From: Botryllus schlosseri
Lineage: Eukaryota
NCBI GenBank assembly: GCA_051294905.1
Contig: CM119372.1
Coordinates: 37,636,001-37,700,000, forward strand
Length of the DNA: 64,000 bases
Direction of reading: 5' to 3'
Shown here: positions 1 to 64,000 of the stretch, one piece after another
Layout: each line of letters begins with the position of its first letter
Numbering within the stretch: the first letter of the stretch is position 1
Made by a program: the position numbers and the translations under genes
Notes under the pieces: generated by a model
Told to the model about the DNA's origin: nothing
What the model saw: only the letters and a program-made list of their open reading frames with translations
Databases searched by the model: none

Positions 1-381
1 AGTTGTCAGTCTCATCAAATTAGTGAACAGTCGTTTGAAATAAAAATTTCCGAAGTATTTCCATAATTTGTACCAATGCTGGGAGCAGCTTCTTGGAGGT
101 ACAGGACTTTAATACAATTGAATATTAATATTAAAATGGACCCGAATATTTTCTGCTGACACTCGTCATAAATCGAGCAATGATATACCTGCTCTTAAAG
201 CTCGGCTATCAGATTTTGCGCGTTCTTATAGCGGATGCCCTATCGACAAGGCTGATTTTTTGATGAACAAGGAGTGTTTCGTTGCTATCAAAGCATTACG
301 CTCCAACCCTGAAATTCATATCACTAGTTATATTGGTATACAGCCTTGTCTTGTTAATGTTCAATTCTTCATGGTCTAGAA

Positions 382-2389
382 CAGTGATTCCCAACCGCGG
401 CCCCGCGGGCCGCATGCGGCCCCCAGCTAGCCTTTCTGCGGCCCCCACAAAAATATTGAGAAATCGATTTATAAAAAAAAAATTATAATTATAAAATACT
501 CTTGCTTGGGTTGGAGTCTGGAGTTTTCAATTAGGATTGCAGGAAAGTTGTGAGTAGACTGCTAAGATTACGTCACTGCTGTTTCAATGCCATGTGCCAT
601 AACTTTCCAGTTGAACGAGCAGTACCTATAGATATAGGTATACATATAGGTATTGACAGGACCGTAACTGCCGCACCCCAAGTCCCCAATTGGGGGGAAC
701 GAGCTCGAAGGGGGCCCAAAATTATTTAGTGAATTAGCATGAATTATAGAGTATTTTATGAAATTTTATGCAACTTTTTCAAAAATTTTTCGCGCTGTGC
801 GCGATTTCAGCTTTCCAAGTACCTTCATTATTGGATACTCTTCCACCAAGATAAAATACGCAAGATTTATAGAAGTGGGCATATCGGCGTTGGCCATTAC
901 CGCGTCACGACGCACTAAGACATATAAAGTTTTAGGCCATATAACATGCGACTCCAATAAGTGTGCCAGAAGGATCGACAGCGAGAAAACCTTGGCCGAA
1001 AAGGACTGCCCTTACGCTGACCGGAAACTTCGTTATGTATATACAAAATACATATAGGTATAATTGACCAATGACCAATGACCATAGGCGACTAAATGAC
1101 TGGCGCCGAATATTCCTGTCTTGGCAATCTGAACCTCACGAGACAAATAGGCTACCATCCAGCAGGGAAGAATTATATGCCAGTGAAGAACTACCAATTT
1201 GAAATCGTGTGCATCTTTTAGTTTAGTACGTTTCGACGATTCTATATTTTTTGATATAGCAGACTGGAGGTTACGAAATAACATCATGTAACGAAATCGT
1301 ACCAGCGGGTCCGCCCGTCCGAATATGTTCAATTATTATTTACGGGCCCTACAGTTTCCAAGACTCCTCACTCAGCTCTACCGGTAAATCTAATTACGTG
1401 AGCAGAGAGGACAAGTAATTGATAGCAATATATATGCAATTCCTGATCTTATTGACCTATTTTATTTTGAATTGTCGATAATTTTCGCGCTCCACGCTGG
1501 CTCACTAAACGGTGATATTGATTTCGTGGCAGAAGCGAACAACGGGATGGGGGGTCGGTTTATCACCCTATGGGAGCTCAAGACCCAAGTGTTTTGAGGG
1601 GCCTGACGAAGTGCTGTTTCATTCCTGCCAACGGGTATACGCCCGAACATGTTTAATTATTATTGAGTGATCCTACCTTTTCAAACACAACTCACTCGGC
1701 TCCACCGGTCAATCTGATTACGTGAGGAGACAGAGGATAAAAATTGATACCAATATATTTTCAATTCCCGATTATATTGACCGATTCAATCACGAATTAT
1801 ATAAATTTTTCGCGCTTCGCGCCATTAGTCGATAGAAGCTGCATAAAACGGACACCCGATTTAGATGATAAATAGCGGTAAACAGCCATCTAGCCTGAGA
1901 GGGCAAGAGCAACGTTTGGGGGGGGGGGGGTGACTGACGAAGTGCTGTTACGGCCCTGGGTATAGATAACTAATTTACGGATAGATGTGCAACAACTGAC
2001 TCACGATTAAATACGCCGGGATGCGTACTGCTTAGCCGGCAAAAAACAGCATAATTGGTAGTCCTAGCTCGCGACCCAAGCGTCCGAATAATTGGATATG
2101 ACTGTGTTTATCGAAAGGAGGTGTCGCACTAATTACAAAAATACGAATTGAAATCTCGTCAGGGCAATAAAACTACTCCGAAATAGCCAGCAAAGGTTGA
2201 TTGTTCTGAACAACGGAAGCGCGGCACCACAATGGCCAATGGCGTCAAGCGAATGATCGGAACAATGCGAATTTTCATATTTTGGTGACTATTTTGGGTC
2301 CCTTTCATCGCCCTGGTATTCGTGCGGCCCCGACCGTACTCTGAAATTCTAAATTTGGCCCTGCCACCGAAAAAGGTTGGGAACCACTG
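382..2389. mobile_element. hAT MITE nested in family A
   Basis: TIRs CAGTGATTCCCAACC / GGTTGGGAACCACTG; TSD GTCTAGAA (374-381, 2390-2397). Confidence 0.85.
657..1958 (+). mobile_element. hAT-like MITE, family C (third nesting level)
   Basis: TIRs CAGGACCGTAAC / GTTACGGCCCTG; TSD GGTATTGA/GGTATAGA; homologous to 11354-12652. Confidence 0.85.
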
Positions 2390-3644
2390 GTCTAGAATGT
2401 TTGCTCGTAAATATATATGTAAACCCGAACAGAACAAGTCGTTTCATGACAGTCTTTCTCTGGTTGGAAAACTTGGATCGCATCCTTTGGAGCATAAATA
2501 TTGTCTATACTTTTAGATTAGGATTCACTTTGTCGGTAGAAACTCTCTGCGGGCCGATCAAAATGCCGTCGCGGCCCGAATCCGGCCAGCGGTCCGTATG
2601 TTCCCCGTCCCTGCGCTAGATGCAGGACGTGATATGTTCATAAAATATGTGTTTCTTCATTTTGGTGCCATAAATGTTGCGATCACACCAAAAGTATCGT
2701 CGGAAGCGTTATGCGTTAATATTGCATTAGCCTCCATCTATCTTTGCGGAAATGTTTTTCGGCACTCCTCATTCATATCAAAACGAAGTCGCGGATTTTC
2801 AAGACACGACCCCGTACTTCAAGAAATACAGCGGCAAATTGGCTTTGAAATAATAAAAGTCCACCAATTTCTACATAAATAGTATGATGTTAGCTTTAAG
2901 AAAAATCATTATTTTGCCATTTATCACAAGCCTACAGTTCATATCTGCACAAGACAGATATAAAGGTTGCACCATAATAGATCTAAAATTAAACTAAAAC
3001 TTGAGGGGGTCCGCGAGTGTCCGTGACGGTCAAAAGGGGTCCGCGAAGCCAAAAAGGTTGAGAACCACTGTTCTAGGTGATGAATTATTTGTTCAGAAAT
3101 GTCTATATGAGGAGTAGCTTTGGGGTTTTCGCTGAGCAGTGAAAATATATCATATCGTTTATCCTTCACCCTTCGTCTCCAGAGAATGATCTTTTACTTG
3201 AATTCCCTAATTATTTTCCGCAACTGAAAATACGGAGCTGATTCTACTTTGCATTGACAAGTTGAGTTTATCCAATTTGTCAAATATGTATGAAAGGTAA
3301 GCCACTTTAGCACAGAAGTAATCATCAATGTAATGCACAGCAAGAGGTGATCGTTCATCCTGGAGAAACATATGAACTTCACGTCTCAATTCAAAGAGAC
3401 GAATAAGAAAGCGTCCTTTTGAGAGCCACCTCACCTCGCTGTGATACAAGAGCCGTTATTGATCTGAATCTAGATCAGGGGTTCTCAGTCCTTTCTTGGC
3501 CGTGGCCCATTTTCCGGTTTGAAAATATGCTGTGGCCCACCTCTTATCATGGAGTCACAATCCTGTTCAATGCGTGGTAATCGACGGCGCCGATATGCTT
3601 ATTTCTCTAAAATATGCGCATTTTTCTCTTAATTTACTGATGAT

Positions 3645-3988
3645 ATTTAAATAATTTGAATAAAATATTCATATTTATTCCCGAAGCTTTTCGGCTGACC
3701 CTCGTCAGGGGATATTGTCAGCAATATTGCGAGAATTCGAATAACTATGTTCAACAACAATTTATATCGCTAATTAAGACGTCACACAGAAAATATACAA
3801 AGTTAGGAAAACGAGAGAACTGGAGCGTTGGCATGGAGATAGCGAAGCAAAACAAGTTAATACGCGATTTTCAAATGATACACAAATTCTTTCTGTTGGC
3901 ATAGACTAGGTTTACTCATAGTGATGATGGTGGACTCAAGAACAGACAAATGAAATGAATTGCGACCCTTAGCCATTATAGAGAACAT
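3645..3988 (-). mobile_element. Penelope-like element 3' fragment (GIY-YIG endonuclease C-terminus plus pLTR) inserted in the hAT transposase
   Basis: FSIMAKGRNSFHLSVLESTIITMSKPSLCQQKEFVYHLKIAY* is homologous to the PLE ORF end at 36191-36380 and is followed by a hammerhead motif. Confidence 0.8.
3679..3722 (-). ncRNA. Minimal type I hammerhead ribozyme in a PLE pLTR
   Basis: Minus strand reads gctgacaata-tccc-CTGACGA-g-ggtcagc-c-GAAA-agct-TC-ggga: intact core, stem I tccc/ggga, palindromic AAGCTT stem III, and loop II complementary to the upstream gctgac. Confidence 0.75.
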
Positions 3989-5423
3989 GTCGCATAAAGC
4001 AGCAAAAAATCTGGCGTGTAGTGCATTCTTCTTGATATAGTTCACAGTTTTCACAGCTACAGAAATGATATCATGCAGTTCCGGTGACGTCTGCCTTGCA
4101 GCAAGGTTTTCTCTATGTAAAAAACAGTGAGTCCACTTTGCCTGTCCTGCTCTCTGCTGAATTTGTGTAACGACGCCACGATGGATACCAGTCATTGATT
4201 CAGCACCATCTGTACATACACCTACACAGTAGGCCTATTTCTAATCAATTGTTTTCTTATCAAAGTAACTGGTGTCAAGGCAACGAATTACCTCATCGGC
4301 AGTTGTTCTTGTAGGAAGTTCTTTGCGAAAAAAGGATGTCGTCGTAAACAGTTCCGTCAGCGCAGTACCTTACAAACACAAGCAGTAAAGCCGTATTAGT
4401 TAAATCAGTGAATTCATCCAACTGTATGGAAAATAAGGACTGGATTTGATTCTTTCCAACAGCTGACATTCGATGCCATTACTAATTCCAATAATTTGCC
4501 TCGTAATAGTGCTGTTGGACTATGGTACTATCTCAAGTTTTGATGCAGCATTTTCTCCGATAACTTCACGAACCAAATGAATAGCACTAAGTAGAATGAG
4601 TTCTTCTGCGATTGTGAATGCTTTCTTGGAACGCGCCACTCGACCAGCCACCAAAAAGCTACCCCTCAAAGGTGACTTGGACTGAGTATTAAATGAAGTC
4701 AACACGCGCTGCTGTGACTGCAAGTCATTTCTCTTTCTCTCGAAATATTCTTTGGGTTTCGTTGGAATTTAGGGGTGGTGTGTTTTTAGGTGTCTCTTGA
4801 GATTCCATGGTTTCAATGAAGCGTTTGACAATACGTTTGCACACTCAACACATTGTGCATTTGACACAAAGTCCTTACTGCCTTAATAAAACCGTATTTG
4901 ATGTAATCAGCGTCGTATTGTCTTACTACAACTTTGGTGGTTTTCTTTTCTCTTGCAACTACTTCGTTACTTTTTCCTTTCAAAAAACGATCCATTTCCT
5001 CACTACAAAAAGAATCAAACAAAACTTGAGAGTCAAAATAGAAGCACAAGTGAATGGGCCTGCTCGCTATGTTGCTCTCAAGCCATCTATCAGGTTCATA
5101 ACGTATGTAGTTCGTCAGATATAGACAAAAATGATAAAGTAAACTTGTCAGTGAGGGGCGTGGTAGCTTAGCAGAGCGCGTAACTTGGTATCAACACATA
5201 ACCAGGTCGTAACCTCTGCCCAAGCGCCTCAAACAACGCAGTATGATCTCTCCAGTAGGAACCCATCCACCTTAATATAGGTATTTCTAAACTTGCTCAT
5301 TACTTTCATTCGCACCTGTAGTGTAAAATACTGAAGCGTAACAGAGCTTGCTATCTCTTAAAATGCCCCAAATCCTGGTTTGATGTTGGGAACGAGGATA
5401 AGCTGCCAAAAGTACCGTACTAT

Positions 5424-5705
5424 CAGAGATGGGCACAGTCCGGTGCAGGAACCGGAGCCGGAGCAGGATTTCATCGATTTTGTACCAAGCCGGACTGGAT
5501 CCGGATTTTGAATTTGCAGTGACGGTCGGATTTTATCCGGATTTTTTGACACAATATGATTAATTAACGTTATTCTGGCAGGATTTTTTCGGATTCCGAA
5601 CTGGATCTTCACCAGCCACCGGAGTTTTTCGGACTCTTAATTTCCAATGGCCAGTCGGATCCGGATAGATTTGGATCCCGAAATTTAGGAATCCGCCCAT
5701 CTCTG
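5424..5705. mobile_element. Short MITE with CCGGAT-rich internal repeats
   Basis: TIRs CAGAGATGGGC / GCCCATCTCTG; TSD CGTACTAT/CGTACGAT. Confidence 0.8.
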
Positions 5706-6591
5706 CGTACGATACAATGCTATGCCGACTTCTATTGTTCTGGCAAAATGTCAAAAAAATATCCTACTCGGAAAATATCATGAAATACATAAAATTTCGG
5801 TATGTTTATTTCAACCTGTCACGCATTATCGTCAGTATCCCAGAAGCTATTAAAGTGACTAACATTTCAAAAGTGGTATTTTGCGAATCACCCATCAAGG
5901 CCGAAACCCAAGTCTCAAATCTGAATTTGACGAACCCTGACGAAAACGGGGCTCATGCACTTTCGAACCAAAAACTCATTTTCTCCGTAAGGCTGTGGTG
6001 AGTTTGGTCCGAAAGTGCACGAGCCCCTAAGGTCCGTCAATCACATGTTCCGGAATCATCATCCGAAAGTGGAAAAAACCATTAACATTTTGGCCCACCG
6101 GTTGAGAAGCACTGGACTAAAGCATTCTGACGGCGTCAAGGCACCGTTCTCTCATAATTGCGAAAAAGTCTAGACACATTCCTGCAACTTATACTGCAGG
6201 GAATGCAATACCGAAATTTAAAGTAAGAATGTTCTTGAAGGGGAATCGTGCCAAGCGCTAAATAATTTTTTGAGTTGAAAAAATCCGGCCAATAATGCGC
6301 CACTTTATGTTAATTTGCAAAATATTATGAGTAATTAAATAACGTATAATTGCACAGTGCATCTCGTACTCCCTACTTTGGTGCCTCGTACCCCAATGGG
6401 GTTCGTGTACCCTTGTTTAAGAAACGCTTCCACACACTGATCTGCAAGCGTTTGTTGAAGTCCAGATATTCATGTAGTCGTGAAAGTCAGCCTCATTTAA
6501 AAGTAATACATTACTGCTGGGTTGTCGAACTCAAATTTCTTCTCGGGCTGGTCTCAAAACTGTTTTCAAAATGTTATCTCATGACCTATTC

Positions 6592-6954
6592 CAGGGTTAC
6601 CATTTTACAACTCCGAAAAAGAGTACATTTTTACAAATCATAAAATTTATAATATCGGACAAGAAAATAGGTGATTTGAAAATGTCCACAGAAGATACTG
6701 TTGTGTTGATTAAATGAACTTAAAAATGTCATTTTTCGAATTCGAGTCGCCAAAGACGTGCTGGAACGTTCAGATTCAAGATTTCTCATCATTTATGGCG
6801 TTTTTTATTTGTGTCTGTACCATCATCTGGCTCTAAAAGTTGTAAAAAGTGATGAGATGCGAAAAATGAAGATATAGGCGTCCTCGGAGGACATTTTTCG
6901 ATTTTATGAAAAAGGAGAACTAATCCTCCTAAATGAGGACGTATGGTAACCCTA
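6592..6954. mobile_element. MITE with AGGGTTACCA TIRs
   Basis: CAGGGTTACCAT ... ATGGTAACCCTA; related ends occur near 18866, 33105 and 48463. Confidence 0.65.
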
Positions 6955-8226
6955 CCTTAACCGACTCTAGGAAAAAACAGATCTAATATAATTGCGATTA
7001 CAATTAGACTTTATTCAGTAAATGTTGGGTATTATTTCTACTTATTTTGGATTGGATTTTTTTGCGAGGGTGGTGGTCCCGATATTACAATCTGTAAAAG
7101 TGACACCAAATCGCTCGCAGCGCGAAGAAAAATTTCAAGCAGCGTGAATCTGCTTAGAAATAATATTGTTGATGTTGATTAACGAAGAACTTTTGAGCTT
7201 ACTTTAATCCAACACCCTTGTTTAAAACATGCTTTTTATTGTTTTTTAATTCTATTGTTTTTTTTTAAGCAATGACGTCACGATTATTCAATTGTGACGT
7301 CATAGTGGATGTACATTGGCAATGGAAAATATAGGTTAAATAGAGCTCCTTTGACAAAATATCTGTAATATTGCTATTGAACCGACTATTTTGAGGGTTC
7401 CAACCATCATGCGTCGGCTATATCGGGTGATAATTGTCCGTAGGCTCATACAACAAGTTTTTTAGAAAATCTTTACACAATTATGGCATAAATTTTTACA
7501 ACTTGGAAAAAACACAATTTTTTAAAAGCCTTTGTTCAAAACTATGTTTAAAACATGTTTTAAACAAAGTGTTTTAAAACACTGTTTGTTTTAAATGCAA
7601 CCCTAGATACGATGAAGGACGATTTAAAGGGAAAGCGAATGGAAGTCAATAAAGGCAAAGTGTCCAAAAGACTGCCGAAGAGATCCCGATTGAACACTTT
7701 CATATTGATCATGGGGCAAAGGTGTATGCTAGTGTAACGAGCACGTACTCAGTTGGTTCAGGATCCTCCTACCTTTTCGTCACATCACATTGTGTCTTCA
7801 TTTCCCCACCGCATAGTGGGTGTCTTGAGTGCTCAACGGAAGATGTCCAGTCAGGAGATTTATGTCAAAATCGGGCCTAGTGTATTCTATTTCCTTCATA
7901 ACATCGGCTGACAGCTATATAAAGTTTGATCTCTGCGTGATTGCTGGAGCGTGCTGCAACTCTGGAAATTTCAATACATCACAGCTCCATTACGGTGGCG
8001 TTCTGAAGAAAACGGCTGCGGCCAAAATCTTTCTTTCGTTTTGCCCTACAATTTGAGACCACATCATTTTTAGAGCGCAGTGCCCCTTTAAGATTGGGGT
8101 TCGTGATAAAGTACAATTGTCTCTCAGGATTCTGATCAAATTACTCGCACATTAAATAACTCAGGAATAACATTTCAATACTGAGGGTCGCATATTTGCA
8201 TATTGTAATGCATGTTTAGTTATGAT

Positions 8227-9477
8227 CAGAGGTGGTCAAAGTAGTCAAGAAATCTACTCAAGTAGAAGTAGAAGTAGCGACCAAAAAATATACTCAAGTA
8301 CGAGTAGAAGTACTTCTTCCATAAGCAACCTAAAACTACTTGAAGTAGACGTAGAATTGACTGACTTAAAAAGTACTCAAGCAAGTAAGTAGTTATGAAA
8401 ACGATCTTAATTCGTTCACATGGATTGTAAAACAGTGTAAATTGAGCTATGCGATAGGTGACGATCTTGATTCATATTGATGCATATCAGCAGGTATCCA
8501 ATTTTCGATAGCATAGGTATTCGTTCACAACATGGGATGAAAATGATAGTATTGATATGGAAATGCGATGCTAATCCTCTGTTTTCTCGAACAGCACGTT
8601 TTGGAAAATAGCATGGTATGGCGCCATTCCCCATATTATAAGGCCCGTAGTTTAGTCGAAGAGCAATACGGAGAAATTGTATAGGATACGGTGTAAACAC
8701 TTTGCGCGATTAGTAAACGTTAATAAAAAATATGGTGGAACGTAAAAATGCCATATTGTGTAGCTTTATTTCCAGAAATTAAAGGCATTACTGCACTTGC
8801 TTTTATACTTGAACATGTGTGTTATCCAGACAAAAGAACTGATAATAAATATAACTCTAAGTATGAAATATAAATACTACTTCTAAAAGCAGAACATGTA
8901 TTTCATGTTTTCAGTCCAGAAAGTTTCAAAGGTGGTATGCTAAAACATCTCTGAAACTAAAAAAAGTCAGAATCCACTTTTCCAGATTTGGACACGCCAT
9001 GAACATGGTAGATTACGATATGACAAGTAAATGCTAGATTGCGAAACATCAGTTTCAAACGTTATGATGAGCCATATATACTGTGATGAATTATTTGAAA
9101 TGGACGAATGGCGACAATGTGGCGTGAACGGAACCACGCCAACCCTCTACCTAAATTATATTGACCGATACTTTCGTTAAATCATACTGGAACTCCATAT
9201 CCAGCACTGCGCGCGAAGCGCGACGAAAATTCTTGGCTTTACTAAACTTTTGTGAAAATTAAATGTTGATAGTCCGTGAAAACAGCCCCGAAATTCCTCC
9301 GGTCATCTTCCTGATTGAAAGATTGAACTACTTCTACTTGACAAACTGAAAATCGCGAAAAGTAAGTAAGTAGATCACAAAATATTTCGAAGTAGAAGTA
9401 GAAGTAGCGAAACTCAGATCTACTTGAGTAAGTACCAGAAGTAGAGGAAAGCTACTTGAGTACTCGACGCGACCTGG
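8227..9477. mobile_element. MITE with AGTAGAAGTA/CTACTT subterminal repeats
   Basis: Starts CAGAGGTGGTCAAAGTAG, with clusters of agtagaagtag/ctacttgagta at both ends; the right boundary is approximate. Confidence 0.55.
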
Positions 9478-10192
9478 GTAATAATTTTCTCATCCGTGTC
9501 TGTCATATACTGACTTTATTTTCTCATACAGTGCGAGTATCTAATGTCGTGCATCGTAGTACCTATAAACCAGAGTTTTTAGCCATAGCTACAGCAAGAA
9601 TCCGGACGCCCGAAGCAGTGCATTTCCAACCGAGCTGGAGCTGTGGTCCGAACAGAGGTGATCAGTAACGAAGTACATCTGATTTTCCACGTACTTCAAT
9701 TAGATTTTGCCTACTCGCACTACTTGTTCAGGTGGTTGTGATTATAGACTACTTCTATTTGACAGTGTTCAGATTTTAAATAAAACTAGGCCTAGAACAC
9801 TTTTTTATTAATTACAAATAAACCGCTACTTTTACTTCAACTTAAGTAGATATTTATGACGATACTTTTAATTCTACTTAGTACCGTTGAATTCATATAA
9901 TTTAACAGTATCTCAATCCCGTTTTACTGTACTCTTTTTAACTAACAACGATGCTGTGGATTTGACAGCAGAGCAATAAAATGTTCAAAGTTATCTGTAA
10001 CCAAGGCTACTTGCTATTACTGGCTGACCTACTTGTTAGTTTTCACCCGGGAGCCGGAGCAGGGTGTTAATGAGGTCCGTGGTTGTAGCTGGGGATATTT
10101 CATAATGAAGGAGAGCTCCTAAGCTGAAGCTGGAACAATATCAGATTTAATCCTGCTTGAAACTCCAGACGAAAAGTAGCTTCATCTTGGTC

Positions 10193-11102
10193 CAGTGTTG
10201 GGATGACTCGAGTCATGACTTGACTCGAGTCAGACTCGAGTCACCTTTTTCGTATGACTTGACTTGACTCGAGTCACTTTACAAAAATGACTTGACTTGA
10301 CTTGACTCGACGTTTCAAAAATGCAGATTGACTCGTGACTCGAAGCAAAATTTACGAGTCAATTTCAAGTCATCAAGTAATCGATGTCGACTAAATCGCG
10401 GTTTCTTGTATAAGCTCGGATTGTTAACGATACGCCAGTGTGACATGCGAGAGCAATCAATTACTCGAAGATTGTGCGTTTTACACAATTAAACAGAAAT
10501 GAATTGATCGCAAGCGCAGTGATCGGAGCTTACGTTATCGGAAGCTAGTATAATACAGTAATATACTAGCAATACATCTGTGCTCTATAAACTGCCCACA
10601 GTGCCCAGTGCTCACCTTAACCAACCCTCTTGTATGATTTAAATCGAACGAATACCGTCCATACGTATATAATTGCATATCATGGATATGGTATTGCACC
10701 CTATCATTTTTCAACTTTCTGAGGTTTGGTATTGTATCCTATATTTTGGCTGTGTCGTCATACTTGCGTAGTTTAGAAGTTCTGCGTATACAGTGTCTTT
10801 CTTAAACTATCTTTTCGTTCCTCGATTCAGAATAAATAGGAACACCATCTGTATTTAAAACAACTAGCAAAAGCAATCACTTTGAATCATATCTCGTACT
10901 TTCAAAATTTAACTTGACTCGACTAGTGACTTGACTTGACATGACTTGACTCGACTTGACTCGAGTCACTTCCAAAAATCGGGAGACTTGACTTGACTCG
11001 AGTCACTTTTGAAAATCAAGTGACTTGACTTGACTCGAGTCAAAATTTGCAATGACTCTAGATGACTCGTGACTCGAAGGTAGTGACTTGATCCCAACAC
11101 TG
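10193..11102. mobile_element. MITE with GACTCGAGTC/GACTT arrays
   Basis: TIRs CAGTGTTGGGAT / ATCCCAACACTG; perfect TSD TCTTGGTC. Confidence 0.88.
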
Positions 11103-11353
11103 TCTTGGTCATAATTAAAATGTGCGAACATTCTTTTGATCGTATGGCGCCACACGACATTTACTGCCGACAGTATTTATCATATCGTCTAATTTGACCA
11201 CTGAACAGCTATGGCGCTTGCAGCCGATCTATTGAAGGCAATTGTTGGGTCGGGGAGTGGTATTTGTGGTTAATATAATTAATAATATGTTCTTCATTCA
11301 CAGTAAAACTGGTAAATACACACATGATCCGTGGGGCAAACTGTCCTCAAATG

Positions 11354-12652
11354 CAGGACCGTAACTGCCGCACCCCAAACCCCCAATTGGGGGAGGGGCG
11401 AGCTCGAAGGGGGCCCAAAATTATTTCGTGGATTAGCATAAATTATAAAGTATTTTTAAAAAATTTATGCCGCTTTTACAAAAATTTTTCGCGCTCGGCG
11501 CGATATTAGCTTGTCAAATATCTTGATTATTGGGTACTCTTCACCCAAGAAAAAATACGCAAGATTTATAGAAATGGGCATATCGGCGTTGGCCATTACC
11601 GCGCCACGACGCACCAAGATATAAAGTTTTAGGCCATGTAACATGCGACTCCAAGGAATGTGCCAGAATGATCGGCAGCGATAAAACCTTGTCCGAAAAG
11701 AACTGCGCTTATGCCGATACGTATAGGTTTAATTGTCCATAGGCGCCTAAATGACTGACGCCGAATGTTCCTGTCTTAGCAATTTGAACATCACAAGACA
11801 AATACCATCCCACAAGAAAATATTATATGCCAGTGAAGAAATACCAATTTGAAATCGTGTGCATCTATTAGTTTAGTACATTTATGCGATTATTTATTTT
11901 TTGATATAGCGGAGGTCACGAAATAACATCATGTAACGAAGTCATACCAACGGGTCCGTCCGCCTGAAGATGTTTAATTAGCCTATTATTTACGGGCCCT
12001 ACAGTTTCCAAGACACCGCACTCAGCTGTACCGGTAAATCTGATAACGCGAGCAGAGAGGACAAGAAATTGATAGCAATATATATACAATTCCCGATCTT
12101 ATTGACCGATTTTATTATGAATTATTGAAAATTTTCGCGCTTGGCGCTTGCTCACTAAATAGTACAACTAATTTCGAATAACGTTATGGGGGAAGGGTCG
12201 GTTTATCACCCTATGGGAGCCCAAGCCCCTAGTTTTTTGCTGGGCCTGACGAAGTGCTGTTTTGTTCCTGCCAACAGGTATACACCAAAAGATATTTAAT
12301 TATTATTGAGTGGTCCTATCTTTTCAAACACACCTCAGTCCGCTATACCGGTAAATCTGATTACGTGAGCAGAGAAAGGATAAAAATTGACAGCAATATA
12401 GGCTATATGCAATTCTCGATCATATTGACCGATTCAATAATGAAGTATAAAAAAATGTAGCGCTTCGCCCGGTAAGTCGAGAAAACCTTTCCCAATAAAC
12501 GGACACCCAATATAGATGATAAGTAGCGGTAAACAGCGTAGAAGCAGGGGGGTCTGGGGGGCGAAGCCCCCCAGAAGTTCGGTTCATCACCCTATGGGGA
12601 GCCCAAGACCAACGTTTTTGGGGAGGGCTGACGAAGTGCTGTTACGGCCCTG
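11354..12652 (+). mobile_element. hAT-like MITE, family C, second copy
   Basis: Same TIRs; perfect TSD CTCAAATG (11346-11353, 12653-12660). Confidence 0.88.
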
Positions 12653-12660
12653 CTCAAATG

Positions 12661-13900
12661 CTTCATAATTCTTTTGAGATAGTATTTTGTAGGAAGCGAT
12701 TGGTCTTGTGCTGCGAAAATGACTCCTTCGCTTGCCGGTTTCAGGCCAGAGCTGGATAGCCAGGTCCATGGAAGCTGGTCTACATGGGGCTGTGAAGTTA
12801 ACCTCTTGTGCTGTCCATGAAGAGGCATCGACTCCGATATCGTTTCTTTCATTATGAGCGTTGCATTTTTGTATTGAATTCGTGCTGCTTTTGCTATTGT
12901 TGTGGGTTCGGCAACAGTGTTTTCAGCAGTGTACATGTTAGCTGTATCCATGTTGACTTCTCTGACGTAGCCTACTTGTCGTGACGATTGCTCAGAGATT
13001 TTGTTTTGCGCAGTTTGTCTTCCTGTGCAATGAGTTTGTAGTAAATGTTATCGCTGTTGTTGATGTATTGTATTATTATATTCTTTATTCACAGTGAGAA
13101 ACTGGTCAATACACACATAATCCGAGGAGCAACCTGCACCCAAAGGAAAATGCCGAGATTAGAGTAAATTTTTAAAATTTCAGTAATGCAGTCAAATTGT
13201 TATTCCTATGCAATACATGGAGAAGTCAATTACAGAATTGCAGTAGATGAAGAATTGGCAAGGGTTACAGAGCAGAGGTAGAGATGATTGAAAATGAAGA
13301 ATCGAAATTACAGAAATGATGCTGTGATTCACTAGTATAATTTTAGTCTAGTGGTGCATTCAAGGCCTTCCAAAGAATATGCACAGTGCCCAATAACGTG
13401 ATCTTTTGGATCATGTCGAATCGAACGTTACCTGGAATGTGTTGGATATGTCTCATGAGTTTTTTGCTTACGACCCTTGTAGCGCCAATGACTATCGGTA
13501 CCATGTTTATTTGCATCGTCACATTTTCTCACATTCCATTTTGAAGTCTGCGTATTTGGACTGCTTTTCTGATTCTTTTTGTTGTATATTGCGATCAGCT
13601 GGGACAGCCAGTTTAATGAATAAGCACTCTTTTCTTTTTTAGTTTGATGATCATATCCTGGCGGTTGCTTCTGATTTCGCGGTGAGTTATAACTGGTACA
13701 TCCCACAGAATTTTTACCTGGTCGTTTTCTGTCACTGGTGCTGGGCTGTAATCGTACCAATTTTTTGTCGAAGTGGTGATGTTAAAATGTTTGCATAATT
13801 CAAGATGAATGTAGTGACCAATCCTATTATCTCTCCATGTGTATTCGGTAGCTGCAAGTGCACCACAGCCGGACATGACATGTGCCACAGTTTCATTTTG
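12661..13900 (-). mobile_element. R4/Dong-like non-LTR retrotransposon fragments (restriction-like endonuclease type)
   Basis: 13900-13340: ETVAHVMSGCGALA..Y..R..N, KILWDVPVITHREIRSN(RP)D, EKQSKYAD. 13110-12661: MPLHGQ, WTWLSSSGLKPASEGVIFAAQDQSLPTKYY. Frameshifted. Confidence 0.8.
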
Positions 13901-14032
13901 GTAAGCCCCTCACGCTCTTCCTCTGGTTTGGTCCCAACGCATTCGCCCTCGACTACACCACGAATTCATGATCAGATACATTTCCATCAGGTCTTAATCA
14001 GCTAGACGCGGAAATGGTCATGATAATTGCTA

Positions 14033-14240
14033 CAGAGACCGACAAGCTGTAAAATGTGACTCATCAAAATTTTCTAGGGCAATATATCAGAATTCTTGAC
14101 GAAGCTCATATATATTATCGCTTACGCGATACCAAACAATTTGTTAACCGAAATTCATGAAGCTTACACAGCCTCACGAATTCTGATATACTGCGCTAGA
14201 AAAATTTGTTAAGTCATATTTTACAGCTTGTCGGTCTCTG
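14033..14240. repeat. Short foldback element
   Basis: CAGAGACCGACAAGCTGTAAAAT... and ...ATTTTACAGCTTGTCGGTCTCTG form inverted arms. Confidence 0.75.
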
Positions 14241-15380
14241 CTGTATAAAACACAGCGTGTGTAGGTTACGACAGCGAAAACGAAGTAACCCTGCTATATC
14301 CATCATATCAGTAATTCCCAAACGTTTTTTACACAAAGCCATCTGCCTCCTGGGCCGCAACTCAGGTATCAACGCCCCTCTAACCTTCACCTACTCGCGA
14401 CAAAAATTGTTTGTTTTAATACACCGACCCTACGCTATCGTGTCGACTTCGTGCGTTGATCTAATTCATTGACAGCCAGATATACGTTATTTACGCTATG
14501 TCAGAAACACATTTTGGAACATTTTTACGACATGCACGGTCAGTGAAGACGATTGTACAAGGAAGTATCTCTTTCATATCATCGTACTTCATTATGGTAT
14601 GATATGGGCTTAAAACTTCATCATCCTCGTTCTACGTGCATTTCATTATGTGCACATAACTTTCGCTCGATAGTTGTCAGTGGATAATTAGTATATTCGT
14701 TGTTTGATTTATTGTTTGGTTGGTTGGTTGGTTGGTTAGAATGTTATAAAACTCAATGTTGCATAACAATAAACATCTGCGGAGAGCATTGGTGACGTCT
14801 CCTGACCGCGGCCGCAAATGACGTGATTACATATTCATAAATATTACTTTGGTGTACAGAGAATGATATGAATTTACTGATTTTCCCAAACAGTGCGTCC
14901 ATGCTTCCTCTCATAACCCCTCCGTCTCTCAGCACCCCCAATCTCCAAATCTGTAGCTAGAACCCACTTCGAGGTCGACAGAGCCCCTAGGAACCACTGC
15001 ATTATATGATTATATGTCCTGTTGACCATTTTAATTACTGCCTGCCATCCTCGAACGACTTCATCGGACGAATTTTATTGACTTCATCATTCCTTACTCT
15101 GATCAGCCATTTTGCACGGAAAACTGAGGCGCAATCGATGCAGAAAATATATACTTTGTATTGACATGAATTCCACCAGGCAATATGTAAATCTAGGAAT
15201 ACGATGTAGATGTTCTTCAAATGATAAAATTTGGATTGTCACTTTCCCTAAAGGCGAAGATGTTCTAGCGGCGTAGCTTATTTAGCGTGCAAATTAACTT
15301 TAAACGGGTTGATCAGCGCAGTACGATGAGGTGAAAATGGAACACCAATTTTTCCGAAGAACAGTTCTTCAGAGAAATCT

Positions 15381-18300
15381 TCATTCGATATCAAACAGCT
15401 CCTCAAGCCTTTCCTCTGTTAAGTAAGGCAATAAAGTTAAATGAATGACAAGATTGTTAAGGGCAGTAATGTTATGTATGTCAATTACGAGTGATCTCGC
15501 GTAGAAAGAATGTTGTAATGTTCGTTGCTGAATGCTTAAGTTGCCGATTTTTTGTTAATGCAGTGGGATCATTTGTCCCAATCCACCAGAACTTAACAAT
15601 CGTGGATAGGAATGCATCGTTGCTTGTATGAGTTATTGCCAAGATAACAACGCTAATTTGATCATGACGTGGCAATAGTCAAAGAATAATATGCTTTTAC
15701 TCTTTTTGTTGTCAGTAATAAAACACATTCATGTATGACATATCAGCATGAAATAGCGTGAATAATTATAATGAACTTCATTGACACAGCGCGTGTGTTA
15801 AGATATTTGACTTCCAATGCGGAAAATCAGATCTCCATGCTAGGACTTATTCGAATAAACATGATTTGGATACCTAGAAAAATTTATCTTTCGGTGTACT
15901 TTAGTTTCGGATGCAGTTTTAAATTTGTATTTTCGAAACTTTATTTTATTCGCAGGAAATCAAACCAATTACAGTTGTTTAGTGCACATTTTATATCAAA
16001 CTAAGCTTGATATGACCATGCTAATGAGCAAATGGCTTCGTACGTTGGTTTCCGACTTCTCATGTCAATATAAATGAGCGATATCGTTTTATTATATCGT
16101 TTTAGAAATTAATATTTGCATTTACAACGAAATCTAAACTTTCGAAAGACTGCAAATTTTCTGTAGTCATAAACTTTACAGAGTCATGGAATTATTATTT
16201 CAACAATGTCGCATTTTGGCCGTACTTATTAAATTCCCGTCCAGAATAATCAGTCACGAGTTTACTGATGTGTTACTTGTTACTCACCAATGTCGCTTGA
16301 TGTCTCGATAATACTTCTCCGCTTTCTTCCCAAAGGCCACCATTTAGAACTAGGTCTTGTGGAGCCACTAATATGAAAATGAAAGTATTTATGCGCGGGT
16401 CTATCAATAAATGTAACACGTGAGTGGATATTGTTGAAAATAACGATTCCAATAACATATTTAGCAGTGATCTATTACGTTATAATCTTCCGTACCCCTG
16501 ATCTAGCAATCGTTCCAAAACATGTCAACTGTGACGAGGTATGTGAAGTACACTGCCATCGAAAATGCACATACAAAATGTTCATTTAAGGTGGCAAATG
16601 TGACAACAGCCTACTGTATCCCAGGGTCGTGGGCACTCATGTAAACTTATTGATATGATTCGACTTGACGAGTTCCGTTGATAAATGGATTAACGGACGT
16701 TAAGATATGTCAACTAGCTCATGACTCGAAGCATAGTGTCCTATATGGTGTGGACACAGAGAGACTTGACGGCTCATTGCATTTGGGTTACGTCATACTC
16801 TCTATTTGACCAAAGGCAACTTCACGGCCATTTTTGACCGGCTTGCCGAGCTGTAAATTCAGTAAAACGATCAATGAAAAGCTGCTGCTATACCGATTAC
16901 AAAAATATAAATTTCATTCTAATCATGGTCCTGGAACTCCCCAAAATCAGCCTAGAAATTTGCATTGTGATTGAGTTTTGGGATTGTGACGCCACAATTC
17001 AGTCTGGCAAAACGTGAGTGAAGCTGAGAAGAGAAAGCCAGACAGTCCTGTTGCGTCACACTAACAAAAGTCGATAACAATGCAAATTTCTAGGTTGGTT
17101 TTGGGGGGTGCCAGGACCATAAACAGAATAAAAATTATATTTTCGTAATCCGTATAGCAGCAGCTTTCCATCGCTTTCCATCGCTATCCGTTTTATTGAA
17201 TTTAGCGTTCGGCAAGCCGGTCAAAAATTGTCATAAAGTTGTCTTTGTTCAAATGGAAAGTAGGACGTAACCCAAATGCAGTGAACCGTTCCGACTCGCT
17301 GTGTCCACATCATATTATATGACACTATGCTCGAAGTAAACCTTAAGTTACAATACGCCATTAAGTGGGCGGTGTAGACCAGTGGTTAACCTTTTTTTCC
17401 CGCAGCGCTCCTTTTCGAAAATTTCCTAAGTCTGGCGCATGCCCATATTTTAAGGACGGTAGTAAAAACAAGGAGTAATAGTTCGCAATCCGGTAGGTCT
17501 TTTCGAGTTGGGACTTCACTATTGGAAATATCGTGAATCGCTCACCAGCACCACTCGACTAATTAACGCTATTGTAATTGTACGTGTTATATTCGGGATC
17601 AAATCAAGGTTGTTATAACAACCATCGGCTACAGGCTCATACCATCTGGTTCGAGTCCGGTGTTCACATCCCGAATTCACCTCGGCAACTGGCAATACGG
17701 GGACGTCAATTGTATCGAGTTATGTTTTATGGCCTTGTGCAACTAGTAACTTAACTTAGATAGTGATGAAGATCTTTGCTCACGTTGAGTTTAGTACTAC
17801 ACCCAGTTATTTATTACCTTTGACAAGAATGTATTCCAAACAAAGCGACTCATATTATATAAAGTTCATGTGATGTTGCGGGTCACAGCACTAAACAGTG
17901 GTATCATCCTCTATGATACGATGAGGAAGTATTTTGAAAATATAATTTCGTAGCTCTCAAATACAAAGAAATTCAGTTAACCATTTTGACCAAAAAGTTT
18001 CAAAGCATCTTTAATGTACAAATGGCTCTCACTTTCAAAAGTGTTACAGTGCCTCTTTCTTCGATTTCGACACGCTGTGCGCTGCGGGATAATACATCTA
18101 TTTCGACACATTTTTTGGAAAATAACCCGAGTATTGTATGTGGGAATTGGCGATCTAGAAGTACGAGCAAATATTTTTACGTGATTTATACATAATAAAC
18201 CAATGCGATCATGAAAGCATGTTGCAAACATTGACTGCACATATTTCGCGCGCAGTGCGACGAAAAATTTCGAGATTTGACAGATTTTGTCAAATGTTAA

Positions 18301-20081
18301 TTTGCCATGAGAACTGTATAATTGCATATAATTGCTACTGCACCCTCTACTGCGACGCCACCCCACCGACCACCATATATCGCCCCCTGAACATTTCCGT
18401 CCCCTTCAAAATCCAAATCGCGCCTGCGGGGAGCTGGCGACAAGGTTAAAAAACACTGATGCAGACTATATCGCTATTTTTGTACACGGTTAACTTCCAC
18501 TGTACGTACAACGTACATGCTGCCTATATATGCGCTAGAGTGACATGTGAGACCAACCGTGCATTCGATGTGAATCCAGATTTTACCGAGCCTTCAAGAC
18601 GGACATATAGTGCAGTGGTACGGTCGAGGGCTGCAGCACCAAATGGATGGCGATTTGGAATTCGACAGAACTATTTCCGAAAACATGGTAGGTTCAACTT
18701 CACTCCTCCTCGTCGTCAGATCGACGCAAGTCGTGTCTTACGAACTATACTTGAGCGACAACGGGGTAAATTCGGCAGAATCAAGAAAAGGAACATCGAT
18801 GTGGTGGTAAATCACCGAACGTCGTTAAAACACAACTATTATAAAAATCTGACTTGACTTAAGGTTAGGGTTACCATATTTTTGTTGCTCAAACTTCAGA
18901 CACCCTTCAGCGTTTACTAGTGGGCGTTTATATGAGGCATGGAAACATTGTCTGTTAATATGGGGCACCCTAGCGAAGCATTGTTTATGTACTATATACA
19001 TGAGTGGAGTGGAACATCTAGGTTCCGAATTAGGCAATATCTAATGTGAGCTCCAGTGATGGCTTGGGTATGCAACAGATTTCTTCACGAGCCAGATGAA
19101 ATCGTCTGTCGGGCCGTCCATATATTACTATAAAATGCATCAGCATAGGTTGCACATTTAATGGTTTTCAACCCTCTGTGGTCGCGAAAATGTGGTCAGC
19201 TTGCCAAACCTACTCTGGGCCTATTTTGGATGTTGATTACGTTCAACATCTTCGTGATCCCCAGAATAAAGGCGAGAACGGTTAAGAACCACTGTGTTTG
19301 ACTAAAGAATCAAAACGGCCTTAATCATCTCTAGGAATATACCGTTATCTTATAATTGCGATTACAATTAGCCTTATTTCAGTAAATGATGGTTATTTTA
19401 TTTATTTTTTATTTTATTGTTAACGAGGGCGGTGCCCATATCAAAATCAATATACGTTAGACTACATTGCGCGCATCACGAAATAAATTTCAAGTAGCAT
19501 AAATCTGCGTAAAAATAATCTTGTTTATATTGGTTTATGAAAAATTTTTGATCCTACTTAAAGCCTAAAAAAATCCGGTCAATTTGGCACATTTTTGAAA
19601 TTTCCCCTCCGACGCATTTTTTACATTGACATTCCGGATATGTCCGGGAATGTCCGGGAAAATCCCGCCGTGTGGGAATCCTACTCAAGGTCAATATTAC
19701 AATGTACTGACTGGAATTGACTCAAGTCATCTTGAAAATTTAATGAATTCACTTGAATAAAATCAATTTATGCGATGACTCAATATGACTTGTTGTCGAT
19801 GGTAGTGACTTGTTTCTAACACCAGGATACATCTCCATTCAATTGGTATGTTTAGCTCACTTTATGCAGCTAGTGATATTAAAGCGACATTGTGCACCCT
19901 ATGCTGTGATAGAAACCACAAGAATACACAGTGTTTGTTTACTCTACAGGTAATGTTCTTTGTCAACGAACACGGGAAATTCGGAATGTAGGAGTTACCT
20001 GTCTTGGCGTGTATTCTGGGCGTCTACTGCCATGACCACCAAGCAAAGGCACGCAAACAGCGCAGATACCTTCAAATTCAT
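15381..20081 (-). CDS. 65-aa secreted peptide precursor (neuropeptide- or AMP-like): signal + QNTRQDSGSTRPSSKWWPL-G-RKRR + acidic tail
   Basis: Exons 20081-19999 (MNLKVSALFACLCLVVMAVDAQNTRQD, donor AG|gtaact, phase 2), 16367-16288 (tttcatattag| S GSTRPSSKWWPLGRKRRSIIETSSDI G|gtgagt, phase 1), 15415-15381 (ttacttaacag| EERLEELFDIE*). 198 nt in frame. Signal peptide with V-D-A cleavage site, amidation Gly and furin-type RKRR. Confidence 0.8.
16732..17329. mobile_element. ~600-bp foldback (long-TIR) element
   Basis: Near end-to-end inverted repeat (CATAGTGTC...GGACACAG / CTGTGTCC...GACACTATG) with flanking direct repeat CTCGAAG; a second, interrupted copy lies at ~43143-45325. Confidence 0.85.
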
Positions 20082-23000
20082 CCCTTTTACGAGCAAGCTG
20101 TAAGTAGGCCTATTTATATCTGCTAAACGGTAAACGTAAAACAATTACACTAGCACTCTCATAGTTACCAGCAATACCTCATCCGTCGGAATGGAATAGC
20201 ATAAAGTAATTGCCTTTGTTTTAATTCGCGGCCTACGAAATTATGATGGTCAGTCGCAGATCGAAAGATGGTCACGGGATCATCAAAATATAGATCACGC
20301 TCGACTGTATGATCCATGGCGATCTTTCCAACTTGGGGACCATTCGTGGCAAATATAAGCCGTCACTTATGACTTGAGCTTGTGTTGTGATACCCAACTG
20401 AGCGTATAAGAGTTTGCGATCAGTCAGTCAATCACTATTGTCAGATCATCATATCGCCCAAATCAAGAATGCCATGACCGCATCTCTTTATGTATAGTAA
20501 ACGTAATTTGCAGTGACAAATCAACTTTAAACAGGATCATACGCTCCCAAATATACAATAACATGACTTTCACCTACCATACCACTCTGTATGGATTCAG
20601 TAGTAGAATTTATCAAAACCATTTCTGTATTTATACTAACGACAATCTCCCTTTTTCTGCTAACTATTGGGCAAAGAGTATGTAACTGTTTGATATTTCC
20701 ACGAAACATAATGGCTTTGCTATCAGATACATTTATTTCAAACTATGTAAAATAAGGTGTATTTCACTAAAATTGGTTCTGATTCTCCGAACTTAGAAGA
20801 TGTTATCAAACGTATGTAGCGGTGACGTGGGTTTTATTATTTGCTATTGCTATTAAGCAATTGGAATTGAAACTATAAACTTCTCCTCCACTCCCTTCTA
20901 ATACATGGAAGCATTGTTGAGGCGATTAGCATGTTGCAAAAGGAATTTGAGCGTATATTGTCATCGCGTTCCTACATCATAGCATCGCATAGGTCTACAT
21001 CACAAACTACATGCTTTGATCATGGGAACGCCACAGCGTCTAAAAAAGGGTCGATGTAGGAATGACAGCAACGTGGAATCCATGCAGCTCCTTATCCTTT
21101 TTTATTGCATAGAAGTTGATCATCTCATATAATTCAATTATCTCATTTTCATTATGTAGCAATATACCAAATACAACAAATAATGCAATGTATGTATATG
21201 TGCATGTACATTATGCTATATAAGCCTACTTATATCTACAAGTTCTGCATCATGATCATAGGGGTTCATTAGCTATGAATTTGCACTTTTTCGAGCACTC
21301 AAGTAGGTTAAGCCTACTTGCACTACTTACTCAAGTAGTGATGTGTTCAGAGGCCTTGTATTCCTACACACCATGTACTTAGATTTTAAGCCACATCATG
21401 GATGTGTTCGAACAATCTGACGCACGTATAGGAATTTTCAATAGCAGCACCTCCTACATGTATATGCAATTCACATCTTTTCGTAGTATTTAAAAACCAG
21501 GAAGAGCTGCTAGCGCTGGCACAATTAATTCACAAGTATACTTGTTAAATATTTATTAGTCCACAAACTGCGCCATAATTTATGGATTGATATTTGTCAT
21601 TGTTAGAATTCCATGAGTGGAAAATAAAGCAATCGGGTGATCTCTCGTAACTGATGTAGCGTCAAATTTTGCTAAGCAAAAACCAAGTTGTTACCTTCTG
21701 AATAGCGTGACCAAGTGCCATTATGATCGTATCGTCAAATAAGATCAAGGATCCATGGGATCTGTCAAAGAAAACATTTAATATCTGTATTTCAATTATA
21801 CTTTCGAAATTCTGGTACGACTTTCACGCTATCATAACATCGATATATCAGTTCCAATTAAATTGAACAATCATACATTTGTCGATCATTTTTCGTATCG
21901 GTTACATTTTCTATTTGGTGTAATTGAGGTCGGCGTCTATTCGCCAAAGTAACGAAGAAACCCCACTTACAAGGTTGCTTGAAGCAGTGTCTCTCAGGCA
22001 TTTCCGATCGCGTACCATTAATTTGTTTTGCTTGAATACGCTGCGTTCCAACTGTTTTTGAACGACTTACTTTACTGAAATGTACCATAATTGAATAGCC
22101 TTAACGTTATAAATATACCATAACAAACACAGAGGTCTCAAACACGCGGCCGTCGAGAGCATTTTGCGCGGCCAGCGACGACATTTTGAAATTTCAAGTA
22201 TTCGATAATATCTTCAAGTGCCATATATCTTCTTTGTATTTAGGAACTAAAAGTTCAGTCTGAAACTACAACAAAAACCAGAAATATCAACCAACCTCAC
22301 CATCACTTCGCTTTTAAAAGCTACCATGTGTTAGAAGATCAGCTATTACGTCAAATTTCTAGTTCATGATGATGGAACATGGCTTGTTGATAATTCGTTA
22401 CTGAACATTGTGGTTTGGCTTGTGGCGAAGTTTCGTAAAATTACTCGATTTTGGATTGACTGGGTGAGTAAATAAAAATACTCAGTCGGGTCAAACAGTG
22501 ACTTCGTAATCCAGACGCAACAATCTTTGAAACGATCATGAAGAATAGTAATATATCAAAAGGTTGTAGCTTATGCTGCGTAGGTATATGATCATCTGAA
22601 TAACGTCAGTGTGCAAACTATTAAGATTCTGAGGCCCCCGTGACATATAGTTGGTTACATTCTGGGTGTTGTTTGTTCTCTTTATCCATATCATCATCGG
22701 TGGCGAGTAAGGTAGTATAGTACGTTCCACAGCTGTAACACCAATGCATTGTTTGTCGATTGGACATTTCTATTCCAGGGGTTCTTGACGAGGGCTACGT
22801 AGACCCCGTCGAAGTACCAAGCACCACATCAGGGGTGCGAAATGCATTGTGAAATTAGGCCTAGTCCTATATGCTGTGGAATATTTTCTGGGCCAATTTA
22901 ATCAACTGGAAAATATTCGTCGCGCTACACGCGGTTTTATGTGAATGGGCTTTCTGATGTTAATATGTAGGTGCCATCAGAAACTGTGTTCAAAATGGAC

Positions 23001-25735
23001 AAGGGGTACGAGAAATCTTATTGAAAGCACACGAGGTACCATCGTTAAAAATGTTAGAAAACAATGGTATTACCACAGCACAATTGCAGTTATTATAGTC
23101 GAGTTGTTATTGATCTGCTCCAATAACACCCGAAGGCTAATCTAACGCTGATTTAATTTGACTCTGGCAATGACAGTAACAATAGCTTACTTATCACGAT
23201 TATATCAGAAACCCGGATTAGGCTACACCGCTTAAATGCTCTGATATCAGATCAATCTTCAGTAAATTTTAAATTATTTCATATAAAATTGTGGCATGTC
23301 AAAGGTTCACCAGCTTTAATATTATAACCCGACAGCTTTACGATGTCATGATGCGTCCTCTCGCATGATGTCTACCTTATAACTCATTATTTTAACAAAT
23401 TATGTCCGGCACAAAAACAATTTCATTCAAATATTTGAAAATGTGATTTTTCCGTGCCAAGCGTGAATAGTATTATAGTAAATTACATTTTCACGACGTT
23501 TGTGGAATGTCTGTCTGCTAGGTCCCGTCAATTGAGGCCTACTTGACTTGCCTACTACATTTGACTTGAGACCTCTATGGCAGAACACCTATGAATATCG
23601 TAATGGTAATATCGGAATTTATTTTGATAAAAGCAACTGCATCGTCACTACGAGATTGTCCATCCGGAATATACCATTACCGGAATATACATCGCAGATC
23701 ACGCTGTCAAGGATCCTGGAACTTGATGAAGGTCGCGAACTCTTGATGAAAGAGATTTTGGGATAGTCGCCTGCTGGTATTTTGCACCACGGCCGTTACT
23801 CCAGATATATGGCAATTTGGGTCGTTCAAAAATAACTTCTAATGGATTCCGGGGATTTACTGATTGCAAAATAAGTTGCCTAAAAAACGCAGCAAAGAAA
23901 ATTGGACTGGATTTCAAGTGGTAGATGTGAACGCAAGGGAGTTTAAAAAATATTGAATTTTTTATAAAAAAAATTAAAAAAAATCATATTTTGATATCAA
24001 CCCCATGATATTATTGAGTTGTCTACAAAAATCTTTGAAAACAATTTCGACATCGTTTTTTTGGACAACCTAACACTTTCATCGGTTTGACAGTACAGTT
24101 CGAATTTTTTTTAAATTGTTTAAAATATATTCGAAATTTTCCAGCTTCTGTGCGTTGAACTCGACTCAAATTTGGTCTGTGCAGTGTTTGTTCTAGGAAA
24201 CCTAACAATTTATTCAGTGAATCCCAAGAATCACGAAAACACGTGGTTTTTGAACAACCGTTATGGCCATGCAAGATCAACGATATCGTTCGATTTGATG
24301 ATGTAAGACTAGTTTATGACTTTTGAGAACGCTTCCACTGCCTTAATCCCGGTTAGACTAATACTAATATGATGTATCTTCACTTCATACGTGGTCGGTT
24401 AACATGAAATTGTCAACATATATTTCCGCAGAACTTACATGATTCCTGGTTATTATTAGAACTTCCCACAAAGAAAACGGTTGTCTGGGTAATCGCAAAA
24501 AGCTCTGATATTGTTAGTCAAGATTATATTTCAATATCATGATTTCAAATAAAAACCTGCAACACCATCAGCCAATCTTAAGGCACGTTACGTAACGCAG
24601 TTTAATCAAACAACAATAAATCATCTGTGCGTATCCTTCTTGCCAAAAATTATGGTAATCAGAGCAAATCCGTATTTCTTCTTTCAGATGCAATCTCCAT
24701 AACATGGTTTTCTGCGAAGTAAAAATAAAATTGTATTGTATAACCATGGAGTAATCTCGAACTATTACAGAAACGTTTGAGGCAATTGCATTCATGATTT
24801 CGCAAATCCGAAAAAGCCCTACAGGACTGTAATAAATATTAAATAATCGACAATGCATATTAATGCATGTCCGAAGTATTTCAGCCATGATGCAGATAAT
24901 CTGCTTAATTTGACGGTTCGCGTTCGTAAATTAACGTTATTGAGATGGGAGTTGGAGGTCGATATAAGCGGTTGATAAAACCGTATCTCGCACCAGGACC
25001 AAATGTGGAGCGAGCTAAGAGTTGGCACATCAGGAATTTATTTTGACTTTGATTTTGACCTTTAAGAATATAAGAATCATCGTGTGAATATCAGCGTGAG
25101 CATGATTTGTTGCTTATCGCGTGAATCAGCTTCTCACCAAGTTAAAACATCAGCTTGCTAAAATCTTCTTCGGTGTTCCCGTCCATTTTTGGTATGAACT
25201 GGATCTCCATGAAACCTAGGGAAAGTGCATTGTTAATTCAGGTTGAGAACCACTGGAATAGAATGATCGTTAAGGTCACGATTATATATACCTACATCAT
25301 CAGATAGGCCGTTGGCCATCACGCGATATGCAATTCACACATAACCTCGCACCAAGAAAAGCTATCCTTGGAGCGTCAGTTTTAGCATTTTTGTCGATTG
25401 TAATTTTGCGTTGACAGCGTCTCTGCTGCAGTACGCAGTACAGTTTAGTTGAATTGGTAAAATTGACTGGAGCGACACGTAGAAACAGAATTCTTGTGAA
25501 CCCATAGGCTACCTCGCATGGAATGTACGACTATAGTTTGGTGTGCGAATGACGCGATTAATATATGTTAATCCAACTAACTAATCATGTTACTATAATA
25601 TTCAATTCATTCTTTCAATGCTCGTTACAGTTAGTTCGTGTTTCGGTAATATCGCCCAGACTAAATTCAATAGCTATAACTAAAATTAATATCCGATTTC
25701 CGTGAACGCACAGACCGGTCATTACTAAATATATA

Positions 25736-28700
25736 TTATATATCATGCCATAGCGACTTCACCTGTACACGAAATGGATTCAATGTCTGCACTGCACCTG
25801 CGCGTAACAGGTTTTGCGGTGGGAGAGATTTAGCTATTAGATGGGATCATTTTACCGGTGAAGACCCTAAGATTTTCGTGCGTTTTAATATGTAATTGAA
25901 AACCATAGAGAACATATTATGTATACCACAATCCTACAGCCGAGGTATATAACAACGCATTAAGCACGTTGATTATCAGAGTGTGGGCAAATTTAACCGA
26001 TATGGCATTTCTTGGTCAAGGATTGCTAAATTCCATGATGATTTTTGTAGATCATTTTAGGAAAAAAAGTTCGTTTTTGGATCAATATAACTATAAGATT
26101 GCGCTAATGCGTATCTCTTTTTTATGTTATTGTTGTTATCAAAAGAATACACAAATAAAATTGGATGCTTAGATTTATCTTCGATAACGTCACAAACAAC
26201 GTGTTGTCGTATGAGGGAGAACATGAATATAATTTTTGATCTTGAGTGTATGCTCTCACTTGAAGTTACTTTGACTTGGAAAATGCTAACTTTACTTCTG
26301 GCGAGAAATGTACTTCGACTTAAGTACTAACAATTATTACTCCTAATACCTCTAGATATTTCACAATATTGACCAAAACGACCAATATCGTCATTTAGTA
26401 ATAGAAAAAATGATGCTGTGGTGTTGTGCGCTTAACATGTTCAACCTTATCTTCATAGTAAAATATATAAAATGTTTACCTTTATTAGGTCCGTGATAGT
26501 TACTTCGCAACGGTCGATTGACTACGTCCTTTTCCCCAAACGCCCATATCACATTAAGAGGCCCTTCCTGTTGCGAACAGGATAGGATTATTCAGATCTT
26601 GTCATGTTAAATGTAAATTATAATCGGCATGCAATACATAGGCACGAGCTGTTAATAATAAGCAATGTTTATCTAAGTGCAGGGCTGTGGAGTCGGTAAA
26701 TTTTACCACCGACTCCGACTCCACGCATTTTCCATGGACCAACTCCGACTCCTGAGTCTTTAAAACTACCGAATCCGACTTCGACTCCGACTATAACCCC
26801 GACTCCAACAGTATTACCAATTTCCTTCGAAAATTATATGCCACAGTAACGGTTAAATGGCTATCATATAACCAATGAACATATGTAAACATATGATTAA
26901 CGATGGCATGCAAAATTGTTTCATTCTGGCGCAGCTCAAATTATTCACAAAGTATGAAAGATTGCCTTTCTAAATATCCTTCCTTTTTCTTTTTTTTTCA
27001 GTTTTTATGACATGGACTCTCTAAAAACCTATAATATGTATGAATCATTCAAACACGACATATATCCGATCCTGTATAAATAAAATGTAGATTAAACAAT
27101 CGTAGTGTGGCTCTTGTGTATGAGTCAGCAACTAATACAGAGATACATCTTACTAATTTTCTTATTACACACTGTACTGATTACAAGCACACACACTCTC
27201 ACACTACTAATAGGCATTGGTCAAAAACGAAATTTAGGAAGTAGTCAATTAGCATATGTTTAGTCCACATGCACTTGATCAAGTATTCAAGGACTAGGAC
27301 TTGCAGTCTTTCATAATCATTTGTTCGACCCAAGCAGCTAAGCTACACTACAAATATTTTTAATTTTGTCAAGTGGGAATGAGCGTTTGGTTATATTTAC
27401 ATCAATTTTACAACCAGGCGATATATTTGCTCTGTCACGATATCTTGTTATAATTCCAAAAATTGCATCAATTTGTGACTGCGTCGCGAAGATGCATATT
27501 GCTCCTTTCTTCCTCTGTGCAACTGAATTGTAATCTGCAAATATTGTCCAATTGTATCTATGTCAGGGGTCGCCAACCATTTCGGCCAAAGGGCCACATG
27601 AGATTTACGAACCATTGTGTGGGCAACTTGAATGTTGATAATCTCTTTTTAGTCGTCCGATACAAACGAACCGAATAAGGTAACATTGTAAACAAGACTT
27701 AGATGACTACGTTTTAAAATTGATAACAATTATGCCATGAAAGCTACGTGTGCAATTGTACAGTGTGCAGTCATGCCCTGGTCGCGCGAAGCGCGAAATT
27801 TATTCAAAGGTAATGAATGAATTCGATCAATAAATATATTACTGGCATATATAGGGGTGCCTCCATACAGCAATGGGCTCATTTGACAAGGACAGGATTA
27901 TTTGGCGTTTTAGACATAGTAATATCGACAGTTTCGGTGAACATGCCTCTGTCATTTTGTGCAAATGTTTCATCGCCGACGATCTCGCTTCGAGCGCACA
28001 AGCAAAGTCGCATGTTGGACGACACGTTATCTCCAAATTGCGAGTATAGTTGGACTCAATTATGAAAATTACGCGTATTTATAACTTTCAGGGGGGTTCC
28101 AATACTACATGCAAGAAATGTGACAATAAATCATGCGAAGTGATGAGAAAAATTTCAAGTCAAGCAAATCTGGTACGATGAATGTGGTTGGCCCCTGGTT
28201 ACGCCAATGCGTCAAAACTGCTGATCTAGTGATCATCAAATTTCGCGGTCAGGCTAATCAAATTTTGGTTGGCCTTGCAATTTTACCTGATGATATATCT
28301 GATTTCGAGAATTACGTCACAGGCCACACAAAGCCTTCTCGTGGGCCACATTTCGCCTGCGGGACACGGTTTGGCCGCCCCTGATCTGTATCGTTACTAA
28401 TAACAGTGATTGATGGTACATAAAAATCCTATTATAGATTAGTAATTCAAAGATACTTTTGAAAGCAATTGTTTTCATGATAAAAAGTTGGAGTCGGATT
28501 CGAAGTCAGAGTCATTTCCACAAACTCCGACTCTGACTCCAACTCAATCCAGCGAAAATTAGCCAAACTCCGACTCCAACTCCACCGACTCCGAATCCAC
28601 AGCCCTGGTAGTATGTCGATATCGCTTTTAGTTACATTGTTATTAATCAATAAAATCACATGGTAAGATACGCTGGAAGCGAAAACAAGAGATGCGAATA

Positions 28701-31700
28701 TTATTATTTAGGATAAAAGAGAATATTTTACTCATCGAGGAAATATAATAGGTCCCGCACTACACCACCGAGGATTATCTAGTTCAGTGGTTCCCAACTA
28801 GGGAGGAATTCCCCCCTTGGGGGGAATTTTACAATTTTTAGTTAGGAATTTCACTTTAGAATTGTAACGGATTCCCAAATTGTTCATGTCCGAACTGTCA
28901 TGTGGTCAACCAGTTATATCCGAACGTATGCTCCTTATGACTGATTTTTTGCTGGAAGTATGTTCAAATGCTGTTTGAAATCTCTTTTTCACATACAATT
29001 CCCCCTTGCTTTTTTAAAACTAGTTCAGATGTGTTGCAGTTTGAAAGACAATTTTTTACGCCGGCGTCGACCTCTCAATGAAATATATCCTAAGCGAGCA
29101 AATGTGGTGCCGAATCTATCACAACAAGGCCTCTAGTGAAAGTTTTTATCTTATATTTTCAAGTCAACATTTTCAGACAGGGATAAAATGTTCCAACGTC
29201 ATCGATTCAAGTCAAAGAGATCGCTAGCCTAGCTTTATTTTTAATGAACAGCTACCCGATCGAAAAAAGACATGTTAAACCTGTTGCAATGTTGTCGAAA
29301 CTTAGTGGTTGCCCTAAATTAAGTCACGAGGCTCCGAGTCACAAGTCAATCTCACTTTCATAGTTTTGACTCGAGTCAAGTTGAGTCATTTTCAATTCAC
29401 CATTGAGTCAAGTCCGAGTCCAAGTCACCGAGCAGAGGGTCAAGTCCGAGTCATGGTATTATGACTCGAGTCCGAGTGCAAGTCATTGTGCTGACTGCTC
29501 AGTTTCCAGTTGAAGTCTTGTTAAACCCACTTTTCATAACACGGTTTGGTGACATTGAATGATTTGGAATTATGATATACTAATTTTCCTCACTTTGAGC
29601 AGTTTCTTGTCTCATTTTCAAGTACCAGGACCAATACACGAAATTGCAATAGGGTCGTCACTTGTTCTTCGAAATTACAATGAAATGTCGGTCTTGTCGT
29701 CTTATAGTCTCGAGTCATATGACTTGGTTCGAGTCATGCACAATGACTCAAGTCCAAGTCGAGTCAATACACAGATTGTCTCGAGTCGAGTCGAGTCGTT
29801 TCCGTATTTTGATAAAGAGCTTCTTGGAGGTACAGAACTTCAATGTACTATTCAATTGTATATTTTGATAAAATGACTCGAGTCAAGTCGAATCATCAGA
29901 AAATGGTGACTCGAGTCAGACTCGAGTTTGGGCAAAAATGACCTTTTTTAATCATCGGGCAGATTTCTTCCAAGGGGATGATTTTGGCTAAAATTTCCGC
30001 CAATGGAGGCACGAGATGAGAAAGGTTGGGAACCACTGATCTACCGTAAACCGGGGTAAATTTGGACACTAAGCAGTAAAAGATATAAATGGTTATTGAT
30101 GGAAAAGGGTTGCCGCTGGATGTCCAATTCTTTTTCATGAGGCAACAGTACCACAAGTAGTCTCGAATCTCGATAAAAGGTGGATTCATTTCACTACCAG
30201 ATAAACTTGACTCAACATTGATAAATTATTGGCGGGGTCAATTTCATCAAAATTGATGGCCATTAAACTTCATTCAACCAAACATAGATAGCATGTGATT
30301 CATAGATTCAAAACTTGGCAGCAAATACCTCTAAGTAGTCTTAATCCATGGCAAAAATCTCAGTGGGCTCACCCTTAGATCAATACAAGAAAATGTGATG
30401 TTCAAAGTTACCCCGTCAGATTTTATCAGAACGGGGTAACTTTGGACAGTTGAAAATATGATATTTAGAGCTCTGGAAAGTGGCTGCTTCATCTGTGTCA
30501 AAGCGTATCGTCAACTTTATTCCTAATGACCGGCCAGATGGCTTTTTAAAATGGAATGAGAAGGTTATAAGTTTTAAGGTTTATAGGTCCCAATTGATGA
30601 AGGCATGACGGAAAATTTGGATAAGTGGTGAATAAGGGGGCATTACCGTTCATAAACTACCGAATTTTTTTTTGGGGGGGGGAGAGGGGATTAGGTAAAA
30701 ATCATGCAATAGGCCAGACATATACTATTTTGTTTCTGTTTTAGCCACTGCTCTCATTAACTCTTACCAAATAAGCCTCATTGACGAGGTTTCATAACCA
30801 ATAGAGTGTAAAGGCATACAAAAAACTACATTGTCCAAAGTTACCCCACATGCAGGGGTAACTTTGTACACGGATAACTTACAAAAATAAGGTACTTATT
30901 TATGACCATGACGATTTGTGTTTAGATAATTCTAATCTTTGCTCCACGACCCCTGAAAAACACAAAACTTGCCTACCCTACACCCTAGCATTTCCAAGAT
31001 ACAAAGCGGAATTGTTGAAAATTGTCCAAAGTTACCCCGGTTTACGGTAGTTTCATTCGGAATCATGGTTATCATAGTTGTCGGATGCCATGTCTGTAAC
31101 TGAGATACGGGCTAAGCAAAACTCACTCATTACCTGCTGGTCGTGAAGTCCGCGGTGAGATATTAACCCACACATTTGTCTAATCCTCGTTTATTCAAAT
31201 AGCTACAGCCTATGTGGGTTGGAGGCTACATGAGTGTCTCGAATGAGAGAGAATTCACGTAATATCGTCAAAGAAATATATCCCAAGACCATGGACAATA
31301 TTAGGCGATTGTCTCGCGTAATGGTGTGGTTTTCCAATAGCAAGTCCCTGCTAAACGTCAGGCCAAATGTTATGGATGAGCATTTATAAAGGGTATTCAG
31401 GAGTTTTGGATAGTGGGGAATGCAAACTCGGATTAAATCTGAAGTGGGGAATGAAGCCGAAAAGGCCGGGAACCACTGATCTATACTAATGCGCGAAGGG
31501 AATTGACGCATTCTGTAGGAATATAGTCCAGCGAGAGCATGCCGAATAACGGTGGTACAAACGACCCAGTACACACTCCATGGGATTTGCTATACATGCC
31601 CGATGCAAGATGGAAGTGAAACAAGTCATGATTACCGGATTTGATTCCCATATGCCCAAGCATTAAGATACAAAAGTCAAAACACAAAGTGGGCTGTGCT

Positions 31701-34700
31701 TTCGGTGATCACATTATGAAATATCATGGACGCCCGAGGTCAAATAACCGTAGAAGGGCAATAGTCATGCAACTCGAAAACAATACTGAAAACAATACCA
31801 ATTCAGGAATGACGTACCGATATCATTCGGTCAAATTTCCTTTCCTTAGCTTTCAACGATCTCTTGAAGAATACGATCGTTCTTTCATCGGTTTCTTGCG
31901 AAACTAGCACCTCGACATCCTGGGATTTGTCCACCCGCGGCACCCTGTTTCCGCCGGCCCAGACGTCCTGATCGAAAGGTTCAATACTGTCATTCAACTT
32001 GAGAGACACTATATGCACTAATGGTATTGCAATCGACTCTCATACATGATATAAAAACAGGTATTTGGTAGCGAAGTAGGCCTACTTTCACTACATAATA
32101 AATATAATATGATAACACACTTTGAAGAAAATATTATTTAATGTTTCATGTGGTAGGTTTAGTTTACTTTCTTACTACGAGTGATATTGCCATAATAACT
32201 TTTACTTGAGAATATCGTGATAACTAATGCATCCTTTTCATACTGCGGCAGTCTTCTAGAAAGAGGGCATCCTATAACATATAACAAATTCAGGAGCAAT
32301 ATTCCCTCTAATTTCTCACGAGTCTGCGCGCACTCACCAACTCACTGCGCTGTCCCCTGGACAACAGTGCGTAGCGACTAAAAAAAAGTCATCACTCCGG
32401 CTTTTTGTGCTCACCTGAGATTTCCGGTGCGCAGAGACCGTGAAAGCAATGCGCAATTGCGCACGCGCGCAGCTTAGAGGGAACAGTGTTTGGGACATCC
32501 AGTTATTCAAATTTTGAAAAATTATGTGGATTGGTGTTACTGTAACTCAGTGCTTTTCAACCTGTGTGACGGTTCGAACTTGTGCGAATGAAAATTTTCA
32601 CTGCGAATGACAAGCGTGGTGCGAATGGTGCGAATGAAAATTGTCCATGTTTCTGACTTTTTTTGACGTGAAATAATTCAAATAAACCTAATGCGATACT
32701 AAGAACAATGAGACCATTAATTCTGTCGTTTGGAAGCAATTCTAAAAACTTGTTGGTAGTTGGGCATGGGAAAAAGAGGACAATTTTTCAAAATTATCAA
32801 ACTTGAATGCCGGTGAAAAATCCTGAAAAAATGGTGTATTTTTTCCACTTCGTGGTCGGTTGACCAAAAAAAAGGTCAACCTTCTCGCTCAACGCCCAAT
32901 CACTAAAATAAAAAAATACTGAGCGTTAGTTCAGTGCTATTTTATGGTATCTCGGTCGAATTTATTTTGCCCTATGTTTTACCAAAATTCTCAAAAAAGA
33001 GGACAAAATCGCAAAAAGGAGGACATTTCGGCGTCCTCGGAGGACATTTTCAAAAACCCGAAAAATGAGGACAAATCCTCCTAAAGGAGGACGTCTGGTA
33101 ACCCTGGTTTTTCTAGTTCACAAGCGAGGAACGCTCCCGATGCGTGTATATTGCGAAGTTTGAGAGAATATTTCCGCCTGGAAAAAAGAATTAGTGGAAT
33201 CGGTATCAGTTGCTCGGACTCGGAGTCATCCTCCGTGTACGGACCGTGTAGGAATGTAGGTAATAGTAGCCGATGCCAGTCTTGGCATTGGCATATTTGA
33301 ATGCAAATTATTGGAATTTTGGCACATATTCATGTTGGTTAACAGCAGAATTTTGCGTTTCTTCAACTATAACAATTAGCAAATTAAATATGTAACAAAG
33401 TGTTGTTTAGCCTACTCGTGTACCTAATCAAGTAATAGCGGTTGTTAAAAATAAAATTAGTGCAAGCACATTAGTGTCTTACGTGCGATGAATCGTTATC
33501 ATGCATTACATCGAATTATTAAGTCACTGGGCAGTTTATCTACGGACCATTGCAATAGCTTGTTTGTAATGTTACCTACACCATTTAGGCTCTGACACGC
33601 TTTCCGGTTCTTGGACTGCTGATCTCAGGTCGGGTCTAGTTCGTAAAGACATAGGCCTATATATAATTAATTGGTGATGCCACTAAGCTTGCTGATCCAC
33701 AGGAAAAGTTTGCCTAGTTCGTATTCGAGCCGCCTTTGTACCACAAACTTTGTAGTATTCTGAACTCTACCGAGTTAACTTGAGCACCCTCGGCAGAGCA
33801 AAATCAAATCTACCCAGACGTATGTCTTACGATATTCCTTCTGCAGCCTAATTTAGGCTTAATTCGACTGTTGAAACTTATTACTCGTTATGTATATAGA
33901 TATTGGGGATAGTAAATATAATTTGGCAATATTTCAGTCAGTTTGACAATGTTGTACGATACCCCTAGGAGTCATCCCGTAGTTGACAACCCGGAGCGAT
34001 ATAACTGTGTGGTAATCATGAATCTTATAGAAGTTATAATCATTCAAGATGGTGCAAGTGTTGGCTTTGGCAACACAAGGATAGCGCAAGTTGTTCTTGA
34101 AAGATATGTTGAATTGTGTGCTGGATAGATAAGAAACGAATGAAGCCTAAGCCTGTCCATAAATAATCGTCATCAATTATTCGGATTGTGTGGGTTTGTA
34201 TAGAAATGCATTCGTGATTGTAACGCCCACCGTACCATCCAATCGGCTAACATACCTTAGTACGGTGAAACATCTTTTCGAATGTTGTCAGAAAATGAAC
34301 CAACGGTGCTAGTCGCAACATTGATGCTACCATTCAAGTGCAGTTTCACTACTTTGTACGTTCTAAATGCGAACTCAATCACATCGCGATGACGTGACAT
34401 GTCGACTTAGCGAAAAAGTGATAATGTTGCGAGTGGATATTGTTCTTGGGTTCGCCCTTTAAACTTCGAAGGAAATAAATACACGATACTCCTGGAAACA
34501 ACGAATACCTTGAGAACAACGGGAGTGCTATATCTGTGATTTTTCGAGTGCAGTGATTTTAGTACTTGATTATTCAATAATAAGATACGTTGAATGGAAA
34601 GTATTGAAGCTCTGTATACCTCCAAGAAGCTCTTCGAATACAAAAGTGAGAAGTTTCTTCATTTTCGTTTTGTGTAATAAATTCTGGCTGGCTGGTGCGA

Positions 34701-37700
34701 ATGAAATTTTTTTGAAACAAAAAAGTACGAATGGAGCTCAAAAAGGTTGAAAAGCCCTGCTGTAACTGATTGTACGCAAGGCTTCTGGATACAAACCGGA
34801 TTCTAGTTCAATCAGCATCTACTCACAAATACGTAGCTCTTTCCATTTCTCACTCCCATCATTGCCATGTCGGCTTGCTTCATGTTCTTACCCGGTGAAA
34901 TTCCGAATCCTACCCATCCATTTGTCAGTGCTCCCAACTAAACGAAATGACGTTTATATTAGTGCATACGCATACGCATACGCATGGCTTATATATACCA
35001 ATGAAAAACCCAGGGTTGTAACCAAGTCACAAAGCTCCGAGTCACAAGTCAATCTCACTTTTATATTTTTGACTCGAGTCAAGTCGAGTCATTTTCAATT
35101 CCCACCGAGTCAAGTCCGAGTCCAAGTCAGCGAACATGGGATCCAGTCCGAGTCATGGTATTATGACTTGAGTCCGAGTCCAAGTCATTGTGTTGACTAC
35201 TCAGTTTCCAGTTAAATCCTTCCTAAACCCACTTTTTTAACTCTGTTTGGTGATATTGAATGGTTCGCATTTATAATATATCAATTTTCCTCACTTTTAG
35301 CAGTTTCTGGTCGCATTTTCAAGCACCAGTACCAACAAACGAAATCCCAATAGTGTGTTGGCTTCGAAATTACAATAAAATATCGGTCTTGGCCGTCTGA
35401 ATCTCGAGTCAATGACTTGCTTCGAGTCATGCGCAATGACTCGAGTCCAAGTCGAGTCAATACACAGATTGACTCGAGTCGAGTCGAGTCATCCGAAAAT
35501 CGTGACTCGAGTCAATACAACCCTGGAAAAACCTTCAAAAAATGGCATGGGCCAAATTTTGCAGACATATCCAGGTATTTAAAATTTCCGTGCGAATCTT
35601 ACCTGGTAAAATATATTCATTTCAAAGTCGACGGACCATTGCAGTATCATTTCCGATTTTTCGTCTAGGACAACCTTCCCAGATTTCGGATAGAAGGCAG
35701 ATCCTAAAATGTACAAATTGCACATCAATACATTTGCTAATGCCGATGAACCGACGAATGACTCTCTTTTGAGGATGCGTATGCTAATATATATAGTTAA
35801 ATAGTATATTCATATTGAAATGAACCCGAATATTTTCGGCTGACACTCGTCAGGGGTAATCGTCAGCAACTAGTAGAGAATTGGAAAGAACATTGAATAT
35901 CAACAATCGTATCACAAAATATGACGTCACCAGCATGAAATTTCGAATGAGAGAACGTTCAATGTACTATTTTTAGGTGATACACGAACTCCTTTTGTTG
36001 ACAGAGTTTTGGTTGGTGTATTTTGATAAAAGTTGATTCCAAGGCACACAAATGGAATTGTGAACGACCTCGACCTACGATTCGAAATCGGTCGTCTCGA
36101 TAATTATTCGCACAAATCGGATTATCCAACAGATGTTTGCCGATGGCAGAATTAATGGCCTTTGATCGATCAGCATCAATCTTAAGTGGATGCCATCGGC
36201 AAACATCTGTTGGATAATCCGATTTGTGCGAATAATTATCGAGACGACCGATTTCGAATCGTAGGTCGAGGTCGTTCACAATTCCATTTGTGTGCCTTGG
36301 AATCAACTTTTATCAAAATACACCAACCAAAACTCTGTCAACAAAAGGAGTTCGTGTATCACCTAAAAATAGTACATTGAACGTTCTCTCATTCGAAATT
36401 TCATGCTGGTGACGTCATATTTTGTGATACGATTGTTGATATTCAATGTTCTTTCCAATTCTCTACTAGTTGCTGACGATTACCCCTGACGAGTGTCAGC
36501 CGAAAATATTCGGGTTCATTTCAATATGAATATACTATTTAATTGTATATTGAAGTTCTGTACCTCCAAGAAGCTCTTCTAATATATATAGTAATAATGG
36601 GATTACAGATATTAAAATTTTTACTCGTTTGAGAACAGTGTTTTCTCGAAAGATAATATTTGTAAAGTACGCCCTATTGAATATGTTACGCAATCATAGA
36701 TTACACCAGGATTAGTGATCTGCGCCAAGCATACTGTGAGGCGATGTTCCCTCTATAAGTGGACAAAGTCGCCGCGCACAGAAAAATTAGTTCCGCGCAC
36801 AAAAAAGCGAAAGTGATGACCTTTTTATTTATTTTTTAGACGTTACGCACTGCTGTCCGTGGAATAGCGCAGTGAGTTGGTGAGTGCGCGCAGATTCGTA
36901 AAAAATTAGAGGGAACAATGCTGTGAGGCGGATTTATACACGGTGAAATGAGGTGGATCGTCACGTGGAAGGTTGGATACAAACTAGTCGTGCCCAAAAA
37001 GACGTATTTATAGCTATCCACTACTTTCGTCTATTCATGCTCTGAACCGAATGGATGGTGACTTACTTAAAAACGGATGCACAAGTTGCACTGATGCTGA
37101 TCCTGGAAAACAAGATGGATAAATTGGTTATTGATAATTTTTTAATCATGAAATGAAATCGTTTGAAAAATATTGAAGATAAATAGTGAGAGTAAAGTAT
37201 GGATCAATATTGGGTTATACCATGTGGTTCTTAAACTTTACTAGCTTACGGAACACTTCTCGGAATCCCAAATTCTCGCTGCGTCGTAACAAAATTTAAC
37301 ACAATACATATCTAATTAGACATCTAATTTCAGTTCAGCAATGCGAGGATTCACTTTAGACAGTGTCATGATATTTTTCGGTCCAAAGGCAACAGCGTGA
37401 TACTAATTGCGTACTCACAAATGCGGTTATAAATATAGTTGATGAGAATATAATTTCTATTTCTGAACAGAGTTTGCATTTTGAACCCCAAACTTTCCTG
37501 CGTCACGTACAATGCACAAAACCACACCAGTCAAAGTTAGACAATACCGATCGTGCTTAAATTCTCTGCAAACAATGATAGTCGTCAAGACAGGCGTATC
37601 ATCAGAAATCATGCATGACTTGAGTGTGTGTCGTTAATTCCACGGAGCCTCTGAGACTGGCTCATGGTAGCCCTAGTGTACCATGGAACACCGGGTAAGA

Positions 37701-40700
37701 AACACTGGTTTATGCGGAAGAAATCCCACATTCAGTAGAGTCAAGTTACTCGAGGAAAACGAACCGAAGAAACCTACGACCAACCTCTATTCTTTCCATG
37801 ATACCCTCCACTTTTCGGAATTCCATTTGTGATATCCCTTGGACCATACGCCCATATGATAGTCATAGGCCCATCCTGCAAAATAGATTCCGTGAATATC
37901 TCGAAACGTTAAATTCGAAAATATATCAAAGTCCATTATGCAGTGATTACTAACGAAACCGGCATTCAAGTACATTTATTTTGGCGCGCAGAATCACTCA
38001 TATCAACCAAAACTTAGTATGAATGCATCAATCGATTCAGTCAAACCGCAAAGCTAGTCATGTACACAGAACCTGACAGCGTATACTACCACAGTTACGG
38101 TGTATATATTCAGCGAATGCTGAGGTGATCAACGATGGACAAAGTACTCAGCGTTTGCGCTAACGTAAATAAAAAGAAAGCCCGCAAATTCCCATGTAGA
38201 AATAGCACTTTTCAAGACATGCCAAGACTACATCAAGCGGAAGCGAAGAATTGAACTCTGAAAAGTACTCACTATCTTATCAATGGTTTCAAAAAGTAGA
38301 GGTGTTCAAGGAATCGCATGAAGTTTTAGCAGGTAATTGAATGTGGCAGGTTCAGTACTTGCAAGTAATATCTTCGCGAAAAACATAGACGTGATACAAA
38401 CTTACGCAAAAACTACTTTCCAATTTCACAGATCTATATTGTAAAAAGTGAAAAAAATCTGTGAAAACTATTCAAGCGGAAGTGGAAGTCATCTACCTAT
38501 AGTGTATATAGTGCAAGTAGTTAAAACCTGCTTGATTACTCTGAGAAAACGTAACATTACATTTTCACTGATTCCCTCTAGCAGTGATCTTCAAACTGTT
38601 CTTAATCACAATAAAAATTAGTAAACTGGATAGGCCTAGGTCTCATAATATGATTGGTGACGTCAAAGCCAACAGGACGATGATTCATGATATCGGCTTC
38701 TGGAGTTAATCATTGCTGTTCAAGATTGATCACATGTCTGCAATAGCATTATTGGTAACTCAGCACTATTCTTGAATGATACGTTGATTGCTTACGCAAT
38801 TGACGTGGTTAAATGCGCTATCGCCTCATGGTAAAAAGGATCTCGGAGCAGTAGGCGGTAGACAGTTACTAGCGGATGCCATCCCAATTATCTCAGACGA
38901 CCTTGAGATCAATCGTGTTCATCCGGTTCGACACCGTTACTTTTAATCGGGCAATTCGAATAATGGTTCGAATAGACCCGGGGTGTCAAACTCAACTTAC
39001 GTCGGGGGTCGGATTCAAACCTTCAGATCGCTCGCGATACCGACCAGTTCAATGATTCTTAAATATCACGTCAAATCCATGCCCTTGTTTTTGTCTTGTA
39101 TACTTTATGATCAAGCCTATGTACAAGATAGTAAATTACATAACATTACTTTTCTTAAGAATTCTCTTCTAGCAATACCTTTATTCGCAAACCACGGAAT
39201 TTGCGAACATACGATAATTACCCGATTGAATGCAGTGATAACCGGTAAGATAGGGGCTCCAATGACGATATATGGTGGTATAATTCAATGCTCTATTTGT
39301 TTTAGTCGTTAGCCCTATACTATACATATGCGTCGTGAGTAATACTAGCGATTTAACTGTAAATGGAATTTGATTACTTATTATTGCCTAATCGCGATTC
39401 AGGTATCTCTGGAGGTCGCGGTCCTTTTGAGCGAGAATTGTTTCAGCAGTGCGACCACCGTAATATTATCCATATAACCTGTATATGACAGTTTCGCATT
39501 GACGTTGCCGCTTCTCTTAGAAATTATTTTTAGGTACATTTTCCCATAAAACTCTGTACTCAGTGTGCACTTTTTTGCGTTATCCTTGCCTCCTGTCAAT
39601 GCCGACGACTAGAGTAAAACGACTATACGGCAGTCAAATGGTTATCATGTGGCCCATGAGCAATTATTAGTGCTCTACATATGTAGGTGTGAGGGATTAA
39701 ATAAAGGAAACATTTCTTACTGCCAAATCTAAATATTTGTTAAAAATATTCCGGACAATACAAATATTTTCAAATCTACTCATAATTGCTTCGCGGGCCG
39801 GATGAAAGCGTCTGGTGGACTGGATGCGGCCCTCGGGCCGTATGTTTGGCACCCTTGGAATAGACTTCGAATCAGGGATTCGTTTCGCGGCACCGGTCTT
39901 ACCGTAATGTCTCGGTCTGATTTTTCGGACGCCAGGTATTTTTTTCGGAACGTTACAGTTGTGTGCGATGCTGTTTGTGAGTGAGACAATAACTCGACGT
40001 CTTTACTTCTATCTCTGGCAGGAGCCCCATTTCGCTTAGCGAACGTATCCTGTTTGAGTGTACGAACATGAGCTCAATGGAACCGGAAATGACCAATTAC
40101 ATACGGACATGCTCTACTTACCACGATGTAGGCTTCGCCATTAGGTCTGACGCCAGTCATAACTATATCGGAATTGGCCATGCTGTTCATTTTCGAGGCC
40201 AAACCAAATCCAATCCACCCAGTGGTTGGTGCCATCAACTGAAAGTATAGATACGCGTTACTAACACATATATGTGTATTAGGGCTGTTCAAAAATAACC
40301 TTTTTTCCTGAATCTTGCTGGCTACGTGATTAAATCGTTAGGTTGCCTTGAAAAACGACGCACAACAAACTTGAATTCATTCCAACCAATATTCGCGGCT
40401 TTCGTACAGTTTAAAAATTTTGAATTTGCCCAAAAATGCAAAAAAGTTTTTTTTCAAATTTTTCTTCCAACCCCATGAAATTGTTGCGCTGTCTACAAAA
40501 ACGATGCAAAACAAATTTGACTCAATTCCAAGCTGTAGAAGCGGAGTTATTCAAGTTTTTCGATGATAATTCTGGGATGATCCACCGATCAAGGATAATC
40601 CTAGAATTATCAAAGAAAAACTGACATAACTCCAATTTTGGGCAATTTTGGGCAAATTCAAAATTTTCAAACTGTACGAAACCCGCGAATATTGGTTGGA

Positions 40701-43700
40701 ATGAATTCAAATTTGGTGTGCGTCGTTTTTCAAGGCAACCTACCGATTTAATCACTTAGCCAGCAAGATTCAAGAAAAAAGAATATTTTTGAACAGCCCT
40801 AATGTATATATATATATAGTAACATTCTCATCAACATTAGGACATAATTCAAAATGATTTCCAACAGAGTTGATCGAAGTGGCTTAGTTGTTGCTACTAC
40901 AGCCCATAAGGTGCAGTGTATAATTGCCAATGCCAAAAATATGACAAAAAAACTACTAGTAGAAGTAGAAAGGTGTGGGAACCACTCAAGTCCGTATTGT
41001 TTACTGTTGGATTGTCACGAGGCCAATCGCAGTGTACAACTCTTGCCTATAATACTGAAAGACGAATATCCCCACAAATTGGTACGTAGTGGTATATTTA
41101 AACACTGTAACCCAACCGAATCGTGGATTTTATTTTGACAATTCGAAGCTATTACTGAAGCTACTTGGCTAAATTTTACGACGATTTCGGTTCTAAGAGT
41201 AATGCAAAACTACTCAGCAAACTTGAGTGGTTTATAATTGAAGCTTTTCAAATGAAGTCGGAAGTTGGCCTACACTCCACTAATTTCGCTTCCTAACCCA
41301 TTTCAATTGAATAAGTCGAATGCACAAGCCCATATATAGATATACCTCGTGGTGAAGTGATATCTATTGGCGTCTACAGTCTGTGGGGCTGGTAATACCC
41401 ACTCTTTCGCTAATTGCTTATAGACCCGGAGCTACGATACTTGCGCGACAAGTTTTGTGTGATTCAAATGTGTCAATATCAGACTCACGGTGATGTTGAC
41501 GCTCGCGATGTCATTGCCCCATTTCAGCAGAACCGTTTTATCGTCGTCAAGATATTGCTGTCCGCCGTACAACGTGTTGGAGTCAAAATCGTCGCCTACA
41601 ATCAACAAGCATTTGGTGGTATCAAAATTCAAAAACTTTTGAGTATAATGACGCTATTTCAGTCATACAAGTCATTTCAATCAAACGAAATGCGTACATC
41701 TGATATAACGACGAAGAGCTGCTTAATCACCTGTATAATATATATCATCTTCGCTGCCGTCTTCATGCGTCAGATCCGTGACCACGCTACCTGTAGATGT
41801 GTGTCAGGTCATGAAAGCCTACGTACAACGATTAACTCTTCGCAGTCTTACCGCGATTTAGAAAGTGATAATTAACAGGACTTGGACCTCCGACCAAGTC
41901 ATAGATTCCCATGGCGTAGATAAAGAATAACTTTCCCGCAGTCTGCAAGCAGTTCGACATTATAGTGGTACCTAACATTCATACTGGGGGTGATAAATAT
42001 AGTCTGATCACGGCATGCTTACTTTAATAGACTTAATGTCGAACTGATCCGATACTTCTAGATATCGGGTGAATTTCACCGTCGTGTGAGTGCCGTTTTC
42101 CATGCCGGAAAGCAAGTGAACATCTTGCGATGCTTCGACGATCGGAACGTAATTTCCAGTTGCAAAAGCATCCTGAATAAACAATTTCGATTATATGATA
42201 TGCATAATTACTGGGCTATATCCAATTCCTCGTCGGAAATCCATCACATGAGATGTATTAGTAAGCAAGCAGTTATGTAAATGTTTTCTAGTTGCACTGT
42301 TGTATGACGTGTTTTTGGTTTTAGATCTTTTTCTACTTCCCTGTAGCGAATGTTCAGTTGGCCCAGGATGAAGTTTACCTCTACTTTTCATTTTCGCGAA
42401 GTATATAGTAAAGTGTTCCGATAAACTTGCATGGTTTATTGGAGCATAATCATTTCAAATCATATGAGGCTTTACTGGGTTGTTACCAAGTCACAAGGTT
42501 CCGAACCACAAGTCAATCTCACTATTGTAGTTTTGACTCGAGTCAAGTCGAGTGATTTTCAATGCATCACCAAGTCAAGTCCGAGTCCAAGTTGGCTAGT
42601 AGAGGGTCGAGTCCGAGTCATAATGTTTTGACTCGAGTCCGAGTCCAAGTCATTATGTTCACTGTTAGTGTTTTCAGTTCAATCCAGTTCAACCCGCGTT
42701 TCTCAACTCTGTTCGAGTGATAGAGAATGGCTCCCTTTCATAATATTGCAATCATCCTAGCTCGTAACGGTTTCTGGTCCTATTTTTCAAATATCGGGAC
42801 TGATAGATGAAATAGTAATAATGTTGCAACATTACTGTTCTTCGAAGTTGCAATGAAATGTCTCTCTTGGCCGTCCTAGTCTCGGCATTGAAGCCGCTAT
42901 AAAAACTACAGCATCAAGTCATCCGCATTATAGCCAGGGCCCCAAAGGGACCGGGATGTATGTCCAACATATCACTGCTCAAAAAACTCTGTGTCCTAAA
43001 CATAAAAGATACGCGGAAACTGTAAATTGCAAAGTTTATGTATCAGTTGCACTGCGGCCACTGCCCCGGAAACTTCAATGACTTCTTTACCTCGCTGTGT
43101 AAAGTGCATAAGTACGACACACGCGTGTCCACGTCGTCCAACCATGGTGTGGACACAGGGAGAGTGTACGGCTCACTGCATTTGGGTTACGTCAGGGGTT
43201 CTCAACCTTGGGGGGCGCCCTCCTTGGGGGGCGCGGGAAGCTCTCAGGGGGGGGGGCGAGAAATTGACCACGTCTGTATGAATTCTGACTAAGAATGTGC
43301 TTCTCAATCATTCTGAGAAGACGATTGTTAAAGATGAAACTTATTTCGTATTCAAGAAATCTCGCCAAATTCTAACTCCAGCAGTCGCGCTCAACGGAGT
43401 ATAAGCTGATTTCAACTTCATTTGAGCAAATTTTTGATATTCTTTCAAAATTTGGAGCAATTCCCACGTGCAGGTCATTCATTACTTCATAGCTTGGGCA
43501 GTAGCCTAAAGTTCGGTGCGCTGGGTAGCTGTTGCTAATAATTGGCGAACTTCACTGGCCAAGACAGATTTAGATGCAAGTTGCACGGTTTCGCCCTCCG
43601 TTAAGCTACCCTAAATAAACACAATTTATTCAATTCCAAAAGTGATCAAATTTAGCATGGCAGTACAGAACGATGCCGTGCTCTCTATAGTCACTACCAG

Positions 43701-46700
43701 CATTAGGATTAGTCTCAGTGCAACCTACCTTGAAATAATCTGATGTCCTGTTCAATGTTTTTTTGCTATTTTCAAACAAGTTTGGGGAAATTTGCCAGAA
43801 ATGTTAGAGACTCAACAACTGGAATGCGGATTCAAACTGGGCGCAAGACATACCATATCTATACTATTAGATCAGGGAAGGGCAACCTGTTGCTGTAGAA
43901 GGGAATTTGTACGACCGTCGACACCTAATTGAATTAGTATGTGTTGGCATCCGTGGACATGCAAATTGAAATTACGACTTCACTGCCGAATTTTTGAGAG
44001 ATTTTAATTCATCTTGAAATTTTCTTCACACTCCGCTCAATTCAACATAACTTGATTTTTCGATTTTGATATAGTAGCGCCCTTCTCACTCTGGGCCGGA
44101 ATCGTGTGCTCCTCACGAAAGAAATTTGTTTATGGTACATTTGGATGATTTTAATATATTTCGACTACCGATACAATCGACAATCCTGATCGGGGGTCGA
44201 GAAATAACAGCATGCAACCAAGTGACTAATAACATTTGGCCCACCCGAAGATGCATTGTCATTTATAACTTGCCCTACATTTTAAAATACACTCCCTCAA
44301 TGAACCCTACCTGTGTATCTGATCACATGGGCTAAGAGAGGATAAATATTTGATAATAATATGTGATACTGCTACTATTAATCACGGAATTCATTCGTGA
44401 ATCTGAAAAATTTTCGCGCTCAGCGTGTCAATAAACAATCCCAGCATCTATTCATAACATTGCGACTCGCGATTTCGGTACGTACAAAAGGCTTTTGCTA
44501 AAAGTATAATAGTCCGGATTCCAGAGTTCACCGGCAATGGATATGGACAGATTAGGTATTTCGCGTCCAGTTAGTTCATTACGGCTATGCCCTGGAATGC
44601 GGCCTTGGGCTACATAAGTAGGCTAATCAAAATGGGCCGTGATTAGCAAAAAGGTTGCCTACCTCTGTACTAGATGATGTGCTCTTTTAGACATGACGAA
44701 AAGTGTAGGGGGGGGGGGGGGGTCAGGGGGGGCGCAATATTTTCGACCATCCCCAAGGGGGGCGCGAGTCCAAAAAGGTTAAGAACCGCTGGGTTACGTC
44801 ATACTTTCCATTTGACGAAAATTCAACTTTACGGCCATTTTTGACCGGCTTGCCGACGGCAAAATTCGATAAAACGGGTATCAATGGAAAGCTGCTGCTG
44901 TACTGATTAGGAAAATATAAATTTTATTCTATTCATAGTCCTGCAACCCCCAAAAATCAGCCTAGTAATTTGCATTGTGTTCGAGTTTTTGCATTGTGAC
45001 GCAACAATTCTGTCTGGCAAAACGAGAGTGAAGCTGAGAAGAAAGAGCCAGACAGACCTGTTGCGTCACAATGACAAAACTCAATAACAATGAATACTTC
45101 TAGGCTGATTTCAGGGGTGCCAGGAATATGAACAGAATAAAATTTATATTTTTGTGATCAGTACATCAGCAGCTTTCCATTGATACCTGTTTTATTGGAT
45201 TTTGCGCTCGGCAAGCCGGTCGAAAATGGCCTTAAAGTTACCTTTGGTCAAATGGAAAGTATGACGTAACCCAAATGCAGTGAGCTGTTCATTCTCGCTG
45301 TGTCCACACCATATAGGACACTATGGTCGAACTATCCTCTGGTTGACAAAAAAGATTATCGCTCTATCAAATAAGCCGGACCTAAAGTGTGTAACAGTAT
45401 CTCGCCGGCTATCCGACAGTTGTCGAGCATGTCCACATTCAAGTCGAAATACAAGCAATTTCCGCTGAATGAATACTAGTCAGCCCTCACCATTTACCGG
45501 ACCACGACCTGACATATCGATCTCGCCATCCGTCGCTTGCCACTTCATATTATATTCTTTTCCTTTCATTGAGTGTGCATGCCTCCTCTTTACATCGCCC
45601 AGGCCCAGGTGGGTGTCTGATCTTAAAACTACTCCTAGTCGTTTCGGCATCTTCCTATCATTCATTGTATTGCAGTCTTGTGATGTTTTCAAGTGATGAA
45701 ATTTTATGAATAAACTTGAACTTGAGCTTGTGTCATATGACTTGGTTCGAGTCATGCAGAATGACTTGAGTACAAGTCGAGTCACCAAAAAATCGCGACT
45801 CTAGTCGACTTACGACTCGACTCATTACAACCCTGAAGCTTTATCAAATTATTCGAAAGTAACTGTAAATCGCGCGTAGGGTCGTGGTAACAGGTAAGGT
45901 GTTGATAGTTTTGAGGACGTGATTCGGTACTTACGTACAAATACGGTCCCTTGTCGTCATACCCAAACATAATAATGTCAGCATTCGTCATTCCATTTAC
46001 TTCTGAAAATCCTATGCCCATCCAACCGCGAGTCTGCCCAGATACCTGTTCGATAGACGGAAACATTGCGAACATAAATAAATGATACACATTGGTGGAG
46101 GTCTAATCAATAGCGTAGCCACGCTGAGTACTTTGACCAACTCTATGGTCTTCAAGATCAGTAGAAGTAGAGAAAATAGCCTTCCGAAACTTCGCGCGTT
46201 TCTGCAATTGAAGCGCCCAAAACTGTAGCTAATTTATAGGTGCGAGCGACCCCGATACGAATAGTAACTGCTCATGCCGAGCTCAAACGTAGCGATAGTT
46301 AAGCGTCTATCCACCTCGAACGTAATATTTCCGTCTGTAATGTTCCAATCTATCTTCATTCTCCCTGTTCCCGATGTGAAGCTCCTTTCAACATGTAATT
46401 CCATTTCTTCAACCTCTCCTCCCCCTTCAACTGGATCTTCCTCTCCTTCTCCTTCCTCGTCTGTACTATCCCCTTCTCCATCTTCGCCACCATGATCGTG
46501 ATCGCCGTGGTCAAGCTCCTCGCCTGCGAATGAATAACTTTGTGTTGCTACCGTTTACATTTGGTACTAGAAGTTATACAGATAGCCTATTCTGACCATA
46601 CATTGTTTGTGTTACTATTATATGCAACATGAAACCTGCATACAACGGGTTCGCATTGACGTTTACGCCACTTTTAATAAATACTTTTGGCCCAATTCTA

Positions 46701-49700
46701 TAGAAAAGTGTGAAATAGATCCGACATTTTTGTAGTCTCGTAAGTTGTGATGTCAACGTCACAGAAACATTCCTAGTGGTAACTACAGAGTGAAACCGAA
46801 ACAATGCCGTCGGAAGGTTATAACGTGTCAAATGAACATGTTATACATTTGCTGTGTCGAGGAAACATTTATGTGAAAGTATATCTTTCTAAAATTCACA
46901 AAATGTGTCGGAACTATTCTGGATAATAATATGAGCATTTTTCAATTTACATTACACAGACTTGCTTCTCGTGCCGGATATAATCGTCTGGCGCGCTGCA
47001 TGTTTGACACCCCTGAGGTTAGGATTAAGGTCGACTCGCGGTTGGGTATACGATTTGGTAATAACTCGGTTAGGGTTGAAGAAGCCAATAAATACGACGT
47101 GCGTGAGAGTTAAAGAGACGAAATAAAAAGTTAGTATTGTAAAGTTACACATGCAAGTCGCATATTATGACCGGTCGCTTTAAATTGCGCTAAAATGTGT
47201 GTTCAAATAGTCAACAATGATCAATAATACTCATATGTATGGTGTCCTTGTTGTTGTCGTTGTTGTAGTTTGTGGTATTCATGGCGTTTGTTGACTACCA
47301 TGGTCATTTACACTGGGCCAATTTTCTTCATTCGTATTCCGAAGGGGGATACTTGTCGCACGGCCCACTTCTAGGCTTTTATAGGACACCGCTTAAACGG
47401 ATGAGATGGCGAGAGAGGTATGATATCCTTTGTCCGATATAAGTAAGAGATTGGTTTCTTAGCATGGCGGGATTCGAATAAGCGCACGCCATCATCCTAA
47501 ATGAGCAGTCAAAAGGAAATGTAACACAGATTTGTACGACATCGCGAGGAGTTAATCATTAAGAATAGCATATTTCAGAATGTGTATGTCTCGAACCGCT
47601 CGTTTGGCAAGATTCTGAACTTTTTTCACGTATAATGAGTCAATGAGCATCGGTGTTGTATTTAAAGGCTCTTATACTCTTATACGAAATGCGGCATGGT
47701 TTGCCAATTATAATGCGCTAAGCTTACCCATCGATTCGGTCTCTGCTGTAGCCACAGTTGCTACCGGCATTGAGGTGTCAGGCATGAACGGCTTCTTTAA
47801 CAAATCCAGAGACATTATACCTGTAGGCAAGTATAAAGCAGCTAAAGGTTGTTGTCATACCCATCATAGAGCAGATTTACTTATCTAGAAAGGTTGTGTT
47901 CAGCATAACCAATATACAGGCCCATCTACATGAGGCTTACATCGCCGGCTCAAAGTTTGCCAGAAAACACATGATCCATGCGTCAAACGTCAAAGAAACT
48001 CACCCCGTTTTCTAAAATGGTATTTGGCTTGCTGTACTGTTTGAGGGTCCGCTGATACATCATACGCAAAAAGGACTCCGACCATTCCTGGCTGTAATCA
48101 GGACTCGATTTTAGTTGAAGAAAGTGAAGATATCTTATAATTTTAAAAGTGATTTCGTACCGTAATTGCAACATCATCATCTCCGTTTCCACTTAGCGTT
48201 CGTCGAAACAAAACAGTGGTGTATCCATCCTTTTCGTCGGCCGAAAGTAGTGTCACATCTTGACTTTGATCAAGCTTTGGTCTAGTATTTCCAATGCCAA
48301 TTGTATCCTGTGAATATTATGTCACCTGACATACTTTTAAGAACTTAATTAGCAGATGTATGGGCGCTTTCCTAAAATAGGTAGTGCATACTCTAAAGTT
48401 TGCAATTTACTAAATGGCAATCCCAGCCGAATGCTGAGTTCAGACTTGCACAAACTGTATATTAGGGTCACCATATTTTGGAATCGGGAAAGGAGGTCAC
48501 TTTTACCAAATCGGAAAAGTTAGCTGGTCAAGACTGAAATCAGCGGATTTTGATATTTTTGCTGGAAAATTTGTGGAGTTGACTAAAAAAAAGGTCATCA
48601 CTTTCGTTCGTCTTCCGATTTACGCACTTTTTACTTCAATTTAGTGGGTTGTCAAAATGCGCGACTAGAACGATAACTGGAACTGAGGGCCTAAAAAAAA
48701 TCCGCGACTAATCGACTAAAACACTGCTAACTAATAACTGATAATAGCGATTTATGAATTGCAATTGACCGAAGACATCTGAGAGATAGAATCGAAATTT
48801 CAAAAGAACAGATTTTTAAGGTTTTAAATGGTTAGTAGTTATGACTCTGAGCCAGCAACGGCTGCTAGAGCATGACACAACATATTAACTGTGATGCGAT
48901 CCTTGCAAAACGACGACGTTTTCTAGCTGATCTACAAGTAAAGTTTTTTATGAGCACAACTAGAACTAGAACTAGAACTATTAAAAAACCAGTAATTAAT
49001 CGACCTTCAACTAACGAGATTGATAGTTTGTACATGTATGAGTGAGTATCATAACACTTTTACCCTCACATGATTAGGCAAATACAAATATGCGCACTTA
49101 CAAAAATGTAATTCGTTCCGTCATCATAAACACCAGCCATTACAATGTCCGCACCCCTCATACCCCTGGTGACTCCTGGCTTGTGTATGCCAAGTCCCAC
49201 CCATCCTGTTGTTTTTGCTCGAAGCTGAAATTGACGTAATCATTTGTTTTCACTACTACACATTCTGTTGGATAAGGTGTTGCGCCGCTTGATAGCGGAA
49301 AATATGAATCGTTCGCGCAGCAACGTTATCTGTTTACGAGACAGAGTTTCTGCGATGGACACTAGGGATGGGGCAAACTCAGGTACGGGGACTAGTATAT
49401 ACGTACACGTCTATCACGTGTCGCGAAATACAAAACATCTAATCGGTATAACTTATGCGCCCAACTGTATGTGATCACAAATTTGATGGTATTTTCCCGA
49501 CTCCCCCTCTGGGTCTCGACGCAGCATGTACCCTCATGCACTAACCTAGGTTCGAAGCAACCCCGTGGAATGAATTGGTGGCTCACTAAAAATGGTTGAC
49601 TTATAGTTTGAATTACGATAGAACTCGACATACCAGATAATTAGCCAGCGTGGGTATTAAATTGGAAGTACACGCGATGCCGTAAATGTCCACTTTAGCA

Positions 49701-50422
49701 ATTAAAGGTATAGGCGTATAGAGACTTCCAAATCATGTCGAAACCACTGTAAGAGGAAGTACAAAACGAAGGTATGAGCGGTACTGAAGTAATTAGTTTC
49801 ACATAGTAGATTTCATCAACGGATTGTTGGGGAGCAGTTAATCGAATGCGGCCATACACATAACTGTAAGATTCGTCGTCAAGTGACCGAGGAATTTGAT
49901 GACACTACAAATATAGGTAAAAGTTTCGAAAATACTTCAGTCACGGTGACAGACGGTTTGATTGAACACGGTTCCCGTGACATTTTGACCCGTAAAATCA
50001 TATCTTCAATATATTTCTACTATACAAAATACGAAATGTAAAACTAGGTAGTTTTTATTAAAGACTGTTTCGTTAAAATCGAAATCGCCAAAACACATAA
50101 CAAATTGATAAATATAGTGTACGCAGATTAAAATTGCTGGTAGCCTACTCTCAAAAAAGTAGACGTCGTTCGTTACGGCGGATCATCAAAAACATCAAGC
50201 TTCTAACATTGTTGAGTTGCGCGTTTAAGTTCGTAGTTTTTGTTCTGGGGCTGATACCTTGAATATGATGTACCCAGCTCCTGCAGTCCATTCCAAGTCG
50301 AAGTCGCTCATAAGAGTTACTTTATGTTCGAATGAGGTCGAAGTCGAGATTGGATCTGTATCTGCTACTATTTCATGGCAGTTGGCCAAAAGCAAGCAGA
50401 CCAGAATTGCCTTGAAAATCAT
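25736..50422 (-). CDS. Secreted tetra-DOMON-domain protein (putative multi-heme b-type protein), ~748 aa, 20 coding exons
   Basis: Exons assembled by hand, all GT-AG and phase-compatible: 50422-50258, 49224-49102, 48307-48161, 48091-48004, 47820-47728 | 46523-46315, 46045-45935, 42172-42023, 41942-41852, 41790-41731 | 41595-41489, 40238-40122, 40049-39903, 37875-37785, 37102-37067 | 35703-35603, 34937-34827, 31967-31818, 26567-26480, 25797-25736 (total 2247 nt). Signal peptide MIFKAILVCLLLANCHEIVA. Each repeat has the DOMON motifs: W strand, GW(V/M/I)G(L/I/F)G, M..(A/S)D(I/M), D....P..(D/E).S.DV, (F/Y/W)A, YH...(R/K)G. The terminal exon (GAVQTLNPFRVQVKSLWHDI*) is the least certain. Confidence 0.88.
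26680..28607. mobile_element. MITE with CCGACT(CCGACT) arrays containing a nested hAT MITE (27564-28383)
   Basis: TIRs CAGGGCTGTGGA / TCCACAGCCCTG; the inner element CAGGGGTCGCCAACC / GTTTGGCCGCCCCTG is related to 60904-62123. Confidence 0.8.
28785..30038. mobile_element. hAT MITE (CAGTGGTTCCCAAC TIRs) with an internal GACTCGAGTC-family piece and a PLE tail
   Basis: TSD ATCTAGTT on the left; the right TSD is split at its TA by the next element. Confidence 0.8.
30044..31047. mobile_element. TA-targeting (Tc1/mariner/pogo-like) MITE
   Basis: TIRs CCGTAAACCGGGGTAA..TTTGGACA / TGTCCAAAGTTACCCCGGTTTACGG, flanked by TA on both sides. Confidence 0.85.
32548..34759. mobile_element. hAT-type non-autonomous element
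   Basis: TIRs CAGTGCTTTTCAACC / GGTTGAAAAGCCCTG; perfect TSD CTGTAACT. Confidence 0.8.
35011..35525. mobile_element. MITE with GACTCGAGTC arrays
   Basis: TIRs CAGGGTTGTA / TACAACCCTG; perfect TSD GAAAAACC. Confidence 0.88.
35824..35867 (-). ncRNA. Mirror copy of the hammerhead ribozyme on the minus strand
   Basis: Exact reverse complement of 36472-36515. Confidence 0.8.
36472..36515 (+). ncRNA. Minimal type I hammerhead ribozyme (PLE pLTR)
   Basis: gctgacgatt-accc-CTGACGA(36486-36492)-g-tgtcagc-c-GAAA-atat-TC-gggt. Predicted cleavage after C36511; palindromic AATATT stem III. Confidence 0.8.
36742..36920. mobile_element. Short MITE (TGTTCCCTCTA TIRs)
   Basis: TSD CTGTGAGG on both sides; an inverted homolog lies at ~32296-32488. 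Confidence 0.75.
38979..39857. mobile_element. hAT MITE
   Basis: Ends GGGGTGTCAAAC / GTTTGGCACCCTTG with CGGGCCGG subterminal motifs. Confidence 0.65.
40280..40801. mobile_element. Foldback MITE with ~150-bp arms
   Basis: TAGGGCTGTTCAAAAAT...GAATTTGCCCAAAA and its reverse complement; a degraded relative lies near 23820-24260. Confidence 0.85.
42475..45835. mobile_element. GACTCGAGTC-family MITE hosting three further nested elements
   Basis: Ends CTGGGTTGT / ACAACCCTG, TSD AGGCTTTA/AAGCTTTA. Contains a foldback (~43143-45325), hAT 43193-44791 (TSD GGTTACGT) and hAT 43873-44667 (TSD TATTAGAT/TACTAGAT). Confidence 0.8.
47247..47495 (-). mobile_element. SINE of the same family, intronic
   Basis: Shared body (GCGGTGTC..AAAAGCCTAGAAGTGGGCCGTG...ATGACCATGGTAGTCAACAAACGCCATGAATACC) and a (CAA)n tail. 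Confidence 0.7.
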
Positions 50423-50557
50423 GTTCTAGAGATATTTGTTGAATCTGCACAGGAATATAGCAATTGACATTATTTCTTCCGCTCGTCAGGGATTGGGGAT
50501 GACCACTGACACATCAGGGTATAAAACACAATCATGGGTTATATGCAACCCCTAGAC

Positions 50558-50926
50558 CAGTGGTTCCCAACGTGGGCGATTTGGCGGTCTAGGGGGGCGA
50601 AAATGACGAAGGGGGCGATAGGGGGCGAAAATAGCGAAGGGGGCGACAGGGGGCGAAAATAGCGAAGGGGGCGATGACGCGTTAAAACGGCTATATTGCA
50701 GCCAAGTCGGAGAATTGACCTATTTTTTTTTTAGCCAACCCACGAAAATTTAGTTGCAAAAGCGTAAAAATCGACATTGAGCCGAAAAGTTGACCTTTTT
50801 TTTTTAGTCAACCCGCCGGTGATTCCAGTTTGTATACCGATTTTTCGGTTCACAAAATTTGTGGGGCGATGATCGGCGTTGAGCTTGAAAAGGGGGTGAT
50901 GAATCGAAAAAGGTTGGGAACCACTG
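50558..50926. mobile_element. hAT MITE with internal GGGGGCGA repeats
   Basis: TIRs CAGTGGTTCCCAAC / GTTGGGAACCACTG; perfect TSD CCCTAGAC. Confidence 0.88.
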
Positions 50927-51069
50927 CCCTAGACGTATGCCTTCAACGTGCGGATGCATCTGACAGACTGCCAGATAGAAGTTTATTTCCAGATACAAGA
51001 AAGTATTGCGGTGAAATGGTGGCCTGCGATACGACCATCAGGTCATCAAGTTAACTGGTCACCTTATAC

Positions 51070-52950
51070 AATATACAGTCACATATAGGCCTATATGCAA
51101 GACGAATTACATATATCCCATATATGTATATTGTATATCTATAATGGTGAAATAAGAAGTAAACGGTGCAAATGGTACCAACGGTATGGAAATGAAGAAA
51201 CAAAAACAAGACCAATCAGGTTGAGATTGCGAGAGATGCTTTATATAACGATATCTAAATTCATTTAAAGACATATTTTTGAATTCAGTTTGAGACTCGC
51301 CCCAGAGTTCTGGGCCTGAAAAGACTATAGATCTTTGAGCCATTGAAGACACACGTGGGATAAAGTAGTTGTTAGAGGATGCAGATCTGGTATTATATCT
51401 ATATGGACATCCTTTTAGAGAAGGCATCGGAAATATTGACATTATGGTATCTATGCATCAACTGAGAAATTTCTAAAGAGCACATTTTAGGAACTGGTAA
51501 TATGTTGAGGGATCTGTAAGCTTGCTGAACAGTGAACACTATCTGTGGCCCTAGGCGGCATATTGAGCGGATAGCTATATTTTGTCGCACTGACAAGTTA
51601 TGGAAGTACGTTTTGAAAATTGTGCCCAAAAAAATATTACCATATTAACGGGTGAGGATGAATTAGGGAAAAGTATAAAGGTTTTAGAGCTGATCTGGGA
51701 AGGAAACGAGATACCCGTGACAGCACACCACAAGCACGAGAAACTTTTGAAACTTTAATTTAATATGTGATTTTCAAGATTTATCATTGTCAAATTGTGT
51801 CCCTAGATATTTCACAGTGGAGGTTGGTTTCACAGTGATGCCATGTATAGTTATTGCAAAAGTGGGTGTCTGTCTGGGCGGTGTCTTATTGTTGCTAATC
51901 AACAGCTGAGATTTGAAAGGGTATATTAGTAGTTAATTGACATTCATCCAAGTGACAATGTTTCCATTTCAGAGTTGACTGTATGTTGGAGAGAAGCTAG
52001 GTCATAATTGCGGGCAAATAAGCACGCATCGTCTGCAAAGAGAGTCGTGTGGAACTTTGATGCATTTGGCAGATCATTAATGTACATTATAAATAGAATT
52101 GGTCCCAAAATTGAGCCTTGGGGAGCACCTGTCTCGATTTTTCCATAATGAAAGGAAGATGACATATGATGGTCAATGCACTGTGAGCGGTCTGAAATAT
52201 GAGATCGAATTAATTCTAGAGATTTACCTAATATACCGTAACGCTGTAATTTTTAAAGTAATAAAGAATCCACGCCAAATGCTTTTCTCAAATCCAAAAA
52301 TATTCTACAGCAAACATCGTTAGAGCCAAAAGTTGAATAATGTTTAGTAATGAGATGAGTAATGCCTTGATTTGTGTCGGTGTTATATGGAAAGCCAAAT
52401 TGGCTACTCGATATCAGGGAATTTCGTTCAAAGAATGTCACCAATCTTTCAAAGATGAGTTTCTCATATAAAATAGAAATACAAGAAAGAACTGAGATTC
52501 GCCTGTAACTATTCATGTCGGTTTTAGCTCCAAACCTGTGAACAGGAATAATTTTAGCAATTTTCAAAGCAGTTGGGAAAATTGACAATTTTATACATTG
52601 GTTGAAATAATGGGCTAACGTGGGCCCAATGGCAGGAATGAGAGTTTTTAGTAGTATGGTAGAAATTTTATCATGACGCTCCGCTTTTCCTGTTTTCATA
52701 TCTCTAACTATTTTATAGATCTCTTCCTCACTTTTGTCAGTTATAAAAAAAATAACGAATCTATGCATGACCTGCAGTAAACCAATGGGGATATATGCGG
52801 GTGATTGACACAAGAAGAAGCCAATTTGTAGCCTATCGAAACGAAATGTTCATTGAGTGACTGTGAGATACTGCAAGGTTCACTATCTTGGTGCCGTCGT
52901 CTTTGATGATATTGAGTGGCAAGTTTGTGTCGGTACGTTTTACATTAATC
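51070..52950 (-). mobile_element. Decayed CR1/L2-type LINE, 5'-truncated (RT domain and C-terminus)
   Basis: FPTALKIAKIIPVH...YRRISVLS..SILYEK...QFGF...IFLDLRKAF, GAPQGSILGPILFIMYINDLP...LFADDA, YNTRSAS...FSGPELW; several frameshifts. Confidence 0.9.
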
Positions 52951-54582
52951 ATATTGATTGCTAAAACAATTCATATAATATGACTCCTTTGCTTTTGATA
53001 TAATGCGACTCAATTTATTGGATATGATTTATATTGTATGTGTATAATAAACCACGCTTATATATTCAGACTTCGTGCCATACCTCTTCGAATTTATATA
53101 GTATGTACTAACACGATTAGCCACACCGCAATTATTTATGTAAATTGATAAGAATGTTGCCCACAGGGTATATTCCGTTCAAAACAGCGTAGGAGTATAA
53201 TTCTATCAAGCAGCGGTGGCTGATTTAAATTATGCATTAAGTCTGTACAGACAGAACCAATTCAATGTGCTAAAGAAAAATAATGTTTGATCGTGTAGGA
53301 GAAATTTCTAAGAACTTTGTCGAGCTTGACAATAAACGACCAACATACGTTCCTATTTGCGCGTAATTGTAATGATTACATAATGACTGCCGGGGCCATT
53401 ATGACGGCTGTCGAAGCCGTGTCATGTCGAAGTAAATCTCGAAGCTGTTTTGACTGCAATGTCACTGTTGACTAATCATATCGAAAGCGTAGATGCAAAT
53501 GGTATTCAGTAAACGAAAAAAGATTGGAATTGATATTAAACTCGTAAATTCGTCTCTGAGTCACAAGCGACATTTTACATGTGTCGCGTCGGAGTTAAGT
53601 CAAGTAATTTGAGGTCTCTACCTCGAATCAAGTTGAGTCATTCGGAAAATCCTTATACTACTCATACAATATTTCATCAGGAATTCGAGTCAAACCAATC
53701 CTGAAATTCCCTTTCAGTATATAGGATTTCTAGCTTCCTAATATCTAATCACTAATAATGAAATACACGACCCGGTATTGAAAATAATGACAGAGCAACA
53801 TACACAATTGTAAGCTGATCATTATCTAATATGCATTGGTAAATTTCGCGCTGAGTTGAATCATGAATTATTACATCATTTTTATTGACTCTCAATTCTG
53901 TTTGCCTGCAACTGAAGATAGCTCTCAGAATATTTGCAGTTTGCCGATGCTACGCATTGCATCTAAAGTGCTGACTCACAACAGAACTAACTTGGTATGT
54001 ACAGGCTGAGTTCAGTTAACGCCGCAGGCCACGCTGAACGTAAGCAAACTGGATTCACAGACAATCGCGATCCAATCACTACAAGACACGATATATTACT
54101 TACGTAAAAGTGAGAACTGACGGCATTTTACATAATCACGGGCCTTTTAGGCAATGCATTTTCTTACCTCAAAAATCGTGATGTTTCGGGTAGTGATTAT
54201 TGTAATCGATAACTTCACTTCACTGCAATAGGTTTACGACTTCTTGCCAGAAGTTTATCCTATTCTGCATTGATATTCGGTCGTTTATCGGGGGGTTGTC
54301 GTGGTTCGATTAAATAACCAACAGAACATCTACTCAAGTGGCTGATAGCGCATTGGTGCGTTCCACAGCTTCAACACCAATGGGGTGAGAGTACGAGTCC
54401 AGCCGAGACCGACACAAGATTTCTTACCCAAGTGCTGTTATCCATATCCAGGCTGCTCCTCGCCATCCGATCCGCGTACCTGGTGTCCTACAAAGGCCTA
54501 CATCCTAGAACAAAAAACTGCCTTCCTATACAAGTCGGCAGATCAGGAATCACAAGAAAGACTACAGGTCTGGTGCAATGAC

Positions 54583-55074
54583 TAGGGCAAGTTTTTGCAA
54601 TTTTCGCAACTTTTTTTACAGCTACCAAGGCGAGACCGCCCAAAATTACATTTTCTCTGAGTCACCTTTTTTAGGCTATGGCTTTTGTTAAAGTCGCAGA
54701 GAGTGAGTTTTTTAATGCCTTGGGGCAAGTTTGCAAACCCAGGGGGTTTGGGATGTGTTATTTGACTTGTTTTAGGGGGAGGGGGTTATCGCTATGCTGT
54801 TAGGCTTTTTTGGGGAAATTATATCCGCATTGCGTAATTTTCTTGCTACGTGCCGGAAAAATGTAATTTTTTGCGGTTTCGCCCGACCGTGTGTTTAATG
54901 GCAATAAAGTAACACATTTGACAGCTCTGCAGGAACTAGGTTATGCAGCAGAACCTTTCGAGTATCTCATACCCTGATAATTCAACAAAATTGTAAATGC
55001 AACTTTTTACTGCAACTTTTGGCAAAATTAAATGCAACTTTCTCGCGATTTTAGTGCAACAAAAACTTTACCTA
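54583..55074. mobile_element. MITE inserted into a SINE
   Basis: TAGGGCAAGTTTTTG / AAAAACTTTACCTA; TSD GCAATGAC/GTAATGAC; SINE sequence continues on both sides. Confidence 0.75.
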
Positions 55075-56177
55075 GTAATGACCATAGCAGTAGAAACACC
55101 ATGGATAACAAAATCAGCAACACCGTACGGTGTATCTGACTCTTTTTATAGAACCTACAATCGAGCACGCATTTAAATGATAGCCAGAGGTATTTGATGA
55201 ACGGACACCATAGGGCAAGACATTACATCATGTGAATTGGGCCCTGCATCGCCAAAAACTGTACAGAAGGTATATTTTCCGAACTCGTAGATTACGGTTA
55301 CCCATAGGTTGTTTATGCCGGTAAGTCATATTGTACAGCTCATGCATTCATTTCATAATTCAAGTACACGCATTCTTATCGGTCGTATGTATGTGAAAGC
55401 TTGTGAATTGTTGAAATCGCACGCTATGGCTGACGATAAGTGTTTTTGCAGCATCGAATACCAATTTTAAATAGCTTTGCTTTCATTATATACTTGTGTC
55501 AACAAACCGATAACATTGATGAATTCGACTTTGCGAATGTGCCTGCTTAGATGCTTACTCTATTAAAACATGACACCTTTTTACAGTTCACCGACATGAA
55601 TTTGCGACAGTATCGGAGACGTGAACATGAACATAAATGCGCCATCACGCATTGCTTATGACAGTCTGAGACATGTGCAATGATTCTTTGTTCCTTGCGG
55701 TACGGTTAATGTGATAATTGTAACTTCGGCTTCGACAGATTTTGTTTGTCGTTCCGTCGACGCACTGATTAAATGCAAAAGTCGGTATCGTTATAGGTTG
55801 ATTTTGACGGTGTTTCATATCGAGATGGGTGAGAAAATTGGTATGGTGCATTGTGATGATGTTATCTAATACTTGGCCATGTTTCAAGGTATTCACTCAA
55901 TGATTAGGGTAGAAATTTCGTAATTCAAAGTCGAGTATGTTACTTTCGATCCGTCTGAAGCGGTATTTAACGCAAAAGTCAGCATCGCTATATTTTGATT
56001 TTGACGCGATGTTGCATACCGGGATCGGCCTCAAGATTATGATATATCATGACGATATCATCGAACACTGTACCGAGTTTTAAGTTTATTACGCAATGAT
56101 TAAGATGGTAATTGCCCTATCCAAATCGACTATGAATAGCTGTGCGTTAAACTCAAACTATAGCTGACCGCGTAGCA

Positions 56178-57638
56178 CAGTGGTTCTCAACCTTTTTGAC
56201 TTCGCGGACCCCTTTTGACCGTCATGGACCCTCGCGGACCCCCTCAAGTTTTAGTTCAATTTTAGCTCTATTTTGGAGCAACCTTCATCTGTCTCGTGCA
56301 AATAAGAACTGTAGGCTTGTGATAAACAGCAAAATAATGATTTTTTTTTAAATAACATCATACTATTTATGTGGAAATTAGTAGACTTTTATTATTTCAA
56401 AGCTAATTTTGCTGCTGTATTTCTTGAAGTACGTGGTCGTGTCTTGAAAATCCGCGTCTTCGTTTTGATATGAACGAGTGCCGATAACCATTTCCGCAAA
56501 GATAGATGGAGGCTAATGCAATATTAACGCATAACACTTCCGACGATACTTTGGCGTGATCGCAACATTTATAGCACAAACATGAAGAAATATATATTTT
56601 ATGAACATATCACGTCCAGGATCTAGCGCAGGGACAGGCAACATACGGACCGCGGTCCGGATTCGGCCGCAGAGAGTTTCTACCGCTAAAGTGAAATCAT
56701 AATAAAAAAGTATAGACAAATTTTATGCGCCAAAGAATGGATCCAAGTTTTCCAACCTGAGAAAGACTGTCATGAAACGACTTCTTCTGTTCGGGCTTAC
56801 ATATATATTTACGAGCAAACATTTTCGACCATGAACAATTGAACATTAACAAAACAAGACTGCATACCAATATAACTGGTGATATGAATTTCAGGGTTGG
56901 GGCGTAATGCTTTGATAGTAACGAAACACTCCTTTTTCATCAAAAAATCAGCCTTGTCGATAGGGCATCTGCAATAAGAATGCGCCAAATCCGATAGCCG
57001 AGCTTTAAGAGCAGGTATATCGTTGTCCGATTTATGACGAGTGTCATCCAAAAATATCCGGGTTCATTTCAATATGAATATACTATTCAATTGTATATTG
57101 AAGTTCTGAACCTCCAAGAAGCTGTTCAAATAGTGGTTATGTATATCACAGGATAAATTGGCTTTAGTGGCGAGGCTTCAATCCCTGCATTGGGACAAAT
57201 TAGGGAAATAATTCGGAAATTTTTATTTCAAACGACTGTTCTCTAATTTGATGAGACTGACAACGTCAAATCGAGAAGGTTTTGCAGACATTACGAAGTC
57301 ACCCTGATAGACGTTACTATCTCCATATTTTCATTTTTTCCACAAACATCAACAAAACGTCTCTAAACAGCAATATGTTTGTATCAGCAGGTTGTTGGAA
57401 AATTGGCAATGAAAATGAATTTCCACACTACGATAGTTCATCTCAGACGATTATGATGATGATATGAGTCATGAGGTTTTAGCAGTTGTGGTGCGAAACT
57501 GCCTCATGCTTTCTCAAATTAAAAAATAAAATAAAAATTACGTTATCAACCATTTTAAAAATTTAGAGGTCTCGCGGACCCCCTGAAATTGCTTCGCGGA
57601 CCCCTAGGGGTCCGCGGACCCGCGGTTGAGAACAGCTG
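56178..57638 (+). mobile_element. Non-autonomous hAT element, family A, complete copy
   Basis: TIRs CAGTGGTTCTCAACC / GGTTGAGAACAGCTG; 8-bp TSD GCGTAGCA (56170-56177, 57639-57646); subterminal CGCGGACCCC repeats. Confidence 0.88.
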
Positions 57639-57986
57639 GCGTAGCATATTTTACGCAAAACTCTGTATGTATATGATTTGATTTTGACGGTGTTCTATAC
57701 GTATTTGGGAGACTAGATTTCGCCTGTGATATCTTGACTATATCGGCTACTAGCGATGTACGAAATTTCAAGACTATCACATAATAAGGTAATAAGGTAG
57801 TAATTTACTTATCCCAATCGGCTACCCGCAGTGAGAGTAATTGCAGTTCTTTTATTCAGAAGCACGCTTTTATAAATTTATTGGATCAACGGCTTGAATC
57901 AAAATGTAACATACGGCAAGACCAATCGAACAGGAAGTATTCTACAATCGGACAATTGAGATAGCGTTTTTGATGCGGTAACGGCT

Positions 57987-57994
57987 TATAAATA
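57987..57994 (+). promoter_or_regulatory. Candidate TATA box of the plus-strand peptide gene
   Basis: TATAAATA ~190 bp upstream of the ATG, followed by a possible short 5'UTR exon (donor gtagga ~58058) and the acceptor at 58136. Confidence 0.4.
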
Positions 57995-58173
57995 ACGTAT
58001 GGGATATGTCATACACAAAGGTCTATTACTATATTCTTGGAACTTTGACTGGATTTCGTAGGAGTAAAGAGGAACTCCTATCGTTTATATCAGGCTTGCA
58101 GCAAATTATAGATTTATTCAATCGTTTATCTTGTAGCTTGTGGAGTTAGTGGTCAAAAGTGCAAACCGATATT

Positions 58174-58668
58174 ATGTTGATCAATAAGTTGGTTACGCTT
58201 TTCGTTTTGTCAGTACTTCTGACAAGGACATCAAATGCGATTCGAGCGTAAGTGGTTAAGTATTTTAAAATAATAACGAGTCGTTGTTGAAATAACACAT
58301 TTTAACCTCGTTGGTGAATGACGTTGAAATAATTCTTATACTTGACAGGCTTCCCAATCATCAAGTTATTCCTGGAATCGTGTTTGACGGTGCAGACGAT
58401 GCCGACGACATGTCAATGTTTGACGATGACTCTATAGGTTTGTGAAAGACAAGCATTTTAATAGTTTTCTGTCATGAATTAAATTAGTGAGTTACGGAGA
58501 TATAGGGTTACAGAACTTCGCAGAGTATTCGAACCAAACTATATATCTCGGAATCATGGGAATGTAGTTTCTGTATCTGTTACATGAGGATGCAAGTGTA
58601 TTATGCCTGTATTAATTTATTCATTCCGTACAGATTTGAATTTGGATCACCACCAACACGAACAATGA
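58174..58668 (+). CDS. 65-aa secreted acidic peptide precursor MLINKLVTLFVLSVLLTRTSNA-IRALPNHQVIPGIVFDGADDADDMSMFDDDSIDLNLDHHQHEQ
   Basis: Exons 58174-58247 (donor GC|gtaagt, phase 2), 58349-58437 (cttgacag|...ATAG|gtttgt, phase 1), 58634-58668 (ttccgtacag|...TGA). 198 nt in frame. Hydrophobic signal peptide, upstream acceptor at 58135-58136, TATAAATA at 57987 and AATAAA at 58845. Confidence 0.75.
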
Positions 58669-58844
58669 AGACATATGTCACGCGTGAATCACATGAAACC
58701 GAGGATTCTGATAACTTTGAACTTCAAATTACCGAGTTGATGTTTTTTTGGTATGAGTTGGGGCTCTCGAACGCTAGTAATATTTTCAGTCGTGAAAACG
58801 GATAGGATTTGTGTGCAGATTAGCCGGACTAGTGATTTTCATTA

Positions 58845-58850
58845 AATAAA
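58845..58850 (+). terminator. Candidate polyadenylation signal of the plus-strand peptide gene
   Basis: AATAAA ~177 nt after the stop at 58668. Confidence 0.45.
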
Positions 58851-60903
58851 ACCAAATTTCCACACTGTGCAGCCATTGGGATAGTATTGTGGATATTCAG
58901 CTCGTATCTTATCGGAGTATCAATACTCTGTGCAGCGTTATGTAGTCCACCTTGTGATCCAGTTTTCATATATATTTCATTTGACAGCATTACCGACTCC
59001 TTAGACCAGAGCCTGGTAGCACAGGTATTACCAAATATTGGAATACGAATGAAAATGGATCACACTGGTCGACAAAATGATGTTTTTTGACAGAACATCT
59101 GAGAGCCGTTTCTGGGGTTTTCGAGGTTGCTGATTACAAATATGACATTAGTTTTGCCAGATTGGGTTTTCTTCAGTAGATGTTTATACTGCAGGAATTA
59201 AAGCTCATTGTGTCTGGTGATCTGTATAAAAGTATGGCTAACCAATAGTCTTTGGTGCTCGGCTATACAATACTTATCTCGAGAAGCTGTTCCTTGGGCG
59301 AAGTTTTTCGCAACAGATATATACTCAATACAATGGTTTATTCAGAACGTTATACAGTAGTAGCGTATAGAGTCTCATAATCAAAGTAATCTCTAACACG
59401 TGTTACATACACTTTTATACGAGTCCACAGCTCCGTGGTCTCGAGTCATCACAAGAAGTAGTTTCTTATGCGAGACATTGCAGAATATCATGGACGAGTG
59501 AACACAGCGGAATAGCTGCAATACCCTAAAAAGACCCAAATTACTGTATTTACCCTTGAATATTTCACTTGATAGGGAGAAAATCGTAGTTTTTTCTAAT
59601 TTCTAAACTGCGCATAAATAGATAACTGACTATGAAAAACTGTCATGTCGTTCTCCGTCATTCTAAAATGACCTGGTGCAAAATATTTTTTTGTCAAAAA
59701 AGCAGTTTGTCAAGCCTAAAAACTGTACTTTTGCAAAGCGGAAATACATATTCTCCTGTATGAATTGGTCTTTCTACCAAGATTAAAGAGGAGTATGAAG
59801 CTATAAAATTTTTCCCCGAAGAGCTAACTACAATAGGGCCTACTCCTATGCGTCTCATTTTGTTTGACTTGTAAATGGATAATATTCCGCAGAGTCAACA
59901 AAGTGGGCAGGTATACCTATAGTATACCTGTCAAATGAGGGGCTTGAATCTGGTATCTTTGATAGATGAAAGATTCCAATCTTATATTTGGAATAAATTC
60001 ATAATATTATATTCCAACTGATTATTTCAAATTCACAATATGTGGTTGACCTAAAACTGATTGAATTAATGCCACGCTATTTGAGGATCTAAGTAAATAC
60101 TTATATACAGGACTGCAGTTTGAAAATGGGAGATTTTGGTCAAAATAGCCCCATGGGTTATCTCAAAGACAGGAGCTAATTTGAAAAAAAAAAACTAAGG
60201 TCATGTTGGGAATCAGTGGCCTTCAGAACCCACAAAACCACTCTTACTTTGTCTGCCTAAAAATAGGTGTTGACCAGTATTATAATTGGATTGGACTCGG
60301 CATCTCAACTTTAAATTTACACTTTAATCGATAAGATTGTGTAGTCACACCCAAAAGGCCAAAAAGGGTGGTGCATTAAAACATAACCCAACTCTGAATT
60401 AGATCGAGACCATAAATCATGCGTGCCTACGTGCATAAAATGTTTTAATCTATTTATACCGCGGTATAAGTCTGATGTAGGTTCTGGTTTCTGGTGCAAT
60501 GAGTGGATACTGTATATTAATATTCACATCCGTATATCGGTTTGGTACACAGGTGGAAATACACTGTTTTCACTCAGGGTCAGTCTCTCTCTCTTTGATA
60601 CTGAATGCGGCTCACCGGACCGGAAAGGTGACAAGCGCCGCATTGTTTCATGTTCAACAACTATTGATAATACCAATATGGTGCTAAACCTTTCCTCTGG
60701 CTTGAATAGTTTCTCCTGACTTCGACGATTTTGTGATTGATTGATGACGCGATCTTGACCCGGGGAATGTGCAGAAATCCTGAAGCAGAACGGAACCACG
60801 ATGCCTCCTTGTCGCGATCAGGACATTCTGTAGATGATTCGTTCCAGATCTATTTGTGGCAGACAGTCCCAGTCTGCGAATCCCTACACTTGATACTATA
60901 AAC

Positions 60904-62123
60904 CAGGGGTGGCCAACCTTTTTGGTCAAAGGGCCACATTGGGTGGACGAACTATTGCGCGGGCCACCAGCCGCGCAAAGCGCGAAAATTTTTTGAAGTT
61001 CATAGGTCAATAATGTTGTCACTTGACTATATTGCGGGCCTGCCGTATTTCGCTGGGCTAAATTTGCGAGGACTGGGCTATTCGGCGCCTGGACATATCG
61101 ATATCGAAAGCTGCGACCAACATGCGTCAATTAGTTAGTTGGTTTTCAGGTATTCATGGTGTTTGTAGACTACTATGGTCATTTACACCAGGCCGATATT
61201 CTTCATTTACATTCCGTAACTGCCGAGGTATATAGCACGGCCCACTTCTAGGCTTTTTGTAAGACACCGCTTACGCGGATGAGGTGGCGCGGAGCCTAGA
61301 TAAACCTCAAACACTTGGGTATAGGAAATGCGTCAATCATTTTGTGCCTAGGTTTCATGGTCGACGGTCTTACTGCGAGCGCAAACGCAAGGTCGCATGT
61401 GTTGAACGACACTTTGTCTCGTAATCGCGAATATAGTTAGACTCAATCTCATGCATTAGGCGTTCTTTCATTTTCACAAAGGGGCAACAATATTAAAAAC
61501 AAGAAATCGAGTGACAACATGTTGCGCGAAGCTTGTAGAAATTTTTTACTTTTGATAGATCTATCACAAATTATTCTGCTTTATTGTAGTGAACGAAGAT
61601 ACACCAGTGTGGCGAGATAGCGCAGTGGTATAATCCGCGGCTGCAACACCAATGGGTGCGGGTTCCAGTCCGACCGAGGTCGACTTCGGAATTCCGATGC
61701 CCAAGTGTTGGAGGTTTACCTAGGCTCCTCCTCGCCACCTCATCCGCGTCAGCGGTGTCTTACAAAAGCCTAGAGGTAGGCCGTGCTATAAGTCGGCAGT
61801 TACGGAAAACAAGAAGAATATCGGCCCGGTTGAAATGACCATAGTAGTCGACAAACGCCATGAATACCCCAAAAACAAACAAACAAACAAACAAGATATA
61901 CCAATATGTGACTGGCTGATGTATCTGCCAATGCCTTGGAACTGATGTTTCAGTCATCACATCTCAAGTGCTGCGGCCAGACTGATGAAATGTTTGGTTG
62001 GCCTTGCAAGTTCACAATCTGTGTAATCCATTTTTGATGATATTAGAAATTTCAGAAATTACCTCGCGGGCCACTCACAACCTTCTCGCGGGCCACATGT
62101 TACCCGCTGGTTGGCCGGCCCTG
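60904..62123. mobile_element. hAT MITE containing two SINE insertions
   Basis: TIRs CAGGGGTGGCCAACC / GGTTGGCCGGCCCTG; perfect TSD CTATAAAC. Confidence 0.85.
61607..61892 (+). mobile_element. tRNA-derived SINE, full length
   Basis: A box TAGCGCAGTGG, B-box-like GGTTCCAGTCC, (CAAA)n tail, TSD AAGATA(C/T)ACCA. Homologs at ~61130-61330 (-), ~47247-47495 (-) and ~54340-55120 (+, split by a MITE). Confidence 0.8.
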
Positions 62124-62506
62124 CTATAAACAATTACATGGATGAAGGAATATTGGAGTCTCCCCACACATCTCATCATCTCTAATCCCACAATAATTTT
62201 GACACAAAGTTACCAGGCTCATGTGTTGCAAAATGATCAGAACGCAACTTTTTTCACGCAATATATCGATGTTTCGTTAAAACATCCAGTCATCTTTTCT
62301 GTTGGAAAATCAAAGCTACATGAAATATTTGCTGTGCGTGAATGCGATGGTCACTAGTATATCAACCGACAAAAAATAGATATGTATTTTCAGAAATCAT
62401 GGTAACGCGGAAAATTAATACTTCCTAAAACTTTGTAAGCTACTGTTCAGACATCCTTCTGGTATGCTCGAGTTTTTGTTCAGTGACCATTCCTTTCATG
62501 GATACG

Positions 62507-63507
62507 TTATCTCTTGATTTTGTACATTCCTAGTATAAAGGCCATGGCCGCGGCTGCTGCTATGAATCCAGCATAGGTCAAATTACTGCCATTCGCTGTG
62601 TAAAAAAGAATATGTTGAATACATAGGTGTCGGACATATATATAAGAGGTAGCACCATATCTGTTGTTGTCAATTATCAGCAGTATTTAAGTAACGTCAT
62701 CACTAGGCAATAGATTTCATTTGGTGTCCCTTCGGTGCCTCATTGACTTACTTTCAGTTCTATTGATATGATGAGTTTAAAGGTTACAAAGTTAATCTTG
62801 GATCACACTGTCGTGAATCGAGAATATGCGATTGTAATCCATCGTAGTAGAAACAAATTACTTGACTGTATGATACATTTTGAAGCAAACTTTCAACTGA
62901 TATTTAAACAGTTCTTTAAGTCTTGCAGGGGGCTAAAAGTTAAAACTGTGCGCTCCCAGCGATGTTCACACTGGCGTGGAACGTAAGACAGAAACGTGCA
63001 TAATATGTCTAGAGACGGCTGGATGTGGCAGGAATAAGCATACTGCGTTGTTGAGGCTTGATAGGAGGTCAATCACATACATAATACATTTTAACAGTTG
63101 ATACTCACCATGTTTTGTATCGAAGAAGTTGATCACAGTAGAGCCTGTAACATATACAAAATTAGTAACAAAAGTTACATAACCGATATACATTCTGAAA
63201 AATCACCTGTGTTGTTGCGGTGATAATCTGATCCACGTGGACGGGTATCAATGTCAGACTCGCCATAAGCCCAAATCACTGTAGTTGGTTCATTCTGTAT
63301 AAAATGAAGGAGATACATTCAGCAGATCATTCCATTAAGTTTTATACCGCAGTATTTTACCGTTATAACTGTATCTCTTTTGTCGCCCGTGTCGGTCTTT
63401 CGACGTATAGTGACTTTGGTGTGGGTACCGTTTTCTTGATGCATAACCACGTAGGCATCTTGCGAGGGGTCTACTCGCGGTACTCCATTTCTTTTCGCGG
63501 AAGCGTC
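62507..63507 (-). CDS. 3' part of a paralogous DOMON-domain gene ending in a hydrophobic (TM/GPI-like) C-terminus; its 5' part lies beyond the window
   Basis: Exons 63507-63361 (DASAKRNGVPRVDPSQDAYVVMHQENGTHTKVTIRRKTDTGDKRDTVIT), 63294-63207 (NEPTTVIWAYGESDIDTRPRGSDYHRNNTG), 63144-63109 (STVINFFDTKH), 62595-62507 (ANGSNLTYAGFIAAAAAMAFILGMYKIKR*). Exon sizes 147/88/36 and phases match the modules of the neighbouring gene. Confidence 0.85.
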
Positions 63508-64000
63508 CTTGAGATAAACACAGATTAAGTGTATGGGTGATGAGAAAGTATATGAATTTTTGGGTTTCGGGTTGATGTAAAGCGGGGACAGGCAACATAC
63601 GGCCCGCGAGGGGATTTTGAGCGGCCAGCAGACCTTTCCCGCTCTTATATGACAATGTGGTCCGCGACCACACTTGCATATGCGTCAGGTTATGGTAAAT
63701 GTGGGTTATTCTTTTAGTCCTTTGTTTTCTCTATGTTATTTTATTCGGTTGTTGTTTTATTCGGTTTATTAACGGTTTTTATGCAAGTGCCATGCATGTT
63801 CTGTTCCATCACGAAGGACCCTTCCATTTAAGCCGGAAACATATCTTAGTGAAATTTGGGCTGGCTAGTGTAATAAATAAAGGCGGAATGGATACAACTG
63901 AAAGTGATGGTTCATTACCATTCACAAGACGAAGCTGCGATCCAATCTAACTGTTGTTGACGTGTAGTCTTTACGTCCGACATGCAGCCAGAGTTCGAAG

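Follow-up and report, generated by a model that had tools for sequence, protein, structure and literature searches.

Tunicates are the closest living relatives of the vertebrates. In peptide precursors of the GnRH, AKH and corazonin type a single peptide follows the signal peptide, with an N-terminal Gln that gives pyroglutamate and a Gly plus basic site that give the C-terminal amide, and an 'associated peptide' is also present; the tunicate GnRHs carry a pGlu-His-Trp-Ser N-terminal signature. Ascidians also possess species-specific neuropeptides that are dissimilar to other peptides, such as Ci-LF, Ci-YFV/L and Ci-NTLP, and tunicate lineage-specific peptides and receptors are being catalogued (part of PMC6475428). 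The Ci-LF and Ci-YFV/L precursors each yield several related peptides, all of which were detected by mass spectrometry in the neural complex (part of PMC12441681). Ascidian antimicrobial precursors have been described as well: 17 of 22 Ciona candidates carry an anionic helix at the C-terminus (PMC7387483, section 5), several have a run of Arg at the boundary between core and tail, with Gly followed by RRRR in Ci-MAM-D and Ci-MAM-E, and styelins and clavanins are reportedly cut before D or DD and not at a basic site (part of PMC7387483). Botryllin is a 37-mer with a charge of +11.2 that derives from a 158-residue precursor (part of PMC9966394).

Here we describe a three-exon gene on the minus strand of a 64,000-nucleotide stretch of Botryllus schlosseri DNA (the window; contig CM119372.1, positions 37,636,001 to 37,700,000), and conclude that it encodes a real, lineage-restricted, fast-evolving secreted propeptide, whose processing and function we infer. 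It shares the precursor architecture of the GnRH, AKH and corazonin type, although we claim no membership of that group: their N-terminal signature is absent, as the core starts Gln-Asn-Thr-Arg, and the putative mature peptide, with 19 residues, exceeds theirs in length and is interrupted in the gene by an intron. Like this gene, the precursors of Ci-LF, Ci-YFV/L and Ci-NTLP are small, secreted and tunicate-restricted (part of PMC6475428), but in contrast to Ci-LF and Ci-YFV/L, with which it has no sequence likeness, it holds one candidate peptide and is known from genome and RNA alone.

When spliced by coordinates, the exons predicted on the minus strand (20081-19999, 16367-16288 and 15415-15381) give 198 nt that read as 65 codons followed by TGA, with the splice donors GTAACT and GTGAGT and two pyrimidine-rich acceptors ending in AG. 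RNA evidence comes from four bulk runs among 24 listed for the species, X1, X7, X10 and X11, with X10 belonging to the same study as X7. Among the raw reads of X7, which comes from another animal, the joint 16367|19999 is crossed by 74 reads plus 36 of an allelic variant, and the joint 15415|16288 by 92 plus 32 of an allelic variant; in these reads both introns appear as CT..AC on the plus strand, that is GT..AG on the minus strand. Additionally, a 490-nt contig from X1 spans 20121-19999, 16367-16288 and 15415-15135 and matches without a single mismatch over 484 nt. The presence of the joints in both reads and contig demonstrates transcription and splicing as opposed to a chance in-frame alignment, and the GT..AG orientation together with a tunicate spliced leader at the 5′ end fixes the strand. 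The in-frame joining of three small exons proposed in the earlier note is therefore borne out, down to the exact junctions it named for checking (19999/16367 and 16288/15415), and we regard the gene and its reading frame as virtually certain. That note had also remarked that the precursor is absent from the list of open reading frames, which is explained by its exons of 27, 26 and 11 codons sitting in open frames no longer than 56 aa, below the 60-aa floor of that list; small multi-exon peptide genes of this kind slip past ORF-based scans. The positions of all features are collected in Table 1.

Table 1. Positions of the gene, its splice sites and the repeats in its first intron (window coordinates)
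Feature	Position	Strand	Details
AG acceptor for spliced-leader trans-splicing	20120..20121	-	X7 reads, X1 contig; outron upstream
Exon 1	19999..20119	-	5′ UTR 20119-20082; ATG 20081; predicted signal peptide codons 20081-20019
Exon 1 (continued)	19999..20119	-	first 6 codons + 2 nt of core peptide
Intron 1	16368..19998	-	3631 nt, GT..AG, phase 2; X7 joint reads and X1 contig
Exon 2	16288..16367	-	remaining core (to 16331); Gly-Arg-Lys-Arg-Arg 16330-16316; beginning of acidic tail
Intron 2	15416..16287	-	872 nt, GT..AG, phase 1; X7 joint reads and X1 contig
Exon 3	15135..15415	-	final 11 codons; TGA 15383-15381; 3′ UTR ~246 nt
Foldback (MITE-like) repeat in intron 1	16743..17315	.	573 bp; two nested inverted-repeat pairs, arms 83% complementary
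Second dispersed repeat in intron 1	17372..18469 (about)	.	~1.1 kb; adjoins foldback element

The gene is strongly expressed in a sample-specific manner, as 1305 of the 12.9 million X7 reads map here and give an exon depth of ~100-170, compared to ~1-3 in X10 and X11. At the 5′ end, 45 X7 reads extend from the 5′ UTR into letters that are not those of the window, leaving a loose end at 20106. These letters start with 7 nt belonging to exon 1, and the 23 nt after them come from the 25-nt 'Chordata 1' spliced-leader consensus (PMC3795323, Table 1); a 21-nt leader motif identical to this consensus occurs 513 times in the genome compared to 0 times for a control. The X1 contig terminates exactly at 20121, the point at which leader and genome diverge. 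The mRNA is a spliced-leader trans-spliced tunicate transcript, and with the leader joined at the AG 20121-20120, exon 1 starts at 20119 and a TATA-like box close by is not the promoter. This candidate box, TATAAATA at ~20117, is part of the mature mRNA itself and was discarded for that reason. Nor does the loose end at 20106 represent an allelic form of the DNA upstream, since the spliced leader and a deletion of 6 nt in the UTR together account for it. At the 3′ end, X7 depth falls from ~135 at 15189 to 10 at 15144 and to 0 in the bin 14891-15081, placing the transcript end near 15135, where the X1 contig also ends; the nearest canonical AATAAA (15079-15074) is outside read coverage.

The 65-codon frame begins at the first ATG of the mRNA, 38 nt past the spliced leader and with a purine at -3, while the 5′ UTR is free of upstream ATGs and the genomic frame upstream of the ATG contains an in-frame stop. 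Among the sense ORFs of the 484-nt mRNA it is the longest, with 65 aa versus 23 and 18 aa for the others, and it is laid out as a predicted signal peptide, a 19-residue core ending in WWPL, Gly-RKRR and a 20-residue tail. By heuristic criteria the N-terminal leader has K4, a hydrophobic core of 15 residues, V-D-A at -3 to -1 before the Gln and a GRAVY of +1.86. A second site compatible with the (-3,-1) rule follows residue 18, and cleavage there would leave no N-terminal Gln. Gly41-Arg-Lys-Arg-Arg stands directly behind the core and its 15 nt carry none of the listed variants. A predicted signal peptide, a post-signal Gln, and a Gly with a perfect R-X-K/R-R site thereby co-occur within 45 residues. 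The core has a charge of about +1.8, an Eisenberg hydrophobic moment of 0.25 and a mean hydrophobicity of -0.39, includes two Pro and a single Gly, and is polar at 13 of the first 14 positions. The tail has a charge of -7.5, a hydrophobic moment of 0.37 and the 8 D/E in 20 residues that had been counted earlier, and the precursor layout read from the letters (hydrophobic leader, Gln after V-D-A, Gly-RKRR, acidic tail) stands on sequence and frame. We also compared this leader by eye with two published Ciona signal-peptide consensus sequences.

Established secretory-pathway biochemistry suggests how such a precursor could be processed. Signal peptidase would cut after V-D-A, between residues 21 and 22, a protease of the furin or prohormone-convertase type would cleave after RKRR, and a carboxypeptidase would trim the basic residues; peptidylglycine alpha-amidating monooxygenase would then take Gly41 and amidate Leu40, while the exposed N-terminal Gln would cyclise. 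This would yield two products, a polar peptide of 19 residues with the C-terminus Trp-Trp-Pro/Leu-Leu-amide, and the acidic, helix-prone 20-residue tail in free form. RKRR also serves as a furin site in the constitutive secretory pathway. It is very likely that the 65-residue precursor is secreted, and on balance probable that it is cut and amidated as drawn here. For the whole chain up to a signalling role, our tentative best guess is an extracellular signal of the neuro/endocrine type, a peptide that is restricted to its lineage and evolves fast. This role is favoured by a core that is hydrophilic and non-amphipathic, with the predicted amidated C-terminal motif as its sole hydrophobic feature. 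It counts against this role that the supposed pharmacophore varies within the species.

Specifically, a common haplotype carries P39L, which turns WWPL into WWLL, together with D27E and E55D. P39L is present in 90 of 263 X7 reads (34%), in 2 of 2 X10 reads and in 6 of 6 X11 reads, and D27E, which lies inside the core, in 36 of 110 X7 joint reads. The motif around the predicted amidation site is therefore not conserved within the species, as WWPL and WWLL are both present. For the 19-mer WWPL-amide proposed earlier, the core and Gly-RKRR are borne out in sequence, but P39L and D27E mean that there is no single fixed peptide. Six of the seven listed coding variants are non-synonymous, a proportion close to that expected under neutrality, and the data thus do not demonstrate purifying selection on the peptide. 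No variant among the seven introduces a stop or shifts the frame, both observed indels are in UTRs, every readable haplotype keeps the frame intact, and the CDS has 7 variants in 198 nt versus 18 in 246 nt of 3′ UTR. Beyond these alleles, 34-55 X7 reads per exon boundary enter exon versions that are more than 10% unlike the window. Translated by hand from consensuses with an agreement of 0.53-0.63, the divergent versions of exons 2 and 3 appear to differ in the C-terminal half of the core and the last part of the tail, and one X7 class of 55 reads seems to replace the final residues of exon 3 along with its stop codon. Searched with up to 3 mismatches, a 24-nt segment from the consensus of the divergent exon 2 gave 0 matches in the 495-Mb assembly.

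Searches for paralogues returned the gene itself. Within the window, the exons matched nothing but themselves in blastn and tblastn, and in the 495-Mb assembly the exon 1 protein, the exon 2 protein, the exon 1 DNA and the exon 3 DNA each had one match, to self, as did a pattern of the exon 1 end plus donor allowing up to 2 mismatches (a control pattern also gave 1). By these protein, DNA and pattern searches the gene is single-copy in the assembly, with the qualification that they score the best candidates only and that diverged short exons could therefore escape. Protein-database homology searches with the 42-aa and 40-aa open frames around exons 2 and 1, respectively, returned no candidate, an exon 2 query against longer proteins returned one candidate and none that was scored, and the ESM Atlas contained no usable match. 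HMMER against 1.84 billion representatives produced 2 hits, which we rejected as repetitive translations partly matching intron-coded residues. Because each of these queries was one exon extended by intron-coded residues, sensitivity is low and the database blanks are weak evidence. Pfam contained nothing for the exons or for ORFs within and around the gene. Searching the literature for KWWPL, WWPLG, QNTRQD and WWPL-amide forms yielded one unrelated engineering paper and no biological paper, supplementary peptidomics tables being outside its scope. Within the protein databases, HMMER, Pfam and the ESM Atlas, queried by single exons, the earlier impression that the peptide belongs to no recognised family holds. 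A metagenome scan picked out two loci through the 8-residue pattern WWPLGRKR, both rejected as chance: one match is within a 232-aa bacterial-type ORF, the other in an open frame that resembles it in sequence and runs on without a break, and neither is accompanied by a signal peptide or an acidic tail.

If the gene instead encodes a host-defence or other effector precursor, expressed in blood cells or epithelia under fast diversifying selection, the acidic helical propiece would mask or sort an active core placed behind the signal. The order of the parts (signal, core, anionic helix-prone propiece) and the length are indeed common to this precursor and to Ci-MAM, Ci-PAP and most other Ciona candidates: with 65 aa and a predicted signal peptide it is within the 50-100 aa class of short secreted precursors (PMC7387483, section 5), and the tail, a candidate helix, is within the -10 to -3 charge window used in that paper. 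The Arg run at the core/tail boundary has its counterpart in several of those candidates, above all in the Gly-RRRR of Ci-MAM-D and Ci-MAM-E (part of PMC7387483), and the high protein polymorphism with its more divergent transcript versions, the very high mRNA level in one bulk sample and the Trp-rich end with its predicted amide would all suit a defence molecule. However, the core is not a cationic amphipathic alpha-helix, as its charge, moment and hydrophobicity as well as its two Pro and one Gly indicate, and being polar and non-amphipathic it lacks the defining feature of the ascidian helical antimicrobial peptides, to which the single-exon searches showed no sequence similarity. Botryllin differs in its much greater size and basicity (part of PMC9966394), and the styelins and clavanins differ in being cut before D or DD where this precursor has the basic RKRR (part of PMC7387483). 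Of the resemblance to clavanin- and styelin-type precursors suggested earlier, the acidic tail remains and the core does not. Given also that no protein in the searched databases matches and that a single-copy gene in the assembly forms no gene family, we consider a defence role possible but doubtful.

The hormone-like marks could also be partly coincidental, in a young lineage-specific orphan whose product has no fixed processed form or selected function, or in which the acidic 20-mer is the active part. Consistent with this, protein, metagenome and literature searches gave no homologue, the variants show a seemingly near-neutral ratio of non-synonymous to synonymous changes, the 55-read X7 class seemingly replaces the final residues and stop of exon 3, and the gene has gene-poor, repeat-rich surroundings. 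An orphan of this kind appears improbable to us, however, because the frame is intact in all readable haplotypes, variant density in the CDS is about half that of the UTRs with indels restricted to the latter, expression is strong and regulated, and the signal peptide, post-signal Gln and Gly with R-X-K/R-R site occur together in so short a stretch. That the transcript is non-coding or mis-framed and the 65-codon frame untranslated can be dismissed as extremely unlikely since, short as the ORF is, it is the longest in the sense direction, opens with a textbook hydrophobic leader at a well-placed first ATG (purine at -3, none upstream) and accumulates variants without stops or frameshifts.

A verified and highly expressed precursor that is undescribed within the searches made provides an exact target for peptidomics, with two predicted allelic masses, and can feed receptor de-orphanisation and antimicrobial screening. 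The gain is incremental: orphan genes for secreted peptides are to be expected among ascidians, and there is no sign of a new mechanism. More speculatively, and in our judgement unlikely, the gene could be the founder of a new tunicate family of pyroglutamyl, amidated signalling peptides with its own orphan receptor, or a hypervariable secreted effector with conserved leader and tail and a rapidly diversifying core. Should it be the founder of a signalling family, the natural Pro/Leu alleles of the pharmacophore would be a ready structure-activity pair.

The surroundings of the gene are repeat-rich and poor in genes. An Rfam scan of 14000-21500 gave no match, and of 19 long open frames elsewhere in the window one matched Pfam, as a weak reverse-transcriptase fragment. 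The description of the introns as MITE-filled applies to intron 1, with its foldback element and second repeat, but not to intron 2, which is unique and without repeat match: for intron 2 and for 16368-16742 the sole genome match is self. In the query 17316-19998, positions ~57-1154, corresponding to the second repeat, match many loci at 72-81% identity (best 40 of 6195 first-look candidates scored). The foldback element has 3434 first-look candidates in the genome, the best 40 of which, when scored, gave 86 matches on both strands, mostly at 74-87% identity.

RNA evidence now backs the three-exon gene model, which is correct. Splicing the minus-strand exons by their coordinates with a script yields a 198-nt coding sequence (65 codons and TGA) that encodes, in order, a hydrophobic leader, Gln, the 19-residue core with its WWPL end, Gly, RKRR and a 20-residue tail (8 D/E), thus recovering the precursor layout that an earlier note had read from the sequence. 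Of 24 runs labelled with this species, four were aligned to 14700-20400. In the raw RNA reads of one of these, X7, joint 15415|16288 is crossed by 92 reads and joint 16367|19999 by 74, and a further 32 and 36 reads carry the same two joints with one altered letter next to the junction, representing the alleles E55D (32 reads) and D27E (36 reads). Both introns have CT..AC ends on the plus strand, which is GT..AG on the minus strand. A 490-nt Logan contig from a second run, X1, spans 20121-19999, 16367-16288 and 15415-15135 with zero mismatches, and together with the X7 joint reads it bears out the two junctions, 19999/16367 and 16288/15415, predicted in that note. Across 5.7 kb no other joint reached at least three reads, except for two 3-read joints of opposite strand inside exon 1; the gene therefore has three exons. 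Read coverage stops near 15135. In the reconstructed 484-nt mRNA no sense ORF is longer than the 65-aa frame from the first ATG (those that follow in length have 23 and 18 aa), and the splice sites, by their orientation, rule out an 87-aa antisense frame.

Positions of the gene's parts and of neighbouring elements in the window
Feature	Position	Strand	Details
ATG	20081	minus	sequence reading
Exon 1, coding part	20081-19999	minus	83 nt; then donor GTAACT
Exon 2	16367-16288	minus	80 nt; pyrimidine-rich ...TATTAG before, GTGAGT after
Exon 3, start	15415	minus	preceded by ...CTTAACAG
Foldback (MITE-like) element	16743-17315		573 bp; in intron 1; at least 3434 candidate genome copies
Dispersed repeat	about 17372-18469		~1.1 kb; in intron 1; at least 6195 candidate copies, 72-81% identity
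Open frame	52253-52849	minus	198 aa; RVT_1 26.6 bits, under Pfam cut-off 29.6
Short inverted repeat	14033-14240		~0.9 kb downstream of gene; 67-nt arms, 90% complementary, 74 nt apart

At the 5′ end, 45 X7 reads depart from the window sequence at 20106. In mRNA sense they open with 23 nt that are foreign to the window and go on with the 7 nt just past the AG at 20121-20120, after which the X7 allele skips 6 nt of the 5′ UTR. Taken from the foreign stretch, a 21-nt motif was not found in the window; the assembly has 513 occurrences of it, versus 0 for its reversed control. It agrees at every letter with the 25-nt 'Chordata 1' spliced-leader consensus (PMC3795323, Table 1), a leader given there as common to seven chordate species, and it is in keeping with a tunicate. 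The leader on the reads and the AG at 20121-20120 together show that the mRNA is spliced-leader trans-spliced, with exon 1 starting from 20119. The true promoter is some distance upstream of the trans-splice site; the TATA-like TATAAATA was rejected as promoter since it falls within the mature RNA. No reads cover 20239-20400. At exactly 20121, where leader and genome part ways, the X1 contig ends, and we infer that it stopped at a graph branch between leader and genomic forms. The 513 motif copies are dispersed over the chromosomes and do not form one tandem array. In six genomic loci the motif lies at about 1500 within dissimilar flanks, preceded by T in all six (ATT in five) and directly followed by GT in only three, and in four of the six the same small motif, CTGGACC...GGTC, which resembles a hairpin, lies 60-80 nt downstream; such loci could be dispersed leader RNA genes, trans-spliced RNAs copied back into the genome, or a leader-derived repeat.

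Expression is strong and sample-specific, as X7 has 1305 placed reads from 12.9 million read and an exon depth of about 100-170, compared with about 1-3 in two further runs, X10 (same study as X7) and X11.

The gene most likely makes a secreted propeptide that undergoes processing at Gly-RKRR. The 21-residue signal (GRAVY +1.86) has a favoured predicted cleavage at V-D-A|Gln and a possible alternative after residue 18. By established biochemistry, where a Gly precedes R-X-K/R-R a convertase cleaves, a carboxypeptidase trims and PAM amidates, and an N-terminal Gln cyclises; in this precursor the same steps would cut at Gly-RKRR, trim and amidate the core and cyclise its Gln. The core (pI 10.8; charge +1.8 at pH 7; GRAVY -1.74; hydrophobic moment 0.25; mean hydrophobicity -0.39) contains two Pro residues and a single Gly; it is hydrophobic only in the patch formed by its last four residues. 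The tail is acidic (pI 4.05; charge -7.5 at pH 7; hydrophobic moment 0.37).

The earlier note had recognised no known peptide family, and our searches, weak because the protein-database queries were single exons and the targets included no tunicate genomes, agree. Word-indexed protein searches that used the frames of exons 1 and 2 found no relative, the ESM Atlas gave no usable match to single-exon queries, and Pfam had no match for the gene. HMMER against 1.84 billion representatives returned two matches, both repetitive artefacts, and a metagenome scan returned two pattern-selected, bacterial-type matches, both rejected. Peptide strings of the core were absent from biological papers.

We tentatively prefer a signalling peptide over a defence or effector peptide and over a functionless or differently processed orphan. 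GnRH/AKH-like precursors place a pGlu peptide straight after the signal, then an amide and an associated peptide; the architecture here is alike, but the family signature is absent. Lineage-specific ascidian neuropeptides without any outside similarity are described in PMC6475428, and this precursor is similar in design. A defence or effector peptide seems to us somewhat less probable. The precursor also resembles in design the ascidian helical antimicrobial precursors described in PMC7387483, which begin with a signal, continue with a cationic amphipathic helix and end in an anionic one, some with an Arg run at the boundary, but the cationic amphipathic core that defines them is lacking here; styelins and clavanins are there reported to be cut before D or DD and not at basic sites, whereas this precursor has the basic RKRR site. 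Botryllin, according to PMC9966394, is a 37-mer of charge +11 from a 158-aa precursor.

Coding variants relative to the assembly
Variant	Region	X7	X10	X11
A10V	signal peptide	187/188		2/2
A18A (synonymous)	signal peptide	217/217	1/1	3/3
D27E	core	36/110 joint reads	1 joint read, reference form absent	2 joint reads, reference form absent
P39L (WWPL -> WWLL)	core	90/263	2/2	6/6
S52N	acidic tail	158/219	0/2	0/4
E55D	acidic tail	32/124 joint reads	2 joint reads, reference form absent	2 joint reads, reference form absent
L61V	acidic tail	163/255	0/2	0/2

Variation between animals bears on a signalling role. All X10 and X11 reads covering these positions have E27, L39 and D55, which implies at least three haplotypes, and the predicted WWPL ending therefore holds as one allelic form and not as a fixed motif, as WWLL also occurs. 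This common Pro/Leu polymorphism in the predicted amidated motif, with the generally fast-changing protein, counts most against a classical neuropeptide. Among the rows listed (40 of 76), X7 has 18 variants in the 246-nt 3′ UTR, 3 in the 38-nt 5′ UTR along with a deletion of 6 nt there, and 5 in the 198-nt CDS, where the two junction variants bring the number to 7; none of these rows alters the Gly-RKRR codons. No stops or frameshifts were seen, and indels are confined to the UTRs. The CDS density, about half that of the UTRs among the rows listed, suggests some constraint, while the non-synonymous:synonymous ratio of 6:1 is close to the neutral expectation, so that the peptide itself is not demonstrably under constraint. 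Of the three readings, we regard the functionless or differently processed orphan as the least likely.

In X7, 34-55 reads per exon boundary lead into exon versions too divergent to place on the window. Hand translation of their consensus strings, whose agreement is only 0.53-0.63 and which may be mixtures, suggests that the core departs after its first ~13 residues and that the tail end differs. A 24-nt piece of one consensus is absent from the assembly, and these versions are either divergent alleles or copies missing from it. In exon 3 (15348-15400, minus) the last coding codons, Glu-Glu-Leu-Phe, are repeated in the 3′ UTR about 34 nt further downstream, and a short palindrome lies at the start of the UTR; one class of X7 reads, 55 in number, seems to join both copies, which would drop the stop codon and extend the acidic tail.

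This locus was the sole match in the 495.5-Mb assembly (219 contigs; window at C2:37636001-37700000) to exon 1, searched both as protein and as DNA, to exon 2 as protein, to exon 3 as DNA and to a pattern of exon 1 with its donor; no paralogue was found within the window. Intron 2 and 16368-16742 are unique in the genome, so the earlier description of the introns as MITE-filled is true for about half of intron 1 and fails for its remainder and for intron 2. The 573-bp foldback family has a second copy in the window at 44790-45314 (83% identity). Open frames inside the ~1.1-kb repeat (17977-18405 minus, 18159-18449 plus) had no Pfam match. Of 19 long open frames scanned elsewhere in the window, one gave a Pfam match, a weak reverse-transcriptase fragment that is probably a decayed retroelement, and the lack of matches for the others points to a gene-poor neighbourhood. 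No Rfam family matched in 14000-21500. The inverted repeat downstream of the gene is possibly another small foldback element.

Follow-up and report, generated by a model that had tools for sequence, protein, structure and literature searches.

A putatively secreted protein of four DOMON domains in Botryllus schlosseri: a candidate extracellular heme-b redox protein

What might a protein do that consists of four DOMON domains and nothing else? The question arises in the ascidian Botryllus schlosseri, where the minus strand of a 64,000-nucleotide stretch (the window; contig CM119372.1, positions 37,636,001 to 37,700,000) carries such a gene. An answer requires a firm gene model, a view of the protein's relatives, and an assessment of whether its domains could hold heme.

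The four-DOMON gene, as corrected with RNA, has 21 exons and encodes 752 amino acids, with a four-exon module that repeats along its length (Table 1). One RNA contig measures 2590 nt, exactly the size of the model; exons 1–7 draw their support from this match, and the contig's size implies a 5′ UTR of ∼33 nt. The gene is expressed, as seen in RNA reads and contigs, single-cell reads included. An earlier 20-exon model, whose 19 introns all have AG/GT, gave the 748 amino acids and the terminal exon ending at 25736 that were reported in the first-pass annotation. RNA replaces this ending: exon 19 (26480) is spliced to 25215 in all four RNA runs (21 + 52 reads, plus contigs), which yields the 752-residue protein. 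The former last exon, 25797–25736 on the minus strand, is intronic and unused in the RNA examined, with a depth of 0, 0.02, 1.8 and 0 in the four runs over the bin that contains it. A splice donor after 25763 is ruled out by RNA. Past exon 20, an intron in the 3′ UTR leads to a non-coding exon that starts at 24711. Single-cell read depth is maximal in the bin 24202–24868, and an AATAAA lies at 24214.

Table 1. Features of the four-DOMON gene and of its neighbouring paralog, in window coordinates
Feature	Position	Strand	Basis
Exon 1: start codon, probable signal peptide (~aa 1–20), first strands of DOMON 1	50258..50422	-	hydropathy
Exons 2–5, DOMON 1 (49224-49102, 48307-48161, 48091-48004, 47820-47728)	47728..49224	-	motifs, Pfam, alignment
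DOMON 1 ligand codons	Met77 49161-49159; His170 48019-48017	-	
Exon 6: acidic His-bearing linker and start of DOMON 2	46315..46523	-	translation
Exons 7–10, DOMON 2 (46045-45935, 42172-42023, 41942-41852, 41790-41731)	41731..46045	-	motifs, Pfam, RNA, alignment
DOMON 2 ligand codons	Met294 45991-45989; His388 41867-41865	-	
Exons 11–15, DOMON 3 (41595-41489, 40238-40122, 40049-39903, 37875-37785, 37102-37067)	37067..41595	-	motifs, Pfam, RNA, alignment
DOMON 3 ligand codons	Met468 40181-40179; His562 37800-37798	-	
Exons 16–19, DOMON 4 (35703-35603, 34937-34827, 31967-31818, 26567-26480)	26480..35703	-	motifs, Pfam, RNA, alignment
DOMON 4 ligand codons	Met631 34883-34881; His724 26495-26493	-	
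Exon 20 as spliced in RNA: final DOMON 4 strand, brief polar C-terminus, TAA stop (25144-25142)	25138..25215	-	RNA splice, translation
Exon 21, non-coding 3′ UTR; contig end 24418	24418..24711	-	RNA
Neighbouring paralog, 3′ end: last DOMON (His kept), short linker exon, hydrophobic C-terminal exon	62508..63506	-	tblastn

The encoded domains are recognizable at several levels. All eight motifs quoted in the first-pass annotation were found on the minus strand, in the interval 49167–26501: RGMRGADIV/KYHFRKRG in the first domain, NGMTNADII/NYHFLNRG in the second, NSMANSDIV/GYHGKNRG in the third and KNMKQADMA/NYHGPNKG in the fourth. The Pfam scan that it called for matched PF03351 (DOMON) in 8 of 17 exon peptides, corresponding to both core exons of each domain, with E-values from 8e-4 to 1e-8 (best 1.1e-8, 35.7 bits, cut-off 32.7); two of the eight exceed the curated cut-off by themselves. 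A profile built in this analysis recovered four full DOMON domains, which are 32–38% identical to one another. The claimed retention of the ligands also stands, as Met77/His170, Met294/His388, Met468/His562 and Met631/His724 share two alignment columns.

The assembled chain is predicted to be soluble and exported. Hydropathy is maximal at residue 1 (1.91), giving a hydrophobic N-terminus like that of most relatives; beyond residue 25 it peaks at 1.21, and the final C-terminal window is polar (-0.62). With this hydrophobic start and no membrane segment, the protein would be secreted. It is free of cysteine. Between the first two domains lies a low-complexity linker of 62 residues (aa 187–248) with 24 Asp/Glu, no Lys or Arg and three His. 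The protein is also DOMON-only, as proposed, with no cytochrome b561, monooxygenase, reeler or membrane segment: the RNA-defined stop follows DOMON 4, and no further catalytic or transmembrane exons are joined to it. A tblastn search of the window with 13 relatives, including fusions to monooxygenase, b561 and ferric reductase, matched DOMON exons exclusively, and the open frames in 20000–26600 contain nothing catalytic-looking by eye.

The nearest relatives are unnamed DOMON-only proteins of Styela clava, with 2–12 domains (LOC120337231, LOC120337511, LOC120338002, LOC120338410, LOC120338136 and LOC120337234), and a two-DOMON MOXD1-like enzyme from the same species. For five of these six DOMON-only genes there is a record on a contig measuring 22.5 Mb, the same length each time. 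The Styela proteins are the best BLAST matches (37–48% per domain; 33% over 770 aa for LOC120337231) and resemble the Botryllus protein in having DOMON as their sole Pfam domain, mostly retained Met and His, almost no cysteine, and acidic or His-rich linkers, which recur throughout the family. They differ in having 2, 3, 6 or 12 domains and never four; no one-to-one ortholog is evident, and none has been characterised. A quick tree placed the four domains together with 33 domains from Styela DOMON-only proteins and with the two DOMONs of the Styela MOXD1-like enzyme (SH-aLRT 99). This clade also takes in two domains on long branches from P0047, an unrelated EukProt protein, and the tree gives no direction, from monooxygenase to family or the reverse. 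Its group label ‘OnlyNonAnimal’ was assigned before checking and is confirmed for P0012 only. As judged from sequence, the protein belongs to an expanded Styela-type DOMON-only family. Styela clava was the sole tunicate returned by word-based searches, which are insensitive at such divergence, and the HMMER search covered the best 150 of 783 matches.

A second member appears to adjoin the gene. The last DOMON of this neighbour is 47% identical to the last DOMON of Styela P0003 (tblastn, E 7.5e-18), and its C-terminal exon is predicted to serve as a membrane anchor, either a transmembrane segment or a GPI signal.

The DOMON-only design is not rare. The first-pass annotation had implied that it was, yet 29 of the 61 relatives scanned have no Pfam domain besides DOMON, proteins of coral, sponge, ciliate and bacteria among them, and Styela clava has a whole family of this kind; the architecture is common in databases. 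A five-DOMON protein, P0012, sits in a Cloacimonadota genome beside a DUF5777 beta-barrel protein, TPR proteins and HEAT proteins, and this neighbourhood, one of three loci examined, contains no redox cluster. The ESM Atlas returned DOMON-like fragments, with PF03351 in 24% of 198 members, which is weak evidence. A PDB sequence search with a short exon profile gave chance matches only. The literature searched yielded no paper on proteins made of several DOMONs alone, nor on DOMON proteins of ascidians; Iyer et al. 2007 may list such architectures.

On sequence criteria, the domains are of the DBH/MOXD1 type and not of the FRRS1/SDR2 type. The motif SxDxxMGxD around the Met, given as a mark of the CYBDOM group in PMC10691727, is absent from all four. 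DBH itself lacks both the Met and the His ligand residues, and PMC4846438 likewise describes it as free of heme and of both ligands. All four domains here possess both residues, as do 28 of the 33 DOMON-only domains from Styela and 206 of 234 other domains, at ∼30–48% identity; Met retention among the matches is inflated because the search profile contained the Met motif. The His, which lies outside that profile, is retained in 221 of 238 domains. Met/His ligation of heme b is established for the cytochrome domain of CDH, according to PMC10691727, and residue-level equivalence to the CDH ligands is taken from that source.

Structure points in the same direction. The full-length protein of the window was not found in word-based or HMMER searches, so a relative was folded, namely Styela P0009 (34% identity over 512 aa). 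Its AlphaFold model has a pLDDT of 85 and gave no Met–His distance. Its fold, an Ig-like beta-sandwich, matches the DBH DOMON (Z 18.5, rmsd 2.4 over 154) and also resembles the heme-b domains found in CDH and pyranose dehydrogenase (Z 14.2–14.6, rmsd 2.8–3.2 over 150–158). Each domain of the four-DOMON protein thus probably binds heme. What holds of the earlier heme-binding claim is its homology, in the fold of the relative and in the ligand residues, and from these we infer the binding itself. Elsewhere in the family a ligand has been lost, in 5 of 33 Styela DOMON-only domains, so a heme-free role exists for those. In the Styela protein P0003 the loss affects 4 of 12 domains.

We put it at an even chance that the putatively secreted protein is an extracellular heme-b one-electron relay or redox buffer, akin to AIR12. 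Each domain would hold one b-type heme between its Met and His. An external donor, for instance ascorbate, superoxide or a b561/CYBDOM reductase in the membrane, could reduce the hemes, and electrons might pass on to Fe(III) bound on the acidic His-bearing linker or to a copper monooxygenase. The domains would most likely behave as separate beads on linkers rather than as one continuous wire.

Two other readings are unlikely. The protein may be a multivalent scavenger or carrier that binds free heme in the blood plasma or the tunic fluid, whether to detoxify it, to recycle its iron or to keep it from microbes, with any redox activity incidental. Its solubility, its four sites and a chain without a catalytic partner fit such a role; the acidic linker could pass on heme or iron, and the predicted membrane-anchored paralog could act as a receptor. 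However, the characterised Met/His DOMONs (CDH cytochrome, AIR12 and CYBDOMs) are described as electron-transfer cytochromes, and a copper monooxygenase, an electron-requiring enzyme, has its domains in common with the family. It is equally improbable on our estimate that the protein forms a scaffold in the extracellular matrix or tunic, where beta-sandwich repeats on low-complexity spacers would bind cellulose, glycans or metal ions and heme would be optional. Repeat number varies from 2 to 12, Styela spacers are Asp-rich, His-rich or Thr/Pro-rich, and soluble and anchored forms coexist there, all of which would suit a matrix component, as would the P0003 domains that have lost a ligand. Chitin-organising Knickkopf binds chitin and requires its DOMON (PMC4140639), and coral DOMON proteins have been classed under matrix or adhesion proteins in PMC3204972. 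Yet sugar-binding DOMONs lack Met and His according to PMC10691727, and here both are kept in every domain at the mutual identity given above.

A rigid wire carrying electrons over long distance through four hemes, domain to domain, is very unlikely: although the D3–D4 His-to-next-Met spacing of 69 is as tight as in P0005 and P0009 of Styela and in two arrays of prokaryote type, P0012 and P0032 (68–78), the D1–D2 spacing is 124 and family spacings run from 69 to 539. A three-domain relative was modelled with confident domains but a pTM of 0.55, which hints weakly that the arrangement is not fixed. The acidic linker of 62 residues speaks against a compact tetra-heme wire.

An extracellular electron shuttle of this kind would constitute an undescribed ascidian redox system, with possible relevance to how these animals handle iron and to the chemistry of their tunic. 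A wider scenario, which we regard as a long shot, is that styelids uncoupled the heme-bearing DOMON from a MOXD1-like copper monooxygenase and built from it a clustered family of multi-heme proteins, some soluble and others membrane-anchored. These would ferry electrons away from the cell surface, by way of blood or the cellulose tunic, to copper enzymes or to bound iron. If true, this would be an animal counterpart of electron delivery by the fungal CDH cytochrome and the first animal extracellular multi-heme electron-transfer chain. A domain specialist would not be much surprised by the protein, since its architecture is common. PMC10691727 and PMC4846438 leave open what the DOMON contributes to animal CYBDOMs and to enzymes of the MOXD1 type, and an expressed animal protein that is soluble, free of cysteine and made of DOMONs alone offers a simple object for studying heme binding, redox potential and partners.

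Among known systems, plant AIR12 is the closest functional precedent: it is an extracellular b-heme redox protein with a DOMON and no b561. According to bioRxiv 2024.12.25.630297 and PMC10784544, superoxide and monodehydroascorbate both react with the b-heme of AIR12, a stand-alone DOMON, and apoplastic iron rises when AIR12 is lost. AIR12 has one domain and a GPI anchor and occurs in flowering plants, whereas the protein described here is a soluble animal chain of four domains with a polar C-terminus. The cytochrome domains of fungal cellobiose and pyranose dehydrogenases (1d7b, 4qi3, 6jt6) share the fold, as seen for the Styela relative, at 11–19% identity, but they are fused to an electron-supplying dehydrogenase that has no equivalent here. 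CYBDOM proteins (FRRS1/SDR2, CG8399, HYP1, CRR) also carry a Met/His DOMON, sometimes repeated, and are linked to extracellular iron reduction; the Botryllus protein differs in its lack of b561, reeler, transmembrane helices and the CYBDOM motif. MOXD1-type enzymes, such as the two-DOMON Styela XP_039261999.2, have DOMONs of the same sequence type, with the motifs Met-x-x-Ala/Ser-Asp and Tyr-His-x-x-x-Arg/Lys-Gly, and both DOMONs of this Styela enzyme fall in the same clade. Neither Cu2_monooxygen nor Cu2_monoox_C occurs in the Botryllus protein (RNA-defined stop) or the window (tblastn).

The four-DOMON gene is real and expressed, and the first-pass annotation read it correctly save for its last exon. 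All eight DOMON motifs that it quoted were located on the minus strand. Its 748-residue frame has 20 exons, no internal stops and AG/GT borders at 19/19 introns (boundaries read from sequence); this structure stood, but RNA replaced the last exon, giving 752 residues. Each of the four repeats is built on one four-exon module with matching intron phases, and identity between repeats is 32-38%. Pfam found DOMON in 8 of the 17 exon peptides scanned (all but exons 10, 15 and 20), and these eight make up the core exon pair of every domain. Together, the motifs, exon frame, repeat module and Pfam matches place this reading far beyond chance. In the window, tblastn with 13 relatives, including monooxygenase, b561, ferric-reductase, LPMO-like and tyrosinase fusions, matched DOMON exons only.

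RNA from four runs with the same species label was mapped on 22201-42200, which holds exons 8-21. At least 11 of the 13 introns between these exons were among the joints listed, joints 9-10 and 15-16 being the two absent. Exon 19 was spliced to 25215 rather than 25797 in all four runs: X23 has 21 reads across this joint, X21 has 52, and X1 and X5 show it in contigs. Depth in the bin holding the originally proposed last exon (25797-25736, minus strand) was 0, 0.02, 1.8 and 0; that exon is not used in the RNA examined. A 2590-nt X5 contig passes through exons 8, 16, 17, 18 and 21, and it agrees in offsets and in total length with the corrected model plus a 33-nt leader, which also supports joints 9-10 and 15-16 and, outside the mapped stretch, exons 1-7. 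The 3′UTR intron (25138-24711) begins 4 nt past the stop codon, and an allele differing by two letters beside its junction occurs in X23 and X1 RNA.

Positions of features in the window
Feature	Position	Strand	Description
Exon 20, four-DOMON gene	25215-25138	-	Last strand of DOMON 4, polar tail, stop (25144-25142); RNA splice
Non-coding 3′UTR exon	from 24711	-	After 3′UTR intron; RNA
Small three-exon gene	20081-15381	-	Exons 20081-19999, 16367-16288 and from 15415; canonical splice sites
Near-perfect inverted repeat	35789-36550		Intron 15; 360-nt arms, 99% complementary, 42-nt spacer
First MITE-like inverted repeat	40268-40813		Intronic; 178-nt arms, 92%
Second MITE-like inverted repeat	44825-45239		Intronic; 131-nt arms, 87%
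Second family member, 3′ end	63506-62508	-	His-keeping DOMON, then hydrophobic C-terminal exon; tblastn

The small three-exon gene would encode a 65-residue prepro-peptide comprising signal peptide, peptide and acidic tail. The peptide starts with Gln and ends in Trp-Trp-Pro-Leu-Gly before an RKRR site (an amidation pattern), and by its sequence the product resembles the precursor of a neuropeptide or of an antimicrobial peptide. A 5′ non-coding exon is possible near 21760-21693. Very high read depth at the near-perfect inverted repeat suggests a multi-copy foldback element. By eye, a copy resembling the second MITE-like repeat lies near 16800-17290. Also by eye, two minus-strand stretches look like decayed mobile elements: the one at about 52900-51300 would be what is left of a LINE-like reverse transcriptase, and the one at 4950-3150 a broken transposase of hAT/SCAND3-like type.

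The corrected protein has a mature mass of ∼81 kDa, a pI of 4.8 and four N-glycosylation sequons. Its two Cys both lie in the leader, and it has no hydrophobic segment past the N-terminus. Its putative ligand pairs (Met77/His170, Met294/His388, Met468/His562 and Met631/His724) are spaced 93-94 residues apart. As the annotation had claimed, all four domains retain both residues. An alignment of 238 domains, drawn from 69 proteins after removal of isoforms and cluster duplicates, puts the four Met in one shared column and the four His in another. Of the other 234 domains, 206 keep both, Met counts being inflated by the Met motif in the search profile; the His column, outside that profile, holds His in 221/238. 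Human DBH carries Leu in place of the Met and lacks the His, and its structure paper agrees on the missing ligands (PMC4846438). A fold was predicted for P0009, a three-DOMON Styela relative 34% identical over 512 residues to the window protein, rather than for the window protein itself (pLDDT 85, pTM 0.55, one linker low-confidence). In a structure search it matched the DBH DOMON at Z 18.5 and heme-b domains of CDH, pyranose dehydrogenase, ethylbenzene dehydrogenase and nitrite oxidoreductase at Z 12.3-14.6; antibodies scored well below the latter (Z ≤6.7).

HMMER returned 783 proteins at E ≤0.001. The best 150 of these are led by three uncharacterised Styela clava proteins and include several more, along with a Styela MOXD1-like enzyme that has two DOMONs. 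In the uncharacterised Styela proteins DOMON is the sole Pfam domain, in 12 (with a C-terminal TM), 6, 6, 3, 2 and 2 copies; Styela proteins are the best BLAST matches for all four window domains. A quick tree, built from 124 of these 238 domains, gives no direction of origin. One of its clades (SH-aLRT 99) unites the window's four domains with every one of the 33 Styela DOMON-only domains and the two DOMONs of the MOXD1-like enzyme; an unrelated EukProt protein also has two long-branch domains inside it. The window's domains form no group of their own, and D4 sits with three Styela domains (95). From this kinship the source is probably a styelid ascidian. Both ligands occur in 28 of the 33 Styela DOMON-only domains, P0028 and P0165 possibly being versions of one gene. 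Linkers rich in acidic residues, His or Thr/Pro recur among these relatives, one linker in P0005 having 77 His among 391 residues. The second family member fits a local cluster. Its DOMON shares 47% identity with the final domain of LOC120338002, the Styela protein with 12 DOMONs, and the remainder of the gene lies outside the window.

DOMON was the sole domain family, in at least two copies and without multi-pass membrane segments, in 29 of 61 HMMER matches scanned with Pfam (17/30 plus 12/31), a hand count using the TM list in which some proteins are possibly fragments. The 61 were picked for length and repeats, and summed-score ranking favours repeats. The arrays span the coral Montipora foliosa (3 DOMONs), sponge Ephydatia muelleri (4), springtail Allacma fusca (2), anemone Actinostola (4, partial), ciliate Protocruzia (9), amoeba Arcella (3) and a Cloacimonadota protein (5), so DOMON-only arrays arose or persisted in many lineages. 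Coral DOMON proteins bearing a C-terminal TM are already published (PMC3204972). Other architectures include a ferric-reductase fusion with His/His replacing Met/His in all six DOMONs (P0016; P0098 is likewise His/His), a weak LPMO_10 match ahead of four DOMONs (P0140) and a tyrosinase ahead of seven in the amoeba Pyxidicula (P0023). At L001 (5230-8517) in a Cloacimonadota genome, the one locus of three that the analysis covered, a DUF5777 beta-barrel gene precedes the five-DOMON lipoprotein-like gene by 9 bases.

We give about an even chance to the protein being an extracellular single-electron relay or buffer. Each DOMON would hold a b-heme between Met and His, and the protein would pass or store single electrons outside cells; we infer both donor and acceptor, and kinship with a copper monooxygenase suggests such an enzyme as one possible acceptor. 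Plant AIR12 offers a precedent: it is a stand-alone b-heme DOMON, reactive towards superoxide and monodehydroascorbate, and it restricts iron in the apoplast (bioRxiv 2024.12.25.630297, PMC10784544). The acidic linker carries His and may bind metal. Heme scavenging is unlikely, and comparably so a matrix or tunic scaffold, for which Knickkopf is a precedent (PMC4140639). A rigid multi-heme wire is highly improbable, since His-to-next-Met spacings (124, 80 and 69 residues here; 69-539 in the family) favour beads on a string, D3 and D4 possibly packed together.

In the literature searched, which covered few subscription papers, neither multi-DOMON-only proteins nor DOMON proteins of ascidians turned out to be described; Iyer et al. 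2007, reportedly a survey of DOMON architectures, may mention them. PMC8805035 and PMC12146513 gave nothing decisive. The four-DOMON protein is a DOMON-only array, a known type, inside an undescribed ascidian expansion, and a tractable object for asking what animal DOMONs do. The window's DOMONs are of the same sequence type as those of DBH and MOXD1; the SxDxxMGxD motif of the CYBDOM-type FRRS1/CG8399 (PMC10691727) is absent from them.
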